This document shows positions 1 through 64,000 of a stretch of 64,000 bases of DNA, in pieces. The translations under genes were made by a program, and so were the position numbers. The notes under the pieces were generated by a model. It searched no databases. It had not been told where the DNA came from and was given only the letters and a program-made list of their open reading frames with translations. The stretch comes from Candidatus Poribacteria bacterium (lineage in GTDB: Bacteria; Poribacteria; WGA-4E; WGA-3G). Each line of letters starts with the position of its first letter. Position 1 is the first letter of the stretch. The DNA is taken from positions 448,001 to 512,000 of the forward strand of contig CAXXLX010000001.1 of the NCBI GenBank assembly GCA_963665235.2, given 5' to 3'.

Positions 1-3000
1 AGCGTATATTCCATCATAATATCTAATTGGGATGTGCCTTCGGTGAGCAGGTATTCCAGCTTGGCATCGAAGGTGAGCGGCCCGAGTTGTCGGACATCGC
101 GTTTAAAGAGCAAAGAAAAAATGATGCGGTTGAGTGCATCGTTGCCATCGCCATAAGTGAGACGTGTCGCGCTTAGCATTCCGATAATACCCCCGCGTGC
201 TTTACGGAACAATTTTTCTGCAAGGCTCGGTTCGCCCGGGGCATCAAAGTAGCCGTTATAGCAGCTGAGCACGAGCATAAAAGGGGGCCCGCCGGTCTCC
301 TGTAGTTTTTCGACGGCGGCATTGTCAAAAATCGCCTCATGTGCCCAGACAATGCGTCCGCCGTGTCCTGCATATTGTGCAATGACAGCCCCTTCACCTA
401 ATGCGGTCGTAATCCGTTCCCGTGCGACGCGTTGCGGAAGCTGTCCATCGTGTTTGTCCGGATTGGCTTCAACCTCATCTATAACATCCTCAAGGAATAT
501 TTCCACAGTTTCATAACCGAGCAACGTATGATTTTTGGCGATTTCGTCTAGGCTCTTTTTGAAAATAAAATCGCCAGAGTTGTTGACTTCATCGTCTGCG
601 ACAGAGACAATCTTTCGTCGCCAGTCCCCGTTAGGACGTTTTGATTCGTATTGGATGATTTTCTGAACGACCGCGTCTGCTTCCGCTTCGGTTTCCACAC
701 TGATTCTACCGAGATAGAAATCTACAAATTCATCGTGCCCAGAGACAGTAGCGTACCAGTGGTCCGCTGCGGTTCTCCCAAAGGTAGCGGTGGGGATGTA
801 GTGTGTCGGGATGTACCCATCCATTTCTGGCGGCTCGGGGTGGAAATCGGTGTCAATACCGCGGAAGTCGTAAGTTCCATCGCCGAAGAGCACGACATAA
901 GAGAGGGCAGGCGGTGCCCAATTTTGATAGGCGTGCTTGAGAAACGCTTTTATCCACTGCGGGTGGACGGTCCCATCGCCGAAGCTGTTGTAAACAGTAT
1001 TGATATCGACCACCTTGGTTCGGTATCCCCCTCCACTACTACCTCCGCGCCAGGTTGCCAATCTATCGGCTGCGTCTTGAAATTTAGGGTGTGTAAGGAT
1101 GAGATAGTCAACGCTGTTTGCAGCACTTCGGACATCGACAGGCGGGACAGCCTCAACGCGGACAGGTGCACGAAGTGCTGTTTCGGAAACGGCAATGTAT
1201 TTTGCAGAGCGGGTATCAGGCACTTGGAACATCACCGTGTACGTGTGATTAGGTACAGCCGTTTGGTCGCCAGAGCCGAGTGCCAGCAAACGTGCGTTCA
1301 TAGCCGCATCGGTTGGCTGGGCTCCAATGTGAACACCCGTGAGCCTGGCGGTCAGCCTTTTGCCATCGGTTTCAAAGACAGAGATATTCGGGTTTAAAAA
1401 CGCATCAATCCGGTATTGGTGATTCCGTCCCTCTCCGGGTTTTGTCGGTGAGGCAAAGCGGAGCTGGTCATCAACTGCCATGAAAAGACGTGTGTACTCT
1501 ACCCAAAATCGGTTGAGATAGATGTGATACGGATAACGCGTCGTATCCTCTTCAAAGGTAGTGTCAATGCGGGTTAGCGAGAGGATATTGGTGTCCCCAG
1601 CAGATGCATCTTTGAAGTTATTCCAAGCACGCAATTGCTTTGAAACCGTGGTCTGCTCCTGGTAATCCCACCTGGCAAGGTCTCCTATCCGTATGCCGTT
1701 GACAGCAGCTAAGATTTCATGGCGAACAGGTGTCCCACCTTGGAGGACAACATGTATCTCCGGCGGTTCGAAACTTTTAGCAAGGTCATAGACTTTGAAC
1801 GGCAACCGCAGTTCACCTACATCGGCAGCATTTTTAATACCGGCCCAATACCAGAAGTCTAAAGCATCAAACCAGCGGTGTATGTCGCTGGCAGGCCCGG
1901 TCTTAGGATGGACGAATTCAAGGTTGTTCGTCAGATGGTCCTCCTCAAAGATGATGCGGGACCGGAAGGTGGGCACTTGCACAGCAGTTGCATCCCCAAG
2001 ACCTGCATTTTGTAGCGGGATGCGAGCAGCAACCGTTTTGGTGGAGTCCGGAGATACGTGCAGCCAATAGACACTCCAGCGGGTGTAGGCATTCTTCGGG
2101 AACGGGCTCTCCGGGTCAGTGGAACCGTGTGCAAGGAAAAAGAGCGCATCGGTTGCGTCGAAACGGTTATCCGAAGTACCGCTGATATGAATAGGTATGT
2201 CCTGGCCCGCCCGCGTGATGCGGAGTCTACGCGGGTCTATTCCCAAAAGGTCTACACCCCAAGTGTCGCGGAGGCCCGCTGCAGTGAGTCGATAGATGCC
2301 TGTTTTATCCACGGCTATCTTGTAACGTGTTTGGTGCTGTTCCGGTGCGCTAGGTGCCGCAGGGGCAGCGGATATCCGAGACAGGCCGGGCTGCCGAAAG
2401 GCACGGGCTGCTTCGTAATTGAGCAGGAGCCGCGCAAGGGTCGGCTCATAAAGCGATGACAGAGAAGTCTCCGTACTCATCGAATAGAGGTGCCCACTAC
2501 TCGACCGAAAACGGATAACAACGGTGAGCTGTTGATAGGCACGTACCTCCTGCCTAGCGACGTGATACTGTACCGGATACAACGCAAGACTGATGACGCG
2601 CTGGGAACGGATGTAACCATCGGTTTCTATACTTGCAAAGGTAGTTGGATACGCAGCAGCGGGCTGCGACCGATTCACAGTTTTGCCGCCCTTCGCCTGA
2701 AGCCGGATACCGCTACGGGTTTGCACAGGACCGACCTGAACCGATATGTCTTCAGAACTCAGTTGGATATCGGTAGGTACGCCTAACAGCACACGCGTGA
2801 CAGGCATCTTGGGATGCCCCGGTGCCGTTAACCACCCGCAATCTTTGTATGATATTGTATCGTACGGGCTGCCCGATGTGGTACCCTTGGTGACCTGAAG
2901 CGGTGGGAGCGTGAATGTCACTGTAATGCCCTCAGACGCTGTCACGGATGTAACATCTGCAACCGCAGGAAAACCGTAGATAGATAACGTCAGCATGTAA

Positions 3001-3128
3001 AAAAGACAGCAAATAGATAAAAACTGAAAAAGAGTGCAAGGTCGCGCTATCGTAGGGGCGAGGTTCCCTCGCCCAAAGATAGTAAGCATACTCCATAAAT
3101 TTCCGTAACAATTTGATGACACCAACAT
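1..3128 (-). CDS. C25 family (gingipain/PorU-like) cysteine peptidase with N-terminal propeptide, runs off the left edge
   Basis: Absent from the ORF track, consistent with no in-window stop. Hand translation from ATG 3128 (RBS AGGAGA) gives a hydrophobic N-terminus, propeptide-like GHPKMPVTRVLLGVP, then DYLILTHPKF, YVVLFGDG, FYLGRISV and the catalytic motifs YAGHGG (~355-375) and VLSCYNGYF (~255-272). Confidence 0.85.
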   Translation of the reverse strand, partial: MLVSSNCYGNLWSMLTIFGRGNLAPTIARPCTLFQFLSICCLFYMLTLSIYGFPAVADVTSVTASEGITVTFTLPPLQVTKGTTSGSPYDTISYKDCGWLTAPGHPKMPVTRVLLGVPTDIQLSSEDISVQVGPVQTRSGIRLQAKGGKTVNRSQPAAAYPTTFASIETDGYIRSQRVISLALYPVQYHVARQEVRAYQQLTVVIRFRSSSGHLYSMSTETSLSSLYEPTLARLLLNYEAARAFRQPGLSRISAAPAAPSAPEQHQTRYKIAVDKTGIYRLTAAGLRDTWGVDLLGIDPRRLRITRAGQDIPIHISGTSDNRFDATDALFFLAHGSTDPESPFPKNAYTRWSVYWLHVSPDSTKTVAARIPLQNAGLGDATAVQVPTFRSRIIFEEDHLTNNLEFVHPKTGPASDIHRWFDALDFWYWAGIKNAADVGELRLPFKVYDLAKSFEPPEIHVVLQGGTPVRHEILAAVNGIRIGDLARWDYQEQTTVSKQLRAWNNFKDASAGDTNILSLTRIDTTFEEDTTRYPYHIYLNRFWVEYTRLFMAVDDQLRFASPTKPGEGRNHQYRIDAFLNPNISVFETDGKRLTARLTGVHIGAQPTDAAMNARLLALGSGDQTAVPNHTYTVMFQVPDTRSAKYIAVSETALRAPVRVEAVPPVDVRSAANSVDYLILTHPKFQDAADRLATWRGGSSGGGYRTKVVDINTVYNSFGDGTVHPQWIKAFLKHAYQNWAPPALSYVVLFGDGTYDFRGIDTDFHPEPPEMDGYIPTHYIPTATFGRTAADHWYATVSGHDEFVDFYLGRISVETEAEADAVVQKIIQYESKRPNGDWRRKIVSVADDEVNNSGDFIFKKSLDEIAKNHTLLGYETVEIFLEDVIDEVEANPDKHDGQLPQRVARERITTALGEGAVIAQYAGHGGRIVWAHEAIFDNAAVEKLQETGGPPFMLVLSCYNGYFDAPGEPSLAEKLFRKARGGIIGMLSATRLTYGDGNDALNRIIFSLLFKRDVRQLGPLTFDAKLEYLLTEGTSQLDIMMEYT
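3052..3074 (+). repeat. GTAG-type REP palindrome inside the 5' part of the C25 gene
   Basis: GTAG-GGGCGAGG-ttc-CCTCGCCC; near-identical copy at 35915-35937. Confidence 0.7.
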
Positions 3129-3391
3129 ATTTCTCCTATTTCTATTGACTATTCCTAATCGCCTTATGCCATTTTTACATTAGTTGCTTAACACTTCGGT
3201 TTTCTTCATTTTTTTTATTGCACAATAAGTATACCAGATTATCAGCAACCGTTTCAACGGAAAACAGAGCGATTCAGCCCTGGGTGTGTAAATATTTTGT
3301 ATCGCGAGCACAACTCGCTCCTCATACTAGAAAGAAGAAAAAAGGTGAGGAGGGAACAGAAGGATGTCGGGGTTGCAAAATTGCAAAATCG

Positions 3392-4372
3392 CTACTGGAC
3401 TTTAAGGAGAATCTTACCGAAATTGCGGTTCGCTTCCATATATTCGTGGGCCTGTCGGGCTTCTGCTAGTGGGAAAACTTTATCAATGATAGGTCGGAGG
3501 GTCCCCGCCTTTAACGCTGGTAACCAGTGCCGGACGAAACGCTGCGTGATAGCGATTTTCTCGTCAAGCGATTGCGGCCGCATCACCGAGCCGATAATCC
3601 GGAGACGCTTTCGCATCACAGTGCCCAGGTTTATTTCTGTCGTTGCACCGCCGATTAATCCAACCTGCAATAGACACCCCTTCGTTTTGAGAATTGCGAG
3701 ATTTTTCTCAAGATAGGGCGCGCCAATAAAATCCAGAACTGTGTCAACCCCCTCACCATCGGTTAATTTCTCAATTTCTGTAACGAAGTCATCAACTTTA
3801 TAGTTAATCCCATCGACTGCCCCTAACTCCTTACATTTTGCTATCTTCTCCGGGGTGCCCGCGGTGACAAAAACGCGCGCGCCTGCATGATGTGCCATCT
3901 GAATCCCGGCACTTCCAACACCACTTCCGCCAGCATGAATCAGGATGGTCTGTCCTGCTGTCAATTTTCCGAGTGTGAACATATTCTCGTTTGCTGTAAA
4001 AAAGACTTCAGGAATTGCTGCTGCCTGTTCGAAAGTCCATTCGTTAGGTATCGGCATTGCCATGCGGTAATCGATGACAGCTTGCTCCGCGTATCCGCCT
4101 CCGCCAACAAGCCCAAAGACGCGGTCCCCTTTGGCAAATCCTGTTACGGCATTGCCCATCGTTGAAACGGTACCGGCGATTTCTAAACCGAGTATTTCCG
4201 ATTCGCCCGGCGGTGGTGGATATCCACCCCTACGTTGTATCAAGTCTACGCGGTTTAGCGCGGTCGCTTTAACATCAATTAGGAGTTGAGTTGCTGTCGG
4301 TTCAGGTGCTAGAACTTCGCCTAATTTTAGAACGTCTGCTTTTCCATCACCCGTTCGGATAATTGCCTTCAT
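3392..4372 (-). CDS. NAD(P)H-quinone oxidoreductase, PIG3 family (MDR superfamily)
   Basis: ALNRVDLIQRRGGYPPPPG, GLEIAG, HAGGSGVG motifs. Confidence 0.9.
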   Translation of the reverse strand: MKAIIRTGDGKADVLKLGEVLAPEPTATQLLIDVKATALNRVDLIQRRGGYPPPPGESEILGLEIAGTVSTMGNAVTGFAKGDRVFGLVGGGGYAEQAVIDYRMAMPIPNEWTFEQAAAIPEVFFTANENMFTLGKLTAGQTILIHAGGSGVGSAGIQMAHHAGARVFVTAGTPEKIAKCKELGAVDGINYKVDDFVTEIEKLTDGEGVDTVLDFIGAPYLEKNLAILKTKGCLLQVGLIGGATTEINLGTVMRKRLRIIGSVMRPQSLDEKIAITQRFVRHWLPALKAGTLRPIIDKVFPLAEARQAHEYMEANRNFGKILLKVQ

Positions 4373-4654
4373 CTGGTTTTTCTCCTCTGCTTTTGCGCTG
4401 TCGGGTTTCGTGCCGAATGCGCGTACAGCATTCGGAAACCTGTTTCAACCCGACCTACAAACTGCTATATTTTAACACATACAGTGGGTTTCTGCCAAGT
4501 TTAAAACGAACAATTAAATCATTATAATGTCTATAATATTGCGCGTATCAGGGAACTTATGCATTGGGAATTGTGTTAAAATATTTTTAGAGAGAAAATA
4601 TTTTCTGTCCCTTAACCTTAAATTTTGAAAATTATCCAAATGTTAGGAGAAAAA

Positions 4655-5215
4655 ATGCAACGTTATATTTTTAGCCTTGGATTGATATTTACAGTTGTTC
4701 TCGCTTTGGGATGCCAACCTAAGACGTTTCAGATGTTGATTGAACCGCAGGAATGGGTGAACATTGCCCTTGAGAAAGGGGTGACTTGTTCCGCCCCGGA
4801 GATGATAGACGGTGATATGGAAACGTTGGGATATGTAGAAATAACCCAGAACAGAGCGAGGGAAACCCGCAGACGCATCGATGTGAAATTACCAGAACGT
4901 AGAACTATCCATCGCGTTGTCTTCCGTGACACTAACATTGCCTATGCAAGAATAGATGCACGCTTAGGGAGCGAAGGTCGGTGGCAGTTCATTCACGACA
5001 TCAAGCATAATACGGAGCCGACGACTGAATTTAAGGTCGGTGTCGCCGCGGATGCGCTCCGAATCTTTGTTCTTAGTACAACCGATGACGTACACAACAA
5101 AAGAGACCTTTTCAGTGATAAGGGGAAGGGCACGCGGCAGAATAAACCGAAGTTAGCGCGGCCCTATATCCATGAACTTGAGGTTTATGGACTTATCCCA
5201 AAAAGTAGCAAATGA
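4655..5215 (+). CDS. Putative lipoprotein with discoidin/galactose-binding-like domain
   Basis: RBS AGGAGA before ATG 4655, lipobox LALGC, MIDGD and IHELEVYG motifs. Confidence 0.6.
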   Translation: MQRYIFSLGLIFTVVLALGCQPKTFQMLIEPQEWVNIALEKGVTCSAPEMIDGDMETLGYVEITQNRARETRRRIDVKLPERRTIHRVVFRDTNIAYARIDARLGSEGRWQFIHDIKHNTEPTTEFKVGVAADALRIFVLSTTDDVHNKRDLFSDKGKGTRQNKPKLARPYIHELEVYGLIPKSSK

Positions 5216-5247
5216 GCAGTTGAGTATGCCGTTTCGGCACAAGCAGT

Positions 5248-5823
5248 TCAAATGCCCTGATTCAAAGAGATTAGCGGTTTTGACGCAATTTGAAGGTAAG
5301 TTTCCTCTGTGACAGTGTCCGAGAAAAACGGCGCGAAGAACGTATCGGCAGTTTCCAAAAACGCAGGCAGATTGATACCCATATAGTTGTGCGCTGCCTC
5401 ACCAGACTCCTTAACAACCTGTCGCAATTTATTGCGGCCGGCAGTAGAAAGGGTACGCAACGGCCGCAACATCCGCATGTGATATTTGATTAGCGATGCG
5501 GACACCTGTATTAATCCTTGCAGAAAAAGCCGATACGTATCCTCTGCTTCGTGCCACAAACCCTCCCATGCTTCATGCGCCTCCCACCAATACGCGAAAT
5601 TATACAGGTCCACACCGTATAGGTACGTCTCGTTTTGTTCCCACAGCTCTGGCGGCAGTCCTATATCATCAGAGGTCTCCTCTATACCGTAACTGTGGCC
5701 GCGCGGGTCACGAATCGGATGCGGGGTGACCCCCGGTATGTGACGATATGGCGGAAAATCCTCTTGCGGACAATACCGGGGCCAATTTGCATCGAAAGGG
5801 TGGGGTTGTTTGTAAGTGTCCAT
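5248..5823 (-). CDS. DUF309 family protein
   Basis: GVDLYNFAYWWEAHEAWEGLW and LQGLIQ motifs. Confidence 0.85.
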   Translation of the reverse strand: MDTYKQPHPFDANWPRYCPQEDFPPYRHIPGVTPHPIRDPRGHSYGIEETSDDIGLPPELWEQNETYLYGVDLYNFAYWWEAHEAWEGLWHEAEDTYRLFLQGLIQVSASLIKYHMRMLRPLRTLSTAGRNKLRQVVKESGEAAHNYMGINLPAFLETADTFFAPFFSDTVTEETYLQIASKPLISLNQGI

Positions 5824-5841
5824 AGTGTTGTGATGTTCGGG

Positions 5842-7200
5842 TTATCTACCGACTCCGCTGTAAAGAAACCCGGCTGCGCGTGCTTCTTGTGGTGCGTAAA
5901 TGTTGCGGCCGTCGATGAGAATCGGTGTTTTCATCTGTTTCGCGAGTTTACGCAGGTCCAATTTATGATAGAGTTCCCACTCGGTAACAAGCAGGAGTGC
6001 ATCCGCATCCGCAGCGATTCGGTATGCGTCCTCGTAGAAATCAACGGAGAGGCCGCTTAGGGCACGTTTTGCGTTTGGAATAGCGATTGGGTCGTGTGCG
6101 CGAACGTTCGCGCCCGCTTCGAGGAGATGTCGGATGATTTCAAGGGCGGGGGCTTCACGCACATCGTCGGTGTTCGGTTTGAAAGCGAGTCCAAGGATAC
6201 CGATAGTTTTTCCATCAAATGTTTTAAGGGTGTTTCGCAATTTTTCAACGATACGCACGCGCTGGCGGAAGTTGACAGTTCGCGCCGCTTCGGTAATCGG
6301 CATGTCGTATTGAGATTGCGCTGCAACGCCTAAGAGAGCAGATGTATCTTTCGGGTAACAACTGCCGCCCCAGCCGAGCCCTGCCCGGAGGAATCGGTGC
6401 CCGATGCGGGAGTCAAGCCCTATACCACGTGCGACCTCTGTTACATCCGCGCCGACATTTTCACATAACCCGGCAATTTCGTTGATGAAACTAATCTTTA
6501 GGGCGAGGAAGGTGTTAGCAGCGTATTTAATCATCTCCGCGCTGTTCGGGTCTGTGGTCATCATCGGTGGCAGATGGTAAGCCGCTGGACGCGGTAACGA
6601 ACTGGGCGGGTCAAACGTCTGTTCCAGTATCGGTTGATAGAGCCGCCGTAATGCATCGATGGCACGATTACAGTTCGCCCCGATGATAATTCTATCTGGA
6701 TAGAACGCACCCTGTAACGCCAACCCTTCCTGCAAAAACTCCGGATTGGAGGCGACAGAGACGTTGCCTTGAATACCGCGCGCGGCAAAGACATCTTCGA
6801 CGACCTTAGCGACGCGCTGATTGGTCCCAATCGGGACAGTGGATTTGATAACAAGGGTATAGTTCTGATTGGGGCGGCAGACCTGTGCAACCTCTCTGGC
6901 GGCTTGTTCTACATGCTGTGTGTCCGCTTCTCCGCTTTTTTTCGGCGGTGTGCCGACAGCAATCAGAATAAGTTCCGCTGCTGGGACTACCTCAGCAACG
7001 CTTGGGGTGAAGCGGATAGCGTGCCGTACCTCGTCAAGCAGCGTCTGGATACCGGGTTCATGGATAGGGCTTTTTCCTGCTTGCAAGCAGCTGAGTTTGG
7101 CGGTGTCTTTGTCCACTGCAGCGACATCGTGATTGAGGTAGGCGAGCACGACCGCTGTCGTCAACCCAACGTATCCTGTCCCAATAATTGCGATTTTCAT
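5842..7200 (-). CDS. ugd: UDP-glucose/GDP-mannose dehydrogenase
   Basis: GTGYVG, KSTVPIGT, SNPEFL, GWGGSCYPKD, GLAFKPNTDDVRE. Confidence 0.92.
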   Translation of the reverse strand: MKIAIIGTGYVGLTTAVVLAYLNHDVAAVDKDTAKLSCLQAGKSPIHEPGIQTLLDEVRHAIRFTPSVAEVVPAAELILIAVGTPPKKSGEADTQHVEQAAREVAQVCRPNQNYTLVIKSTVPIGTNQRVAKVVEDVFAARGIQGNVSVASNPEFLQEGLALQGAFYPDRIIIGANCNRAIDALRRLYQPILEQTFDPPSSLPRPAAYHLPPMMTTDPNSAEMIKYAANTFLALKISFINEIAGLCENVGADVTEVARGIGLDSRIGHRFLRAGLGWGGSCYPKDTSALLGVAAQSQYDMPITEAARTVNFRQRVRIVEKLRNTLKTFDGKTIGILGLAFKPNTDDVREAPALEIIRHLLEAGANVRAHDPIAIPNAKRALSGLSVDFYEDAYRIAADADALLLVTEWELYHKLDLRKLAKQMKTPILIDGRNIYAPQEARAAGFLYSGVGR

Positions 7201-7413
7201 GTTTTCTCCGCTTAGAATTTAACGTGAGTTTGGAAAAAGTTTTCCGCTAGTATTCGGGCAACCAGCACGTTCCTTTATAGCATTATGGAAACCGTTGGAA
7301 ACCTATAGCAAGCGGAAGAGAACTCTGAAGCGCATCAGAAACCTGTTTCGCTTCAAAAACTCTTGCCAATCGCCAATCGCCAATCGCTAATTGCCAATTG
7401 CCAATTGCTAATT

Positions 7414-7506
7414 TGGGTATCCATGGTAGCTAACAGCATATCCCCCGATGAGAAGGTATTCAACTTGGTATGAGTTCAGCAACCTCAAGAACTCTTTGAA
7501 GTCGTT
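7414..7506 (-). pseudogene. N-terminal fragment of a small nucleotidyltransferase, cut off at a heptamer-repeat element
   Basis: Hand translation NDFKEFLRLLNSYQVEYLLIGGYAVSYHGYP; the frame then runs into GCCAATT/GCTAATT repeats. Confidence 0.6.
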
Positions 7507-7594
7507 CGTTCAAAAGACGATAGCACAGAAAACGTTTTTTTATCCACTCACTTTAAGCGCATCAATTGCCCGCATTGCCTAAATCCTCCCCGTT

Positions 7595-8605
7595 TTACTC
7601 TGATGGCGGTTGTACGTCTTCCAACAGTCTATGGATAATATCCAAACTTGTTATACCGTCAGCTTCTGCGTTAAAGTTAGTTAAAATTCGGTGTCGAAGT
7701 ACCGGTCTTGCCACGGCTTTGATATCTTCATAAGCGACGTGATAACGGCCGTGCATAATTGCGCGTGCTTTTGCTCCTAAAACTAGATATTGCGATGCTC
7801 GGGGGCCCGCGCCCCAATCCACCCAGTTCTTAATAAAATCTGGGGCATCGGGGTGTGTCGGTCGCGTAGTGTGGCTCAGTTCAACGGCATAATCCACCAT
7901 ACTTTCGGCAATCGGTACTTTCCGGACAATTTGTTGTAACCTGAGCACCTCTTCACTTGTAATAACCGGTGCTATCTCCGGTTCATAAGCGGAGGTAGTC
8001 GTCATTACAATCTCTTTTTCTTCCGCCTTGTCGGGGTAGTCAATATAAATATTGAACATGAACCGATCGAGTTGTGCTTCGGGGAGTGGATATGTGCCTT
8101 CCTGTTCGATCGGATTCTGTGTTGCTAACACGAAGAACGGGAGTTCTAATCCGTATGTATTCCCCCCTGCCGTAACCTTGTATTCCTGCATGGCTTGTAG
8201 CAACGCGGCTTGTGTTTTCGGGGGGGTTCGGTTAATCTCATCGGCAAGGACAATGTTGGCGAAAACGGGGCCTTTGATAAAACGGAACGCGCGTTTGCCG
8301 GTATTCATCTCTTCCTCAATAATATCTGTACCAATGATGTCCGAAGGCATTAGGTCCGGGGTGAATTGAATACGATTGAAAGGGAGTTTGAGAATTTGTG
8401 CGAAAGTACTGATAAGAAGCGTTTTAGCGAGTCCGGGAACGCCTACAAGCAGACAGTGGCCTTGTGAGAAGAGAGCAATTAACAGTTGGTCGATGACATC
8501 GCTTTGCCCGATGATTCGTTTTCTCAGTTCGGTTAAAATATTTTCGCGAGCTGTTTTTAAAAAAGCTGCGGCTTCTAAGTCAGTTTCAATATGTGCATTT
8601 TCCAT
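7595..8605 (-). CDS. moxR: MoxR family AAA+ ATPase
   Basis: GVPGLAKT, RIQFTPDLMPSDI, LADEINR, ATQNPIEQEGTYPLPEAQLDRF. Confidence 0.93.
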   Translation of the reverse strand: MENAHIETDLEAAAFLKTARENILTELRKRIIGQSDVIDQLLIALFSQGHCLLVGVPGLAKTLLISTFAQILKLPFNRIQFTPDLMPSDIIGTDIIEEEMNTGKRAFRFIKGPVFANIVLADEINRTPPKTQAALLQAMQEYKVTAGGNTYGLELPFFVLATQNPIEQEGTYPLPEAQLDRFMFNIYIDYPDKAEEKEIVMTTTSAYEPEIAPVITSEEVLRLQQIVRKVPIAESMVDYAVELSHTTRPTHPDAPDFIKNWVDWGAGPRASQYLVLGAKARAIMHGRYHVAYEDIKAVARPVLRHRILTNFNAEADGITSLDIIHRLLEDVQPPSE

Positions 8606-8630
8606 GAATTTTGAATCTTTCCTAATTTTA

Positions 8631-9012
8631 CTATAGTTTGGACAATATCCGTGAGACTAATGCCCGATTTTCAAAGCATTTCTGATTTTTCTCTAAGTTT
8701 CTCACACAAGGACAAATAGGAGAAAAATAGGATAGGATGTGCGAAAACGCAGCCCCAGCGGGGCGGAATGTTTATAGATAACGCAACCACATCACAAACT
8801 AGCCCCAGCGGGGCGATAGGGTTATAGAAGCAACAACACCCTAACCTATAATCACAAAACTTGGAGTGTTACGCACCGGACAATCCGCGCAAGCCGTATC
8901 CTCCGCGATAATCCGAGATTCTGACAAAAAACGCCAAATCCAATCTTCCACCCTTCCACCCTTCCACCTATCCCTTTGACTGGACGCACCCCTAAAATTG
9001 TCCAAAGTTCAG
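8631..9012. mobile_element. MITE family A
   Basis: TIRs CTATAGTTTGGACAAT...ATTGTCCAAAGTTCAG; 8-bp target duplication TAATTTTA; carries a CCCCAGCGGGG doublet and CCTTCCAC octamers. Confidence 0.8.
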
Positions 9013-9073
9013 TAATTTTAATCTAACGTAGGTTTGGAAAAAGTTTTCCCCTAGTATTCAGGCAAACAGCCCG

Positions 9074-10126
9074 CTACTCAGTTCTCCATATCTGGAGTCC
9101 ATCGGTATCAAAGTTAAAGTCGATGATTCGGGCTCCTGCCTCTTCGAGTTTCTGTCGGACGCTATGTTCTCGGGTAGGTTGGCAGTAGAAGAGGAGACAG
9201 CCGCCTCCGCCTGCCCCACATGCTTTACCCCCGATTGCGCCGTGTGTTTCCGCCACACTAAACAGTGCCTCAATTTGTTCATTCGTTACGGATGCGTGCA
9301 ATTTCTTCTGATTTTGCCAGTTTTCTGTCAGGAGTTCACCGAATTCTGTTAAGCGGCCTCGGATGAGTGCAGTTTTAGTGGTTTCAGCAATTGTTTTCAA
9401 GTTTTCCAAAGCGTTTTTCACACTCGGTTCACCGTTTTTGTATGCCTCCGTTACGTTTTGATGTATATTCCCGGAGAGCCGAGATTGGCCGGTGTAACAG
9501 AGTACGAGATTTTTTTCCAGCTCATATCGTATGTGCGGCGGTATTTTTAAAGGTGACGTTTTTACTTCTTCACCTTGAAATTCCATGAAGTTGATGCCGC
9601 CGAGAGCACTTGCGTAATGGTCCTGCTTCCCGCCGAGTATACCGAGTTCAAAACGTTCAATTGTGCTAGCGAGTTCAGCGTATTGATAGGGGAGATAGGT
9701 TACATCCTTGAGTGCGCCGAGCACACCGATTAGAGCGACTCCCATTGCGGCGGAGGTGCCGAGTCCACTCCCGGGCGGTGCGTTCGACTGTGTAATCAGA
9801 TTGAAGCCGCCAGTTTGGATTGACATGTGTCGGACAGCGGCTTTGATAAGGTCAATGTTTCCATCATATTCAAGTTGGCGTACATCTTGGGCTTCAATAA
9901 ACGTATCAAAGTCAGCAGAATAGATACGAATGCTTTTATCCAAAATACGCTGAAGTTCGATGGTGTCTGGGGGCGTTGCTTGGCCTTCACAAGCAAGCGT
10001 GGCATAAGCATATCGGTTAATTGCCCCGTTGACGACGAGCCCTTTAGATTCCTCGGTAAAGAGAGCTACGTCGCTCCATCCGCCAGCAAAATCAATGCGG
10101 ACCGGAGCTCTAGTTCGGATTAACAT
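9074..10126 (-). CDS. GHMP sugar kinase (HddA heptose-7-phosphate kinase-like)
   Basis: RAPVRIDFAGGWSD, PPGSGLGTSAA, GKQDHY, GAGGGG; RBS AGGAG supports the start at 10126. Confidence 0.85.
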   Translation of the reverse strand: MLIRTRAPVRIDFAGGWSDVALFTEESKGLVVNGAINRYAYATLACEGQATPPDTIELQRILDKSIRIYSADFDTFIEAQDVRQLEYDGNIDLIKAAVRHMSIQTGGFNLITQSNAPPGSGLGTSAAMGVALIGVLGALKDVTYLPYQYAELASTIERFELGILGGKQDHYASALGGINFMEFQGEEVKTSPLKIPPHIRYELEKNLVLCYTGQSRLSGNIHQNVTEAYKNGEPSVKNALENLKTIAETTKTALIRGRLTEFGELLTENWQNQKKLHASVTNEQIEALFSVAETHGAIGGKACGAGGGGCLLFYCQPTREHSVRQKLEEAGARIIDFNFDTDGLQIWRTE

Positions 10127-10260
10127 CACAGTTCTCCTGAAGAGGTCCGAAGCTATAGGGAATGGCACACAACTTGCCTCTGCTATTTTGTTTAACTAGG
10201 TTTCTACCTAAGCTGTACTGGTAGGGCGGGTTTAACCGGATTTCTGGGTTTACCAGTAGT

Positions 10261-10313
10261 AAAAAGCCGCAGAGATGCCTTTTCGATAATGAGGCGTAAT
10301 CCTGCGGCTTTTT
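10261..10313 (-). terminator. Intrinsic terminator downstream of hup
   Basis: AAAAAGCCGCAG...CTGCGGCTTTTT inverted repeat with A/T tracts on both sides. Confidence 0.7.
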
Positions 10314-10338
10314 ACTACAGCCTGTCAAGGCACTGCAT

Positions 10339-10623
10339 TTAGGCAACAGCGTCTCGGAGCTGTTTACCGGCTTTGAACGCTGGCACATTTTTCGCTTCAA
10401 TAGCAAGCGGATCGCCCGTTTGTGGATTGCGGCCTTGACGGGCGGCACGATGCCGGACTTCAAACGTTCCAAAACCAATGATTCCTACGGAGTTACCGTC
10501 GCTCAAGGCATCTCGAACAGTTGCCGTAAATGCGTCAACAGCGGCAGCCGCATCTTTTTTGCTAAGACCGGTCTTTTCAATAACACTGCCAACGATGTCT
10601 GCCTTCGTTAATTTATTAGCCAT
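10339..10623 (-). CDS. hup: DNA-binding protein HU
   Basis: [34 protein letters not shown]. Confidence 0.95.
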
Positions 10624-10663
10624 GATTCAACTTCCTTTAATGTTTATTCAGGTAGATGAAGTC

Positions 10664-11224
10664 TCACCGTTTGGAATTCTGAATTACAAAAATAAGGGTG
10701 TAACTACATCCAACTGAAGCGTGAATTTGATAGAACCTATTCCGATAGTATGAACCTATACATTTCCATGCAATGTTAGACATTTCACGGTCATGCATGG
10801 TTCGCAAGCTACACAAACGTAGCCAGGGGCTATCTCCCAGCACATATTCCAAAATATAGAGTATGCGCTAAATTTGTCTGCAAATGCCGATTCGCTTTAT
10901 TGACTGTTAGCAGTTAGCAAGAGTTTCAGACGGTAATAAGCGTTCTGACGTGTTTCAGAGCCCTCTTCCTCTTTTGCCAATAAGCCAATTGCTGCCAATT
11001 GCTAAATGAAGCAAAAATAGACGTGGTTTTGTCTAAAAACATTGCAAACAAAACTCTAAAATAGCGGACAACTCCCACACAAGGTATGTGCGGGGTCAGA
11101 GCGTTGTCCAAAGTGTTATAGTGATTATACCACACTTTTAGGCAAAAGTCAAATTAAAATTTCAACTCATGCACCGCCACTATATCCCCCTGATAAATCA
11201 TGAGGGTTTTGTGTTGGGAGCTTG
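10664..11224 (-). mobile_element. Degenerate IS200/IS605 element with decayed tnpB C-terminus (left coordinate approximate)
   Basis: 11140-11224 matches the ends at 22330-22412 and 42757-42845 and is preceded by TTAT. ORF 10664-10852 has HDRE...NI resembling TnpB HDRDxNAAxNI. Confidence 0.55.
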
Positions 11225-11734
11225 ATAATATATAGTTTCTGTTAAAAGAATACTAAAGTTTGGACAATTTGTCTGCGTTTGCTGAGAGGGACGGAGATGT
11301 ATTCATCTATTTATTACCGCGTCCGGGCGGCACATCAGACCTCTCCCGATTTATAACAGATAGGGCCCGTGTTTGAAAGCATAGCATCAGACCGAAGTAA
11401 GCACAGTTTGCTACTCATATTCTCGTCCACGAATATGTTGACACCGAACGGGCATCAGACCGAAGTAAGCACAGTTTGCTACCCCTGATGCGACCGGGTG
11501 CCAGAAAACGAGCAGAATCTACCAGACATTTTCCAAACTTTCACTTTATCATTTTCAATTATACATACAATTGCATTATTTGTCAACTTTTTGAAAAAAT
11601 GACAAATATGTCCGTAAACATCTTTTTTGCAATGCGTTCAGCAAAAATCGTTGATTTTTTTCCGTTCACATATTTCAGTGTAAGCTATTTCACGAAAAAA
11701 GTCAATTAATTTCGGAAAGATTTCGAAGCAAATT

Positions 11735-11996
11735 GTTTCCATTCCCTTCAAACGCGAAAACACTGGGGAACTAGAGGCAGCGGACAGACACCTACCCGAA
11801 AGGGAAATTGGTTTCCATTCCCTTCAAGCGGGAAAACACTGGGGGCACACTAAAACAGTTGTGAAGGAGTATGCCTATGGAAGGACGTTTCCATTCCCTT
11901 CAAGCGGGAAAACACTGGGGGCACGCATCACCTATTACCGCAGTCGTAGCAGTGCTTTGTTTCCATTCCCTTCAAGCGGGAAAACACTGGGGGCAC
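11735..11996 (-). CRISPR. Orphan CRISPR mini-array, 4 repeats and 3 spacers
   Basis: 38-bp repeat GTTTCCATTCCCTTCAAGCGGGAAAACACTGGGGGCAC at 11811, 11887, 11959 and a degenerate 37-bp copy at 11735. Spacers are 39, 38 and 34 bp. Internal hairpin TTCCC/GGGAA. The minus-strand repeat ends in GAAAC. No cas gene in the window. Confidence 0.9.
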
Positions 11997-12240
11997 TTAC
12001 CCTATTTTCGACCCACGCCACGCTTGACTCCACAACCCCTAATCCAAACACGAACTGCGCGGGGCTTTTTTTTACTCAAAAATCGGAGCGAAAATCGCCT
12101 AAACCCTTACCAATACTGACTCAAACGCGATTTTTACTAAAAAACACGAGAGAATTCAGTCACCGTATGGGTTTATGGGCTATTTCATCAAGCAATTCAG
12201 CGCAAGGTCGAATCGCGTTTGTTTTACAAAATTAAGTATA

Positions 12241-12572
12241 CTATAGTTTGGACAATTTCTGTGAGCCTGATGCCCGATTTTCAAAGCATTTCTGATTTTT
12301 CTCTAAGTTCCTCACACAAATACAAACAGTAGAAAATAGACTCCGATGCGCCAAAGCGCGGTTTCCCCAGCGGGGCGGTATCTTTATAGAAAACACAAAC
12401 AAAACAAAAACTAGCCCCAGCGGGGCGGTATCTTTATAGATTTTAGCCAGACCCCGCTTCTTTCCGCGTCCTCTGCGAAAGGAACATCTCGCCTCTTGTG
12501 TGTCGCCCGTGACACAACAGGCGAGATGTTCCTTTCCTCTGTGCCTTCCGTGATTCAGACAAAAAAACGCAA
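12241..12572. mobile_element. MITE family A, right end missing
   Basis: Left TIR and body similar to 8631-8940, with the CCCCAGCGGGG doublet and a long hairpin at ~12477-12536. Confidence 0.7.
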
Positions 12573-12574
12573 CA

Positions 12575-13057
12575 TCACTTAATCACAAAACCTTGACGCA
12601 TACACACCTTGTCTTCCGGCATCTTCACGTCGTACCACGCCTCAAATTCCTCAACACTTTGGCAGGCGGCATGGAAGAAACCGACGATGTCAATCCCCAT
12701 CTCCTTGGCGATAGTGAGATCCGCTTTGGCTTTCTCCCATTCTTGCAGATGCAACCACAAATCACCCCGATGGTAATAGGCAGCGGCATAGTCAGGGGTC
12801 AACGCTATCGCTTTGCTGAAGTCTGATATCGCCGCATCAAAATCGCCTTTACCAATGTAAGCATTGCCACGATTGTAATAGGCATCAGCATACTCGTGGT
12901 TCAATTCAATGGCTGTGCTATAGTCTGCTATCGCATTATCAACCTCACCTTTATCAAAGTAAGCATTGCCACGACTGTAATAGGCACGGGCAGACGCAGG
13001 GTTCAACGCTATCGCTTCACTACAGTCTTCTATAGATGCGTCAACGGGTGTGTTCAT
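12575..13057 (-). CDS. Tetratricopeptide repeat protein
   Basis: Repeated AYYxRGNAY...AIxDxSxAIxLxP units. Confidence 0.85.
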   Translation of the reverse strand: MNTPVDASIEDCSEAIALNPASARAYYSRGNAYFDKGEVDNAIADYSTAIELNHEYADAYYNRGNAYIGKGDFDAAISDFSKAIALTPDYAAAYYHRGDLWLHLQEWEKAKADLTIAKEMGIDIVGFFHAACQSVEEFEAWYDVKMPEDKVCMRQGFVIK

Positions 13058-13068
13058 AGGTTTTTTTC

Positions 13069-13344
13069 CTATGCGATGGGTGGCATGCCGTGTTTCTCAA
13101 ATAAAAGATTCAGCCCGTCACCTAATACTTGCTCATAAGTTTTGTCTTCCTTTGCCGCGATCATCCGTACCTGCTGATGGGTTTTCGGGTCAAACCACCC
13201 TGTGAGGCATCTCTTGCCTTTTCGCGATGGCGGCAACTTCTCGTCGGTGTTCGCAACGACCGATTGCGATTCGGTTTCGAGTGCTGCCTTTTCCTGTTCC
13301 CGCTTTTGGTTGAAAATATCGGTGAGGTCTTTTTTCTGCTTCAT
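13069..13344 (-). CDS. Small ribbon-helix-helix protein, probable ParG-like centromere-binding partner
   Basis: Coupled to parA; flexible N-terminus, then LTGWFDPKTHQQVRMIAA...LNLLFEKHG. Confidence 0.7.
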   Translation of the reverse strand: MKQKKDLTDIFNQKREQEKAALETESQSVVANTDEKLPPSRKGKRCLTGWFDPKTHQQVRMIAAKEDKTYEQVLGDGLNLLFEKHGMPPIA

Positions 13345-13345
13345 C

Positions 13346-13966
13346 TTATCCTCCCATTTCCTTGCTGAGATACGCATAGAGTGCCGTTATCTCGCGTGAT
13401 GTTTTCGCGCGCGGTTCAAATTCCTGAACGCCTGTGCCGTGATTGAATGCATGTACGAAGCCGACGCGCTGACCAAGTTCACACGGTGCGCATTCAACAT
13501 CGTATTGACGGATCACTTGACGTGCCTGATTGCCGAGGTCGCTACGGGCATCGACGCAATTTAATACGACGCGTGCCGGAACTTCCGCGATTTCCGCTAT
13601 CTTGACGGTGTTTTCAATCGCGTCTAAATCCACCATAGATGGCTTACACGGGATCAGGACGATAGATGCAGCCCGTGCAACATTTAGGGCATCGGGTCCT
13701 GAATTCGGGGCGGTATCCAAGATAACGAGGGTCGCGCCGTTTTCCTCTGCCGTCTGTAGCCAGTGTCTCAATCGAGAGACAGGTGTCGCGATAATCGCCG
13801 GTGTGTTTGCTTCGCGATAATCGCCCCATCGGGTCGCGCTCGCCTGCGGGTCGAGATCGATGAGGGCGGTGGTATGCCCTTCGCGTTCCGCGGCGACACA
13901 GAGATTCGTCGCGATTGTCGTCTTGCCGGTGCCACCTTTCTGAGAGAGGATCGCTACGGTTTTCAT
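13346..13966 (-). CDS. parA: Plasmid-type (type Ib, ParF-like) ParA ATPase
   Basis: Deviant Walker A KGGTGKTT, DLDPQAS, ILDTAP; about 206 aa; RBS GGAGG. Confidence 0.9.
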   Translation of the reverse strand: MKTVAILSQKGGTGKTTIATNLCVAAEREGHTTALIDLDPQASATRWGDYREANTPAIIATPVSRLRHWLQTAEENGATLVILDTAPNSGPDALNVARAASIVLIPCKPSMVDLDAIENTVKIAEIAEVPARVVLNCVDARSDLGNQARQVIRQYDVECAPCELGQRVGFVHAFNHGTGVQEFEPRAKTSREITALYAYLSKEMGG

Positions 13967-13980
13967 TTTTACCTCCAATG

Positions 13981-14056
13981 ACATGTTATCTGTGTAGATA
14001 TGTTTACTGTGTCAACATGTTGGCTGTGCTAACATGATATCGGTGTTAACATGTTA
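13981..14056. repeat. About 4.5 degenerate 17-bp iterons upstream of parA (candidate centromere/operator)
   Basis: acatgttatctgtgtag / atatgtttactgtgtca / acatgttggctgtgcta / acatgatatcggtgtta / acatgtta. Confidence 0.7.
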
Positions 14057-14301
14057 ATAAACGTTGGAGGCTGTGGATAGGTTACAGGTATTATATGAAA
14101 AATCGTGAATTGTGGGATTCAATGTTCCATAACGCTGCGGGTGTCGGGCGCAAAAACAACTTGAACATCCTTGCGTTTGCATAATCTGTCCGAAACCTGT
14201 TTGAAACATATCAGAAGTTTATCAGAAACTTGTTGGCAAGTAGGTTTGGCATTCGAAGCTTTAAGTGAAGTAGCTGGAGGCCCCGACTAGGAGAACATCT
14301 C

Positions 14302-14690
14302 ATGCAAGATAAGCTTATCAAATCTACAGAGTTTTTTCATCTTACTTTCAGCGTCCGTCTGAGCGTATAGTTGGGACGCTATTGTTGGTGTGTTTGCCAT
14401 CTGTTTGGTCTGGACAACCCGAATCAGGTTGGTGACGCGTTGGGTCTGCCGAAAGGGAGCCTTTATCGCAGGCTAGGTGCTTTGAGCCTATATTATGCGC
14501 GGAGTTTGTGTCTTCATATCAGGTGTGCGATAGCAGCCGCAGCCATCAAATCGGTTGAAGGGAAGAGTGCCTCGACACAATAGCGTAAACGTCCTACGAT
14601 AAGTGTGGATGATACGAATCTACCACACGATGGTGAGAAGCTAGCCTACTGTGGTAGATGGTGGTCAAAAAAACACGGCTCATGTAAAGA
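14302..14690 (+). pseudogene. Degraded DDE transposase fragment (IS4/IS701-like)
   Basis: Reading through the stop at 14581 gives ...STQ*RKRPTISVDDTNLPHDGEKLAYCGRWWSKKHG; TIR-like TGCGTAAGTCCTG at ~14924-14936. Confidence 0.55.
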
Positions 14691-15147
14691 ATAAGTGCAT
14701 AAGAAAATTTAACCCTTGTGGCCGTTGCGTTTATTAGAACAATCGCACACATCTTTAACATGAGCCCTGAACTTTTTCACAATGGTCTGCGAAATGAGTG
14801 AGCGTCCAGTTGATTTGGGTGCTGAGTAAATACTGACAGTAATCTAAGCGTGTCGGTTTGTTCATCTTTAGACTCCTCCTTGCAAACCATATTAACCAAA
14901 TATAGAAATCATGTCAACTATTTTGCGTAAGTCCTGCATATAATTCAAACATTGTCAAGGTATATTTAAATTTTTTTTGAAGATTCTACCGTATTTTTGC
15001 AAATTCACTCCATTTTTTTCAATAGAACTCAATTAAAATCTCGGAAATTGAAAGAATTTCGCTTTCTTCTAAATAAAACGGACTTGCTTAATGCACGAAT
15101 TTGTGATAACATAATTTAAAAGACGAAACGTTGAGGTAAAGAAAAAA

Positions 15148-16149
15148 ATGCATGAAAATTATAGTGTTGCAATTGTTGGGGCAACAGGCGCGGTCGGCAA
15201 CACGTTGTTAGAAATTTTAGAAGAACGCGCCTTTCCGATTCAAAACCTGAAGCTGCTGGCATCGCATAGGTCCGCCGGTGAAATTTTTACGTTTAAAAAC
15301 GAACACATCGTTATTGAGGAACTATCACACGATTCCTTTGAGGCGGTTGATGTTGTTTTTTCATCGGCAGGTGCCACGGTAAGTAGGGAATTCATACCAA
15401 CAGCTGTCCAAAAGGGGGCGTTGGTTATTGACAACACAAGTGCGTTCCGAATGGACCCAGAAACACCCCTCGTTGTGCCGGAAGTTAACATGGCGGCTGC
15501 TTTTCAACATAAGGGGCTCATCGCGAATCCGAACTGCTCTACTATTCAGATGATGGTCGCACTCAAACCGATTTACGACGCTGTCGGCATCAAACGCATC
15601 GTTGTTTCCACATACCAGAGCGTCTCCGGTAAAAGTGGACGCGCCGTGACAGAGTTGGTCCAGCAAACAACCGAGGCGTTGGAAGGCAAGCCTATCACGC
15701 TCGATCGGTTCCCACATCAGATGGCGTTTAATGTCGCCTTCGATTGGCCCTTTACCGATACAGGCGATAACGAAGAAGAATTGAAGATGATTAACGAAAC
15801 CCGAAAAATCCTTGAGGACGAAACTATCGGGGTGTCCGCAACAACTGTCCGGGTGCCAGTTTTCTTCGCACATTCTGAATCCATTAATGTAGAGACGCAT
15901 GAAAAACTTACCCAAGCGCAAGCCCGTGAATGTCTTGCTGCCGCCCCGGGTGTCCAAGTCATTGACGATACCGATAATTATAAGTACCCGATGGCGATAG
16001 ATGCCGCCGGCAACGATGATGTTTATGTCGGACGCATCCGAGAAGATACATCTATTCCGAACGGCTTAAATCTATGGGTTGTCGCCGATAATCTTCGTAA
16101 AGGGGCTGCGTTGAATGCGATTCAGATTGCAGAACGACTTTTGTGCTAA
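15148..16149 (+). CDS. asd: Aspartate-semialdehyde dehydrogenase
   Basis: GATGAVG, ANPNCSTIQ, DNLRKGAALNA. Confidence 0.96.
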   Translation: MHENYSVAIVGATGAVGNTLLEILEERAFPIQNLKLLASHRSAGEIFTFKNEHIVIEELSHDSFEAVDVVFSSAGATVSREFIPTAVQKGALVIDNTSAFRMDPETPLVVPEVNMAAAFQHKGLIANPNCSTIQMMVALKPIYDAVGIKRIVVSTYQSVSGKSGRAVTELVQQTTEALEGKPITLDRFPHQMAFNVAFDWPFTDTGDNEEELKMINETRKILEDETIGVSATTVRVPVFFAHSESINVETHEKLTQAQARECLAAAPGVQVIDDTDNYKYPMAIDAAGNDDVYVGRIREDTSIPNGLNLWVVADNLRKGAALNAIQIAERLLC

Positions 16150-16197
16150 ACTCATTTGCCTTGTGAGAACGGCACTCTCAAGAAGTTGAACATAAGT

Positions 16198-17334
16198 ATG
16201 GATTTAAACAGCAAAAATATTCCGCCCTATCTTCGCGAACGGCAAGCAGAGATAGGTTTCTTCGAGCTGAATACCGAACTGACTGCTGAGGAAATCGGAG
16301 ATGGAAACTTAAACTTTGTCTATAGGGTGTTCAATACGGCACACCGGGAACATTCGCTCGTCTTGAAACAGGCACCCCCCTACATTAAGATTTTGGGGCC
16401 TGACTATCCGCTTCCACCGGACCGCTTGACGTACGAAGCACGCGCGCTCACAGTTTACAACCGACTTGCAAGCGGAGCAGCCCCAGTGTTATACTATTTT
16501 GACGAGGACAACGCGGTAATCGTCATGGAGGATTTCCGCAACTACTGCCTACTGCGCGATGAACTCATCGCAGGGCAAGTGAATTATACCGTTCCCGAGC
16601 AAATCGGAGGGTTTATGGGCACTGTCCATAGCCAAACCCATGTCCAAAACCTAAATAGAGAGACCGAAGATAAGTATAGGGAAGACTTCGCTAATACCGT
16701 GATGCAGGCGATTACAGCGGATTACGTCTTCACTTTTCCATTTACCGAACATGAAACGAATTTTTATACGGAGGGGTTGGAAACCGAGGTTCATCGATTG
16801 AAAACGGACGCGGTTTTCTTGCAGCAGGCGCACAATCTGAAAACAAGATTTCTCACAGCACAGCACGGTTTAGTGCACGGAGACCTCCACACGGGGAGTA
16901 TCCTAGTAAGGGACAATTCAGCGAAGGTTATCGACGCTGAATTCGCCTTTTATGGACCGGTAGCGTTCGACGTAGGTTTATATTGGGCGAATTATCTCCT
17001 ATCCTATTTTTCGCATACGGGCAATGCCGACGTGCAAGCTGCACTCAAAAAAGCTATCTGTAAGATGTGGGCCAGCTACACTACACAATTTAAGATGACT
17101 GACGCATCGCAAGGCCCTGTTGTGTTACAACATATCTTCCATGAATCGGTCGGTTTCGCAGGCATGGAGATATTGCGGCGGCTCATTGGCGCAGCGCATG
17201 TCAAAGATATTGAACGGATTGTAGACATGAAACGGAAATTGATAGTAGAAACCGCCGCCCTTGAATTCGGAAGCATTATGGTCAAACAACATCAAAACAT
17301 TAGGACACTAACGGCTTTGCTTGACCTATTATAG
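16198..17334 (+). CDS. mtnK: S-methyl-5-thioribose kinase
   Basis: EEIGDGNLNFVYRV, KQAPPY, HGDLHTGSI, IDAEFAFYGP, RRLIGAAHV. Confidence 0.92.
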   Translation: MDLNSKNIPPYLRERQAEIGFFELNTELTAEEIGDGNLNFVYRVFNTAHREHSLVLKQAPPYIKILGPDYPLPPDRLTYEARALTVYNRLASGAAPVLYYFDEDNAVIVMEDFRNYCLLRDELIAGQVNYTVPEQIGGFMGTVHSQTHVQNLNRETEDKYREDFANTVMQAITADYVFTFPFTEHETNFYTEGLETEVHRLKTDAVFLQQAHNLKTRFLTAQHGLVHGDLHTGSILVRDNSAKVIDAEFAFYGPVAFDVGLYWANYLLSYFSHTGNADVQAALKKAICKMWASYTTQFKMTDASQGPVVLQHIFHESVGFAGMEILRRLIGAAHVKDIERIVDMKRKLIVETAALEFGSIMVKQHQNIRTLTALLDLL

Positions 17335-17389
17335 CACAGCAGCCGGGGTTATCCATTAAACCGATGCTGCGAAAGCATTGGACAAAACT

Positions 17390-18262
17390 ATGAAAGACTA
17401 CTATGACATACTTGGTGTTAATCGAAACGCCACACCTGAAGAAATCAAAAAAGCCTATCGGAAATTGGCGGTGAGGTATCATCCCGACAAAAACCCGGGG
17501 GACGAAGCGGCTGAGGAGAAATTTAAAGAGGCATCCAACGCCTATTCGGTACTATCCGACCCGCAAAAGCGGCGCGTCTATGATACACAAGGACACGCAG
17601 GCGTTGGCGGTATGGGGTTTGAAGGCTACCGAACTATGGACGACATCTTCGCAAGCCTGAACCTTGACGATATTCTTGGACGCGCCGGATTTGGCGGGCT
17701 CGGCGGATTCGATGCCGCCTTTAGTGATGTGTTCGGACCGCAACGGCGCGCTGCCCAACACACACGCGGACGAGACCGCCGCCTGAACCTCAATATCACT
17801 TTTGAAGAGGCAATCCTCGGATGCCAAAAAGAGGTCAATGTCCAAGGAAAAAACATCACCCTTAAAATCCCGCCCGGCACTCAGGATGGACAAACCCTCC
17901 GAGTCCGCGGCTACGGTGAATCTGCCCGAGCAGGAGAAGCCGGAAACCTACTCGTGCAACTCTCTGTCCAACCGCACCCAACGCTAACGCGGGATGGACG
18001 CGATTTGGTGACAGATGTGAAGGTGTCAATGGTAACCGCAGCGTTAGGTGGCACAGTTCGAGTGAAAACTTTAACTGAGAACGTGGAGCTCAAAATCCCA
18101 TCAGGTGCACAACCCGGACAGCAGTTTCGCCTCCGTGGACAAGGCGTACCAGATGCCACCGGGCGAAAAGGTGATTTGCGGGTACGCCTCGTCGTAGAAA
18201 TTCCGAAGTCTCTCTCAAGAAAACAGAAGAACTTACTAAAACAATTTGAGAACACATCATGA
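17390..18262 (+). CDS. DnaJ class B (CbpA-like) co-chaperone
   Basis: J domain with HPD, G/F-rich region, C-terminal domain, no zinc finger. Confidence 0.9.
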
Positions 18263-19161
18263 GACAAATACTCGCAGCGTCTGAAGCAACATCACAGCCA
18301 AGTGGCCCGTATGACATCGTTTCAAAGAATATTATTCGGCAAAATCCCGATGAATTTCTCCAATTTTGGCTTGGTACACCGGACGTTAAAGCGATTAGCG
18401 TACTAGAAACGGAACAACCCGTAGTCAAATGGTATCGTTCAGATAGTTTCATCCACGCAAATGTTCGTGGACAGGAAGCCATCGTGCATTTTGAGTTTCA
18501 GACACACGATAGCACGCAAGTACCGATGCCATTCCGAATGGCAGGATATGCTGGTTTAGGGCTCCGTATGTATAAATTACCTATCTATCAGCATGCCATT
18601 TACTTTCATCCTGCCGCGGGCGAGAATGACCCCGGGGAATACGTCCAAACTATGCCGGGGTATGAGATTCGTATCAAATACAAGGTAATCAGAATGTGCA
18701 CAATAGAGGGGCAGGCTGTTTTAGATGCAAAACTGAAAGGCCTCATCCCTTTTACACCGCTGATGAAACCGCCAGAGGACATGGATTCAACGGAGTGGTT
18801 ACAGCAGTGTGTTGCAGTTGCAGAAACTATCCCGATGGACGAGGCAGACAGGCCAGATTATCTTGCCTCCATGGCGATTCTGTCTGATGTGGTATTTGAT
18901 AATTTTCACAACATTCGTGGAATTATATCGGAGGGTATTATGCAAGCATCATCTTTTGGTGATTATTTTCAGAAAAAAACTACCATTGAAAATCTGCTTG
19001 ACGTGCTAGATGTTCGCTTTCCATCTACCGACGTGCAGGCGTTGAAACCACTGCTCGAAAACATCGCAGAATATCAAACACTCAAGCAGTTGCTTCGTGA
19101 GACAGCGCGGGTGCCAAGTTTTGAGGAGTTCAAACGGATATTGGCAGCAAACGGAAGTTAA
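18259..19161 (+). CDS. Rpn/YhgA-like PD-(D/E)XK nuclease/putative transposase
   Basis: YDIVSK, RSDSF, HFEFQT, MPFRM motifs and C-terminal LLDVLDVRF. Confidence 0.7.
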
Positions 19162-19195
19162 ATCCCCTATTCAACCCGACCTATAAGGAGAAAAA

Positions 19196-20383
19196 ATGAT
19201 TTCATTATCACAACGGAGTGAAAACGTAACGCCATCATCCACGTTGGCAATCACCGCAAAAATTAACGCACTCATCGCGGAGGGCGTAGATGTCGTCAAA
19301 TTCGGGGCAGGTGAACCCGATTTCGATACACCTGACTATATCAAAACCGCCGCTATTGAAGCACTCGACGCAGGGTTTACCAAATATACCCCCGTCCCCG
19401 GCATTCCTGAACTCCGGGAAGCAGTCGTGGAAAAATTCAAGCAGGATAATGGGTTGACCTATACAACTTCCCAAGTTATCGTATCCTGCGGAGCGAAACA
19501 CACGCTCTACAATATCATGCAAGCGATATGCGACCCGGGCGATGAGGTAATCTTTGCAGCCCCCTATTGGGTGAGTTATCCACAGCAGGTGAAATTGGCA
19601 GGAGCCGTCCCACGGGTAATTGAAACGACCCCCGAACAGCACTTCTGCATGCAAGCCGAACAGGTTGAAGCTGCAATAACCCCCCAAACGAAGGCAATCC
19701 TCATTAACAGTCCGAGCAATCCTACCGGCACCACGTACGATGTGGACACACTCAAGCAGATTGCCGAACTCGCTGTCAAACATCAGGTATATCTCATCTC
19801 CGATGAAATTTATGAGGCACTGCTTTACGATGGCGCGACACATCAGAGCCCAGCTTCATTCAACGAGGAAACGAAAGCGATTACGTTTGTCGTCAACGGG
19901 GTCTCTAAAGCGTATTCTATGACAGGGTGGCGTATCGGGTACACCGCTGGTCCCGAAGATGTGATTTCAGCGATGTCGCGCATTCAATCGCACAGCACCT
20001 CAGGGGCAACCTCAATTGCACAGAAAGCCGCAGTCGCCGCTCTGAAGCAATCGCAAGATGCTGTTGAAGAGATGCGTCAGGCATTTGAGGCGCGGCGCGA
20101 TGTTATCTGTCAACGTTTTGATGACATTGATGGGGTGAGTTACGTTAAACCGCAGGGTGCATTCTATATCTTCCCCGATTTTTCGGCACACTACGGCAGA
20201 ACATTTGAGGGTAAAAAGATCGAAGGGTCAATGGACATAACCGATTATCTGCTCAGTTCGGCAGGGGTCGGCGTTGTACCGGGCAACGGGTTCGGTGCTG
20301 ATAACCATTTGCGCCTCTCGTTTGCTACTTCGTTGACAGAGATTAATCGCGGTTTGGAGCGGATTAAGAAGGCGTTGGAATAA
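19196..20383 (+). CDS. aspC: Aspartate aminotransferase, class I/II PLP enzyme
   Basis: GAGEPDFDTP, NSPSNPTG, SDEIY, SKAYSMTGWRIG. Confidence 0.9.
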   Translation: MISLSQRSENVTPSSTLAITAKINALIAEGVDVVKFGAGEPDFDTPDYIKTAAIEALDAGFTKYTPVPGIPELREAVVEKFKQDNGLTYTTSQVIVSCGAKHTLYNIMQAICDPGDEVIFAAPYWVSYPQQVKLAGAVPRVIETTPEQHFCMQAEQVEAAITPQTKAILINSPSNPTGTTYDVDTLKQIAELAVKHQVYLISDEIYEALLYDGATHQSPASFNEETKAITFVVNGVSKAYSMTGWRIGYTAGPEDVISAMSRIQSHSTSGATSIAQKAAVAALKQSQDAVEEMRQAFEARRDVICQRFDDIDGVSYVKPQGAFYIFPDFSAHYGRTFEGKKIEGSMDITDYLLSSAGVGVVPGNGFGADNHLRLSFATSLTEINRGLERIKKALE

Positions 20384-20584
20384 TATCAGTGTTTACGGGA
20401 ACTGTCCTTGCTGGCGAGGTGTTTTTGCTTGGGGGTATTTCCTCTAGAAACCTCGCCAGCGGTACACAACGCAATCAATATTTTGACAACCCCTCTCTGA
20501 TATGGTACAATAAATTCACTGCTTGCGAAAAAACATACGCTCTTTCGGGTTCATTCTGTTCAATCTCAGTCAAAGGACACAGTA

Positions 20585-21091
20585 ATGTTAAACGTGCGGA
20601 CACCGCTTTCGAGTATTTTCGGAATACTCTTTATCTTTTCAATCTCTTTTTCCGCTTTTGCACAACAGGAGCAACGGTCTAGTGCTCCCCTGTCACAATC
20701 CCAATTTATGCAGCTTCTTGATAGGATAGACAAATCTGAAGAGGAAATGCGTAAGCACGTAGACGAAAAATTTGATAAACTTGATAAGAAATTTGATGCA
20801 AAATTTGGTGAGCTTGATAAGAAATTTGATGAACTAGACGAGAAATTTGATAAACTTAGCACAGATGTTGCCTTTATTAACGGACAATTAACCATTATTA
20901 AGTGGAGTATCACAATATTTGGTGCCCCTCTTCTTGTTGGTTTAATAATCTATTACCTACAAAACCGTAAAAAAAGGGTTAATACAACCGCTAACGTAGA
21001 AACTAAAGTTCCCGCCGAAGGCAAAGAAGGATCGGATGAAGGCATCAGGCAAAGAATTTTAAGAGATAATAAACCATCCACATCCGTATAG
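20585..21091 (+). CDS. Signal-peptide coiled-coil protein with one C-terminal TM helix
   Basis: Signal peptide ending AFA, KFD-x-LD-K heptads, TM WSITIFGAPLLVGLIIYYL; AT-rich. Confidence 0.7.
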   Translation: MLNVRTPLSSIFGILFIFSISFSAFAQQEQRSSAPLSQSQFMQLLDRIDKSEEEMRKHVDEKFDKLDKKFDAKFGELDKKFDELDEKFDKLSTDVAFINGQLTIIKWSITIFGAPLLVGLIIYYLQNRKKRVNTTANVETKVPAEGKEGSDEGIRQRILRDNKPSTSV

Positions 21092-21101
21092 GAATAATCA
21101 A

Positions 21102-21794
21102 ATGAAAAAAAATAATTCCCCTAAGAACGTCGCTAAATCTGTCAAGAACTACTTTGATAAGGCTCAGAAATTATACGAACAAAAAGATTATAGTGCTGCT
21201 ATATCTACGCTTGACGAGGCTATTAATTTAGACCCTAACAATGCAAACGCCTATAGTAACAGAGGCCTCTCGAAAGACCTTTTAAAACAATACTTTGAGG
21301 CACTCTCCGACTTTGACGAGGCTATCCGTTTAGACCCTAACAATGCAAACGCCTATCATAACAGAGGAAACACAAAATACAAATTGGGACACCCTAAAGA
21401 TGCTATCCTTGATTTTGACGAGGCTATTCGACTTGACCCAGAATTAGTAATAGCCTATAGCAACCGTTCCGTTGTGAAAAGCGAGATAGGGCAACATTTC
21501 GAATCCATAGCCGATTTGGACATGATCATCCGTTTAGAGCCTGAAAATGACACAGCATACAATGATAGAGGATTCGAGAAAGCATTTCTTGGACACTATG
21601 AAGCTGCTATATTTGACTACGACGCGGCTATTCGCATAAATTCCAAAAATGCAGAGGCGTACTTCAACCGTGGACTTTCCAAAAAGAGATTAGGGCGCAC
21701 AGCAGAGGCAGAACAAGATTTTCAGAAAGCACTCAGTTTAGCACAAGAAGCAGGAGATGTGGAACTTATAACCACAATTAAGAAGTATACGTGA
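21102..21794 (+). CDS. Tetratricopeptide repeat protein
   Basis: About six AYxNRG...DFDEAIRLDP repeats. Confidence 0.9.
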   Translation: MKKNNSPKNVAKSVKNYFDKAQKLYEQKDYSAAISTLDEAINLDPNNANAYSNRGLSKDLLKQYFEALSDFDEAIRLDPNNANAYHNRGNTKYKLGHPKDAILDFDEAIRLDPELVIAYSNRSVVKSEIGQHFESIADLDMIIRLEPENDTAYNDRGFEKAFLGHYEAAIFDYDAAIRINSKNAEAYFNRGLSKKRLGRTAEAEQDFQKALSLAQEAGDVELITTIKKYT

Positions 21795-21801
21795 TAGCAC
21801 T

Positions 21802-22412
21802 GTGATAGACCCCTAGCTAAAGCTTAGGGGACTTCCGTAAAGTTTTACGAAAGCGTTTGTGCCGTCAAGATATGATGCTTTACTTTCTAACAGATAGAAA
21901 AGAAAAGGCTTCTACCTACTCTGACAAAGGTTTCTACCCAAACCTTTTTGAAACTTAATCTATTGTACGTTGTAGTTCTCCATTACGAGTCTTCTACAAA
22001 ACTTCCACATAAGCGTTTTAGGGTTAGGTCAAGTTTCACCGTTGAAGCCACCAGTCTATATATATAATACCATTTCTAATTGAAAATATCTCTTTATTGT
22101 AGCATAAACTTCCAGTTTGTGTTCTTTATCGTAGCATAAACTTCCAGTTTGTGTTCTTTATCGTAGCATAAACTTCCAGTTTGTGTTCTTTATCGTAGCA
22201 TAAACTTCCAGTTTGTGTTCTTTATCGTAGCATAAACTTCCAGTTTGTGTCTTCCGTTCTCCGTTTCATTTCCAACAACCGGTAATGATAGAATAATTAA
22301 TAAAAATGGTATAATACTACATTTTAATGCAAAAGTCAAATTAAAATTTTAGCTCATGCGCCGCTACTACATCCCCCAGCTAAAGCACGGGGGTTTTGTA
22401 GCGGAAGACTTG
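21802..22412 (-). mobile_element. Non-autonomous IS200/IS605-derived element interrupted by a family C MITE
   Basis: Subterminal hairpins CCCCTAG-CTAAAG-CTTAGGGG and CCCCCAG-CTAAAG-CACGGGGG. Minus strand starts TTAT|CAAG and ends TCAC. No ORF. Confidence 0.75.
22068..22311. mobile_element. MITE family C with 5 x 32-bp REP units
   Basis: TIR TACCATTT...AAATGGTA with TAA flanks; units at 22099, 22131, 22163, 22195, 22227. Confidence 0.85.
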
Positions 22413-22432
22413 ATAAAAAAGGAGACAGTCTG

Positions 22433-24142
22433 ATGACACAACCTAACTTAGTCTTCGTCATCACGGATGACCAGGGCTATGGCGATTTAGGATGCACCGG
22501 AAATTCCGTTATCAACACGCCAAACCTTGACGCACTCGCGGGGGAGAGCGTCCAACTACAGAACCTCCACGTCGGTCCCACCTGTTCCCCGACGCGCGCA
22601 GGTATCATGACCGGCCGATACTGCAACTCGACAGGAGTCTGGCATACCATCGGCGGCCGTTCCCTGCTCCGCAGCGATGAGGTCACGATGGCAGATATTT
22701 TCCGACGCAACGGCTATAAAACCGGCATGTTTGGCAAATGGCATCTCGGCGATAACTATCCGTTCCGTCCGCACGACCGTGGGTTTGAAGAAGCTCTCTA
22801 TCACGGCGGCGGCGGTATCAGTCAAACCCCCGATTACTGGGGCAATGACTATTTTGATGATACCTACTTCAACAATGGGTCTGAACAACCTTTTGATGGG
22901 TATTGCACCGATGTTTGGTTTCAGGAGGCGATGGCATTTATTGAGCGAAACCGAAATCGTCCATTTTTCTGCTATCTGCCTACCAATGCCCCCCACGGCC
23001 CGTTCCGTGTTCCGGATGCCTATAGTGAGGTATACCGAAGGAAAGGCGAGCCGGAAGCGCGTGCCTGTTTCTACGGCATGATTACCAACATTGACGACAA
23101 CATGGCGCGGCTCCGGCATCACCTCAAAGTGCTCGGTATTGAAGAAAACACTATCCTCATCTTTATGACAGATAACGGTTCTGCTGCCGGATGCGACCTA
23201 GATGAACAGCAGTTCGTCAAAGCGGGTTATAATGCTGGCATGCGTGGTAAAAAAGGTTCACCCTATGAAGGTGGGCATCGTGTACCGCTTTTTATGCATT
23301 GGCCCGGTGGCGGTTTTTCACAAAAGAGAGAGATTGACGAACTCACTGCTAACATAGATTTACTGCCAACCTTAATTGACCTCTGTGATTTGGAAATCTC
23401 CGAAACGTCTCGTTTCCACGGCACCAGCATCGCCCCACTATTGCAAGATAAATTAGTGGAATGGGAAGACCGGGTGATTGTGACCGATTCACAACGCGTT
23501 GAAAATCCGATTAAGTGGAAACATAGTGCCACAATGTCACAAAGATGGAGACTTATCAACGGCACCGAGCTCTACGACATTCAAGCGGACCCCGGACAAC
23601 GTGAGGACATCGCTGATGCACATCCCGAAGTCGTTGCGGACCTCCGTGAGCATTATGAAGCATGGTGGACGTTAGTTTCAGAGCGGTTTGATGAGGAGTG
23701 TCCAATTGTGGTCGGCACACAAAACGAACAGGTGGCGTGTCTGACAACGCACGATTGGCACGGTAAAGGGCACGCGTGGAATCAGGGAGCAATACGCCGC
23801 GGTATGGAATGTAACGGTTATTGGGCAGTTGATATCCCGGAGGATGGTGAGTACAGTTTTGAGCTCCGCCGCTGGCCCCGTGAGGAGAACAGAGCCATCA
23901 CCGATGGCATCCCCGGGGACCACATTGACCTCTATAACGGCGGTAAGGCATTAGACCTGAAAACAGCACAAATCCGTATCAACGAGCAGTCTGGCACACA
24001 AGCGATTAAACCTGATGCAGTCGGTGTAACTTTTACGTTCGAACTGAAGGCGGGGCAAACGCGTCTCCATACACAGTTCTCCGATGAAACGGGTGAGCTG
24101 ACACTTGGGGCCTATTATGTCTATGTGAAGCGGGTGATTTAA
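22433..24142 (+). CDS. Arylsulfatase (formylglycine-dependent)
   Basis: DDQGYGD, CSPTR, GKWHLG, DNG, YEGGHRVP. Confidence 0.93.
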   Translation: MTQPNLVFVITDDQGYGDLGCTGNSVINTPNLDALAGESVQLQNLHVGPTCSPTRAGIMTGRYCNSTGVWHTIGGRSLLRSDEVTMADIFRRNGYKTGMFGKWHLGDNYPFRPHDRGFEEALYHGGGGISQTPDYWGNDYFDDTYFNNGSEQPFDGYCTDVWFQEAMAFIERNRNRPFFCYLPTNAPHGPFRVPDAYSEVYRRKGEPEARACFYGMITNIDDNMARLRHHLKVLGIEENTILIFMTDNGSAAGCDLDEQQFVKAGYNAGMRGKKGSPYEGGHRVPLFMHWPGGGFSQKREIDELTANIDLLPTLIDLCDLEISETSRFHGTSIAPLLQDKLVEWEDRVIVTDSQRVENPIKWKHSATMSQRWRLINGTELYDIQADPGQREDIADAHPEVVADLREHYEAWWTLVSERFDEECPIVVGTQNEQVACLTTHDWHGKGHAWNQGAIRRGMECNGYWAVDIPEDGEYSFELRRWPREENRAITDGIPGDHIDLYNGGKALDLKTAQIRINEQSGTQAIKPDAVGVTFTFELKAGQTRLHTQFSDETGELTLGAYYVYVKRVI

Positions 24143-24277
24143 GCACATGAAAAGGGGTGGTGCATTCCAGAAATTTCAACCCCATTTAATTTGCTTTTAT
24201 TGTCAAGTTAGCGTATAATGACAGTAGTAGGCATTCCCCGAATGCCGTAACCTCTGTGACATAAAGGAGAAAATGGT

Positions 24278-25318
24278 ATGTATAAATGTGCAATTTTAGG
24301 ATGTCGTGGACGTGCCCGTGCCCACGCTCGCGCTTACGACGATGTTAAAGGTGGCAAACTCGCCGCTATTTGTGATATGAACGAAGAGCTTCTCACCGGA
24401 TTCGGCGAAGATTTTGGGATTGACGCACGTTACACCGACTTAGACGAAATGCTCTCTAAAGAGAAACCTGACCTGTTACACATTGTAACTGCCCCGGTTT
24501 TACGCGGCACCAACGAGCGAATTCGGTATCCGTTGCTGAATCAGGCATCAGAACACGGGGTACCAGCAGTCATTATTGAGAAACCGATTGCCGTTGAAAG
24601 CGAAGACTGGCGACAAATCTACGAACTCTCCAAACGCACTAAAACCAAAATTGCTATCAATACACAGCTGAACTTCCACCCTCAAAACCTGGAATTGAAA
24701 CGGGATGTGGCAGAAGGCAAAATTGGTGCAATTAAATTTATTGAGGCAAGCGCGCGGAACCCTCCCGTAGACCAAGCACCGCACGTCCTACAGTTAGTCT
24801 CCTCCTATATTGACAACTCTCAACCAGTGAAAGTGCTTGGACAAATTGCAGGAGCAGGAAATTTAGATGGCGCACAACCCTCCCCTGCGAACGCTACAGG
24901 GGTCGTCACATATCAAAACGGCGTTCAAGCCTCAGTCGCGTTCGGTCCGGAGATGGCACCCCGTGTGAATCCCGGAACCGGCAATAATCGGCATAAACGG
25001 GTCTGTGTCTTTGGCGAAACAGGGTTTGTACACTGGCGGTTCGAAAGCTGGGAACGATACACACCTGAGGGCGGGTATGAAGGCGGAAACCTGAGCTATG
25101 GCGCACAAAATGCAATCGCGCAAACCAATTTAACAGAGGCTATGTTTGAATGGCTTGACGATGATAACAAGGTTCACCCGACAAACCTACCGCAATCCCT
25201 CGCAGAATTCAATCTGCTTTTAGGAATTTACTATAGCGGTTTGAGTAATGCCGTCATTGACTTACCATTTGACCCGCCGGATGGATTGATGGACATGTTC
25301 CGTGAACGTCTTCAGTGA
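24278..25318 (+). CDS. Gfo/Idh/MocA oxidoreductase
   Basis: N-terminal Rossmann fold, IEKPIA. Confidence 0.85.
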   Translation: MYKCAILGCRGRARAHARAYDDVKGGKLAAICDMNEELLTGFGEDFGIDARYTDLDEMLSKEKPDLLHIVTAPVLRGTNERIRYPLLNQASEHGVPAVIIEKPIAVESEDWRQIYELSKRTKTKIAINTQLNFHPQNLELKRDVAEGKIGAIKFIEASARNPPVDQAPHVLQLVSSYIDNSQPVKVLGQIAGAGNLDGAQPSPANATGVVTYQNGVQASVAFGPEMAPRVNPGTGNNRHKRVCVFGETGFVHWRFESWERYTPEGGYEGGNLSYGAQNAIAQTNLTEAMFEWLDDDNKVHPTNLPQSLAEFNLLLGIYYSGLSNAVIDLPFDPPDGLMDMFRERLQ

Positions 25319-25416
25319 AACCTATAAGCATCACCCTAACGTGTAGGCGGCCCGCGGTTTGTAGGCGCGCCTTGTAAGCACGTCTACAAACCCCGACTTA
25401 GGCAAGGAGAATCCGC

Positions 25417-26574
25417 GTGGAAAATGTTATCTACATGGACAACCATGCAACAACACCAATCGCCCCCGAAGTATTAGATGCCATGATGCCCTACTTAACC
25501 ACACACTTCGGCAATGCAGCCAGCACACACCCGTTCGGCGTTAGTGCGAAAAACGCTGTAGACAAGGCACGTCAACAGGTCGCCATACTGCTTGGATGTA
25601 CAACAGACGAGATCATCTTCACCAGCGGGGCAACCGAATCGGACAATCTCGCCATCAGGGGAATTGCCTACGCCTCTAAACCGAAAGGCAACCATATCAT
25701 CACCAGCACTGCTGAACATCATGCAATCCTTGATACATGCCACGCCCTTGCCACGGAAGGTTTTGAAATCACCTACCTCCCTGTGGACAAATACGGAAGG
25801 GTAAGTCCTGATGACGTTGCAGCTGCAATTACGTCAAAGACCATCCTCATGAGTTTCATGTACGCCAATAACGAGGTCGGCACGATAAACCCAATTGTCG
25901 ATATTGCTGCCATCGCTGGTAAACACGGCGTGCCGTTTCATTCAGATGCGGTGCAAGGTATCGGTAAACTACAGTCAAATATGGAGACATTAGGGCTTGA
26001 TATCGCATCTATCACTGCACATAAAATTTACGGTCCGAAAGGTATCGGCGCACTTTATGTTAAACAGGACAATCCGCTGACACCACTTTTCTATGGGGGC
26101 GGACAAGAACACGGTATCCGCCCGGGTACACTGAATGTAGCAGGAATTGTTGGTTTAGGCGCAGCGTGTGAAACGTGTCAAATCGCAATGGACCTGAAAA
26201 CCGAGGAGAAAGTCGTTGGTCCGCTGCGAGACGCACTGCATCAGAAATTAGCATCGCAGTTAGCGGATGTCCATCTCAATGGGCATCCTGAAGAACGTTT
26301 GCTTGGCAACCTAAACCTCAGTTTTGCCGGTGTCCAAAGCGATGCACTCTTGATGGGGCTCAAAAGCGTCGCCGTTTCCACAGGCTCCGCGTGTGATTCG
26401 GAGTCCGTGAAGGCATCGCATGTCCTTGTTGCCATGGGTGTTCCGAATGATTTGGCACTAACCGCTATCCGTTTCGGTCTAGGCCGTTACAACACAACCA
26501 AAGAGGTTGACATCGTCGCCGATGAAGTCGTAAAGGTCGTGAACCGGTTGCGTGAATTCGCGATAGAAACGTAG
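25417..26574 (+). CDS. iscS: Cysteine desulfurase (IscS/NifS)
   Basis: YMDNHATTP, FTSGATES, AHKIYGPKG, STGSAC. Confidence 0.9.
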   Translation: MENVIYMDNHATTPIAPEVLDAMMPYLTTHFGNAASTHPFGVSAKNAVDKARQQVAILLGCTTDEIIFTSGATESDNLAIRGIAYASKPKGNHIITSTAEHHAILDTCHALATEGFEITYLPVDKYGRVSPDDVAAAITSKTILMSFMYANNEVGTINPIVDIAAIAGKHGVPFHSDAVQGIGKLQSNMETLGLDIASITAHKIYGPKGIGALYVKQDNPLTPLFYGGGQEHGIRPGTLNVAGIVGLGAACETCQIAMDLKTEEKVVGPLRDALHQKLASQLADVHLNGHPEERLLGNLNLSFAGVQSDALLMGLKSVAVSTGSACDSESVKASHVLVAMGVPNDLALTAIRFGLGRYNTTKEVDIVADEVVKVVNRLREFAIET

Positions 26575-26587
26575 ATTGGAGATACAC

Positions 26588-27181
26588 ATGTCATCTATTG
26601 TTGCCCAAACCTACCTAACCCCCAAGGAATACATCACTTCCGAACGAAAAGCGACGCTCAAAAGCGAATACCTAAGCGGAGAGATAGTCGCAATGTCCGG
26701 GGCAAGTAATGCCCATAATCTTATTACGATGAATACCGCAACCGGACTTTACAATCAATTAACAGAACGGGGATGTAGAGTCTATGCTAGCGACATGCGC
26801 GTCGGAATTGGTGCAGGCATTTCCTATTTCTATCCGGATGTTGCTGTCGTCTGCGATAAACCCCGCTTTGAGGATAACGTCCTTGATACGTTGATTAACC
26901 CGATAGTTGTGATAGAAGTACTTTCGCCATCAACTGAAGTATATGACAGAGGCGAGAAATTTACGCGCTACCAGCAATTAGAATCGTTGGTAGAATACGT
27001 CCTGATTTCACAAGACCGGGTTCGGGTTGAACACTATCTTCGGCAAGGCGAGGGGTGGCCACGGCGTGAATTTACCTCCATTGACGATATACTCCCGCTT
27101 ATATCCATTGATGCGGAACTCGCTTTGCAGCAGATTTACAGATTTGTTGAGGTAGAAAATCAAATTACAAACCGCGTCTAA
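26588..27181 (+). CDS. Uma2 family endonuclease
   Basis: EYLSGEIVAMSG, YPDV, IEVLSPST, DRGEKF. Confidence 0.9.
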   Translation: MSSIVAQTYLTPKEYITSERKATLKSEYLSGEIVAMSGASNAHNLITMNTATGLYNQLTERGCRVYASDMRVGIGAGISYFYPDVAVVCDKPRFEDNVLDTLINPIVVIEVLSPSTEVYDRGEKFTRYQQLESLVEYVLISQDRVRVEHYLRQGEGWPRREFTSIDDILPLISIDAELALQQIYRFVEVENQITNRV

Positions 27182-27303
27182 AAGGCCTCCTAAACCAACA
27201 CCTTTTTCACAAAATATTTACGCGTCCCATCTTCAAAAAACATTGCACTCTGTTTACAGGTACGGTATACCTATCCTAGGGGTCAGTTTTCTAAAATTGA
27301 CAC

Positions 27304-28191
27304 CTAAAGCCTCGTAATAGCAATACCCTGTTCACCTGCTACAGAATAAAGCAGCCACGTTTCCCCATCCTCACAATAGATATCAGGGTCCCGCAGTTGA
27401 TGCACCTGTTCCCGGTCAAGCCCATTCGTCGAGGGAACAATGGGTATATCCACACCTTCAAAATCGTATTTCGGCGCGATAACCTCTGTCGGCGGAGATG
27501 CCTGCCAATCGTTCCAATCTTCAGTCAATTGCACAGTGCTCTTTAGAATACGCTCTGGCGTATCGCCATAAAGCGAATAATAGACAGTAAGCGTCCCTCC
27601 CACAACCTGATTCGCTGTGTGACGTGGCGTGCCATCTCTTCCTTTACCCGGTGTGCCGGGAAAAAGCGGTGTATCTCGTCGTTCAAACACAGTTGTCCAT
27701 TCAGCGGTTTTACCACGGTTCAGGATATTGTGATTTGTTGCATAAGGCAGCCCTTCCCACCAAAAAACACGAAAATAGGGCCCCTGCTGCTTCTCCAACG
27801 TTTCCGATGCGTTGTAATGGATACCATCAGGCGAAGTCGCCCAACAGGTTGCCTGTCCCCCCCGGTAATTTCCGTGAAAATACATAATAAAGCGGCGGTT
27901 TTCCTCGTCTATATGCACATCTGGCGACGCAATGTGGTCGCACCCTCGAAAGACGGTTTTATCACGGTGCAGCGAACCGGGCTGGTAAACAGTATAGGGC
28001 CCCTCAATCTCATCGGCGTAAGCTAAGCGGATATATGCACCGCGATGATGGGCGAAATAGAGGTAGTATTCACCTAACCGGTTCTCTACCCACCCCGGTA
28101 CACGGACAAGTGACGGGCCATTGATATTGGAGAATCCATGTTCTCTATCAATATCGGGCGTATCTGGATGAATCAGGAGTGTACGTTCCAT
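27304..28191 (-). CDS. Beta-propeller glycoside hydrolase-like protein (GH43/32-like)
   Basis: NINGPS, YYLYFAHH, HIASPDV, QLRDP blade motifs. Confidence 0.65.
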   Translation of the reverse strand: MERTLLIHPDTPDIDREHGFSNINGPSLVRVPGWVENRLGEYYLYFAHHRGAYIRLAYADEIEGPYTVYQPGSLHRDKTVFRGCDHIASPDVHIDEENRRFIMYFHGNYRGGQATCWATSPDGIHYNASETLEKQQGPYFRVFWWEGLPYATNHNILNRGKTAEWTTVFERRDTPLFPGTPGKGRDGTPRHTANQVVGGTLTVYYSLYGDTPERILKSTVQLTEDWNDWQASPPTEVIAPKYDFEGVDIPIVPSTNGLDREQVHQLRDPDIYCEDGETWLLYSVAGEQGIAITRL

Positions 28192-28217
28192 AGTCTTCCT
28201 CCTTGTATGACAATTTC

Positions 28218-29033
28218 TTAATCGTGTGCCTGAAACCGATAGATTTCTTGTGTTTCTTCAGACATGTGAGCCCACGTCTCTCCTGGGATACGCGTTCTGA
28301 AGATGTTCGGCGCATCGGGCGCGTGATGAAACCTCCGGAAATAGACAAGCGCAAGCATGTGGCGAACCGTTTGGCTGCGGTTCGGCATCGCCCGGTGCCA
28401 GCACCGCATATCCCGAACGACCACAGACCCCGCAGGCATCACTAACTGAAAAGATGGAAGTTGTGCTGCCCGCTCCTCCTCACAGACGTTGTAAGGCGTA
28501 TTGCGTACCGCCGCATCATCAACGATGAGATGTGAGCCAGGCCACACCTCTGTCGCCCCATTTTCCACCGTGAAATCAACCAATGGAATGTTGACGACGA
28601 TTGTTGAGACCGGCAGTGCAAACGGCAATTCAGGAAAAAGTTGTCCTGAATCCCGGTGAATCCACTGGACATCGCTGCCCGGGCGAGTGGTGTTACATCC
28701 GTAGGGCAGGTATGCGAAAATTTTCTCGCCCATCGCAGCCTTCATTATCGGAATTGCAAACGGGTTGTCAATAATCCGCGCATCCATAAACGGCATTTTG
28801 AGCATCGGGTGCTCCTTTTTTGGAGCATCTTCCCCCAGCTCAAGCACTGCTTCCATTGCGACGTTGACCTCGGCTATCCAATCGCGCGGGAGTACACTTT
28901 CAATAACAACTAAGCCTGCCTCACGTAAAAGGCGCGTGCCAGCCTCAATACTTTCTTGCGTAGGTTTGCCTTCAGCGCGTTCCTGCGCGGAAATCTCAAG
29001 TTTAGGAATGTTTATCGTTGTTCCAGTGCTCAC
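28218..29033 (-). CDS. PhyH family Fe(II)/2-oxoglutarate dioxygenase
   Basis: HRD, NGATEVWPGSH, WHRAMPN. Confidence 0.88.
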   Translation of the reverse strand: MSTGTTINIPKLEISAQERAEGKPTQESIEAGTRLLREAGLVVIESVLPRDWIAEVNVAMEAVLELGEDAPKKEHPMLKMPFMDARIIDNPFAIPIMKAAMGEKIFAYLPYGCNTTRPGSDVQWIHRDSGQLFPELPFALPVSTIVVNIPLVDFTVENGATEVWPGSHLIVDDAAVRNTPYNVCEEERAAQLPSFQLVMPAGSVVVRDMRCWHRAMPNRSQTVRHMLALVYFRRFHHAPDAPNIFRTRIPGETWAHMSEETQEIYRFQAHD

Positions 29034-29041
29034 AAGTTAAC

Positions 29042-29821
29042 CTATTTCTTTTCTACTAAATTCGGGGGGAATTTCAGTTCTGTTCTGACCGCTGTCCGTA
29101 CCGTCCTGCAGATTTTCACAGCATGCGTTGCATTTTCAGCAGTCGCCGACTTCCCGGGATAGCGGAATTCTACTGCATACGGGGCGATAATTGAAAGCTC
29201 TGGCTGCCAAACGTGCCAACTCGGAATAGTTGGGATAATCAAACCTAACAGAGCCAACAAATCGTGCGATTTTGGTAAAGCAATTTTTGCCTCTTGTAGC
29301 CACGCCTTTAAATACTTCTCTATGCACTGCTGGGCGTGAAAACAGATAAAATCGAAGTCCGGAGCTGCCGCCTGTTGGTGCAATGCTATTGCGGCATAAT
29401 CCCTCTCCGCTTTCTCTATCCATTCCGCCGTTAATGGATTCATAACAGATTTTTCCTTATTAGGTATTGCTTTGCGCTTTTTCTTACTGCGGGAAAATTC
29501 AGGTGCTTCATAAAGGACTGCGCCTTTTTCTGTAATCTCGCGAAGAAACCAGTCGTTATAGGAGACGCGATAGGCAATCTCCTCCGGGGAACGCACCAGC
29601 AAATCCATGCTAAACCTACGTGGAATCCGCTGCCAAATTTCCGCAGCCTGTTGACTCGTCTCGGATTCCGGAATATCCATAACAACGAGCAGGTCTACGT
29701 CCGAATCCTCCGTAGGGGTACCATAAGCGTAAGAACCGAACAAGATCACCTGTAACGGCGAAAACTCACGAACTATGTCATCACAAGCAGCTTGAATGTC
29801 TTTGCGCGTAATCATCTGCAC
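29042..29821 (-). CDS. Fused MNT nucleotidyltransferase-HEPN protein
   Basis: LFGSYAYG...DSDVDLLV, then EWIEKAERD, FHAQQCIEKYLKA, HDL, RYPG. Confidence 0.88.
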   Translation of the reverse strand: MQMITRKDIQAACDDIVREFSPLQVILFGSYAYGTPTEDSDVDLLVVMDIPESETSQQAAEIWQRIPRRFSMDLLVRSPEEIAYRVSYNDWFLREITEKGAVLYEAPEFSRSKKKRKAIPNKEKSVMNPLTAEWIEKAERDYAAIALHQQAAAPDFDFICFHAQQCIEKYLKAWLQEAKIALPKSHDLLALLGLIIPTIPSWHVWQPELSIIAPYAVEFRYPGKSATAENATHAVKICRTVRTAVRTELKFPPNLVEKK

Positions 29822-29845
29822 TCCCTCCTATTTTTTCTAAGTATA

Positions 29846-29996
29846 ACGTGAGCTTGATAATAAATATCCGTTTGCTCTAAACCTTTTTCATCGCGAAAAA
29901 AGCGGTATAATTGTAGCATAAACTTCCTAGTTTGTGCTGGTTTTTGCTAAAACTACCACAGAACGCTCTAGGTCAAAACTTTTTTCAAACTCGCGT
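29846..29996. mobile_element. MITE family B (151 bp) carrying one GTAG REP
   Basis: Ends ACGTGAG...CTCGCGT with TAAGTATA duplication; near-identical copy at 38295-38445. Confidence 0.8.
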
Positions 29997-30004
29997 TAAG
30001 TATA

Positions 30005-30135
30005 CTATAGTTTGGACAATATCCGTGAGACTAATGCCCGATTTTCAAAGCATTTCTGATTTTTCTCTTCTTCCAACCTTCCACCTATCCGTTTGACAAG
30101 AACGTTGTGCCTCCCTAAAACTGTCCAAAGTTTAG
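30005..30135. mobile_element. MITE family A, minimal copy
   Basis: Both TIRs present; TAAGTATA duplication. Confidence 0.8.
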
Positions 30136-30249
30136 TAAGTATACCATAAAATCTAAAAAAAGAGCAAAGTGTGTGAAAAAATTGTTGTTTTCTTATGCAA
30201 ATTTGTGTAAAATTGAATTAATCGCTAAAGAATAAAGGAGTAATACCTC

Positions 30250-31038
30250 ATGACACCTGAAGTCGCCCTAGAAAAACGGAACCAGATGCTACGCGACGGT
30301 TACTGCATTGTTGACGACGTTTTAACACCAGAATTCTTACAAGAACTCCACGACGAATCGGAACGTCTCATCACAGGTCACGTGGAACCCGATGAAATGA
30401 TCTACCAAGGACAGCATGTAAACGTCCGTGGCGCAGATAACCCTCATATTCAAAAGTTGCTACAGTGGCAACCATCACGAGAGGCATTAGAGCAACTCGG
30501 TTTCGGAGATTTCGCCGCATCAGGCGGAATTATTATCCTAACAAAAGAACCCGGAGGGCCACCCCTCTATTGGCATCAAGACTGGATGCGTTGGAATGAC
30601 CCACTGAGTTGTTCCCCCTGGCCCCAAACGATTTTTCTCAATTACTATCTAACCGATACGACACGGGAAAACGGATGTTTAAAGGTTATACCGGGCACCC
30701 ATCTCAAGCGAATAGATTTGCACGACCAACTCGTGCCAGCACATGAACAAGGCGCACGGTTTATCGATGAAGACCATCCGCTCATGTTCAGTGACCATCC
30801 CGCTCAGGTGGATGTCCGCGCTAAAGCCGGCGCATTAGTGATAGCAGATGCTAGAGTTTTACACGGTGCCCACAGAAATCATACCGATAAACGACGAACT
30901 CTAATCTTGGCATGGCACAGCCGTCCAAACACCGTTCCTGACTATTGGGATAAGGAAATTCCTGAACCGATTGCCAATCGCGACGAAAATGGAAACTATC
31001 CCGGTTCACGTATCCCAGGAGCATTTTTGAAGCCTTAG
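30250..31038 (+). CDS. PhyH family dioxygenase
   Basis: WHQD, NGCLKVIPGTH, LHGAHRN. Confidence 0.9.
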   Translation: MTPEVALEKRNQMLRDGYCIVDDVLTPEFLQELHDESERLITGHVEPDEMIYQGQHVNVRGADNPHIQKLLQWQPSREALEQLGFGDFAASGGIIILTKEPGGPPLYWHQDWMRWNDPLSCSPWPQTIFLNYYLTDTTRENGCLKVIPGTHLKRIDLHDQLVPAHEQGARFIDEDHPLMFSDHPAQVDVRAKAGALVIADARVLHGAHRNHTDKRRTLILAWHSRPNTVPDYWDKEIPEPIANRDENGNYPGSRIPGAFLKP

Positions 31039-31190
31039 TGTACTGACTATTGGCTTCGCTAGCTTATGGCAAGAAGTTTTAGATGCTAAATAGAGGTTTA
31101 ACGCGCGTCAAAAACCTCTTACTCTTGCCAATTGCTAATTGCCAATTGCTAATTGCCATTTACTAAAATAGGAATAGGAGGAAAAAACGG

Positions 31191-32036
31191 ATGAAAGGCC
31201 CGCCTTTATTAAACATTTTATCGCTCGGTCTAATACCGATAGTGCTCACATTGACTGTGTCCGCAGCCAACTTTGATGCAACGGACCTGGTCATCTATTA
31301 CAGTTTTGATGCGGACACACTTGTAGAATTGGACAAGGATGGGCTTGTAGAAACAGATGTTTTAGATAAGTCCGGAAATGGAAACAACGGGCTCCTTCAC
31401 GGCACAAACCTCAAAATTGTGGAAGGTAAAGTGAATGAATGTCTAGAGCTGCCAGGGGCAGCAGCCGAATATGTAGCGGTGAGAAATCTCAATTATGTGG
31501 AAGGAATCCCTGAACTTAGCATGGCTGCTTGGATTAAGACTTCACAAAGAGGCATAATTGCCTCCTGGGACCGCAGCGAATTTTTCCGGTTCGGCGCAGG
31601 CGACGACCAACTCGGAAATACCACCTTTGTCGCCTTTGACATTTGCTGCCCTATACGCGACTGGCACGGAGAAGTCGAAGTTACAGATGACCAATGGCAT
31701 CATGTCGCTGTAACGTTTGATGCTGAAACAAAGCGGATATACGTCGACGGCGAATTGGATATGGAAGCACCGACACACACAAATAATAAACTAATCGGAC
31801 CGAGGGCACAACGGTACGGATTTATCGGCGTTGGCTCAGAAGCAGCCACTTTCGGAGGGCCCCCGGGGCCCACGAACTGGGCTTACAAAGGTTTGATAGA
31901 TGAGTTTCTCTTATTCCATCGAGCACTCTCTGAAGATGAGGTTACGCGCCTTGCCAAAGCCCGTGGGAACCCCTTCGCTGTCGAACCGGACAGCAAATTG
32001 AGCACAACCTGGGCAGAAATTAAAAACGTCAGATAG
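31191..32036 (+). CDS. Secreted LamG/ConA-like protein with C-terminal TTWAEIK tail
   Basis: Signal peptide, WHHVAVTFD, IYVDG, GLIDEF, tail AVEPDSKLSTTWAEIK. Confidence 0.85.
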   Translation: MKGPPLLNILSLGLIPIVLTLTVSAANFDATDLVIYYSFDADTLVELDKDGLVETDVLDKSGNGNNGLLHGTNLKIVEGKVNECLELPGAAAEYVAVRNLNYVEGIPELSMAAWIKTSQRGIIASWDRSEFFRFGAGDDQLGNTTFVAFDICCPIRDWHGEVEVTDDQWHHVAVTFDAETKRIYVDGELDMEAPTHTNNKLIGPRAQRYGFIGVGSEAATFGGPPGPTNWAYKGLIDEFLLFHRALSEDEVTRLAKARGNPFAVEPDSKLSTTWAEIKNVR

Positions 32037-32094
32037 AAAGAAACGGGCGGGCCCCTCATACACCCGTTTTTCTTGTCTCTCCGAAATTGCAATT

Positions 32095-32868
32095 TTAGGC
32101 GTTAGCAGCATCAACTGCCTTTTGAATGCCCGGCCATTCACGCCAAATATCGGTATACCCATCGTAACCGTTTTCCACACAATCAACATGACGGATACGA
32201 AAAATTACCGCGTACCGAACATCAGCCGACGCATTTGGTGCCGCGGAGTGGACTACCTGATGATGTGTCAAAACGACATCGCCTGCCTTGCCGACTATTT
32301 GTGTCGGGCCCTCAGGTAGCTCTGGACGCGGCATGCCGTCTGCTAAAACTTCATGCCCCTCTTTTCTGAAATAGTCTGCAAAAAAACTGTGCGATTTCGG
32401 CCACACCGTGAAATTCCCGCTATACGGCTCCGGAACATCTGCCAAGTAAACAACCGCTAGCGCTGTGAACCCACGCCGGTACACACCCTTTTCCATACCG
32501 TTGCTACCACTTCCAAGTCCATCGAGATGTCCGCGCGGTTCTTTCGCATCACGTGCCAGCGGCATCGGAAACCGAAGGGCTATCTGCGCCGCACCCGGCA
32601 CCTGAACATTGCCTTCACCTAACAACCCCTCCGTTATGTTATGAATAGGCGTTTTACGAAAAATATCCACAATCTGCGGAGCATTCCGAATTTCGTTGCA
32701 ATACGATTGTGCCCGAAACTTCTCAAGATCCCCTTCGTGCATACCAACTGCACCGATAGAATGGTTAATCATCTTCCGAGCAGCATCCACCATCAACTGT
32801 GGTACAACCCCCCGGATTGTGATATACCCGTTTTCATAGAATTCCAACTTCTGTTTTTGCGTAAGCAT
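32095..32868 (-). CDS. PhyH family dioxygenase
   Basis: FYENGY, HLD, GNFTVWPKSH, HSAAPN; start MLTQKQK after GGAGG. Confidence 0.85.
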   Translation of the reverse strand: MLTQKQKLEFYENGYITIRGVVPQLMVDAARKMINHSIGAVGMHEGDLEKFRAQSYCNEIRNAPQIVDIFRKTPIHNITEGLLGEGNVQVPGAAQIALRFPMPLARDAKEPRGHLDGLGSGSNGMEKGVYRRGFTALAVVYLADVPEPYSGNFTVWPKSHSFFADYFRKEGHEVLADGMPRPELPEGPTQIVGKAGDVVLTHHQVVHSAAPNASADVRYAVIFRIRHVDCVENGYDGYTDIWREWPGIQKAVDAANA

Positions 32869-32898
32869 GTTTCTCGCCTCCCAGAGATTTTCTAATAA

Positions 32899-33494
32899 TA
32901 CCATTTCTAATTGAAAATGTCTCTTTCTTGTAGCATAAACTTCCAGTTTGTGCTTTCTTGTAGCATAAACTTCCAGTTTGTGCTTTCTTGTAGCATAAAC
33001 TTCCAGTTTGTGCTTTCTTGTAGCATAAACTTCCAGTTTGTGCCGTTCTCCGTTTCATTTCTAACAACTTAATGGTGAATAATTAATACTTTCTTGTAGC
33101 TTTAGGTTTGATGTTGTGAAAATAAAGGGTGTGTCTTCCCCAGTATTTTTGTGCGCTTTTTGCTTGTAGCATACACCGAGGGTGGTAAGGCCCCGTGTGT
33201 GCTTCGGAGGCCAGTTCTGTACCGCCTTTCTTGTAGCATAAACTTCCAGTTTGTGCTTTCTTGTAGCATAAACTTCCAGTTTGTGCTTTCTTGTAGCATA
33301 AACTTCCAGTTTGTGCCGTTCTCCGTTTCATTTCTAACAACTAGTAATGGTAGAATAATTAATAAAAATGGTATAACGATAATACCATTTCTAATTGAAA
33401 ATGTCTCTTTCTTGTAGCATAAACTTCCAGTTTGTGCCGTTCTCCGTTTCATTTCTAACAACTGGTAATGGTAGAATAATTAATAAAAATGGTA
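32899..33494. mobile_element. Cluster of three family C MITE copies with 4, 3 and 1 x 30-bp REP units
   Basis: Left TIRs at 32899 and 33383, right TIRs ending 33373 and 33494, TAA flanks. Confidence 0.8.
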
Positions 33495-33727
33495 TAATAT
33501 CAAATATACCCTATTTAGACACTGCATTAAGCGAAAAGTTTATAGTATAATATCAAATATAAAAATCCACTACTAACCTTCCACCTCCCCGGCCCTGCCT
33601 CTCAAAAACAGTTGACATTTTTCAAGCATCTCGGTAAACTAAATCTGTCAACGCTAATTTTCTACTATCTTTTTACAGCGCAATGGACTCTAATATACAA
33701 AAATAGCATAAATAGGAGAAACTCAAA

Positions 33728-33964
33728 ATGATTACAATCCTTCTCATTGTTCTAATTGGGTGTGGAAGCATCGTGGTGACAGTGCTTGGATGTGTATGGA
33801 TGGGCACGTCCTACTCCGCAAAGAAACACGGCTTCCTCCAAGGTGCATCACAACGGGAACTGGAATCACTACAGCAACAGGTAACCCAGGTACGTGATGA
33901 AATTGATGCCCTGAAAAAACAGGTACAAGAACTCATCCAAGTTGCCAAAGGGATTGCCAAGTAA
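33728..33964 (+). CDS. Small membrane protein (TM plus coiled coil)
   Basis: RBS AGGAG, hydrophobic N-terminus, heptad C-terminus. Confidence 0.7.
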   Translation: MITILLIVLIGCGSIVVTVLGCVWMGTSYSAKKHGFLQGASQRELESLQQQVTQVRDEIDALKKQVQELIQVAKGIAK

Positions 33965-33977
33965 AGGAGGAAAACGT

Positions 33978-34259
33978 ATGACTATTTTCGGCTCTTTTGC
34001 CGTAACCGTCACGTTGATAGTTATGGGAACTATAACCGTTACAGTGCTGGTTGCTAGCAAGTTGATAACTGCACATCTTCTTAAAAAGAAGGGATACCGC
34101 CCGGACAAGGCAGCATCGACGTATCAACAGATACAAACAGATTTGGATCAGGCAGCTGCCGATTTAACGGACATTCGCCTCCAATTGGATGACGTGGCAC
34201 CGGCCCTACTCGATATGGAATTTTTGAAATACGCCCCAGATAACAAGGTGCCAGAATAA
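33978..34259 (+). CDS. Small membrane protein (TM plus coiled coil)
   Basis: RBS AGGAGG, same layout as the upstream gene. Confidence 0.7.
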   Translation: MTIFGSFAVTVTLIVMGTITVTVLVASKLITAHLLKKKGYRPDKAASTYQQIQTDLDQAAADLTDIRLQLDDVAPALLDMEFLKYAPDNKVPE

Positions 34260-34440
34260 CCTGCTAATTTGGCGATTAGCTCTTGGATCAGGGCTGTTAG
34301 CAAGAGATGAACCTAAGCCCTCTGACGCACGTCAGAACGCGTATTAGAATCACAAACCTCTTGCCAATTGCTAATTGCTAATTGCCAATCGCCAATGGAA
34401 TTTTTGAAATACGCCCCAGATAACAAGGTGCCAGAATAAC
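34215..34440. repeat. 46-bp direct repeat of the gene 3' end, 180 bp apart
   Basis: ATGGAATTTTTGAAATACGCCCCAGATAACAAGGTGCCAGAATAAC at 34215 and 34395. Confidence 0.85.
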
Positions 34441-34622
34441 TGCTGAATTGGCTGTTGGCAGTTGGCTATTGGAAAACAGAAGGCTCTGACGCGTGTCAAA
34501 AATCTGATTATAATCACAAAATCTTGCCAGGAGAGAAAATAATGAAAATCGCAGATTTTCATCTATTTCTCCTTTCTGCCATCTTGCCAATTGCTAATCG
34601 CCAATGAGCCAATCGCCAATCG

Positions 34623-35822
34623 CTAATTACCAATCAACCAACGATGAAACAGCACCTCCTTACGTCCAGGCTCAACAACCTGTAATAAAACCTCACCCCC
34701 CTCTAGAAAATCTACCGCCATGAAACCGGGATGCTGGTGTGCAAACAGTGTACTTTCGCCATTGCCGACGATTGTAGACTTCTCACTAGACGCAAGCCCA
34801 CTCACGAGCAGATAATCGGTAGTATCCCCCTCTAGAACTTGCAGCGAATGCTCATGTCCAGAGGCGTAAATTAAAAGCGGGGTCTTCTTCGCAGTTGAGA
34901 ACGCGGCATTGAGTTGTGAAACCATGTGTTTGTTCCGAACCCCGTTCATATCTTGTTCAGAGCGGACCAGATGCCACCGCCCCAGCGGATACAGCGAACC
35001 GATGAGGGGCATAGGCACCCAAAGCCATTTTTTCACAGTCCTAGCGGGGAAAAGGTGAACCTTCCAATCAAAAAAACCCCCATGCATACCGTAGGTTTCC
35101 AGCGGATGGTGCCCAACAACCATAACAGGCAATTCAGTGTCTAACATCGTTCTAAGTGAAGCTATAACCGCTTCCTCCGCTTCTTGCGGTTTTTCATATT
35201 TATGTAACCACCACTGCGTATCTAGCACGATAAGCCGGACAATAGGCGCGTCTGCCGGAAGATCAAGTCGGACGGGCCCCGGAAGACCACCACGCGGTAG
35301 GAAATTCGGTTCACGGGAGAGAGCATCGTTGATAAACCTCTCTTGTGCAAGAAGCGCGCTATACCCCGCCTTCCTACCGCCTGCCCAATCGTGATTACCC
35401 GGAATGAACAACCCATGTACCCCCGCAGCTTTGACAACTGCTAATTGTGGACCGAGCCGAGATTCCGCCTCGTGCCTCTTCCGGGCTGTCATCCCCTCCG
35501 GGTACATATTGTCGCCAAGAAAAACAGCACTCGTTTTTTCAGGCTCTTTTTCCGCCCACGCCTGGAGTGTTTTTAACACCGGTTCCCCCGGTTTCGGTTC
35601 TCCGCCGTCCCCAAGAAGTAGAACCCGATAGGCAAACGTGTGTTCCGTTACGACAGCCTGCCTCTCGGCAGCCGGAATTTCCGAACGGTAGTAGGGCGAA
35701 GTATGGCTACATCCCGCAATTGTGAGTTGCCCAACCTGAACAACAAACGCCAGTATAAAAATGCCCCAAAGGAGGTAAGAAGAATGTCCTCGGCGGGGCC
35801 TTAGATGTTTGTAAAATTGCAT
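34623..35822 (-). CDS. Calcineurin-like metallophosphoesterase, probably exported
   Basis: GDGG, LGDNMY, PGNHDW, GHHP, SGHEH. Confidence 0.88.
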   Translation of the reverse strand: MQFYKHLRPRRGHSSYLLWGIFILAFVVQVGQLTIAGCSHTSPYYRSEIPAAERQAVVTEHTFAYRVLLLGDGGEPKPGEPVLKTLQAWAEKEPEKTSAVFLGDNMYPEGMTARKRHEAESRLGPQLAVVKAAGVHGLFIPGNHDWAGGRKAGYSALLAQERFINDALSREPNFLPRGGLPGPVRLDLPADAPIVRLIVLDTQWWLHKYEKPQEAEEAVIASLRTMLDTELPVMVVGHHPLETYGMHGGFFDWKVHLFPARTVKKWLWVPMPLIGSLYPLGRWHLVRSEQDMNGVRNKHMVSQLNAAFSTAKKTPLLIYASGHEHSLQVLEGDTTDYLLVSGLASSEKSTIVGNGESTLFAHQHPGFMAVDFLEGGEVLLQVVEPGRKEVLFHRWLIGN

Positions 35823-35963
35823 TCGCTTTTAAGATTCCGTGAAGTAGTGGGTCCGGTTAAAATTCGTTTTTATGCCGCGCAGGACTTACGAAAATTTAGG
35901 CGATATCCTCGTTCGTAGGGGCGAGGTCCCCTCGCCCACTAGGTTTCCCTCTAAATCCGATTA

Positions 35964-37322
35964 TCATAAGGGTTCATCAACGCGCTGCGTAACTCCTGCC
36001 GCTATTAACTGCTTTATCCGAGCTACAATGCTGTTCAGTGGCACATTTTCCTGTTCTCTACTTGCCAAATCACGGATTGCAGCGTTCCCCGCAGCCAACT
36101 CATCCGAACCGAGGATAATAGCGTACGGAATGCCCTTTGCATCAGCATATTTCAGCTGCGTCCCAAGCCGGGCAGACTCAAAATAAACCTCTGTCCGAAC
36201 ACCCGCCTCGCGTAGAAGCATCGCCAGTTTGAGCGACTCTTCCATCAGGTCATCATCAAAAACTGTCATTAATACCTGCGTCACCGTCTTACCTACAGTG
36301 TCCGGAAACATGGAAAACGTCTCCATCACGTCAATAATCCGTTCAATGCCGAAACTTGTTCCGGTTGCGGGGTAGCTCTGCTTGCTGAAACTTCCGATAA
36401 GTTCATCATATCTGCCCCCTCCAGTGAGACTTCCGATTTTCAGTTCTTTAAAAACCGTTTCGTAAATCGGGCCGGTGTAGTATTCCAAACCGCGCACCAT
36501 AGCGACATTTACCTTGTAGCACGTGTCCGGCACACCGAGTATCGTGAGATAACGGATTAACTCGTTCAATTCAGCGATACCCGCCTTAGCTGCTGCTATA
36601 TGTCCGAGCTGCGTCTCAAGTTCACCAAGAACAGACTCTGGCGGTCCTTCAATCTGCAGCAGTGCCAGCAATTTCTCAATCACCGGCTCAGGAATCTCAT
36701 TTTCTTGCAACTCTGCAGTAACACCTTCCAATCCGATTTTATCCAATTTATCGATGGAACGATAGAGACCGCCAAGTTGTTCTGAAGGCACACCCGCGAA
36801 CTCCCCTATCCCCGTAATCAGTTTTCTATCATTGATAGCAATCTCAAATTGCATGAAACCGAGTCGGGAGAGCACCTGATATATGAGACTGACATTTTCC
36901 GCATCAGCTAACATACTCTCGCTGCCGACGGTGTCCGCGTCACACTGAAAAAATTGACGGTAGCGTCCCTTTTGAGGCCGCTCCGCTCGCCACACAGGGT
37001 CAATTTGGTACCGCTTAAACGGCTTTGGCAATTGTGGATACATAGCCACCACTCGACAGAGCGGGACGGAGAGGTCATAGCGGAGCGAGATATCCTCTTT
37101 CCCACCCGGGTGACCCGCCTGATAAATCAGCTTTTCTGCATCCGGACCGTATTTTCCATTGAGCACCTCAGATAATTCAAGTGCGGGGGTCTGCAAGGGT
37201 TCAAACCCAAATTCCTCAAATACTTCACGAATCTTATCTATAACGTACCGCCTCCGAATCATCTGCTCCGGTAAGATGTCTCGCATCCCACGCGGGACGC
37301 GCGGTTTAATAAAGGGTGCCAT
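35964..37322 (-). CDS. hisS: Histidyl-tRNA synthetase
   Basis: RYDLSVP, RAERPQKGRYRQF, RGLEYYTG, GGGRYD, GIERI, anticodon-binding domain. Confidence 0.95.
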   Translation of the reverse strand: MAPFIKPRVPRGMRDILPEQMIRRRYVIDKIREVFEEFGFEPLQTPALELSEVLNGKYGPDAEKLIYQAGHPGGKEDISLRYDLSVPLCRVVAMYPQLPKPFKRYQIDPVWRAERPQKGRYRQFFQCDADTVGSESMLADAENVSLIYQVLSRLGFMQFEIAINDRKLITGIGEFAGVPSEQLGGLYRSIDKLDKIGLEGVTAELQENEIPEPVIEKLLALLQIEGPPESVLGELETQLGHIAAAKAGIAELNELIRYLTILGVPDTCYKVNVAMVRGLEYYTGPIYETVFKELKIGSLTGGGRYDELIGSFSKQSYPATGTSFGIERIIDVMETFSMFPDTVGKTVTQVLMTVFDDDLMEESLKLAMLLREAGVRTEVYFESARLGTQLKYADAKGIPYAIILGSDELAAGNAAIRDLASREQENVPLNSIVARIKQLIAAGVTQRVDEPL

Positions 37323-37334
37323 AAATTCTCCTCC

Positions 37335-38105
37335 TTAAATGTGTCCAGGAAGTGTTTGACTTCTGCGCCGCCGCAATCCACTTGCCAACGTCTGCTTCAA
37401 TTCTTCAATCTTCTCGCGTTTCCACGAATCCTCAAGCGACTTCGGGTTTGCAATTAACGTCGATTCAGACTCACGCAGCACCTCAATAATTTTCAGATGG
37501 TTTGCCTTGAGCGTACGCGCTGAGCTGCAATTATCAATAATAGCATCCGCCTCCTCCGGCGGTTTTCCCTCTGTCGCCCCGAAAGACAGCATGAGTGTGA
37601 TAGGGGACTGGTAAGTACCGAGCGTGTTCAGACGTTTCCAAGGCGTTAGGATAGCGGGGGCAACACGGTTTTCAGTCTTTTCAAGGATATATTTCTCCGC
37701 TATGTTCAGATATTCGGTAGAAATACGGATGTTTCTATCAGCAAGGTTAACCAAATCCACGAACGTCTTAATGTCTTCTCGCTCCTCTCGAACCGCGAGG
37801 ACAATACTAACGTACCCATAAGCCAACGGCAGTATTTCCTCAACATCCGCATCCGTCTCTTCAACCCAATCCTGTCCTGTTATTCCCAAGTCGTAAAAAT
37901 TGTCCATGCCAACATAGACCGGAATCTCCTGGGGACGTGAAATTTTTATCTGGAATTCGTTATTATTGTGAAAGCTAGCACGATAGGACCGGTCGGTTGA
38001 CTTGTAACCGTTTATTTCGTAACCAGCACGTTGAAACATTTCAAGCGTCTCAGACTGTATAGTGCCTTTCGGCAAAAGTAAATTCAGCACTCTTTCTGTT
38101 TGCAT
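37335..38105 (-). CDS. hisG: ATP phosphoribosyltransferase, short form
   Basis: LPKG, RPQEIP, DLGITGQDW, GATE; lacks the C-terminal regulatory domain. Confidence 0.9.
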   Translation of the reverse strand: MQTERVLNLLLPKGTIQSETLEMFQRAGYEINGYKSTDRSYRASFHNNNEFQIKISRPQEIPVYVGMDNFYDLGITGQDWVEETDADVEEILPLAYGYVSIVLAVREEREDIKTFVDLVNLADRNIRISTEYLNIAEKYILEKTENRVAPAILTPWKRLNTLGTYQSPITLMLSFGATEGKPPEEADAIIDNCSSARTLKANHLKIIEVLRESESTLIANPKSLEDSWKREKIEELKQTLASGLRRRRSQTLPGHI

Positions 38106-38137
38106 AATTAGTTTCCCCAATCCTTAAGTAAGGTATA

Positions 38138-38614
38138 CTATAGTTTGGACAATATCCGTGAGCCGAATCCCCGCTTTCAAAGCCTCTCTGATTTTTCTCT
38201 AAGTGCCTCACACAAGGACAAAGAAGAGAAAAATGGTTTCCGCCGATGGGTCTTCCAAAGCGCGGTTTCCCCAGCGGGGCGGAATGGTTATAGAACGTGA
38301 GCTTGATAATAAATATCCGTTTGCTCTAAACCTTTTTCATCACGAAAAAAGCGGTGTAATTGTAGCATAAACTTCCTAGTTTGTGCTGGTTTTTGCTAAA
38401 ACTACCAGAGAACGCTCTAGGTCAAAACTTTTTTCAAACTCGCGTTTATAGAATGTTGGAACCCGTTGGCAGTTAGCAAGAAGGTTGTGATGCTAAGCCT
38501 ATCTCTGCTGCGCGTCAAAAACCTCTTCCCCGCTTCCACCCTTCCATTCTTCCACCCTTCCACCTATCCCTTTGACAAGAACGTTGTGCCTCCCTAAAAT
38601 TGTCCAAAGTTTAG
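38138..38614. mobile_element. MITE family A with nested family B copy (38295-38445) between hisZ and hisG
   Basis: 9-bp duplication TAAGGTATA; nested copy flanked by TTATAGA. Confidence 0.85.
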
Positions 38615-38652
38615 TAAGGTATAGGACATTTTTCTCAATATGCCTACCCCCT

Positions 38653-40086
38653 TTAAAGTTCCTCGATGGTGACTACCTCTGTGTCTTCAGTCTTCAAATC
38701 GATTCGCTGCATCGGCTGCGCTGATGCCAAGTGGAGCAGATAATCGTAATTCATTTTGGCAGCATATTCGTGTTGCGCCTGAATGTCGCGTTCCATCAGG
38801 TCCACCTCCACGCTTTTCCCGGCGCGTCTCAATTTTTCAGCGAGACGTTGCGCTTCCGGGATAAGCTCGGTAGAGGTTGTAGCGATAAAATAATCCCTTT
38901 TCGTCTGAACCGGTTCGCGTTGCGTTTCCGAGAACGCTTCCATGAGCGAATCGAATTGGAACGCAAACCCGGCTCCCGGAATTGGTGCTCCACCCAAACT
39001 CTCTATCAGGTGGTCATATCGTCCACCGCCACAAAGTGGAAGATGCCGCGCCGACAACTCAATCTGAAAAACCATCCCGGTATAGAAATCGAACCCCCGC
39101 GTGATGCCCAAATTGATTTCAAACGTCGTAATATCGGAATTTTCCAAACAAGCACAAAGCGTGAGCAGCTCTTCACGAACAGGTTCAGCTGTCCTACCAA
39201 GACGCGTTTCCCATGCCGCCATAACCGAATCCTTATCCCCTCGAATCTTAGCAACATCAATACACTGCTGCGCTATCTCTTCAGAAATATTGAAATATCG
39301 GGACCATCTCGCTTTATAGGTTTCCTCCGCAATCATCGGTAACCTCTCTGCCCAACTCGCAGCATTGTCCTCCGTTAGCTCCTGAACTGTATCCGCATTA
39401 ATCCTGTCCGCTCCTTGATAGTCGGGGCCTTGTAAACGGCGCAGAAAATTCAATTCATCCCGAACCGTTTCCGGCACCAAAAGTTCACTGTCCCCACGCA
39501 GCCGGGCGAGATGGTCAAGGTCTAATATCACTTCACTTTGGTCTTTCGGATTAGGCGTGACCTGTTTAAAAATCTCACGGAACACCCCGGTGTTCCCGAT
39601 TTTCAAAGTCGTTTGTGAGATGTTCAACTTCTCAAGAATCCGCATAGGAAGTGTAATAATCTCCGCGTCAGCAAGCACCGATGTTGAACCAATCAGCTCC
39701 ACACCTGCCTGCCGAAATTCCCACCGAACCTCCCGGTTATCCATCTTCGGCTCCCGCCGCACACACTGTCCGATGTAGTAAAGCTTATGCGGATAAGGCT
39801 GATGTTGTAGTTCTCCGGTGGCTACAATTCGGCAGACAGGGGCAGTCAGTTCAGGCCGCAGCGCGTAATCTACCCGGTCTGGCCCGACAAACGTAAACAT
39901 TTTATGACGTATCTCTTCGCCAGCCTGTACTGACAAAAGCGAGAACGATTCAAACAGCGGGGTCTGAACCTGCGCGTATCCGTAACTTTCAAATGTTTCC
40001 CGAACGATATTTTCAACGAAATTTCGCTGCACCATCTGTTCAGGTAAAAAATCGTTCGTTCCAGCCGGTTTCGTAAACTTTTCCAT
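38653..40086 (-). CDS. hisZ: HisS paralog, probable ATP phosphoribosyltransferase regulatory subunit
   Basis: PAGTNDFLP, LRPELTAP, EFRQAGVE, RGFDFYTG, GGGRYD; next to short hisG; RBS GGAG before 40086. Confidence 0.75.
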   Translation of the reverse strand: MEKFTKPAGTNDFLPEQMVQRNFVENIVRETFESYGYAQVQTPLFESFSLLSVQAGEEIRHKMFTFVGPDRVDYALRPELTAPVCRIVATGELQHQPYPHKLYYIGQCVRREPKMDNREVRWEFRQAGVELIGSTSVLADAEIITLPMRILEKLNISQTTLKIGNTGVFREIFKQVTPNPKDQSEVILDLDHLARLRGDSELLVPETVRDELNFLRRLQGPDYQGADRINADTVQELTEDNAASWAERLPMIAEETYKARWSRYFNISEEIAQQCIDVAKIRGDKDSVMAAWETRLGRTAEPVREELLTLCACLENSDITTFEINLGITRGFDFYTGMVFQIELSARHLPLCGGGRYDHLIESLGGAPIPGAGFAFQFDSLMEAFSETQREPVQTKRDYFIATTSTELIPEAQRLAEKLRRAGKSVEVDLMERDIQAQHEYAAKMNYDYLLHLASAQPMQRIDLKTEDTEVVTIEEL

Positions 40087-40139
40087 AGCCGTTTCTCCAA
40101 TAAACGTAAAAGACACTCCGTTGCTATAGCGTCCATTAC

Positions 40140-40225
40140 AAAAAAAAACCTAGTAAACATAGAGCTTCCTCACACAAGACACCGACAGTGCTGTGCAGAG
40201 AAGAGCGGTTAGTCTACCAGGGTTT
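40140..40225 (-). terminator. Attenuator terminator upstream of hisZ
   Basis: Minus strand AAACCCTGGTAGAC...GTTTACTAGG followed by T9, with an extended inner stem. Confidence 0.7.
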
Positions 40226-40283
40226 CAAGCAAGCTTCGCTTGCTCCGTATGTCCAGCTATCACATCATTCTAATCCGCCCTAC

Positions 40284-40331
40284 TCAGGAATGGAGTGAAT
40301 GGTGATGCTTGAGAAAAAATAACGTTAGCAT
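40284..40331 (-). CDS. hisL: His operon leader peptide MLTLFFLKHHHSLHS
   Basis: 15-codon ORF with 4 His codons (three consecutive), about 60 nt before the terminator. Confidence 0.8.
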   Translation of the reverse strand: MLTLFFLKHHHSLHS

Positions 40332-40689
40332 AGGTCTTCTTGTCTGTTTTTCTTCCAAAATAAAATTGAGTATATACCAATTATACTCTATCTCAGCACA
40401 AAAGTCAAATTTTTTCTGAATTAGCGGGTGTGTAAGTTTCGCTCATGTAAAAAGTATGTGCGATTGCTTGTGATAAAGTCAATAGCCATGGGGATTAAAC
40501 TTTTTTAGCAATCATCCTTTACATTAGCCAATATTTTTTATGAAGAAAAATCAAACAGTTCGCAACTAACATAACAGCAACCAAAACATTTTTCGGAGGA
40601 AAGAAGCACGTTTTGCAACTAACCTGATTAACCACTGATAGCGAAAGTGTAACATTTCATTTTTTTGAAATCGTCCAAGGGGGGTGTAA

Positions 40690-41890
40690 ACGACTTACAA
40701 ACATAGACGGGGCGGGCGTTCACGCACATTCAATACCGAGAACCAAATGTTACACTTTGTGTCAAAAGTGTAACATTTACACACAAATAGAACAAAAAAA
40801 TAGGAGACAGAACGATAAGAATTGTAGCACATACTTCCAGTTTGTGCCTCTATAAAGTAGGCAGGACAGATGTTACACTTTGTGTCAAAAGTGTAACATT
40901 TACACACAAATAGAACAAAAAAATAGGAGACAGAACGATAAGAATTGTAGCACATACTTCCAGTTTGTGCCTCTATAAAGTAGGCAGGACAGATACTCGA
41001 AAACCGGCCTCCGATATGTCCCACTTCGTTTTTTATGTGTTGTGAAAAAGATAGGGGTAAATCGCTTGAAAAGCTATACGTAGCGTGCGTTTGTGCGAAT
41101 GCAGCACCGAGAACCAAATGTTACACTTTGTGTCAAAAGTGTAACATTTACACACAAATAGAACAAAAAAATAGGAGACAGAACGATAAGAATTGTAGCA
41201 CATACTTCCAGTTTGTGCCTCTATAAAGTAGGCAGGACAGATACCCGAAATCGGCAGTCGAAATGACACAACGCGTTTTTTTCTGTTGCGAAAAAGAGAG
41301 GGAAAAACCACTTACAAACATAGATAGGGCGGGCGTTTGTGCACATGCAACACCGAAAACCAAATGTTACACTTTGTGTCAAAAGTGTAACATTTACACA
41401 CAAACCGCACAAAAAAGTAGGAGACAGAACGATAAGAATTGTAGCACATACTTCCAGTTTGTGCCTCTATAAAGTAGGCAGGACAGATACCCGAAATCGA
41501 CAGTCGAAATGACACAACGCGTTTTTTTCTGTTGCGAAAAAGAGAGGGAAAAACCACTTACAAACATAGATAGGGCGGGCGTTTGTGCACATGCAACACC
41601 GAAAACCAAATGTTACACTTTGTGTCAAAAGTGTAACATTTACACACAAACCGCACAAAAAAGTAGGAGACAGAACGATAAGAATTGTAGCACATACTTC
41701 CAGTTTGTGCCTCTATAAAGTAGGCAGGACAGATACCCGAAATCGACGGTTAAAATGACACAACGCGTTTTTTTCTGTTGCGAAAAAGAGAGGGAAAAAC
41801 CGCTTATAAACATAGACGGGGCGGGCGTTCACACACATGCAATACACAAAACCATAAGTTACACTTTGTGTCAAAAGTGTAACATTTACA
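40690..41890. repeat. Tandem ~246-bp non-coding repeats with a 34-bp palindrome and a GTAG REP
   Basis: Period 246 (41221, 41467, 41713); AAATGTTACACTTT-gtgtca-AAAGTGTAACATTT or close variants at ~40745, 40870, 41116, 41362, 41608, 41858. Confidence 0.9.
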
Positions 41891-41977
41891 CCGGTTTTGT
41901 ACAAAAACTTTACACACCCACTTGACATTTTTTGGAAAAAATGGCATACTTAAACGAAAACAAATTCGGAGGACGCA

Positions 41978-42610
41978 ATGGGATTTCCTGTTTACGATTA
42001 CCGCACAGATGTCCGGAACGTTTTGGTAACACCCCAGATCCGCTCACGTTTCCTGAGAATGGAACCCGGACAGAGTGCACAACTACATAGTCATGACCTC
42101 GGTCACGAGATTTTCCTGATTCTGGAAGGGCGCGTTGAATTTGAAATCGATGGTGAAACGGAAGAGTTAGGCCCAGGACAGATGTGTGTCGCGCTAGCCG
42201 AGCAGCCGCACAAGGTACGTGTGCTCGGAGACGAACCGATGACGATGTATCTATCTGTCACACCCCATATCCATCCGACACACACACCGCGAACAGAAGA
42301 TGGCCAAAGACTTCCACCCAATTTCGCACCAGCGAGTGCTTACGATGTGGAACCGGATATGCAGATATCCGTGTCGGAGCTCGTTAAGCAGCAGATACAT
42401 GCCTCACAACAGCTTGCAGAACTCACCCGAAGGTGTACGGCGGTCCAGGAAGAAATGGGCAGCCAACTCAAAGCCGCAATTGCCGAAGGCGATGAACAGG
42501 CTGCCGCCGCAGCCCGAAAAGCCATGTGGGAAGCAATGTACCCTGTTTACAGAGCAGCCGCTGAACTAGCCGATATTTGGAATGAACTCGCACCACGCGC
42601 GACCTTGTAG
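41978..42610 (+). CDS. Cupin domain protein with helical C-terminus
   Basis: HSHDLGHEIFLILEG...PH. Confidence 0.85.
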   Translation: MGFPVYDYRTDVRNVLVTPQIRSRFLRMEPGQSAQLHSHDLGHEIFLILEGRVEFEIDGETEELGPGQMCVALAEQPHKVRVLGDEPMTMYLSVTPHIHPTHTPRTEDGQRLPPNFAPASAYDVEPDMQISVSELVKQQIHASQQLAELTRRCTAVQEEMGSQLKAAIAEGDEQAAAAARKAMWEAMYPVYRAAAELADIWNELAPRATL

Positions 42611-42756
42611 GATACTTTTTTAATTTGATTTACCGCTCTGATTTATGGTAGAATTACAAAAAACGGTCCTATGTGTAAAACGTCCATGCTCTAGGCGAGC
42701 GATGTGGTACCTACTCTCTAAAAAAAGATTTGACATTCACAAAGCGAATGTGTTAT

Positions 42757-43347
42757 CAAGTCCCAGCTACAAAACCCCTGTGCTTTAGCTGGGGGATGTA
42801 GTAGCGGCGCATGAGCTAAAATTTAACTTGACTTTTGCCTTAAAATGTTGTATAATATTAGCAGCTGCTGGTAAAGAAATACGACCCCGTGTTTACGCGT
42901 GTTCTCTACCAATCCCTTGTATTGGGTAGAGCAGTTGCAGCGAACCACAGACACTGCAAGCGGTATAAACTCTAAATATAGACCGGAATTCCCTGTAATA
43001 GGACGGTCTCACTACTACATATAGGTCTAGCTGGCCTGCTGTTGCCAAGTGCCCAAATACGTGAGCGGACTCTCTACTTAGCTGCCTGATAGTCCCCTGG
43101 AGGATACAAGCTATCTCCAGAGTGCGATGCACTAAAAAACTTGTCCTGATTTTTCCGCTAAACGGGAATTTCATGTATTGTAGGGCAGGGCATTGTCCTA
43201 CTTGGAGTAGAACGTGTTAGACTTGTTTTGTGAAGTCCTTCGGGACAGCAAACTGCAAGCGACGTTTGTTGATACCACAATCTACCCAGAGAGGCATTGG
43301 GCTCTTTACTAAGAATCCCCCATGCTTTAGCTGGGGGAGTATGTCAA
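42757..43347 (+). mobile_element. Non-autonomous IS200/IS605-derived element
   Basis: TTAT|CAAG left end, CCCC..GCTTTAGC..GGGG hairpins at both ends, ends TCAA; internal promoter TTGACT-17-TATAAT. Confidence 0.78.
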
Positions 43348-43747
43348 ACTACATGTATAAAATCGTATAGAAAAGCGTGGAAAATACCTTATTGCGGATT
43401 TTGCTTAACTTAAAATGAACTTTATGTCCCTAAGGTCCTTCGGTAAATGAACTTTATGTCCCTAAGGTCCTTCGGTGCACAAGCGGAGGTATCGTCTGTC
43501 GTTCTCAGCATTTGTAAGCCGGGCCATTCCGCAAGATGTGCTAACCGAGAACCCGAGCCGGTGGGAAAGCACATGAATCCGACAAAATAATCCCCTTTGA
43601 GCTGTCGAAGGAAAGTATATCAGATTGAAATGCCGATTTGCTTCGGTTTCACTTCGTTCAATTATTATAAATTTTTAAGGCATGCGGTTTTTCTTCCGTA
43701 GGTTTCCAAACCGCAAATTACAATAAATTAGCTAAGGAGTATTTTTT

Positions 43748-46609
43748 ATGAAAAACCAATTTTTCAATAGGAGAACCCTGTTTTTCCTATTGGCGATTGT
43801 AACATGTTTGGGATTTACAGCCATGAGTTACGGTGCAGCCACTGTCTCGGTTGATCCCGCTACACTTGAATCCCCAGCGGCCGGGGAACAATTCACAGTA
43901 GATATTACCATAGCAGGCGGCGCAGGCATCGCTGGTTACCAGGTAACCGTAAACTTCGATTCGACTGCGCTCAGTTATGTCTCTATTGCATATCAAGAAG
44001 ATTATCTTGAGAAACCCGCGGACCTATTAAGCCCCGTTACCGTATCTGATAATAGCGTAGTTTTTTGGGCAATAGGTGGTGCGCCGGATGGGGATCACAC
44101 CCTTGCTACGATAACATTTGAGGTTGTGGAAGCGAAAGAATCCGCCATTACCCTATCAGATATTGTTCTTTCTGATGCTGCTTCAGATGCATTAGAAGTC
44201 ACAACAGTAGATGGGGCGATTACTGTTCCCGCGACAGAAGAGCCAACAGACCCAACGGATGAACCAACAGACCCAACGGATGAACCAACAGATCCGACTG
44301 ATGAGCCAACAGACCCAACGGATGAACCAACAGATCCGACTGACGAGCCAACAGACCCAACGGATGAACCAACAGATCCGACTGACGAGCCAACAGACCC
44401 AACGGATGAACCAACAGATCCGACTGATGAGCCAACAGACCCAACGGATGAACCAACAGATCCGACTGACGAGCCAACAGACCCAACGGATGAACCAACA
44501 GATCCGACTGACGAGCCAACAGACCCAACGGATGAACCAACAGACCCAACGGATGAACCAACAGACCCAACGGATGAACCAACAGATCCGACTGAACCAA
44601 CGGAACCGACCGTAGCTACCGTTTCTGTCACTCCCGATACATTTGAATCTCCAGCGGTTGGGGACCAATTCTCTATAGATATTACCATAGCAGGTAGTGC
44701 AGGGGTTGCCGGTTACCAGGCGACTGTAAACTTTGATTCGACTGCACTCAGCTATGTCTCTATTGCATATCGAGAAGACTATCTTGAGAAACCCGCGGAC
44801 CTCTTAAACCCCGTTAATGTATCCGAAAATAGCGTACATTTCTGGGCGTTGGGTAGTGCACCGGATGGTGACCACACGCTTGCTACGATAACATTTGAAG
44901 TGATTGAGGCGAAAGAATCCGCTATTACCTTGTCAAACGTTCTACTTTCTGATGCTGCTTCAGGTGCATTGACAGTCACAACTACAGATGGAATGATCAT
45001 TGCTCCCTCGACAGAGCCACCAGAGCCGCCAGTGGAACCAAAAGAGCAACTCTTTGAAATTACCCTCACCAGCCTCACCGTGGGACCACCGGGAGGACAA
45101 ATCTTTTCGCCACCCATCTTTGCTACACACACATCAGCGGCAAATCTCGGCATGGTTGGGGAACCCGCCAATCCGGCACTCGTCACCCTTGCTGAAACTG
45201 GAGCTGTCTCAGGGTTACTTGCACTTGCTGGAGCCGTAGGCGCGAATACTGCTGTCGCAGATGGGCTAGTTCTTCCGGGCCAGTCCGTTACCGTTCGGTT
45301 AACTGGCAACGCAATGAACAATTCACTTACCGCCGCGGCAATGTTAGTTTCAACAAATGATGGGTTCATCCTTGGCAGTATACCGCTCTACGATGAGGAC
45401 GGTATGCCTGTGTCCACAACGTTGGATTTAATAGCTTTCGATGCAGGTAGCGAAGAAAACACAGAGCTTGCATCCGATATTCCGGGGCCGACCGCTGCCC
45501 TTGAGGAAAACCCAGGCGCAACCAATGCGCGTGTACCAACAGAAGATGGCGTAATCATGCCACACCCTGGCGTTCAAGGCATTGGCGATTTGCCCCCAAC
45601 ACTTTTAGGTTGGACAGAACCGGTGGCGACCCTAACAATCACCCCGGTATCCGATGAAGAGCCACCGGTAGACCCGGAGCCACCGGAACCTACCGAACCT
45701 AGCTATGACATCGTGCTTGAACGCGGATTAAACATGATCGCTGTTCCGCTGATGCCCGAAGAGCCCTACACAGCGGCATCGCTTGCCGAAAAGTTAGGCG
45801 CAACAATTGTCATCAAATTAGAGGCTGACACACAGCGACTCCTCGGCTATTCCGCAGCTGAAGAAGGAGATGGCTTCGCTATCGAAGGTGGAAAAGGGTA
45901 CATCGTCAATACACCCACAGGTGGAACCGTAACATTTACAGGCACTGCATGGAACAACCAAACTGTTGATGCACCCGCTGCACCGAGTACCACCACCGCT
46001 AAGAACGCCTGGGCATTCGTTATCACAAGTCAATTGCATGATAAAGAACCCGGGGCATCTTACACCCTAGTGTCCAAAAACCTTCGCACGGGAGTTGTCG
46101 CAACCAAGAATGTTACCAGCGACGATGCAAGCAGCTCAACTGCCTGGGCAAATCTCGACCTCCAGAGCGTCGTTGAAGCCGGTGATCGGGTTGAAATTAC
46201 ACTCCTCGACGAACGCGGCACCGTTGTCTCCGGACCGTTTGAACGCACAATTCAAACCTCCGATATTCACAACGCATATCTGAGCGTGCAGCTGCGAGTT
46301 GGCGATGTCCGTCCGAACGAAACACTCCTCGGACAGAACTTCCCGAACCCGTTCAACCCCGAAACATGGATACCTTATCAACTGAATCGCGACACCCTCG
46401 TGACCATTGAAATCTTTGATGTTTCCGGGCATTTGGTTCGTACGCTAGACCTAGGACATAAGTCAACAGGCACATACATGACGACTTCAACAGCAGCTTA
46501 TTGGGATGGGAAAAATGACGCAGGCGAAGCTGTCTCCAGCGGGATATATTTCTATGTCCTCAAAACAGAGAACTTCTCTGCAACGCGCAGAATGGTCATC
46601 CTCAAGTAG
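43748..46609 (+). CDS. Secreted scaffoldin-like protein: cohesin, PT linker, cohesin, Spondin_N, T9SS type A/FlgD-like CTD
   Basis: Two AGYQxTVNFDSTALSY cohesin-like repeats; FSPPIFATH, LAETG, MLVSTNDGF, FDAGSEEN (Spondin_N); QNFPNPFNPETWIPY, WDGKN, SGIYFY. Confidence 0.82.
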   Translation: MKNQFFNRRTLFFLLAIVTCLGFTAMSYGAATVSVDPATLESPAAGEQFTVDITIAGGAGIAGYQVTVNFDSTALSYVSIAYQEDYLEKPADLLSPVTVSDNSVVFWAIGGAPDGDHTLATITFEVVEAKESAITLSDIVLSDAASDALEVTTVDGAITVPATEEPTDPTDEPTDPTDEPTDPTDEPTDPTDEPTDPTDEPTDPTDEPTDPTDEPTDPTDEPTDPTDEPTDPTDEPTDPTDEPTDPTDEPTDPTDEPTDPTDEPTDPTDEPTDPTDEPTDPTEPTEPTVATVSVTPDTFESPAVGDQFSIDITIAGSAGVAGYQATVNFDSTALSYVSIAYREDYLEKPADLLNPVNVSENSVHFWALGSAPDGDHTLATITFEVIEAKESAITLSNVLLSDAASGALTVTTTDGMIIAPSTEPPEPPVEPKEQLFEITLTSLTVGPPGGQIFSPPIFATHTSAANLGMVGEPANPALVTLAETGAVSGLLALAGAVGANTAVADGLVLPGQSVTVRLTGNAMNNSLTAAAMLVSTNDGFILGSIPLYDEDGMPVSTTLDLIAFDAGSEENTELASDIPGPTAALEENPGATNARVPTEDGVIMPHPGVQGIGDLPPTLLGWTEPVATLTITPVSDEEPPVDPEPPEPTEPSYDIVLERGLNMIAVPLMPEEPYTAASLAEKLGATIVIKLEADTQRLLGYSAAEEGDGFAIEGGKGYIVNTPTGGTVTFTGTAWNNQTVDAPAAPSTTTAKNAWAFVITSQLHDKEPGASYTLVSKNLRTGVVATKNVTSDDASSSTAWANLDLQSVVEAGDRVEITLLDERGTVVSGPFERTIQTSDIHNAYLSVQLRVGDVRPNETLLGQNFPNPFNPETWIPYQLNRDTLVTIEIFDVSGHLVRTLDLGHKSTGTYMTTSTAAYWDGKNDAGEAVSSGIYFYVLKTENFSATRRMVILK
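44240..44593 (+). repeat. About 17 x 21-bp coding repeat (EPTDPTD linker)
   Basis: Direct repeats with synonymous variants. Confidence 0.95.
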
Positions 46610-46615
46610 GCTTAA

Positions 46616-47010
46616 CACGCCTCCGTCAAATCCCCATGCTTTAGCTTGTGGGATGTAGACGGCTCAGGGCGTTGTTGAAAAATTTAATTTGACTTTTACC
46701 GAAAAATGTGGTATAATTATATCAGCATCGTGGACAGCATTCTCAGACTACACTCTCATGTAGTTGCTGTCCCTCAACCCTGAGAAGTTGCGTGATGCTG
46801 GTGCGAAATCACTGAAAACATTTCGGGATACACCGACGCTACATGTGGAGTAGAATCCCAGTCAACAGTGTGTATCCCCTCAATTCTATTCTAAAACGGG
46901 CAGGCTTAGCTGCCCTAAGTGGAGACGATGTCCGACGAGTTATCCCTCAGGGGTAACCGCTGTTGTCGAGGAAGCACAAGCCCCCACCTTTAGGTGGTGG
47001 GTACTATGAC
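46616..47010 (+). mobile_element. Non-autonomous IS200/IS605-derived element with TnpB omegaRNA-like right end
   Basis: Left hairpin CCCCATGCTTTAGCTTGTGGG, promoter TTGACT..TATAAT, right end AAGCCCCCACCTTTAGGTGGTGGG...TGAC. Confidence 0.7.
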
Positions 47011-47029
47011 CAACTAACACGTAACAATA

Positions 47030-47099
47030 AAAACGCCCCGACTGCCGGTTTTCCGAGCGTGAATCAATTCCGATTAACGTCGGCGGTGGGGCGTTTTTT
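47030..47099 (+). terminator. Intrinsic terminator-like hairpin
   Basis: AAAACGCCCC...GGGGCGTTTTTT. Confidence 0.6.
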
Positions 47100-47114
47100 C
47101 AATTAATTATACCT

Positions 47115-47422
47115 AAGTTGCCACCTAGTAGCACAAACTTCCTAGTTTGGGTCTTCCATAAGGGCGCGAACTAGGAAGTTCACGCTACAATTAACAGCAG
47201 TTTTTGACTAATTAACGCAAGTTGCCACCTAGTAGCACAAACTTCCTAGTTTGGGTCTTCCATAAGGGCGCGAACTAGGAAGTTCACGCTACAATTAACA
47301 GCAGTTTTTGACTAATTAACGCAAGTTGCCACCTAGTAGCACAAACTTCCTAGTTTGGGTCTTCCATAAGGGCGCGAACTAGGAAGTTCACGCTACAATT
47401 AACAGCAGTTTTTGACTAATTA
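47115..47422. repeat. 3 x 104-bp tandem repeat, each with two inverted GTAG REPs (BIME/REPIN-like)
   Basis: Units at 47115, 47219, 47323; GTAGCACAAACTTCCTAGTTTG ... CGAACTAGGAAGTTCACGCTAC. Confidence 0.9.
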
Positions 47423-47453
47423 GATTAATTATACGGTAGAGGTGTCGGTTTTG

Positions 47454-50400
47454 ATGTATCTAAAAAATATCCTATCTATCTCACTCGGACTTATACTCTT
47501 TCTCGCAGCAAGCAACGGAAATGTACTTGGCTACTCCTTTAATCCCCCTGATGGACTAACAGGAGCACCCAATGAAGGCAACTGTACACAGTGCCACGCA
47601 GGCAATGCCCTGAACGACTCAGATGGCTCCCTGATTTTGACTATACCTGAAAACTATTCACCAGGTGAAACCTACGATATTGTTGTCAAATTATCACACC
47701 CAGGACAAAAAAGATGGGGATTCGAAATGACAGCACTGAATAGTAGCGGGACACGCGCCGGCACCTTTGCTACAGCAGATGGAAATACACAAGTTTCTAC
47801 AGCAGGTGGAAAGCAATACATTAAACAGACTCTCTCCGGCGTAGCCACCGATAAAGCAGACTCCAACAGCTGGACATTTAAATGGACTGCACCCACCACC
47901 GATGTCGGAACTATAACATTTTACGCTGCAGGAAACGCTGCAAATAGTGATTTTACCTTCCGGGAAGATTATATCTATACCCAAAAAGCGACATCGGACG
48001 CTCCCCCTATTTATGGGCTTACGCTAATAGGCGTAGGTGCCTTGACAAAACAAACCGCAGATCCAAGTTCAGGTGTTAGTTATACGCTCCAGCTCACGAA
48101 CACCGGCAACACAACCGATACGTTTAAACTATCAACGTCAGGAGCTGTGGCTGCTACCCTCAGTCGCACCACTGTCTCCCTCACACCTAATGCTTCCACC
48201 CAAGTAACAGCCAAAATCGCTGGGACCGCGCTATCGGCTGCGGGAACTTATGATGTCAAGGTTACAGCAACTTCACAAGGGGATAGCGCGCAAACTGCTG
48301 ATATTACAACGACAACAACGGTCCTGCCTATTTACGATGTTACGTTAGCCGGCGTAGGCGCGGTGGCAAAACAGACCACAGACGCAAGCGCGGGGGTTAG
48401 TTATACGCTTCGGATTACAAACACGGGAAATACAACCGATACGTTTAGACTATCAACATCAGGCGATGCGAATGCTACCGTCAATCGAACCTCTGTATCG
48501 CTTGGGCGTGGCGCATCTACCCAGGTAACGGTAACAGTGTCTGACCCTGTGCTATCAACCGCGGGAACTTATGATGTCAAGGTTACAGCAACTTCACAAA
48601 GCGATACAACACAAACCGATGATATTACAACAAAAACCACTGTCCCACCTGTTTACGGGGTCACGCTAACCGGTGTAGGTGCGCTGGCAAAACAGACCAC
48701 AGACGCAAGCACAGGCATCAGCTATACACTCAAAATCACAAACACGGGAAACACAAACGATACGGTTAAACTATCAACATCAGGCGATGCAAATGCTACC
48801 CTTAGCCGGTATGCTATCTCACTTGCGCGCGGGGCTTCCACACAAGTGACAGTGAGGGTTTCTGGTGCTGCACTCGCCGCCGCGGGGAGTTATACTGTCA
48901 AGGTTACAGCAGCATCACAAAACGATACTACAAAAACCGATGACATTACAACAAAAACCACGATCCTCCCGGTTTACGGGGTTGCGTTAGCAGGGGTAGG
49001 CGCACTAGAAAAAGAGACCTCAGATATGAGTTCGGGTGTCAGTTATAGTTATACGCTTCAGGTCAAAAACACAGGAAACACAGATGACACCATACTGCTT
49101 AGCTCCTCAGCAGAAGTCGGCATTGAGGGAAGTGTGCTCGGAACATTCACTCAAACAGGCACACAAGCACAGCAGGTCAGCCAGTTAGAGGTTACACTAG
49201 CCGCCGGAAAATCTGCCGAAGTTATCTTTACAGCAGCAGGGGATGTCTTTACAAAACCGGGCGAATACACAATCGAAGTTACAGCAACTTCGCAAAACGA
49301 TACTACAAAAACCGCCCAAGCAACAACCACTACAACCGTTTTACCTGTTTACGGGGTTGCGTTAGCAGGTGTAGGTGCACTGGCAAAACAGACCACAGAC
49401 GCACGCGCAGGCAGCAGCTATACACTTCGCATTACAAACACGGGAAACACAGACGACACGATACTGCTTAGCTCCTCAGCAGAGGTCGGCATTGGCGGAA
49501 GCGTGCTCGGAACATTCACTCAAACAGTGCGCAAGCACAGCAGACCAGCCAGTTAGAGGTTACCCTTTCCACCGGAACATCTACAGAGGTTATCTTCACA
49601 GCAGCAGGAGACCTTCTTACAAAACCGGGCGAATACACAATCGAAGTTACAGCAACTTCGCAAAACGATACTACAAAAACTGCCCAATCAACAACCACTA
49701 CAACGGTTTTACCTGTTTACGGGGTTGCGTTAGCAGGTGTAGGTGCACTGGCAAAACAGACCGCAGACGCACGCGCAGGCAGCAGCTATACGCTTCGCAT
49801 TACAAACACGGGAAACACAGACGACACGATACTGCTCAGCTCCTCAGCAGAGGTCGGCATTGGCGGAAGCGTGCTCGGAACATTCACCCAAACAGGTGCG
49901 CAAGCACAGCAGACCAGCCAGTTAGAGGTTACCCTTTCCACCGGAACATCTACAGAGGTTATCTTCACAGCAGCAGGAGACCTCCTTACAAAACCGGGCG
50001 AATACACAATCGAAGTTACAGCAACTTCGCAAAACGATACTACAAAAACTGCCCAAGCAACAACCACTACAACGGTTTTACCTGTTTACGGGGTTGCGTT
50101 AGCAGGTGTAGGTGCACTGGCAAAACAGACCGCAGACGCACGCGCGGGCAGCAGCTATACGCTTCGCATTACAAACACGGGAAACACAGACGACACGATA
50201 CTGCTCAGCTCCTCAGCAGAGGTCGGCATTGGCGGAAGCGTGCTCGGAACATTCACCCAAACAGGTTCACAAGCACAGCAGGGCAGCCAGTTAGAGGTTA
50301 CCCTTTCCACCGGAACATCTGCCGAGGTTATCTTCACAGCAGCAGGAGACCTCCTTACAAAACCGGGCGAATACACAATCGAAGTTACGGCAACATCGCA

Positions 50401-51352
50401 AAACGATACTACAAAAACTGCTGAAGCAACAACCACTACAACCGTTTTACCTGTTTACGGGGTTGCATTAGCAGGTGTAGACGAGCTGACAAAAGAGATA
50501 GCGACAGCAGGCGAACCGGTCAGCTATACGTTCAAAATCACAAATACAGGCAACACAGCCGATGTCATAGATATAGCAACGACAGGCGATGCGGCCGCCA
50601 CATTAAGTCAGACCACTATCTCACTATCCGCCGGGGCTTCAGCAGAAGTGACGATGACAGTCCCTACGACCGCACTAGCAACTGCCGGCGATTACGTTGT
50701 CACGTTTACAGTCACTTCCCAGGGGGATAGCACACAAACCGCTAAAACGACAACCACAACCACTCTTCTGCCAGTTACACCGGTTTATAGTGTCACGTTT
50801 GAAGGGGATAGTGAACATACTGGCTCAACCGTGGATGTGCTGTCGGGTGTGAGTTATACACTCACGGTCACAAACACCGGGAATATGGATGACACGATAC
50901 TGCTTGGCTCTTCAGCAGAGGCTGGCATTGAAGGGAGTATGCTCGGGGCATTCGCTGCTATAGATTCACCAGAACAGCGGAGTGGTCAGTTAGAAGTTGT
51001 ACTAGCCGCCGGAACATCTGCCGAGGTTATCTTCACAGCGGCAGGAGATTTCTTTACAAAACCGGGCGACTATGCAATTGAAGTTACGGCAACATCGCAA
51101 GCGGATACCACAAAAACCGCCGTGCTTACCATAACAACAACGATAACCCCTGTACCCTCAGACGTGAATGCTGATGGGGTGGTAAATATTTTGGATTTAG
51201 TGAAAGTTGCCAATCAATTCGGTGAAGTTGGCGATGGTCTCGTTGGGGATGTGAACATAGATGGGCGCGTAAATATCCTTGATTTAGTAAAGGTCTCCTC
51301 CCGTTTCGGTAAGACCCAAGTGGAGATTGTCGAAATCTTGCCGCCCCTTTAA
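47454..51352 (+). pseudogene. Large secreted protein (Reeler-like domain, Ig-like repeats, C-terminal dockerin) split by a 1-bp frameshift
   Basis: One G missing at ~49527 (ACAGTGCG vs ACAGGTGCG in the next 369-bp repeat); restoring it gives about 1299 aa. TGAPNEGNCTQCH, WTFKWTAP, FYAAGNAAN; dockerin DVNADGVVNILDLV...DVNIDGRVNILDLV. Confidence 0.8.
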
Positions 51353-51383
51353 AAAGCAGCTTAGGAGAATACGTGTGTTTATT

Positions 51384-51914
51384 GTAGCATAAACTTCCAG
51401 TTTGTGTCCTTTATTGTAGCATAAACTTCCAGTTTGTGTCCTTTATCGTAGCATAAACTTCCAGTTTGTGTCCTTTATCGTAGCATAAACTTCCAGTTTG
51501 TGTCCTTTATCGTAGCATAAACTTCCAGTTTGTGTCCTTTATCGTAGCATAAACTTCCAGTTTGTGTCCTTTATCGTAGCATAAACTTCCAGTTTGTGTC
51601 CTTTATCGTAGCATAAACTTCCAGTTTGTGTCCTTTATCGTAGCATAAACTTCCAGTTTGTGTCCTTTATCCGTATAAACTTCCAGTTTGTGTCCTTTAT
51701 CGTAGCATAAACTTCCAGTTTGTGTCCTTTATCGTAGCATAAACTTCCAGTTTGTGTCCTTTATCGTAGCATAAACTTCCAGTTTGTGTCCTTTATCGTA
51801 GCATAAACTTCCAGTTTGTGTCCTTTATCGTAGCATAAACTTTTAGTTTGGGTCTTCCGTTCTCCGTTTCATTTCTAACAACCGGTAATGATAGAATAAT
51901 TAATAAAAATGGTA
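51384..51914. mobile_element. Family C MITE lacking the left TIR, 15 x 32-bp REP units
   Basis: GTAGCATAAACTTCCAGTTTGTGTCCTTTATC array followed by the family C right arm. Confidence 0.85.
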
Positions 51915-51994
51915 TTAGAACGAAGACTACCGAAACAGAAGAACTGTGACACCTGCTCTGACGATTAGGATGTCACTCGATATGGAGAAGAAAA

Positions 51995-53062
51995 ATGGCA
52001 TCAAAATATCGGGTCGGAATTATCGGGTGCGGAGGCATTGCCAACGCCCATGCCCGGGGGTACGAAGGCGTTGAAGCGACAGAGATTGTCGCTCTTGCTG
52101 ACCCTGTCCAAGCAGCCCTAGACAGATTCGCGCATACCTACGGCGTGTCGAGTGAAAATTGCTATTTAGACGCACGGGAGATGCTGGACGCAGAAAACCT
52201 TGACATTGTTAGTGTCGCCACATGGCATAAACTTCATGCACCCATGACAATCGCAGCGTGTGCACGCGGTCCAAAAGCGGTGCTTTGTGAAAAACCGATG
52301 GGTGTAAACCTCGGTGAATGCAATGAAATGTTAATCGCTGCAAACCGAAACAGTGTCAAAGTCGTCGTTGGGCATCAACGGCGGTTCAATTCGGCATGGA
52401 CAGATGCCCGCAACCTCATCGCTGCAGGCGCAATTGGTGAACCGCGCCAGATTATCTGCCACGGTGGACAGGGGCTCCTGAACGACTGCTCACACCTCTT
52501 TGATATGATGCGCTACGTCCTCAACGATGCCGCCCCGGAGTGGGTCATTGGAAACGTCGAACGTAAAACCGACCGGTATGAACGCGATATCCAGATCGAA
52601 GACCGCAGTGCCGGAATTGTCGGTTTCGCAGGCGGATGCATCGGCATACTCATGCAGGAAATCGGCAGACCTAACTATCAGGGCGGCACTGTTTACGGAA
52701 CAGATGGCATCGCGGATGTAACAGAAGGCCGCGTACGCCTCCTCAACAGTAAAACAGCCGATTGGGAGGAACGTCCCTCCGATGGAACGAATCAGCACAT
52801 CGCACAAGCAGCCGAATTGGTCGAATGGCTCGAAGGCGGGCCCGAACACCGGGGCGAGGCGAAACATGGACGTGCCGCCGTCGAAATTATCATGGCAATC
52901 TACGAATCCGCACGGATGCACGAAGTGGTACGATTGCCACTCCGAACACATGCAAACCCGCTGGATTTGATGATTGAAAATGGCGATTTGCCCGTCGAAC
53001 GCCCCGGACGCTACGACATCCGGGCATTCCTATTGCATGGCGAGTCTATGAAACCCGACTAA
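51995..53062 (+). CDS. Gfo/Idh/MocA oxidoreductase
   Basis: GIIGCGGIA, CEKPM, HQRRF. Confidence 0.9.
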   Translation: MASKYRVGIIGCGGIANAHARGYEGVEATEIVALADPVQAALDRFAHTYGVSSENCYLDAREMLDAENLDIVSVATWHKLHAPMTIAACARGPKAVLCEKPMGVNLGECNEMLIAANRNSVKVVVGHQRRFNSAWTDARNLIAAGAIGEPRQIICHGGQGLLNDCSHLFDMMRYVLNDAAPEWVIGNVERKTDRYERDIQIEDRSAGIVGFAGGCIGILMQEIGRPNYQGGTVYGTDGIADVTEGRVRLLNSKTADWEERPSDGTNQHIAQAAELVEWLEGGPEHRGEAKHGRAAVEIIMAIYESARMHEVVRLPLRTHANPLDLMIENGDLPVERPGRYDIRAFLLHGESMKPD

Positions 53063-53106
53063 CCTAACACGCGCGAGCGTCTCCACCGCGCACATCAAAA
53101 GAACAG

Positions 53107-54351
53107 ATGCAAATAACACAAGGAATTAGCGTCGGGCTCTCCGCATTGAAGCGGAACAAATTGCGGTCAGTACTCACAACGCTCGGAATTATTATCGGTA
53201 TCGCCGCCGTCGTTGCTGTCGTCTCCGTTGGCGGCGGCGCGGAACATCTCACCCTAGCCGAATTTGAACGAATCGGCGGAGCAACAATGATTGTCTGCTT
53301 CCGACAAGATTTTATTAGAAGAGATGATGGTAAATACGTCCGAAATACACACCCAGCGTACATTGAGTATGAAGATGTCGAATTTGTCCTAAAAAACTGC
53401 CCGACTATCGTAAATGTGTCCGCCGACTACGGAGCAATCGACTTTCCCGTGAGACGCGGATACAACGTACGCTCACTCCAAGTCGAAGGCGTTACCACGT
53501 CATACCAAGAGGTCCATAACTGGTACGTTGAAACCGGAAGATTCCTTGATCAGAAAGATTTGGACAGAAGAGATACCGTCTGTGTTATCGGGTCAGAAGC
53601 ACGAAAGCAGCTCTTTAAACGGGACGACCCAATCGGACAAGAAATAAAAATTAACACAGAAAGGTTCACCGTCATCGGCGTTATGGAGGAGAAAGGCGAT
53701 AAAATGGCGAGCACAGGATGGGATAATCGGGTCATTATTCCGTTCTCTACGATGAAGATTCGCTTCATCGGACAACGAAAACACGGAATCGCCTTCTACA
53801 CACAAGCCGCAAGCTTCGAACAAGTTGAACAGGGCCTCGCTGAACTCAAGGTCGCTATGCGGCAACAACACGGGTCCGAAAAATACTTTGAATACTTCAC
53901 CGCTAAAGAAATCATAAAGGAGGTCGGGCATGTAAGCCGCATCATTCAAGTGCTGCTTGGCGGAGTCGCAAGTATTGCCCTATTCGTTGGCGGTATCGGC
54001 ATCATGAATATTATGCTGGTCTCCGTAACAGAACGTACCCGCGAAATCGGTTTACGCAAGGCTATTGGCGCGAGACGACGCGACATCCTAATTCAATTTC
54101 TGATTGAAGCCATTGTTCTAAGTATTTGTGGCGGCCTCGTCGGTATTTTAATCGGTAGCACCCTCGCCTCCGGCGCAGGATGGATTATCTCAAAATTCCT
54201 GATTAAAGATGCAAGTTGGCCCGCAATTGTATCCATCCAAGCCGCTTTAATCGCATTCGGTGTTTCCGCGTTCATCGGCATATTTTTCGGAATCTATCCA
54301 GCAAACAAGGCGGCAAACCTCACACCAACGGAGGCACTCCGCCACGAGTAA
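53107..54351 (+). CDS. MacB/FtsX-like ABC transporter permease
   Basis: RSVLTTLGIIIG, GGIGIMNIMLVSVTERTREIGLRKAIGA. Confidence 0.92.
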   Translation: MQITQGISVGLSALKRNKLRSVLTTLGIIIGIAAVVAVVSVGGGAEHLTLAEFERIGGATMIVCFRQDFIRRDDGKYVRNTHPAYIEYEDVEFVLKNCPTIVNVSADYGAIDFPVRRGYNVRSLQVEGVTTSYQEVHNWYVETGRFLDQKDLDRRDTVCVIGSEARKQLFKRDDPIGQEIKINTERFTVIGVMEEKGDKMASTGWDNRVIIPFSTMKIRFIGQRKHGIAFYTQAASFEQVEQGLAELKVAMRQQHGSEKYFEYFTAKEIIKEVGHVSRIIQVLLGGVASIALFVGGIGIMNIMLVSVTERTREIGLRKAIGARRRDILIQFLIEAIVLSICGGLVGILIGSTLASGAGWIISKFLIKDASWPAIVSIQAALIAFGVSAFIGIFFGIYPANKAANLTPTEALRHE

Positions 54352-54369
54352 AGTCCATAAGGAGATACC

Positions 54370-55404
54370 ATGAAAAATAAAACAAAAAAAGTACGCGCTG
54401 CTGTCATCGGACTCGGTTGGCCCGGGATGCAGCATCTCAAAGGTTACACAGTTGACCCCCGTTCAGAGGTCATCGCTGTTTGTGACCTCGATGAAAAACG
54501 CACCGAAGAGGTCGCGAAGGAACATAACATCCCGAATACCTATACAAACCATCTGGAGATGTTAGAAAATAGAGATATCGATGCCGTTAGCGTCTGTCTA
54601 CCGAATTTCCTACATGCACCTATCTCTATTGACGCGCTAAATGCTGGCAAACATGTCCTTTGCGAAAAACCCCCTGCCCGAAGTGCAACTGAAGCCAAAG
54701 CGATGGCTGATGCAGCAACTGAAAACGGAAAGACCTTAATGTACGCACTCGTACAACGGTTCGGTGGTAACAGTCAAAAACTGAAGCAGCTAATTCAGGA
54801 TGGCGAACTCGGCGACGTTTATTTCGGTAAAGCGGCTTACGTCCGCCGCCGTGGCATCCCCATCGGCAAAGAGGGATGGTTCGTCGATAAAGAACGCGCC
54901 GGCGGCGGTGCCCTCATTGACATCGGCGTACATGCATTAGACTGTATTTGGTGGCTAATGAACTCCCCGAAACCGGTCGAAATTATGGGCGCGACCTATT
55001 CTCACTTCAAACACCTGGTCCCCGATAATATCAAATACGATGTTGACGATGCAACCTTTGCCCAAATCCACTTTGAAAACGGTGCCACTATTGTCCTTGA
55101 AACTACATGGGCACTCAACCTCCCAGGGGACAACTACATAAGAATAGCAGGAACGAAAGCAGGCGCGAGCCTCAACCCGTTCACCCTTTACACCGAAGAA
55201 GACGGAAAACAGGTAGATAAATCGCTCGAGGCACCATCAATTAACAGTTTTGACGAAGAGGTGAAACATTTCGTGGCGTGCATAGTGGAGGAAACAGAGC
55301 CCATCCCTTCAGCGGAACAGGGGATTATGTTGATGCAGATGCTTGACGGTATTTATGAATCCGCAAAGACAGGACAATCTGTCCATATCACCGACCTGAG
55401 CTGA
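54370..55404 (+). CDS. Gfo/Idh/MocA oxidoreductase
   Basis: IGLGWPG, HVLCEKP, GGALIDIGVH. Confidence 0.9.
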   Translation: MKNKTKKVRAAVIGLGWPGMQHLKGYTVDPRSEVIAVCDLDEKRTEEVAKEHNIPNTYTNHLEMLENRDIDAVSVCLPNFLHAPISIDALNAGKHVLCEKPPARSATEAKAMADAATENGKTLMYALVQRFGGNSQKLKQLIQDGELGDVYFGKAAYVRRRGIPIGKEGWFVDKERAGGGALIDIGVHALDCIWWLMNSPKPVEIMGATYSHFKHLVPDNIKYDVDDATFAQIHFENGATIVLETTWALNLPGDNYIRIAGTKAGASLNPFTLYTEEDGKQVDKSLEAPSINSFDEEVKHFVACIVEETEPIPSAEQGIMLMQMLDGIYESAKTGQSVHITDLS

Positions 55405-55467
55405 AAATTTTACGCTTTTAAAAAAAGGTTGACAACTGTCGAAATTTAAGATATGATGTCATTGTAA

Positions 55468-55951
55468 TACCATTTCTAATTGAAAATGTCTCTTTATTGT
55501 AGCATAAACTTCCAGTTTGTGCCTTGTAGCATAAACTTCCAGTTTGTGCCTTGTAGCATAAACTTCCAGTTTGTGCCTTGTAGCATAAACTTCCCTTGTA
55601 GCATAAACTTCCAGTTTGTGCCTTGTAGCATAAACTTCCAGTTTGTGCCTTGTAGCATAAACTTCCAGTTTGTGCCTTGTAGCATAAACTTCCAGTTTGT
55701 GCCTTGTAGCATAAACTTCCAGTTTGTGCCTTGTAGCATAAACTTCCAGTTTGTGCCTTGTAGCATAAACTTCCAGTTTGTGCCTTGTAGCATAAACAGT
55801 TTGTGCCTTGTAGCATAAACTTCCAGTTTGTGCCTTGTAGCATAAACTTCCAGTTTGTGCGTTATTGTAGCATAAACTTTTAGTTTGGGTCTTCCGTTCT
55901 CCGTTTCATTTCTAACAACCGGTAATGATAGAATAATTAATAAAAATGGTA
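55468..55951. mobile_element. Family C MITE with 15 REP units (27-bp period)
   Basis: Both TIRs, TAA flanks, two internally deleted units, degenerate last unit. Confidence 0.88.
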
Positions 55952-55991
55952 TAAGTAAACTGTAAGAGTATGTCAGAATTTTAAAAAAAAG

Positions 55992-56020
55992 TTGACAATT
56001 TTCGAAATTTAAGATATAAT
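55992..56020 (+). promoter_or_regulatory. Consensus sigma70 promoter
   Basis: TTGACA-17-TATAAT; homologous copies at 58796-58824 and ~55429-55457 (TATGAT). Confidence 0.8.
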
Positions 56021-56045
56021 GTCCTTGTAAATCATACTTTTATTT

Positions 56046-56552
56046 GGGGTTTGACAATGAAAAACCGACAAGCACAATCGCTATTGAGAAAAGAACGTAG
56101 TAGATGCCTTCGAGCTAGGCAGGATTGTCCGCGCAGAATACCTATCGGTTTCTACATTAACTTTCCGTTAAACCCCCCCCTTAATAAATTTTCTTATTTG
56201 TTAATTATTTTACGTCGTATTGCAGGATTTAAAATCTGCGATATTTCGCGCCCGCACGTACTTCGTCCACGACGAAGTGTACAGTTGCGGGCTTTTGTTG
56301 TTGCATCGGAGTGTACTTCCGTTCCGCATCTGTACCGTGCGTGACAGCGGAATATAATAGGACAGTACACATCGAACAAAACAAATTTAAGGTCTCTGTC
56401 CATTAAACTGTCTGATATAACAGTGTTTAAGGAACTTGATAGTTCACGTAATACTGTTCAATTAGATAACCGAGACCTAATTTACGACACCTTGGAACCG
56501 AGGGAAATCTGTAAATCCCTTTGTGTACCAAAACTATAAGGAGAAATTCTAA
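56046..56552 (+). ncRNA. Candidate structured 5' leader RNA, copy 1
   Basis: Homologous to 58884-59384; GGGGTTTGAC pairs with GTTAAACCCC; ends in RBS AAGGAGA. Confidence 0.5.
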
Positions 56553-57002
56553 GTCAATAACCCCCCGCTAAAGCGTGGGGGCTTGTCCAAGATGGTAGCC
56601 ACCCTGTAACTTGGGTGAGGGCAACTTATTGACTACCGTAATATATCGCGATATCGAGGCGTGGCAGCCTCAACGTATCCATTAAAACGCTATAGTCAAG
56701 TGGTAGTTTCTATAGCTAGGTCCTGCTCCCCAAGGGTTGGGTTCATGCGGGTATCGTGATCGGGATGGGGCAATATACACTCCGAAAGGAGACTTACCTG
56801 TTTTCTCAAAGATACCGTGTCAGGTCAAGTAAACAGAAAGTGCGAGTTCTGTTGAACGAAGCAGCACAGTTTGCGAGGAGCGCCTACGGGAAACTTGTGG
56901 CGAAAAAACAACCCGACTCCCCTTTGGGGGAAATCTAAAACGAATAGGAGCGGTGTTTCCTCCCCCGCATAAATGCTGGGGGTTTCCACACCGAATATTT
57001 TG
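56553..57002 (+). mobile_element. HEARO/IscB omegaRNA-like non-autonomous element
   Basis: Starts GTCAATAACCCCCCGCTAAAGCGTGGGGGCTTG, ends TTTCCTCCCCCGCATAAATGCTGGGGGTTTCC...TTG|ATGA; absent from the paralogous leader. Confidence 0.78.
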
Positions 57003-57698
57003 ATGAAAATTATGTTAGTATTAGCAGGATTTATGTTGATGATAGCCTTTGTTATTATCAGCACAAGCGACATGGTATGGGCGGAGGAAGTCTTGGGAAC
57101 AGGAACCGGCTCACTGATAGGCGGCGACCTAACCGACCCAGAAGACGATGGTCAACCTGAAACAGATGACGGTTACAACGCTGTTTTCACAGCCAACGAA
57201 GAACCCGGTTTCGGGGGCGGGGAATCTGCGTTTAACGTCTTCGATAACCGCCTTGGCCCCGGCAATGACAAATGGTGCTGCGGACGTGGCGGCGGCATTC
57301 CGGACGAAGGTCTACACGTGACAGCTGAATTTGACGAGCCGTACGCATTGACACACTTCACCGTATCCTCAGCGAACGATGTTCCTAATAGGGACCCTAC
57401 AGAATGGGAAATTCAGGGGTCGAACGACGGCAAAGAATTCACGACCATCTTTTCTCACAAGGGGGATAGCTTCTGGGATCAGCGACTGCAAGTCGTCCTT
57501 TTTAAGGCTGGAAAAGATTACGACGTTCAAAAAATCGGGTACAAGTTTTTCCGGCATGTTACTTTTAACACCGCAGCGAACCCGGCTGGAGCGTACTTTC
57601 AAATTGGCGAAATAGAGTACTTCGGCGATGATAGTTATCCCGTAGACCCTAGAACCAAGCTCACAACCACATGGGGAAGCATCAAAAACGCCCGATAA
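57003..57698 (+). CDS. Secreted discoidin/F5-8-like protein with TTWGSIK tail
   Basis: Signal peptide, SANDVPNRDPTEWEIQGSNDG, QIGEIEY. Confidence 0.8.
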   Translation: MKIMLVLAGFMLMIAFVIISTSDMVWAEEVLGTGTGSLIGGDLTDPEDDGQPETDDGYNAVFTANEEPGFGGGESAFNVFDNRLGPGNDKWCCGRGGGIPDEGLHVTAEFDEPYALTHFTVSSANDVPNRDPTEWEIQGSNDGKEFTTIFSHKGDSFWDQRLQVVLFKAGKDYDVQKIGYKFFRHVTFNTAANPAGAYFQIGEIEYFGDDSYPVDPRTKLTTTWGSIKNAR

Positions 57699-57932
57699 GC
57701 ACAAATATCTGACATTTCTAAATCGGCTTGAATCCAGTAATAACTGGGTTTAAGCCGATTTCCACACAGGTGTCCAATCAGAAACACCCACACTCGGCAT
57801 TAGACTATTTGACACCTATCGAATTTCAACGACAAAACTGCACAAACATTAATAAAGATTGGTATGGTAATGGGTGCAGTTTATTCAAACTCACGTAAAA
57901 GTGAGATTCATTTCTATAGGAGATGGCACATT

Positions 57933-58631
57933 ATGAAAATTATGTTAGTATTAGCAGGATTTGTGTTGATGATAGGCTTTCTTGTTATCGGCACAAGCGA
58001 CATGGCATGGGCAGAGGAAGTCTTGGGAACAGGAACAGCCTCGCTGCTAGGAGGTGACCTAACCGACCCAGAAGACGATGGTAGTCCCGATGCAGACGAA
58101 GGTTACAACGCCATTTTCACAGCCAATGAAGAACCCGGTTTCGGGGGCGGCGAATTTTCCTTTAACGTCTTTGATAACCGCCTTGGCGGCGGCAATGACA
58201 AATGGTGCTGCGGACGTGGTGGCGGCATTCCGGACGAAGGCCTACACATAACAGCTGAACTTGAAGATCCGTATGTATTGACACACTTCACCGTATCCTC
58301 AGCGAACGATGTTCCCGCAAGAGACCCTACAGAATGGGAAGTTCAGGGCTCGAACGACGGCGAAGACTTTACGACCATCTTTTCTCACTCCGGGGATAGC
58401 TTTTGGACTGCGCGACTGCAAGTCGTCCTTTTTGAGGCTGGAAAAGATTACGACGCTCAAACCACCGCGTATCGGTTTTTTCGGCATGTTACCTTTAACA
58501 CCGCATCGAACCCAGCTGGAGCGTACTTTCAAATTGGCGAAATTGAATACTTCGGCGCTGATAGTTCGACCGCTGTAGACGCTAAAGCCAAGCTCACAAC
58601 CACATGGGGAAGCATCAAAAACGCCCGATAA
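57933..58631 (+). CDS. Tandem paralog of the upstream discoidin-like protein
   Basis: Highly similar sequence, RBS AGGAG, same tail. Confidence 0.8.
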   Translation: MKIMLVLAGFVLMIGFLVIGTSDMAWAEEVLGTGTASLLGGDLTDPEDDGSPDADEGYNAIFTANEEPGFGGGEFSFNVFDNRLGGGNDKWCCGRGGGIPDEGLHITAELEDPYVLTHFTVSSANDVPARDPTEWEVQGSNDGEDFTTIFSHSGDSFWTARLQVVLFEAGKDYDAQTTAYRFFRHVTFNTASNPAGAYFQIGEIEYFGADSSTAVDAKAKLTTTWGSIKNAR

Positions 58632-58653
58632 GCACAAATATCTAACACTTCCT

Positions 58654-58698
58654 AAAACGGCTTGAATCCAGTAATAACTGGGTTTAAGCCGTTTTTTT
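58654..58698 (+). terminator. Intrinsic terminator
   Basis: CGGCTTGAATCCAGT-aata-ACTGGGTTTAAGCCG plus T tract; the paralogous hairpin at ~57724-57760 lacks the long T tract. Confidence 0.75.
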
Positions 58699-58795
58699 AT
58701 ATCCACTTGAAACCGTGAGGGTGAAAACTTTTTTCAAACTCGCGTTTTTGATAAATAAATCGTCCGGCTGAAAATTTGACGATTTCAAAAAAAGG

Positions 58796-58824
58796 TTGAC
58801 AACTGCCGAAATTTAAGATATAAT
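58796..58824 (+). promoter_or_regulatory. Consensus sigma70 promoter
   Basis: TTGACA-17-TATAAT. Confidence 0.8.
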
Positions 58825-58883
58825 GTCTTTGTAAATTGTATGAGCGGAAAACTTTGTTACCGCATATCTCATTTTTCATATCC

Positions 58884-59384
58884 GGGGTTTGACAATGCAA
58901 AACCGACAAGCGACATCACTATCCAGAAATGAACGCAATAGATGCCTTCGAGCTAGGCAGGATTGTCCGCGCAGGGTGCCTATTGATTTTAGCGTATCGT
59001 TAAACCCCCCCCTTAATAAATTTTCTTACTCGTTAATTATTTTACGTATCGCAGGATTTAAAATCTGTGATATTTCGCGCCCGCACGTCCTTACGTCCTT
59101 CGTCTATCACGAAGTACTTGCGGGCTTTTGTTATTGCATTGGAGCGTACTTCTGTTCCGCATCCGTACCATGCGTGCCAGCGGGATATAATAGGACAGTA
59201 CGCCTCGAACGAAACAAATCCAAGGTCTCTGTCCATTAAACTGTCTGATATAACAGTGTTTAAGAAACTTGATGGTTCACGTAATACTGCTCAAGTAGGT
59301 AACCGAGACCTAATTTACGACACTCTGGAACCGAGGGGAATCTGTAAATCCCTTCGTGTACCAAAACTATAAGGAGAAATCTAA
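58884..59384 (+). ncRNA. Candidate structured 5' leader RNA, copy 2
   Basis: Homologous to 56046-56552; leads directly to ATG 59385. Confidence 0.5.
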
Positions 59385-60230
59385 ATGAATTTCAAAGCTA
59401 TAAAAGTGGTTTGTATCCTCAGCCTCTTACTTACCTCTATTTGGTACGTAAACGCGGTTGATGCACAACTTGATGAAAACACAGTTGCTGGCATGTGGAC
59501 CTTTGAAGAAGGTGAAGGCACAGTCGTCAAAGACCTCTCCGGTAATGGAACCGATGGAGCGTTTGTTGGTAGCTTAGAATGGGTCGATGCCAAATTCGGT
59601 GGTGGGTTAAAGTTTGATGGCACAAACACTTGGATTAAACTCGGAACAAAAGGTGATGCGGATAGTTTAGCGGCTTTGCAAGTTAAGGATTTAGCAGGGT
59701 TCTCTGTCCACGCCTGGGTCTATTCGGAAGTAGCTCCAACTGGCAAATGCGTTGTTTGGAAAGGCCTTGGGTGTTCAACCTGGTCACAGTTCCGTCTGGG
59801 AACAGGTTCTCACGAAAACGGGGACAACAGTACAAAGGCATCGTTTCACATCCGAGCTGGAAACGGCGGTGCTAGGCTTGAAGTTCTCGGTGATGACCTG
59901 CCTGCTGGAGAATGGCTGCATCTCGTTGGCACCTGGGACGGAACCAAAAATCACATCTACGTCAACGGCGAACTCCAAGCATCCGCAGATGCATCACAAC
60001 CCCCTTGGGCATCCCCTGAAGAGGTCTACATCGGGGCCGACCCTGGCTGCGGTAAGCGGGGACAGTGGAACGGTATCATGGACGAAGTCGCTATCTTTAA
60101 CGTAGCACTCTCAGCCGAGCAGGTTGCAGAGCTCGGGCAAGGTCTTGACGCTGCTTTAGGAAGAGCCACACCGGTTGACCCCATCGGGAAAACAGCAACA
60201 ACCTGGGGCAAACTCAAAAATAGGAAGTAA
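59385..60230 (+). CDS. Secreted LamG-like protein with TTWGKLK tail
   Basis: WTFEEG, WLHLVGTWDG, IYVNG, GIMDEV. Confidence 0.85.
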   Translation: MNFKAIKVVCILSLLLTSIWYVNAVDAQLDENTVAGMWTFEEGEGTVVKDLSGNGTDGAFVGSLEWVDAKFGGGLKFDGTNTWIKLGTKGDADSLAALQVKDLAGFSVHAWVYSEVAPTGKCVVWKGLGCSTWSQFRLGTGSHENGDNSTKASFHIRAGNGGARLEVLGDDLPAGEWLHLVGTWDGTKNHIYVNGELQASADASQPPWASPEEVYIGADPGCGKRGQWNGIMDEVAIFNVALSAEQVAELGQGLDAALGRATPVDPIGKTATTWGKLKNRK

Positions 60231-60390
60231 CGTGCATGTGTTATGGAATAGAACGGTCTGTTTCGACGCTGTTCCAGAACATCGAAAAACTTGCTTTATG
60301 GTGAAGCGATATATAGCGTGTTCCTGTATTTTTTAGTATATTATCGACTGTTTGTTACATAGACAGTCTCAAAAAATAGGAGAAATATAG

Positions 60391-61233
60391 ATGTTTCTTT
60401 ATAAATGTTATGCGAAACTGACACTCACCGCACTTACGCTCATTTTTATCAGTTTTGCCGTGATAACAGTGCCAACTGACGCGAAAATCGACGAAGCTAC
60501 GATTGTCGGAATGTGGACCTTTGAAGAAGGAAAAGGCAATACCGTCGGCGACAGCTCAGAAAACGAGAGCGATGGCACATTTGTCGGCGATCTGAAATGG
60601 GTAAAAGGTAAATTCGGCGGTGGACTGGAGTTTAACGGAGATACGTGGGTTAAGATTGGGGAGAAGGGCAACGCAGACTCCCTAGCAGCCCTAGATTTTA
60701 AAGCCGCCGAAGGATTTTCAATTCACGCTTGGGTCTATTCTGAAGTAGCACCCGGCGGCAAATGTGTAATCTGGAAAGGACTTGGATGCTCAACCTGGTC
60801 ACAATGGCTACTCGGAACCGGGGCACATGAAAACGGGGACAACAGCGCAAGGGCAGCATTCCATATCCGCGCCGGAAACGGGGGTGCTAGAAATGAGGCA
60901 CTCGGCGCTGAACTTCCCGCAAAAGAGTGGATTCATCTCGTAGGTGTTTGGGATGGAGAAAACGTTTATGTCTACGTTAACGGTAAATTATCCGGTGAAG
61001 CCCCCGCAGCAGGCCCCCCTTGGGCTTCAGGAGAGGAAGTTTACATGGGAGCTGATCCTGGCTGTAATAAACGGTGCCTGTGGGACGGTATCATGGACGA
61101 GATTGTTATCTTCAACGTTGTACTTGCTGAAGCTGAAATTAAATCACTCGGCAATGGAATTGAAGGTGCCCTAGCTGTAGATGCCGGTGGAAAAGCAACA
61201 ACGACCTGGGGTAAACTCAAAGCTGTCAAATAG
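60391..61233 (+). CDS. Tandem LamG-like paralog with TTWGKLK tail
   Basis: Shares WKGLGCSTWSQ and GADPGC with the upstream gene. Confidence 0.85.
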   Translation: MFLYKCYAKLTLTALTLIFISFAVITVPTDAKIDEATIVGMWTFEEGKGNTVGDSSENESDGTFVGDLKWVKGKFGGGLEFNGDTWVKIGEKGNADSLAALDFKAAEGFSIHAWVYSEVAPGGKCVIWKGLGCSTWSQWLLGTGAHENGDNSARAAFHIRAGNGGARNEALGAELPAKEWIHLVGVWDGENVYVYVNGKLSGEAPAAGPPWASGEEVYMGADPGCNKRCLWDGIMDEIVIFNVVLAEAEIKSLGNGIEGALAVDAGGKATTTWGKLKAVK

Positions 61234-61370
61234 GAATCCCAGGGACATCCACTCCCTACACTAAACATGTAACGTACCGAGGATGCGATGCCTGCGAAAA
61301 CGAAGTAGGTATCGCATTCTCTACCCCTCTTCCACCCTTCCACTCTTCCCACCTTTCCCTTTCACAAAAA

Positions 61371-61600
61371 CTTTACACCCCCAACGCCTTTTCCCTTGAT
61401 TTTTCCACAGAAATTTGTTAGAATTACGTTACAAACAAATGCACAACAAATTGTGGAGACACTTATGGCATCTATTGCTGCATACGATCTTTACACCCCC
61501 AACGCCTTTTCCCTTGATTTTTCCACAGAAATTTGTTAGAATTACGTTACAAACAAATGCACAACAAATTGTGGAGACACTTATGGCATCTATTGCTGCA
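61371..61600. repeat. 112-bp duplication of promoter, RBS and first codons of the Uma2 gene
   Basis: 61371-61482 repeated at 61489-61600. Confidence 0.9.
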
Positions 61601-62176
61601 CAAACCTACGTTACGCCTGCGGAATACCTCGCTTTTGAACGTAAAGCCCCCTTCAAAAACGAATATCTTGAGGGACAAATCATCGCAATGTCGGGTGCAA
61701 GCCGCGCACATAATCGCATCACAGTGGATATAACAATTCAGCTTGGAAATCAACTGATGGCGCGTGAGTGTGAAGTTTTCGCGGGCGATATGCGCGTACG
61801 ACCGAGCCTAGAAAGCCCCGCATACTTTTACCCAGATGTCGTTGTCGTCTGTGACGAACCGCGTTTTGAGGATAATACCCTTGACACGCTCCTCAACCCA
61901 ATTCTTGTTATAGAAGTGCTTTCACCCTCAACTGCAGCTTATGACCGGGGGGAGAAATTTGAACACTATCAACAGCTGGAATCTTTGCAGGAATACATTC
62001 TCGTCGCCCAGGACCGTGTGCATGTTGAACACTATTTGCGACGAGACACCCAATGGGTTCCAGCAGAATTCCGGGAACTTGACGACGTGCTACCGCTTGT
62101 TTCAATTGAATGCACGCTGCCCTTACGTGCCATCTACAGACGCGTCATACCTACCGCACGAGGTGAAAACGTATGA
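61583..62176 (+). CDS. Uma2 family endonuclease
   Basis: Paralog of 26588-27181; start MASIAAQTY after GGAG. Confidence 0.9.
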   Translation: MASIAAQTYVTPAEYLAFERKAPFKNEYLEGQIIAMSGASRAHNRITVDITIQLGNQLMARECEVFAGDMRVRPSLESPAYFYPDVVVVCDEPRFEDNTLDTLLNPILVIEVLSPSTAAYDRGEKFEHYQQLESLQEYILVAQDRVHVEHYLRRDTQWVPAEFRELDDVLPLVSIECTLPLRAIYRRVIPTARGENV

Positions 62177-63084
62177 AACCAATTCAAAAGGCGATTATTC
62201 CGATTGCTGGATACGGCACACGCCTCTTTCCCGCAACGAAAGCTGTACCGAAAGCCCTTTTCCCAATTATCGCGCCAGACGGTCTCACAAAACCGGTCAT
62301 TCAGTTGATAATTGAGGAGGCACTCGCAGCTGGCGTGGAAGAGGTATGTATAGTTGCCCAACCGCAACAGGTTGAACCGATTACCGACTATTTCTCTGGT
62401 GCCGTGCCAGCCGCGATTCTTGAAAAACCGGAACTGGCGATGATAGTTGACAACTTGACAGAAATAGGCAAGCGGCTGCATTTCGCAATTCAGGCGGAAC
62501 CGAAAGGGTTCGGACATGCCATCTATTGTGCAAAAGATTTTGCCGCAGACGACCCCATCATGATTCTACTCGGGGACCACCTCTATATCTCAGAATCGGA
62601 CATCTCTTGTGCAAAACAGCTGGTAGATGTCTACGCAGCAGTCGGAACATCTGTCACGAGTCTGGATGTTTGTGATGAAAGCGAGCTGGCTCTCAACGGA
62701 ATTGTGCAGGGAACTGCTGCTGCGGACAATCCGGATATTTTCAAGTTAGCACAAATTGCCGAAAAACCGACGGTAGCCTACGCACGCGAACACATGCACG
62801 TCGCAGGCGTATCGGATACACAGGAAACGCCTAGATATCTATGTCACTTCGGCATAGATTTGCTAACCCCACTCCTATTTGACATACTGGATTACAACTA
62901 TCGCAACGAAATTTTGACGCACGGTGAAATTCAGCTGCGGGACGCAATGGCTGAAATGGTAAAGCAGGAGGGCATGTTCGGATACCGCGTCGCTGGCGAA
63001 CGTTATGACACAGGCAACCCACAAGAACTACTGAAAACGGCCTACGCCTTTGGAGGACAAAGCCCCTATATCGGGAAGTGTTGA
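62173..63084 (+). CDS. Sugar-1-phosphate nucleotidyltransferase (GalU-like)
   Basis: IPIAGYGTRLFPATKAVPK, QAEPKGFGHA, LGDH, EKP, RYDTG. Confidence 0.85.
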   Translation: MKPIQKAIIPIAGYGTRLFPATKAVPKALFPIIAPDGLTKPVIQLIIEEALAAGVEEVCIVAQPQQVEPITDYFSGAVPAAILEKPELAMIVDNLTEIGKRLHFAIQAEPKGFGHAIYCAKDFAADDPIMILLGDHLYISESDISCAKQLVDVYAAVGTSVTSLDVCDESELALNGIVQGTAAADNPDIFKLAQIAEKPTVAYAREHMHVAGVSDTQETPRYLCHFGIDLLTPLLFDILDYNYRNEILTHGEIQLRDAMAEMVKQEGMFGYRVAGERYDTGNPQELLKTAYAFGGQSPYIGKC

Positions 63085-63146
63085 CATCTCACTTTGTATG
63101 AACCTGATCCCTATAGTATCCTAACTAAATTTTTCGGAGTTGTCCC

Positions 63147-64000
63147 ATGAACAGCGAGACTATTTTCACCGTCCAGAATAAAAACCTGACCCAGCTTAAC
63201 CAGAACACAGCCGTTGAATTTTTTCAGAAGCTGCTGTGGGCAGAAGCGCGCCGACTCGGTATAGAAATTAGCAAGATTAACGTTTCTCGTTGGGTTAATG
63301 TCCCGGATGGCGGCGTTGATGCGACCGTTGAGGATGTTCAAATTGCAACAGGGCTCGGAATCATTAAGCAAGGGAAAACCAGTTATCAAATTAAATCCGG
63401 TCCATCGTTTAAACCGTGGCAGAAATCGGTCATTAAAAAAGAACTCTTCGGAACAAAAACACCTGAGTTGCAGAACTTAGGAGAAAGTATTCGCGCCTGT
63501 CTTGATGCGGATGGGACTTACGTTTTGGTTTGCACCGGGATAGACTTAGTTGATTCTCTACGTAGAGATGCGCTCAAACATATTGAGGATTTTCTAAAGG
63601 GGTGCGGTTATTCAAATCCCAAGGTTGAGGCGTGGAGTCAGAACACTTTAATCGGTTTTCTTGAAACGTTTCCATCCTTGGCGTTATGGGTGAATGAACG
63701 CGATAAATCAGATTTTCAAACACATCAGAGTTGGGCAGAAAATGATACTATGAAAGCCGCTTATGTTTCAGGGGAACCACAAGACGACTTAATTGCAGAA
63801 ATCCGGGACGAATTACGTCAAAATTATGACACTGTTCACGTGCGTGTGTTAGGTGAACCTGGAATCGGCAAAACAAGGCTCGCTTTGGAAGTCACAAGTC
63901 CAAACGATTTAGCACCGCTTGTTATTTATTGCACAGCTGCTCAGTTTCGGGGCAGCGAATTGATGCGTGAAATCCTCCGAGACGACAGTCAATTCTCCGC
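63147..64000 (+). CDS. PD-(D/E)XK-type nuclease fused to STAND NTPase (Avs-like), runs off the right edge
   Basis: Absent from the ORF track; hand translation MNSETIFTV...PDGGVDA...YQIKSG...GEPGIGKTRLA (Walker A at ~63852). Confidence 0.75.
   Translation, partial: MNSETIFTVQNKNLTQLNQNTAVEFFQKLLWAEARRLGIEISKINVSRWVNVPDGGVDATVEDVQIATGLGIIKQGKTSYQIKSGPSFKPWQKSVIKKELFGTKTPELQNLGESIRACLDADGTYVLVCTGIDLVDSLRRDALKHIEDFLKGCGYSNPKVEAWSQNTLIGFLETFPSLALWVNERDKSDFQTHQSWAENDTMKAAYVSGEPQDDLIAEIRDELRQNYDTVHVRVLGEPGIGKTRLALEVTSPNDLAPLVIYCTAAQFRGSELMREILRDDSQFS

Follow-up and report, generated by a model that had tools for sequence, protein, structure and literature searches.

The window analysed here, a 64,000-nt stretch of a Candidatus Poribacteria contig, contains five plus-strand genes whose products share the C-terminal motif V-[DE]-[PA]-x-x-K-x-x-T-T-W-[GA]-x-[IL]-K, followed by 3 residues and the stop codon. 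Three of them encode secreted LamG proteins. The first, of 281 aa (31191..32036, +), carries a signal peptide, a Laminin_G_3 domain (60.9 bits, residues 94–251) and the tail; the others, of 281 aa (59385..60230, +; AlphaFold2 model with a mean pLDDT of 89.1) and 280 aa (60391..61233, +), are 65% identical to each other, and the first shares only 25% identity with the 59385 protein. Pfam scores for Laminin_G_3 range from 60.9 to 93.4 bits across the three. The remaining two genes encode a secreted discoidin/CBM32-like protein of 231 aa from its likely start (57003..57698, +; the ORF opens at 56973) and its discoidin-like paralogue (57933..58631 from the likely start, +; the ORF opens at 57864), which matches the 57003 copy at 89% identity over its first 300 nt. 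F5_F8_type_C was matched at 31.8 bits by ORF 56973 and at 28.1 bits, just below the cut-off of 28.2, by ORF 57864, and a fold search with the discoidin model returned CBM32/discoidin structures (best E 6e-07). Pfam thus agrees with an earlier sequence-only reading of this DNA, which had described two unrelated folds, LamG and discoidin-like, among the five proteins, one discoidin assignment being just sub-threshold.

In the order 31191 to 60391 the five ORFs end in AVEPDSKLSTTWAEIKNVR, PVDPRTKLTTTWGSIKNAR, AVDAKAKLTTTWGSIKNAR, PVDPIGKTATTWGKLKNRK and AVDAGGKATTTWGKLKAVK. The tails, all on the plus strand and each located by motif regex, translation and DNA pattern, are VEPDSKLSTTWAEIK followed by NVR (31980..32033), VDPRTKLTTTWGSIK followed by NAR (57642..57695, pLDDT <50), VDAKAKLTTTWGSIK followed by NAR (58575..58628), VDPIGKTATTWGKLK followed by NRK (60174..60227, pLDDT <50) and VDAGGKATTTWGKLK followed by AVK (61177..61230). 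The distance from the last lysine of the motif to the stop is exactly 3 residues in 5/5 proteins. In a search of every stop-to-stop frame of 40 aa or more in the window, the regex TTW[AG]..K matched only these five. Relaxing the regex brought in a single further match, internal and unrelated, in a 55-aa frame (35539–35706, minus strand), and a loose C-terminal regex run on the 361 frames of 60 aa or more matched five, all of them the tail carriers. A 45-nt degenerate DNA pattern recovered 5/5 tails in the window, with 0 matches in each of 100 dinucleotide shuffles. Over the final 30 residues of the five proteins a 15-aa hydropathy scan detected no TM segment, the maximal Kyte-Doolittle means being -0.50 to 0.61, compared to 2.35–3.06 for the N-terminal signal region. 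Both earlier statements about these tails, that five proteins share them 3 residues before the stop and that they lack a TM helix, are therefore confirmed, the former by regex and ORF translations and the latter by a maximal hydropathy of no more than 0.61.

A consensus sigma-70-like promoter (55992..56020, +; 12/12 hexamer positions) heads the long leader that precedes the discoidin gene pair, and a second copy, identified by sequence (58796..58824, +), heads the leader of the LamG gene pair. Because the discoidin pair are recent duplicates (300 nt at 89%) and the 59385 and 60391 proteins are 65% identical, we count the five window carriers as three independent carrier lineages.

Run on species-representative genomes, the DNA pattern, which includes no stop codon, found at least 130 loci; among the matches listed, 126/130 are titled Poribacteria, in keeping with the similar tails that the sequence-only reading had attributed to Poribacteria-like genomes, and 4/130 have non-poribacterial titles. 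The taxonomic restriction, like the family census given below, rests on this sample of matches listed (at least 130 loci). That reading had also proposed an HMM of the tail as a check and had named internal or cytoplasmic occurrence as the contrary outcome. A 21-position tail HMM searched against 1.84 billion representatives retrieved 363 proteins at E ≤ 0.001, and among the best 150 of these 363 the motif lies at most 6 residues from the protein end in 141, a strictly C-terminal position. Neither internal nor cytoplasmic occurrence was the pattern found: the stop lies 1–8 codons downstream in 133/134 distinct tails among the matches listed, and a signal-peptide-like N-terminus is present in 81/81 complete carriers (209–420 aa), 79 being called by an automatic hydropathy criterion and 2, with non-ATG starts, by inspection. 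Tail genes are clustered, with two or more per locus in 41 of 72 4-kb loci, and the 2-kb flanks of the tail loci revealed no recurrent non-cargo neighbour.

The consensus reads [LTF]-[APS]-V-[ED]-[PA]-x-[GDN]-K-L-[AT]-T-T-W-[GA]-x-[LI]-K, then 1–8 residues that are largely polar or basic (chiefly R, K, Q or S) and the stop. The DNA pattern fixes six residues, and invariance at these six positions in the locus set is therefore imposed by the search. Bias is seen at pattern-free positions as well, with L at +6 in 108/131 tails, P or A at +2 in 124/131 and A, T or S at +7 in 129/131; V-[ED]-P occurs in 86/131 and V-[ED]-A in 38/131. All synonymous codons are used across the tails (leucine is encoded by six codons, and Thr8 by ACG in 40, ACA in 40, ACC in 30 and ACT in 19) and the residues remain constant, which shows selection on the tail at the protein level. 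Among new discoidin orthologues found by the body alone, the tail is kept in 53/58, the exceptions being four frameshifted calls and one replacement of W-G by W-R, and column conservation is 0.85 in the tail, 0.85 in the domain and 0.46 in the linker. These observations bear on the idea that the tail has no function as a peptide and is only a by-product of shared DNA, for instance of a terminator-bearing element or mobile cassette that is translated where genes end. The two discoidin copies do have identical tail DNA and share the same downstream hairpin; however, this identity is explained by recent gene duplication, and the DNA downstream of the tail genes differs among the three carrier lineages of the window. 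Contradicted by a codon usage that varies across families around fixed residues, and by orthologues that retain the tail as well as they do the domain, this explanation is hardly credible and was rejected.

The bodies of the 81 complete carriers form 21 blastp clusters and comprise at least 8 Pfam families, extending beyond the two folds of the window: Laminin_G_3 in 43 carriers, 3keto-disac_hyd in 3, F5_F8_type_C, CBM_4_9, CBM9_1 and DUF3108_like in 2 each, DUF4960 and PA14 in 1 each, and no family in 25. Carriers with PD40 and cohesin domains are present among further tail matches. The proposal of a portable tag of ~20 aa on secreted proteins holds across this range of bodies, and the tag-bearing modules are of the binding or scaffold type, not enzymatic. 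Some of these modules also occur with a T9SS-type C-terminal domain (CTD). PD40/WD40 modules are found with the tail, or with the tail and a CTD, and in one WD40 family (P0216–P0218 and L108) the tail lies directly upstream of a complete CTD; homologous cohesin modules bear the tail in P0187 and a T9SS-type CTD in the window's 43748–46609 protein. Such alternative C-terminal modules on homologous domains would represent a choice of anchor, although the presence of both in a single WD40 family argues that tail and CTD are not simply interchangeable.

AlphaFold2 models of discoidin and LamG carriers have confident cores, with the tail at pLDDT <50 and outside the core beta-sandwich. The discoidin tail is predicted without secondary structure and the LamG tail with one short low-confidence helix (residues 247–251) and no beta-strand; no intramolecular docking of the tail was seen in either monomer model. 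The outcome that had been named as contrary to a separate tag, namely that the tail models as an integral strand of each domain, was thus observed on neither fold. A short, disordered and conserved peptide would also suit some other purpose: the modules might associate with one another through it, or it might act as a C-terminal propeptide or be recognised by a protease or chaperone of the periplasm. The variation of the trailing residues from 1 to 8 argues against recognition of a free carboxyl end. We regard these purposes as improbable: the monomer models give no intramolecular docking, there is no sign of oligomers, and known degradation tags are less specific than this sequence of ~19 residues, which is conserved to the same degree across 21 unrelated bodies.

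Other surface-protein genes lie in the same window. A scaffoldin-like protein (43748..46609, +; Pfam, NCBIfam) combines two cohesin domains, a spondin-like domain and a T9SS type-A-like CTD (TIGR04183, 33.9 bits, cut-off 23), and its first cohesin shares 45% identity with P0187, the cohesin that bears the tail (E 6e-25). An Ig-repeat (choice-of-anchor T-like) protein (49871..51352, +; Pfam, NCBIfam) ends in a type I dockerin (PF00404, 27.3 bits), a third kind of C-terminal module within the window besides the tail and the CTD. With cohesin scaffolds at hand, and with carriers that are binding modules fitting a surface assembly, the tail might be taken for a mini-dockerin that binds the cohesins of scaffoldin-like proteins such as the 43748–46609 product. 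We consider this very improbable, since the canonical type I dockerin adjoining the cohesin gene accounts for a cohesin partner; in addition, a cohesin module (P0187) itself bears the tail, and the tail lacks the duplicated calcium-binding segments of a dockerin.

At the edge of the window, which cuts off its C-terminus, lies a PorU-like C25 peptidase with a propeptide domain (3..3128, −; Peptidase_C25, 262.9 bits), the truncated ORF of which scores 269.7 bits with the PorU model NF033707 against a cut-off of 420. The PorU-like C25 peptidase and the T9SS-type CTD protein that had been noted in this DNA are accordingly both present, at 3–3128 (−) and 43748–46609. In poribacterial single-cell genomes, Por structural genes were not found by Kamke et al. 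2014 (PMC3909097). The joint presence of CTD-type signals and this peptidase in the window, together with the strictly C-terminal position of an unstructured tail on Sec-dependent proteins of many folds, is compatible with an outer-membrane translocation signal, in effect a small-scale T9SS CTD that the export machine reads and removes and that has no role in retention. We think this unlikely, if less so than the other alternatives. First, if both were export signals, the tail and complete CTD in series in P0216–P0218 and L108 would be redundant. Second, the known T9SS export signal is, according to PMC4804311, a folded beta-sandwich.

We favour the reading, with a probability of roughly one half, that the tail serves as a lineage-specific tag of ~20 residues for sorting to the envelope or anchoring there, apparently specific to Candidatus Poribacteria. 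A variable linker connects the tag to Sec-exported, mostly single-module proteins of 209–420 aa, with LamG, discoidin/CBM32-like, CBM4_9, CBM9, 3-keto-disaccharide-hydrolase-like lectin, DUF4960-like and PA14 folds, PD40 propellers and a cohesin. Once exported by Sec, the module would fold and the tail remain unstructured, as a short linear motif to be recognised by a lineage-specific envelope component. Most likely the strand-like K-L-[AT]-T-T-W-G-x-L-K would pair with an outer-membrane receptor or processing enzyme, so that the module is retained or displayed at the cell surface, and the tag would act alongside the T9SS-type CTD and the dockerin of other poribacterial surface proteins. Surface localisation and the recognition mode are what we infer from these data; the tail carriers could alternatively be periplasmic or released.

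Poribacteria are dominant, uncultivated sponge symbionts, and to our knowledge little has been reported on how they display proteins at their surface. It is conceivable, and we put it forward tentatively, that the tail belongs to an unrecognised Poribacteria sorting system, the first in diderms to use a short C-terminal tag with neither TM helix nor domain, served by a dedicated receptor or sortase-like enzyme, which, alongside orphan T9SS-type CTDs, would coat the surface with a large repertoire of lectin-like modules, propellers and cohesins that diversifies rapidly. If true, this would add to the catalogue of C-terminal sorting signals a type without membrane anchor or folded domain. The tag marks hundreds of secreted glycan-binding modules and so offers a computational handle on the Poribacteria surface proteome, including candidate host- or matrix-binding proteins, as well as a bait for finding its own machinery. 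Many carriers have in common the tryptic peptide L-[AT]-T-T-W-[GA]-x-[LI]-K, which could be traced in existing sponge metaproteomes, where the tail would be seen as either kept or removed.

No published description of the tail was found in the literature searched, and Pfam and NCBIfam models run against whole proteins and isolated tails at E ≤ 1 to 10 did not match it. Several known systems nevertheless resemble it in part. Like the tail, the T9SS type A CTD (TIGR04183/PF18962) acts as a C-terminal signal for Sec-exported proteins with a variety of unrelated folds, and it occurs with a PorU-like C25 peptidase in the same organism and window; however, it is a folded beta-sandwich of ~70–100 aa, whereas the tail is unstructured and about 19–25 aa long. 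The tail as a type A CTD was rejected, given the lack of a TIGR04183 or PF18962 match at E ≤ 1 to 10 and the pLDDT below 50.

PEP-CTERM, LPXTG, GlyGly-CTERM and PGF-CTERM signals are likewise strictly C-terminal, present on many paralogues per genome and lineage-restricted. The tail has the three-part layout of a PEP-CTERM/exosortase signal, in which an acidic-proline motif is followed by a short segment of lower polarity and then a basic end. NCBI labels three orthologues (P0029, P0052 and P0248) 'PEP-CTERM sorting domain-containing protein', and the tail could be seen as a degenerate signal of this or another sortase type, with V-E/D-P in place of PEP and the basic end corresponding to the arginine cluster. 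The likeness of V-[ED]-[PA], a short semi-hydrophobic stretch and basic residues is a resemblance only. With no TM helix, 8 residues between its invariant lysines and a 15-aa hydropathy of at most 0.61, and with zero NCBIfam families, PEP-CTERM included, matched by P0029, P0052 or the isolated tails even at E ≤ 10, we give such a derivation little credence.

The type I dockerin is also a C-terminal module on secreted proteins, and the tail would similarly place its carriers on a surface scaffold, but the dockerin is a duplicated calcium-binding module of ~60–70 aa with two ~22-residue segments; the tail has no such repeats, and PF00404 did not match the tails. Encapsulin cargo-loading peptides are C-terminal, ~10–20 residues long, with a small G-x-[LI]-K-like core, and disordered until bound. 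Like the tail they lie a few residues from the end, although encapsulin cargo is cytoplasmic and all complete tail carriers have a signal peptide; no encapsulin-like Pfam hit was found in the window. Finally, the OMP beta-signal and the donor strands of chaperone-usher and type V pili are short strand-forming terminal peptides. The OMP beta-signal sits on barrels and has an aromatic residue as its very last, and donor strands sit on pilins, whereas the tails end in 1–8 variable polar or basic residues and their carriers are soluble beta-sandwich modules; even so, these peptides are read by strand pairing, the very mode of recognition that we propose for the tail.

Five open reading frames on the plus strand of the window end in a shared tail of about 20 residues, as the sequence-only reading had stated. 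Three encode LamG proteins, at 31191–32036 (ending AVEPDSKLSTTWAEIKNVR), 59385–60230 (PVDPIGKTATTWGKLKNRK) and 60391–61233 (AVDAGGKATTTWGKLKAVK), and two encode discoidin-like proteins, running from 56973 or 57003 to 57698 (PVDPRTKLTTTWGSIKNAR) and from 57864 or 57933 to 58631 (AVDAKAKLTTTWGSIKNAR); in all five, exactly three residues separate the last lysine of the motif from the stop. A regular expression for the core, run over every stop-to-stop frame of 40 aa or longer in all six reading frames of the window, matched these five alone. A 45-nt degenerate DNA pattern, which encodes V-[DE]-x3-K-x2-T-T-W-[GA]-x-[LIM]-K and does not include the stop codon, matched all five tails, versus none in 100 dinucleotide-preserving shuffles. 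The claim that the tail sits on two unrelated folds is borne out by Pfam, which assigns Laminin_G_3 to three carriers and F5_F8_type_C to two (one of the latter just under cut-off), and by Foldseek, where an AlphaFold2 model of a discoidin-like protein retrieved CBM32/discoidin structures (best E 6e-07). Hydropathy likewise upholds the presence of a signal peptide and the absence of a transmembrane helix at the tail, the N-termini of all five being hydrophobic and signal-peptide-like, with no hydrophobic stretch found in the last 30 residues. Judged by sequence identity the five carriers are three independent lineages, not five, because the discoidin pair is recently duplicated and LamG 59385 and 60391 are 65% identical, compared with 25% for 31191 and 59385.

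We scanned a species-representative genome collection with the stop-free 45-nt pattern. As the pattern carries ~37 bits of information, by our estimate no more than a few matches across the entire collection should arise by chance. The scan returned at least 130 loci, which are a sample, and 126 of the 130 among those listed are titled Poribacteria. The other four listed comprise two ‘uncultured bacterium’ MAGs, a ‘Pseudomonadota’ MAG that shares its bin series with a poribacterial MAG, and a ‘Planctomycetota’ MAG with the locus on a 4.3-kb contig; all named orthologues of the window discoidin protein are labelled Candidatus Poribacteria, which makes a poribacterial origin of the window very likely. 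A word-based protein search with the tail region of this protein found discoidin orthologues only and is thus uninformative on portability, which the DNA pattern scan supplied. At the protein level, a 21-position tail-only profile searched against 1.84 billion representative proteins matched 363 at E<=0.001, many of the best matches being short gene fragments.

The tail is almost always terminal. At least 167 pattern matches in the listed loci gave 134 distinct tails, in which the last motif lysine lies 3 residues from the stop in 62, 2 in 26, 4 in 24, 5 in 10 and 1 in 6; distances of 6 and 8 residues occur twice each, and 7 and 43 once each. In the profile search the motif falls within six residues of the protein end in 141 of the best 150 of the 363 proteins, and the remaining nine carry unconserved extensions of 11–59 residues, at least one of which looks like read-through into the next gene. 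Within 425 frames neighbouring the tail genes, the T-T-W-type core occurs six times, each copy lying 3–6 residues short of the end with none internal, and looser variants end 26 frames. The pattern scan and the tail HMM thus agree with a strictly C-terminal position, internal copies being as rare as these counts indicate.

A census of the 81 carriers complete within 2-kb flanks of listed loci (209–420 aa) extends the link to signal peptides beyond the window: an automatic criterion flags a strongly hydrophobic N-terminal window in 79, and in the remaining two a non-ATG start is followed by an obvious signal-like segment. Stripped of signal peptide and tail, the bodies fall into 21 blastp clusters at E<1e-5, which carries the portability first proposed from LamG and discoidin well past those two folds. 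The largest clusters hold 40 LamG proteins and 11 proteins of an unnamed family that resembles poribacterial clusters, one of which has DUF4960 on 55% of its members. Pfam finds Laminin_G_3 in 43 carriers, 3keto-disac_hyd in three, F5_F8_type_C, CBM_4_9, CBM9_1 and DUF3108_like in two each, DUF4960 and PA14 in one each, and no domain in 25. The 36 profile matches of at least 150 aa add P0148, a PD40 propeller, and P0187, which has a single cohesin module, and no Pfam catalytic domain was found in either set. Another protein, P0060 (156 aa), has an N-terminus annotated as PNP_UDP_1 ahead of a discoidin end with tail, probably because the call is chimeric or mis-assembled. Tandem arrangement is frequent, with two or more tail genes in 41 of 72 4-kb loci. 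Clustering of the 425 neighbouring frames, from 2 kb on each side, yielded further tail carriers, PD40 propellers and FG-GAP-like proteins, and no recurrent candidate receptor.

Several observations indicate constraint on the peptide. At positions left free by the pattern, tails from listed loci have A, P or S before the valine, P or A at +2 (124/131), a bias to G, D or N at +4, L at +6 (108/131) and A, T or S at +7 (129/131), and most residues after the motif are polar or basic. A body-only search (discoidin residues 28–205), which is without tail bias, returned close orthologues throughout its best 120 of 543 matches (68–99% identity), with no distant homologues bearing other anchors among them. 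Of the newly seen orthologues in this set, 53 of 58 keep the tail; four of the others (P0252, P0262, P0268 and P0271) are frameshifted gene calls that lose it into the +1 frame, and one has W-R instead of W-G. In the orthologue alignment, domain and tail each reach a mean column conservation of 0.85, against 0.46 in the four-residue linker. The tail could in principle be translated mobile DNA, a reading we regard as practically negligible: it is contradicted by the use of all synonymous codons for the invariant residues (six different codons for Leu +6) and by tail columns conserved like the domain, and the 3′ DNA of the three window lineages is unrelated. By these codon and alignment patterns, selection acts at the peptide level. 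We conclude that the tail is a genuine short linear motif, conserved and portable, at the C-terminus of Sec-exported binding and scaffold modules.

AlphaFold2 with family alignments gave confident cores for the discoidin-like protein (mean pLDDT 70) and LamG 59385 (89), in both of which pLDDT drops below 50 over the final 19 residues, which do not pack as a strand of the domain; the tail thus lies outside the fold and is not an integral strand of either domain. Roles such as self-association, propeptide, or protease or chaperone tag seem improbable. NCBI annotates carriers as ‘discoidin domain-containing’ or ‘PEP-CTERM sorting domain-containing’, and the latter label would suit a transmembrane-less relative of PEP-CTERM signals. 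We consider such kinship very doubtful: Pfam-A and NCBIfam release 20 hold no model matching the tail, and the label was not reproducible with them on whole proteins or isolated tails. The tail profile found one chance-level match alone among PDB sequences (E 0.15).

Exported proteins of the window carry three kinds of C-terminal module: the tail and, by Pfam/NCBIfam, a T9SS type-A-like C-terminal domain (CTD) and a type I dockerin. The CTD ends a scaffoldin-like protein (43748–46609), in which a long (EPTDPTD)n linker lies between two 45%-class cohesins and a spondin-like domain (NF038123, 104.5 bits) follows them. The dockerin lies at 49871–51352, in a choice-of-anchor V/T Ig-repeat gene split over overlapping frames (47442–49556, 49375–50424 and 49871–51352), which could reflect frameshifts, assembly errors or a broken gene. 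In P0187 (179 aa) a signal peptide and the tail flank a lone cohesin, which shares 45% identity with cohesin 1 of the scaffoldin-like protein (E 6e-25), so the same module occurs with either ending. We also considered the tail as a mini-dockerin that binds cohesins, a reading we judge highly improbable. Complex prediction of cohesin 1 (residues 28–168) with tail alignment A2 scored 0.02 (mark 0.32), which weighs neither for nor against binding. No cohesin or C25 homologue adjoins tail genes within the 2-kb flanks, where a CTD-region match in locus L064 is the sole relevant hit.

In a small WD40 family (P0216–P0218, 279–323 aa; locus L108:1–645) the motif directly precedes a complete T9SS-type CTD. 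At L108 a stop interrupts the CTD, which resumes in a different frame, a pattern suggestive of a frameshift. By analogy with T9SS in Bacteroidota, removal of such a CTD would leave the tail at the C-terminus again. The tail might itself be an outer-membrane export signal that is cleaved, which we think unlikely. The sequence-only reading had noted a PorU-like C25 peptidase and a CTD protein in the window: both are there, with the peptidase cut by the left window edge and its PorU likeness scoring below the curated cut-off. Kamke et al. (2014; PMC3909097) describe many TIGR04183 domains in Poribacteria and no Por structural genes.

The surroundings of the window tail genes have features of their own. 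At 55470–55905 a 27-nt unit (TTGTAGCATAAACTTCCAGTTTGTGCC) is repeated in tandem at least 13 times, directly 3′ of a promoter-like, near-consensus sigma-70-like site at 55429–55457; sequences resembling the unit lie near tail genes in L009, L026, L032, L048 and L065, and the ORFs over the array (55418–55843 and others) are repeat artefacts. A segment of ~600 nt, duplicated at 81% identity (55963–56552 and 58767–59390), opens with a perfect TTGACA-17-TATAAT promoter, forms a long leader 5′ of the discoidin pair and of the LamG pair, and may be a shared regulatory leader. It was not found in the other tail loci examined, and it is not a known RNA, since Rfam gave no family at gathering score on the whole window. 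Around LamG 31191 lie three PhyH (phytanoyl-CoA dioxygenase) genes, at 28218–29033 (−), 30250–31038 (+) and 32095–32904 (−); supplementary table titles of Kamke 2014 (PMC3909097) refer to poribacterial phyH distribution and gene clusters. Two histidyl-tRNA-synthetase-like genes on either side of hisG (35964–37322, 37335–38120 and 38653–40116, all −) are probably an ordinary pair of one HisZ regulatory subunit and one HisS. Of two Uma2-family putative endonuclease genes (26576–27181 and 61415–62176), the second is directly 3′ of the tail-gene cluster.

The likeliest function of the tail is that of an envelope sorting or anchoring tag, to which we give a probability of about one half. This reading draws on carriers that are binding modules needing placement, not enzymes, on homologous modules that bear a CTD instead of the tail, and on the one family that retains the tail in front of a CTD. 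We postulate a lineage-specific receptor or enzyme that would recognise the tail, probably by pairing with its K-L-[AT]-T-T-W-G-x-L-K stretch as a strand. No published description of the tail was found in the literature on Poribacteria, C-terminal sorting and T9SS, the supplementary tables of Kamke 2014 excepted, and we see a fair chance of a new sorting system behind it. In kind, the tail belongs with the known C-terminal sorting signals, although, unlike every described type, it has no membrane-spanning segment and no folded domain.

Follow-up and report, generated by a model that had tools for sequence, protein, structure and literature searches.

The window analyzed here, a 64,000-nucleotide stretch of contig CAXXLX010000001.1 from a Candidatus Poribacteria bacterium, contained two related leader regions on the forward strand, designated copy A (positions 56046 to 56552) and copy B (58884 to 59384). 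Each was preceded by a perfect TTGACA-N17-TATAAT promoter that matched the sigma-70 consensus at 12 of 12 positions (+ strand; 55992 to 56020 for copy A and 58796 to 58824 for copy B), and the two promoter regions were identical at 50 of 58 positions. Pairwise alignment of the copies gave 86% identity over 501 nt, with a mean column identity of 88% over the whole alignment and 80 to 90% identity across stretches. The segment from 56046 to 56180 was identical to copy B at 110 of 135 positions (6 gap columns), that from 56181 to 56305 at 107 of 133 positions (15 gap columns), and that from 56306 to 56552 at 223 of 247 positions (gap free). The duplicated promoter and the homology of the two regions, both part of the original prediction for this DNA, were confirmed by these comparisons. 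A LamG-type gene started directly behind copy B, at 59385. Copy A had been described as standing in front of a discoidin gene pair, which it did only indirectly, as a 420-nt repeat element (56553 to 56972) separated its ribosome-binding site from the discoidin gene.

Copy A began with a Shine-Dalgarno-like G-run (56046 to 56049, +) located 7 nt upstream of the start of a short open reading frame (uORF) and forming the 5' arm of a helix with a C tract. The uORF of copy A (56057 to 56344, +; 95 codons plus stop) extended through a hairpin (H3) and a terminator-like hairpin and was assigned to the long state, as was the uORF of copy B (58895 to 59239, +; 114 codons plus stop). The C tracts (56173 to 56180 and 59005 to 59012, +) were C8 in both copies; that of copy A read N-P-P-L in the uORF frame and had a mini-hairpin, TTAAC-N5-GTTAA (56157 to 56171, +), just 5' of it. 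Hairpin H3 was found at 56218 to 56243 (+) in copy A (−10.0 kcal/mol, z = −3.86) and at 59047 to 59072 (+) in copy B (−10.2 kcal/mol, z = −4.64), with two pairs that differed between the copies while pairing was kept (U.G and G-C in copy A; C-G and G.U in copy B). The terminator-like hairpin of copy A, with its CUUUUGUUGUU tail, occupied 56250 to 56302 (+; −23.9 kcal/mol, z = −2.75), and its counterpart with U tract in copy B occupied 59079 to 59135 (+; −19.0 kcal/mol, z = −2.37). Both terminator folds ended in a U-rich tail, with U tracts at 56293 to 56302 and 59126 to 59135, and with predicted energies of −19 to −24 kcal/mol, these hairpins are putative intrinsic terminators; that of copy A went without a call by a simple scanner because the stem was bulged. 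Hairpin H5 (CGGAG/UUCCG) was predicted 3' of the U tract, at 56307 to 56321 (+) in copy A.

Four pairings named in the original prediction were all located at matching places in the two copies. These were GGGG/CCCC (A, 56046 with 56173 to 56180; B, 58884 with 59005 to 59012), TGCCT/AGGCA (A, 56105/56117; B, 58943/58955), GGACAG/CTGTCC (A, 56360/56396; B, 59193/59229), and ACTGT/ACAGT (A, 56407/56420; B, 59240/59253). The helix between the G-run and the C tract, GGGGUUUGAC/GUUAAACCCC, was present in the minimum-free-energy fold of both copies. The C tract and the putative terminator within the leader, which are its key features, had gone unnamed. Indels were also said to preserve the ORF frame, which was the case for the 6-nt and 3-nt indels but not for an 8-nt indel in the terminator stem, which breaks it.

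On sequence comparison with further copies, the 500-nt leader of A and B is a composite. It is conserved as a whole between A and B, but the element common to the family comprises only the initial ∼290 nt (about 56046 to 56325 in copy A), and the remaining ∼230 nt are private to A and B. The private part of copy A is a gene-specific 5' untranslated region (56322 to 56552, +) that ends in the ribosome-binding site AAGGAG (56538 to 56543), had no further copy in the genome besides B, and contained no promoter-like site on the + strand. In copy B, H5 and the corresponding untranslated region spanned 59136 to 59384 (+), with AAGGAG at 59371 to 59376, and the fold of the second half (59141 to 59400) was unremarkable (z = −1.54). 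The GGACAG and ACTGT pairings lie in this private part and are therefore without comparative support.

A search with nhmmer recovered 25 copies of the family element in the genome, the same count as that obtained with a covariance model (R1); a strict-pattern scan of a collection of genome contigs recovered only 3 loci. Model R1, which gave more than 650 matches overall, detected the element in all 6 genera of this Poribacteria family, with 97 of the 111 further genomes positive. Across a sample of the phylum, 84 of 99 genomes of its own family carried the element, and none of 51 genomes drawn from eight other families did. The copies are old and diverged (about 60 to 75% identical), and the best explanation for A and B is that both belong to a leader cassette confined to this one family and were duplicated recently. 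The order of elements was promoter, G-run, short ORF starting with ATG or GTG, C tract, AU-rich box, hairpin, terminator hairpin with U tract, second hairpin, and gene. No match to Rfam 15 at an E value of ≤1 was obtained on 56046 to 56552 or 58884 to 59384, and no match reached the gathering score anywhere in the whole window or in 10 loci with other copies. Outside the leader, a near-match to JA03 (58641 to 58877; 41.1 bits against a gathering score of 44) covered promoter B together with the second discoidin gene's terminator and was judged to be due to chance. A HEARO match (29.4 bits against a gathering score of 83) was located on the inserted repeat (56553 to 56778), off the leader. The original proposal was thus borne out in part: the leader lacks an earlier description, it contains a short ORF and hairpins that are conserved, many further copies exist, and it belongs to no Rfam family. 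Literature searches on the Poribacteria-1 motif, on Poribacteria and phase variation, and on homopolymeric tracts with leader peptides and terminators returned nothing relevant. In sponge-symbiont Poribacteria, each genome holds about 25 copies of this newly recognized cassette, placed ahead of exported-protein genes.

Comparative evidence for structure was strongest in the 3' part of the element. RNAalifold on plain MAFFT alignments gave no or almost no structure because helices were out of register, and these alignments were replaced by a hand-drawn structure with covariance model realignment. In the alignment fitted to the model, 89% of cells in the 3' part were paired, compared to 30 to 47% with slid partners, and 24 of 31 pairs had changed on both sides; 0 of 500 shuffles reached the observed value. 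Within the same fitted alignment, the family helix of H3 was 88% paired, those of the terminator were 87 to 95% paired (with changes on both sides in 14 of 17 pairs), and family helix 4, corresponding to H5 beyond the U tract, was 89% paired. The mini-hairpin was 79.8% paired in an alignment made independently of the structure, and the 5' domain showed weak covariation (74.5% paired, with 4 to 50 of 500 shuffles reaching the observed measures).

Exactly one frame of at least 35 codons beginning with ATG or GTG entered the C tract in 108 of 123 copies, compared to 14% of shuffles. Start codons were ATG in 93 copies and GTG in 23, and a Shine-Dalgarno-like 4-mer lay upstream of the start codon in 92 of 116 family copies. 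The C tract ranged from 5 to 34 nt in length across the family and contributed proline codons whatever the frame; it was followed by an AU-rich, G-poor box. Behind the tract, one frame (the S frame) reached a stop after about 4 codons. The mean number of stops per 50 codons behind the tract was 2.50 in the S frame and 0.66 and 0.39 in the other two, while unused frames of the uORF body contained 2.2 to 2.6 stops per 33 codons. The two non-S frames had 4- to 9-fold fewer stops and reached past the terminator. In 56% of 52 copies, but in only 3.5% of shuffles, two frames contained no stop for 50 codons or more. The S frame reached the U tract in 0% of 119 copies and the other two frames in 75% and 85%; at least one frame did so in 100%. 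All 33 long uORFs with a located U tract ended beyond it (median, 78 nt), as did those of A and B. In 79 short-state copies, the uORF did not overlap the terminator, although the other two frames extended past it; the short-state stop lay about 100 nt upstream of the terminator. One closed frame alongside two that stay open across the terminator, all downstream of a C tract of variable length, is a pattern not readily accounted for unless more than one frame is translated.

Tract length differed in 33 of 39 pairs of copies with flanks at least 88% identical, a count to be read with the caution that homopolymer lengths in assemblies can be wrong, and the short or long state differed in 12 of these pairs. 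Gain or loss of one C in A or B would place a stop 0 or 7 codons behind the tract. DNA contigs, in which minor variants are invisible, showed C8 at copy A in runs X1 and X5 and C8 at copy B in run X1, with no difference. In its own genome, the long state was found in 9 of 9 copies before TTWG-tail genes and the short state in 15 of 15 copies before other called genes. Among relatives, there were 4 long and 2 short copies before tail genes and 10 long and 43 short copies before others. The tracking of state with gene class argues against free phase switching.

A co-oriented ORF of at least 100 amino acids lay within 500 nt of 117 of 125 copies. Hydrophobic N termini were present in 96 of these 117 downstream ORFs, compared to 1,125 of 4,336 background ORFs (26%). 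The leader had been viewed as a device of TTWG-tail genes, a view that was not sustained, since of the genome's roughly 100 TTWG-tail ORFs only 11, along with 4 second genes, carried it, and most copies stood before genes for different exported or membrane proteins. An RNA-library contig spanned 56101 to 56502 across the terminator; it came from a related strain (19 mismatches and 6 gaps), and DNA carry-over is possible.

We infer from this anatomy how the leader would be transcribed, translated, terminated, and regulated. The reading that we favor, at a probability of roughly one-half, is that of a translation-coupled transcription attenuator in which the frame being read at the C tract would act as the gate. 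A strong promoter would produce the leader RNA, and a ribosome would load at the G-rich Shine-Dalgarno-like site and read the uORF into the C run, which encodes proline in each frame. In the S frame, the ribosome would meet a stop about 4 codons on, roughly 100 nt short of the strong putative terminator; in either of the two stop-free frames, it would be carried over H3, the terminator, and H5. A ribosome trailing RNA polymerase over the terminator would block the hairpin and allow transcription of the exported-protein gene, and a stopped or stalled ribosome would leave the terminator free to act. The length of the fast-evolving C tract would set the frame, and the tract could also slow ribosomes (through polyproline and EF-P) or allow slippage of ribosomes or polymerase. 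Copies A and B have C8 and the read-through frame and lack a second promoter, and expression of their genes would therefore be expected to rely on read-through. It is possible, though doubtful, that such attenuators operate genome-wide, with a hypermutable, slippery C tract in the leader ORF choosing between one frame that stops before the terminator and two stop-free frames that cross it. Three routes to frame choice are then conceivable: slippage of the DNA (phase variation), slippage of the polymerase, and a +1 shift of tRNA-Pro under limiting EF-P or m1G37. A literature search recovered no paper on the combination of frame choice, a variable C tract, and a terminator.

At the pyrBI (pyrL) and pyrE attenuators of Escherichia coli, termination is suppressed when ribosomes translate a leader or upstream ORF across an intrinsic terminator; the rph-1 frameshift, which reduces pyrE expression, is the textbook example of a premature stop in the upstream ORF. 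The Poribacteria leader resembles these systems in that a short ORF overlaps the leader terminator before the putatively regulated gene (in A, B, and the 33 long-state copies as a group) and in that a premature stop would release the terminator. It differs in having no evident link to nucleotide pools or UTP-sensitive pausing, in occurring as about 25 paralogous copies per genome before exported-protein genes, in having an ORF that stops before the terminator in two-thirds of copies, and in carrying a homopolymeric C tract that would decide the frame, with two alternative frames open. Phase-variable contingency loci include the poly-G/C tracts of Campylobacter, Neisseria, and Haemophilus and the C stretch in Bordetella fim promoters. 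As in those loci, the homopolymer has at least 8 bases and is of different length in close relatives, gain or loss of a single base shifts the reading frame, and the bacterium lives in association with a host, its surface or exported proteins being the products of the genes concerned. Unlike in those loci, the tract lies in a leader ORF and neither within the gene nor between promoter hexamers, termination is proposed as the output in place of protein truncation, and the state correlates with gene class. A C run is the most slippery tRNA-Pro context known, and the +1 shift at CCC-C is restrained by m1G37 and EF-P, according to the available text of PMC7577736 and PMC4519876. The Poribacteria leader offers such a run. 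We know of no programmed use of the tRNA-Pro +1 shift to control a terminator.

An alternative, considered unlikely, is that the element is a separate small transcription unit of about 250 to 300 nt, an sRNA (perhaps a dual-function one) equipped with both a promoter and a terminator, that acts in trans (for example, through pairing of its C-rich stretch with G-rich ribosome-binding sites) and merely adjoins exported-protein genes. The strong terminator inside the element would suit such a unit, as would an upstream promoter matching at least 10 of 12 consensus positions in 50% of 114 copies (8% of shuffles). A promoter match of at least 10 of 12 was also found between terminator and gene in 39% of 116 copies (4% of shuffles), so the element could be a separate transcription unit there. 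This second promoter tended to be more common in the short state (32 of 75 copies) than in the long state (7 of 30), a trend only (Fisher's exact test, P = 0.08). Neither A nor B had a promoter-like site between terminator and gene, and the fixed orientation and the closeness of the downstream gene in nearly all copies, together with conservation of H5 beyond the U tract, argue for a role in cis. An open uORF and depletion of stops in two frames across the terminator would be needless for a pure sRNA, and a trans-acting RNA with a single seed would not ordinarily exist as 25 diverged paralogues in one genome.

Somewhat less probable still is an attenuator that senses proline or EF-P, of the mgtP or polyproline type and free of frame switching, in which the C tract is kept only for PP(P) and a stall uncouples translation or exposes C-rich, G-poor RNA to Rho. 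Proline is encoded in any frame, PPP or PPPP occurred in most short-state uORFs, and the AU-rich, G-poor box follows the tract. Like mgtP of Salmonella mgtCBR and like EF-P-dependent coupling, the leader has consecutive proline codons in an ORF upstream of a terminator; the Poribacteria codons differ from the mgtP type in forming a pure C run of variable length. To our knowledge, no member of the proline-codon leader ORF systems is a multicopy family. Precedents are provided by mgtP (PMC3641672) and by EF-P-dependent coupling at rut sites and the pyrL terminator (PMC5021804), as far as the available text of these sources extends. In that of PMC5021804, which describes pyrL and cites Roland et al. 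1988, termination rises in the absence of EF-P when a PPPPPP motif precedes the pyrL terminator inside an ORF; this synthetic reporter has nearly the layout of the long-state copies and is also a precedent for the attenuator that we favor. A proline sensor would leave unexplained why two frames are stop free for more than 40 codons behind the tract and why tract length ranges so widely. The tract of A and B encodes only two prolines, a weak stalling motif. Because some 100 nt separate the short-state stop from the terminator, stalling in these copies would have to work through an alternative pairing; mgtP uses alternative stem-loops, but no antiterminator pairing was seen in single-sequence folds of the Poribacteria leader. 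The weak motif and the missing pairing also count against the attenuator that we favor.

A mobile or selfish MITE-like repeat, or a duplicated intergenic region lacking a function of its own, is very improbable. The element is multicopy in a MITE-rich genome, with one such repeat adjoining upstream at 55470 to 55975 and the 420-nt repeat directly downstream of copy A, but old, diverged copies across six genera keep the ORF, compensated hairpins, terminator, and position before genes, and their orientation relative to the neighboring gene is fixed.

That the uORF encodes a functional small protein of about 45 to 60 amino acids is hardly credible: the start codon and Shine-Dalgarno-like site are conserved and M-[KRQ]-N-R (N-terminal) and NYKLT-PPP-LHIR (C-terminal) motifs recur, but differences by codon position (291/258/294) showed no third-position excess, 135 synonymous changes stood against 547 nonsynonymous ones, the conserved box ACCACAATTCAGAAA was read in different frames in two subgroups, reading continued in another frame behind the tract in 35 of 116 copies, and nine uORF peptides, those of A and B included, had no Pfam match at an E value of ≤1. 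An early impression of N-terminal synonymous changes disappeared on counting. The conserved leader peptide once considered, for which a dN/dS check had been suggested, fails on the same codon counts; judging from them, the open frame is conserved while its amino acids appear to drift neutrally.

The frame-gated attenuator that we favor would add a new, lineage-wide cis-regulatory element to a phylum that resists cultivation. It links the leader to exported and surface proteins (LamG, discoidin, and others), those likeliest to touch the sponge host or phages. If the reading is true, reading-frame choice, by mutation or slippage, would be the control input of an attenuator, and the Poribacteria leader would be the natural counterpart of the synthetic polyproline-terminator reporter used to demonstrate that coupling of transcription to translation is maintained by EF-P. 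On the more doubtful genome-wide view, it is the reading frame, and neither a metabolite nor a protein, that would switch each of about 25 exported-protein genes in a sponge symbiont, which would constitute a new class of regulatory switch.

The leaders at window positions 56046 to 56552 (copy A, before the discoidin genes) and 58884 to 59384 (copy B, before a LamG-type gene) are homologous, as the original prediction had held: pairwise alignment gave 86% identity over 501 nt, with a mean column identity of 88% over the whole alignment. Identical columns numbered 50 of 58 in the promoter region (no gap columns), 110 of 135 across 56046 to 56180 (6 gap columns), 107 of 133 across 56181 to 56305 (15 gap columns), and 223 of 247 across 56306 to 56552 (no gap columns). 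A perfect TTGACA-17-TATAAT promoter lies upstream of each copy (55992 to 56020 for A and 58796 to 58824 for B), and all four proposed pairings were found in both. Copy B ends with AAGGAG (59371 to 59376), followed by the ATG of the LamG-type gene at 59385, and the identical AAGGAG of copy A (56538 to 56543) is followed by a 420-nt repeat element and then the first discoidin gene. Blastn found no other genomic copy of the latter part of the shared leader (from about 56322), which is a private 5' untranslated region of this duplicated pair. A 34-nt insertion (58838 to 58871) between promoter B and the G-run of copy B carries a small hairpin (GCGG...CCGC) that copy A lacks. A subthreshold Rfam match to the Aggregatibacter sRNA JA03 at 58641 to 58877 (41.1 bits versus a gathering score of 44) is probably due to chance; the matched stretch runs from the second discoidin gene's terminator through promoter B.

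The 420-nt noncoding repeat (56553 to 56972) is an insertion that precisely separates the leader A ribosome-binding site from the discoidin gene. The genome carries seven further copies of at least 290 nt (67 to 92% identical), along with shorter pieces, and the first 226 nt of this repeat weakly matched HEARO (RF02033; 29.4 bits versus a gathering score of 83). The discoidin-type genes at 56973 to 57698 and 57864 to 58631 are a tandem duplication, with 300 nt at 89% identity. Public sequencing runs were compared as contigs only. An RNA-library contig from run X7, representing a related strain, links 56547 to 57933 through 8 other nucleotides, so leader A in that strain appears to lie directly before a single discoidin gene. 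The repeat and the extra discoidin copy, both missing from this contig, would be secondary in the window's genome. Promoter A lies directly 3' of a MITE-like element (55470 to 55975), within which tandemly arrayed 27-nt units precede a conserved 70-nt tail (more than 1,000 and 167 short-blast matches in the genome for unit and tail, respectively). A third promoter copy (11/12 match, 55429 to 55457) lies just 5' of that element, so that duplicate promoter regions flank the insertion.

Across copies, an upstream promoter (at least a 10/12 match in the 220 nt searched; 50% of 114 copies versus 8% of shuffles) precedes a G-run, GGGG(A) or AAGGTGA, located about 5 to 9 bases (in copies read by eye) 5' of a conserved ATG/GTG. 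There follow a structured upstream open reading frame (uORF) body of about 105 to 160 nt, a mini-hairpin (TTAAC-N5-GTTAA), a C tract, an AU-rich box (consensus TTCACATTCGTTAATTATTT), hairpin H3, a long GC-rich hairpin (the predicted terminator) and then CTTTTGTTGTT, hairpin H5, and a variable spacer; the called gene start lies a median of 138 nt past the element end. The predicted folds of the terminator hairpin were -23.9 kcal/mol (z, -2.75) in copy A and -19.0 kcal/mol (z, -2.37) in copy B.

Searches for further copies with blastn in the window's genome retrieved diverged pieces of the leader's first half only, and iterated nhmmer retrieved 25 copies (E below 1e-20). A covariance model of the family (R1), covering the C tract to H5 (174 positions, 31 pairs), recovered all 25 of these copies and one further, marginal match. 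Of the 111 other genomes searched in this Poribacteria family, R1 matched 97 (genera g2, 3/3; g3, 33/40; g4, 1/1; g5, 1/2; g6, 59/65), with several copies in most of them when at most 24 candidates per genome were scored. In a phylum-wide sample, R1 matched 84 of 99 genomes of this family and none of the 51 searched from eight other families. Rfam 15 yielded no family for the A/B leader at an E value of ≤1, nor any on the leader at gathering score when the window and ten other copies were scanned. Four near-identical copies in genome G000 (contig C1, 887103 to 887478, 821536 to 821916, and 2587001 to 2587366; contig C2, 327442 to 327814) form a subfamily set apart by its 5' domain and its uORF (MQVKKMQKMHH...) but retaining the same logic: a uORF entering the C tract, a stop 1 to 5 codons later, H3, the terminator, and H5.

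In an alignment of 50 copies that was fitted to R1, and so favors the following figures, 89% of cells were paired (30 to 47% with slid partners), 24 of the 31 pairs were changed on both sides, and 0 of 500 shuffles matched these values. When the 5' domain was aligned without fitting to structure, 74.5% of cells were paired versus 38 to 52% with slid partners and covariation was weak, so the proposed GGGG/CCCC and TGCCT/AGGCA helices are plausible, with modest support.

Among 134 copies gathered, 125 were analyzable for the uORF. In 113, a single frame had an ATG/GTG ORF of at least 30 codons that entered the C tract (more than one frame in 3, none in 9); starts were ATG in 93 and GTG in 23, and 92 of 116 copies carried a Shine-Dalgarno-like 4-mer upstream. 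The leader ORF of the original prediction stood as a frame kept open (108 of 123 copies at a 35-codon threshold versus 14% of dinucleotide shuffles) but not as a conserved peptide. In 55 equal-length pairs at 2 to 20% divergence, differences at codon positions 1, 2, and 3 numbered 291, 258, and 294, and 547 changed codons were nonsynonymous versus 135 synonymous. The reading frame of one conserved nucleotide box differs between two subgroups, and nine uORF peptides had no Pfam match at an E value of ≤1. An open frame with a drifting peptide therefore suggests that selection acts on translation of the frame and not on its product.

The C tract, 5 to 34 C in length (modes, 10 and 8), encodes proline whichever frame is used. 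Very long tracts (34, 21, and 21 C) occurred in the leader ORFs of relatives at loci L135 (G033 C1:132441-133862), L098, and L189. In 79 of 116 copies the uORF stopped within 8 codons of the tract (short state; typically ...NYKLT-PPPP-LHIR-stop), in 35 it continued for at least 30 codons (long state), and 2 were intermediate. Behind the tract, the early-stop frame averaged 2.50 stops per 50 codons and the other two 0.66 and 0.39, whereas within the uORF body the two frames not in use had 2.2 to 2.6 stops per 33 codons. Of 52 copies, 56% had two frames without a stop for 50 codons or more; the corresponding values were 3.5% for shuffles and 8% for the reverse strand. The terminator U tract, ending a median of 119 nt past the C tract, was reached by the short frame in 0% of 119 copies, by the others in 75% and 85%, and by at least one frame in 100%; all 33 of 33 long-state uORFs ended beyond it (median, 78 nt). 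In typical short-state copies, gain or loss of one C shifts the ribosome into a terminator-crossing frame. In A and B the frames after the tract are 7, 0, and 53 or 74 codons long; the frame in use is the sole long one, and a change of one C brings a stop 0 or 7 codons past the tract.

Tract length, a comparison in which homopolymer errors of assembly are possible, was unequal in 33 of 39 close pairs (flank identity of 88% or more across 250 nt or more), and 12 of these 33 differed in state; one gap-free pair at 96.3% identity had C9 (long) and C5 (short). In DNA contigs, copy A was C8 in both X1 and X5, runs from two studies, and copy B was C8 in X1. In the window's genome, genes for proteins with a C-terminal TTWG tail had 9 long and 0 short leaders, and other called genes had 0 long and 15 short; in relatives, the counts were 4 and 2 versus 10 and 43. 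Because state tracks gene class in this way, free switching is argued against. An X8 metatranscriptome contig, which represents a related strain and differs by 19 mismatches and 6 gaps, covers 56101 to 56502, from within the uORF through the C tract, H3, and the terminator to beyond H5. Its extent is compatible with read-through and falls short of proving transcription.

In 117 of 125 copies, an ORF in the same orientation and at least 100 amino acids long began -70 to +500 nt from the element end, and by a crude predictor 96 of these 117 had a hydrophobic N-terminal segment, versus 1,125 of 4,336 genomic ORFs of at least 150 amino acids. Recurrent families were TTWG-tail proteins (LamG, discoidin, and others), a membrane protein of about 150 amino acids, and several signal peptide families. 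The element is not restricted to TTWG-tail genes: of about 100 such ORFs in the genome, 11 had the element within 800 nt upstream and 4 more were second genes of a pair. Another ORF with a TTWG-like tail lies at 31191 to 32036 (the figure of about 100 comes from a crude scan). A promoter-like site (at least 10/12) between terminator and gene occurred in 39% of 116 copies versus 4% of shuffles, in 32 of 75 short-state versus 7 of 30 long-state copies (P = 0.08), and in neither A nor B. Such second promoters would suit the main rival reading, a separate sRNA-like unit, which we consider unlikely, since it accounts neither for the open uORF, nor for the lack of stops in frames crossing the terminator, nor for the fixed placement before genes.

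We instead favor, at roughly even odds (about 0.5), a translation-coupled attenuator whose input would be how fast, and in which frame, the ribosome reads the C tract. This proposal draws on parallels in layout and behavior. In long-state copies a ribosome-binding site precedes an ORF that contains both the prolines and a predicted intrinsic terminator, a layout shared with the pyrL attenuator and with a synthetic PPPPPP-pyrL reporter in which termination rises on loss of EF-P (PMC5021804). Likewise, mgtP is a proline-codon leader ORF controlling attenuation (PMC3641672), and tRNA-Pro lacking m1G37 is reported to undergo +1 slippage at CCC-C (PMC7577736, PMC4519876). The frame may be set by fixed tract length alone, by phase variation, or by slippage in transcription or translation.

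No paper on such an element was found in the literature. Leader ORFs, terminators, homopolymer tracts, and polyproline are each known components; to our knowledge, their combination in a multicopy family, with two terminator-crossing open frames, before exported-protein genes of a sponge symbiont is undescribed. If frame switching proves true, the element would represent a new class of regulator.
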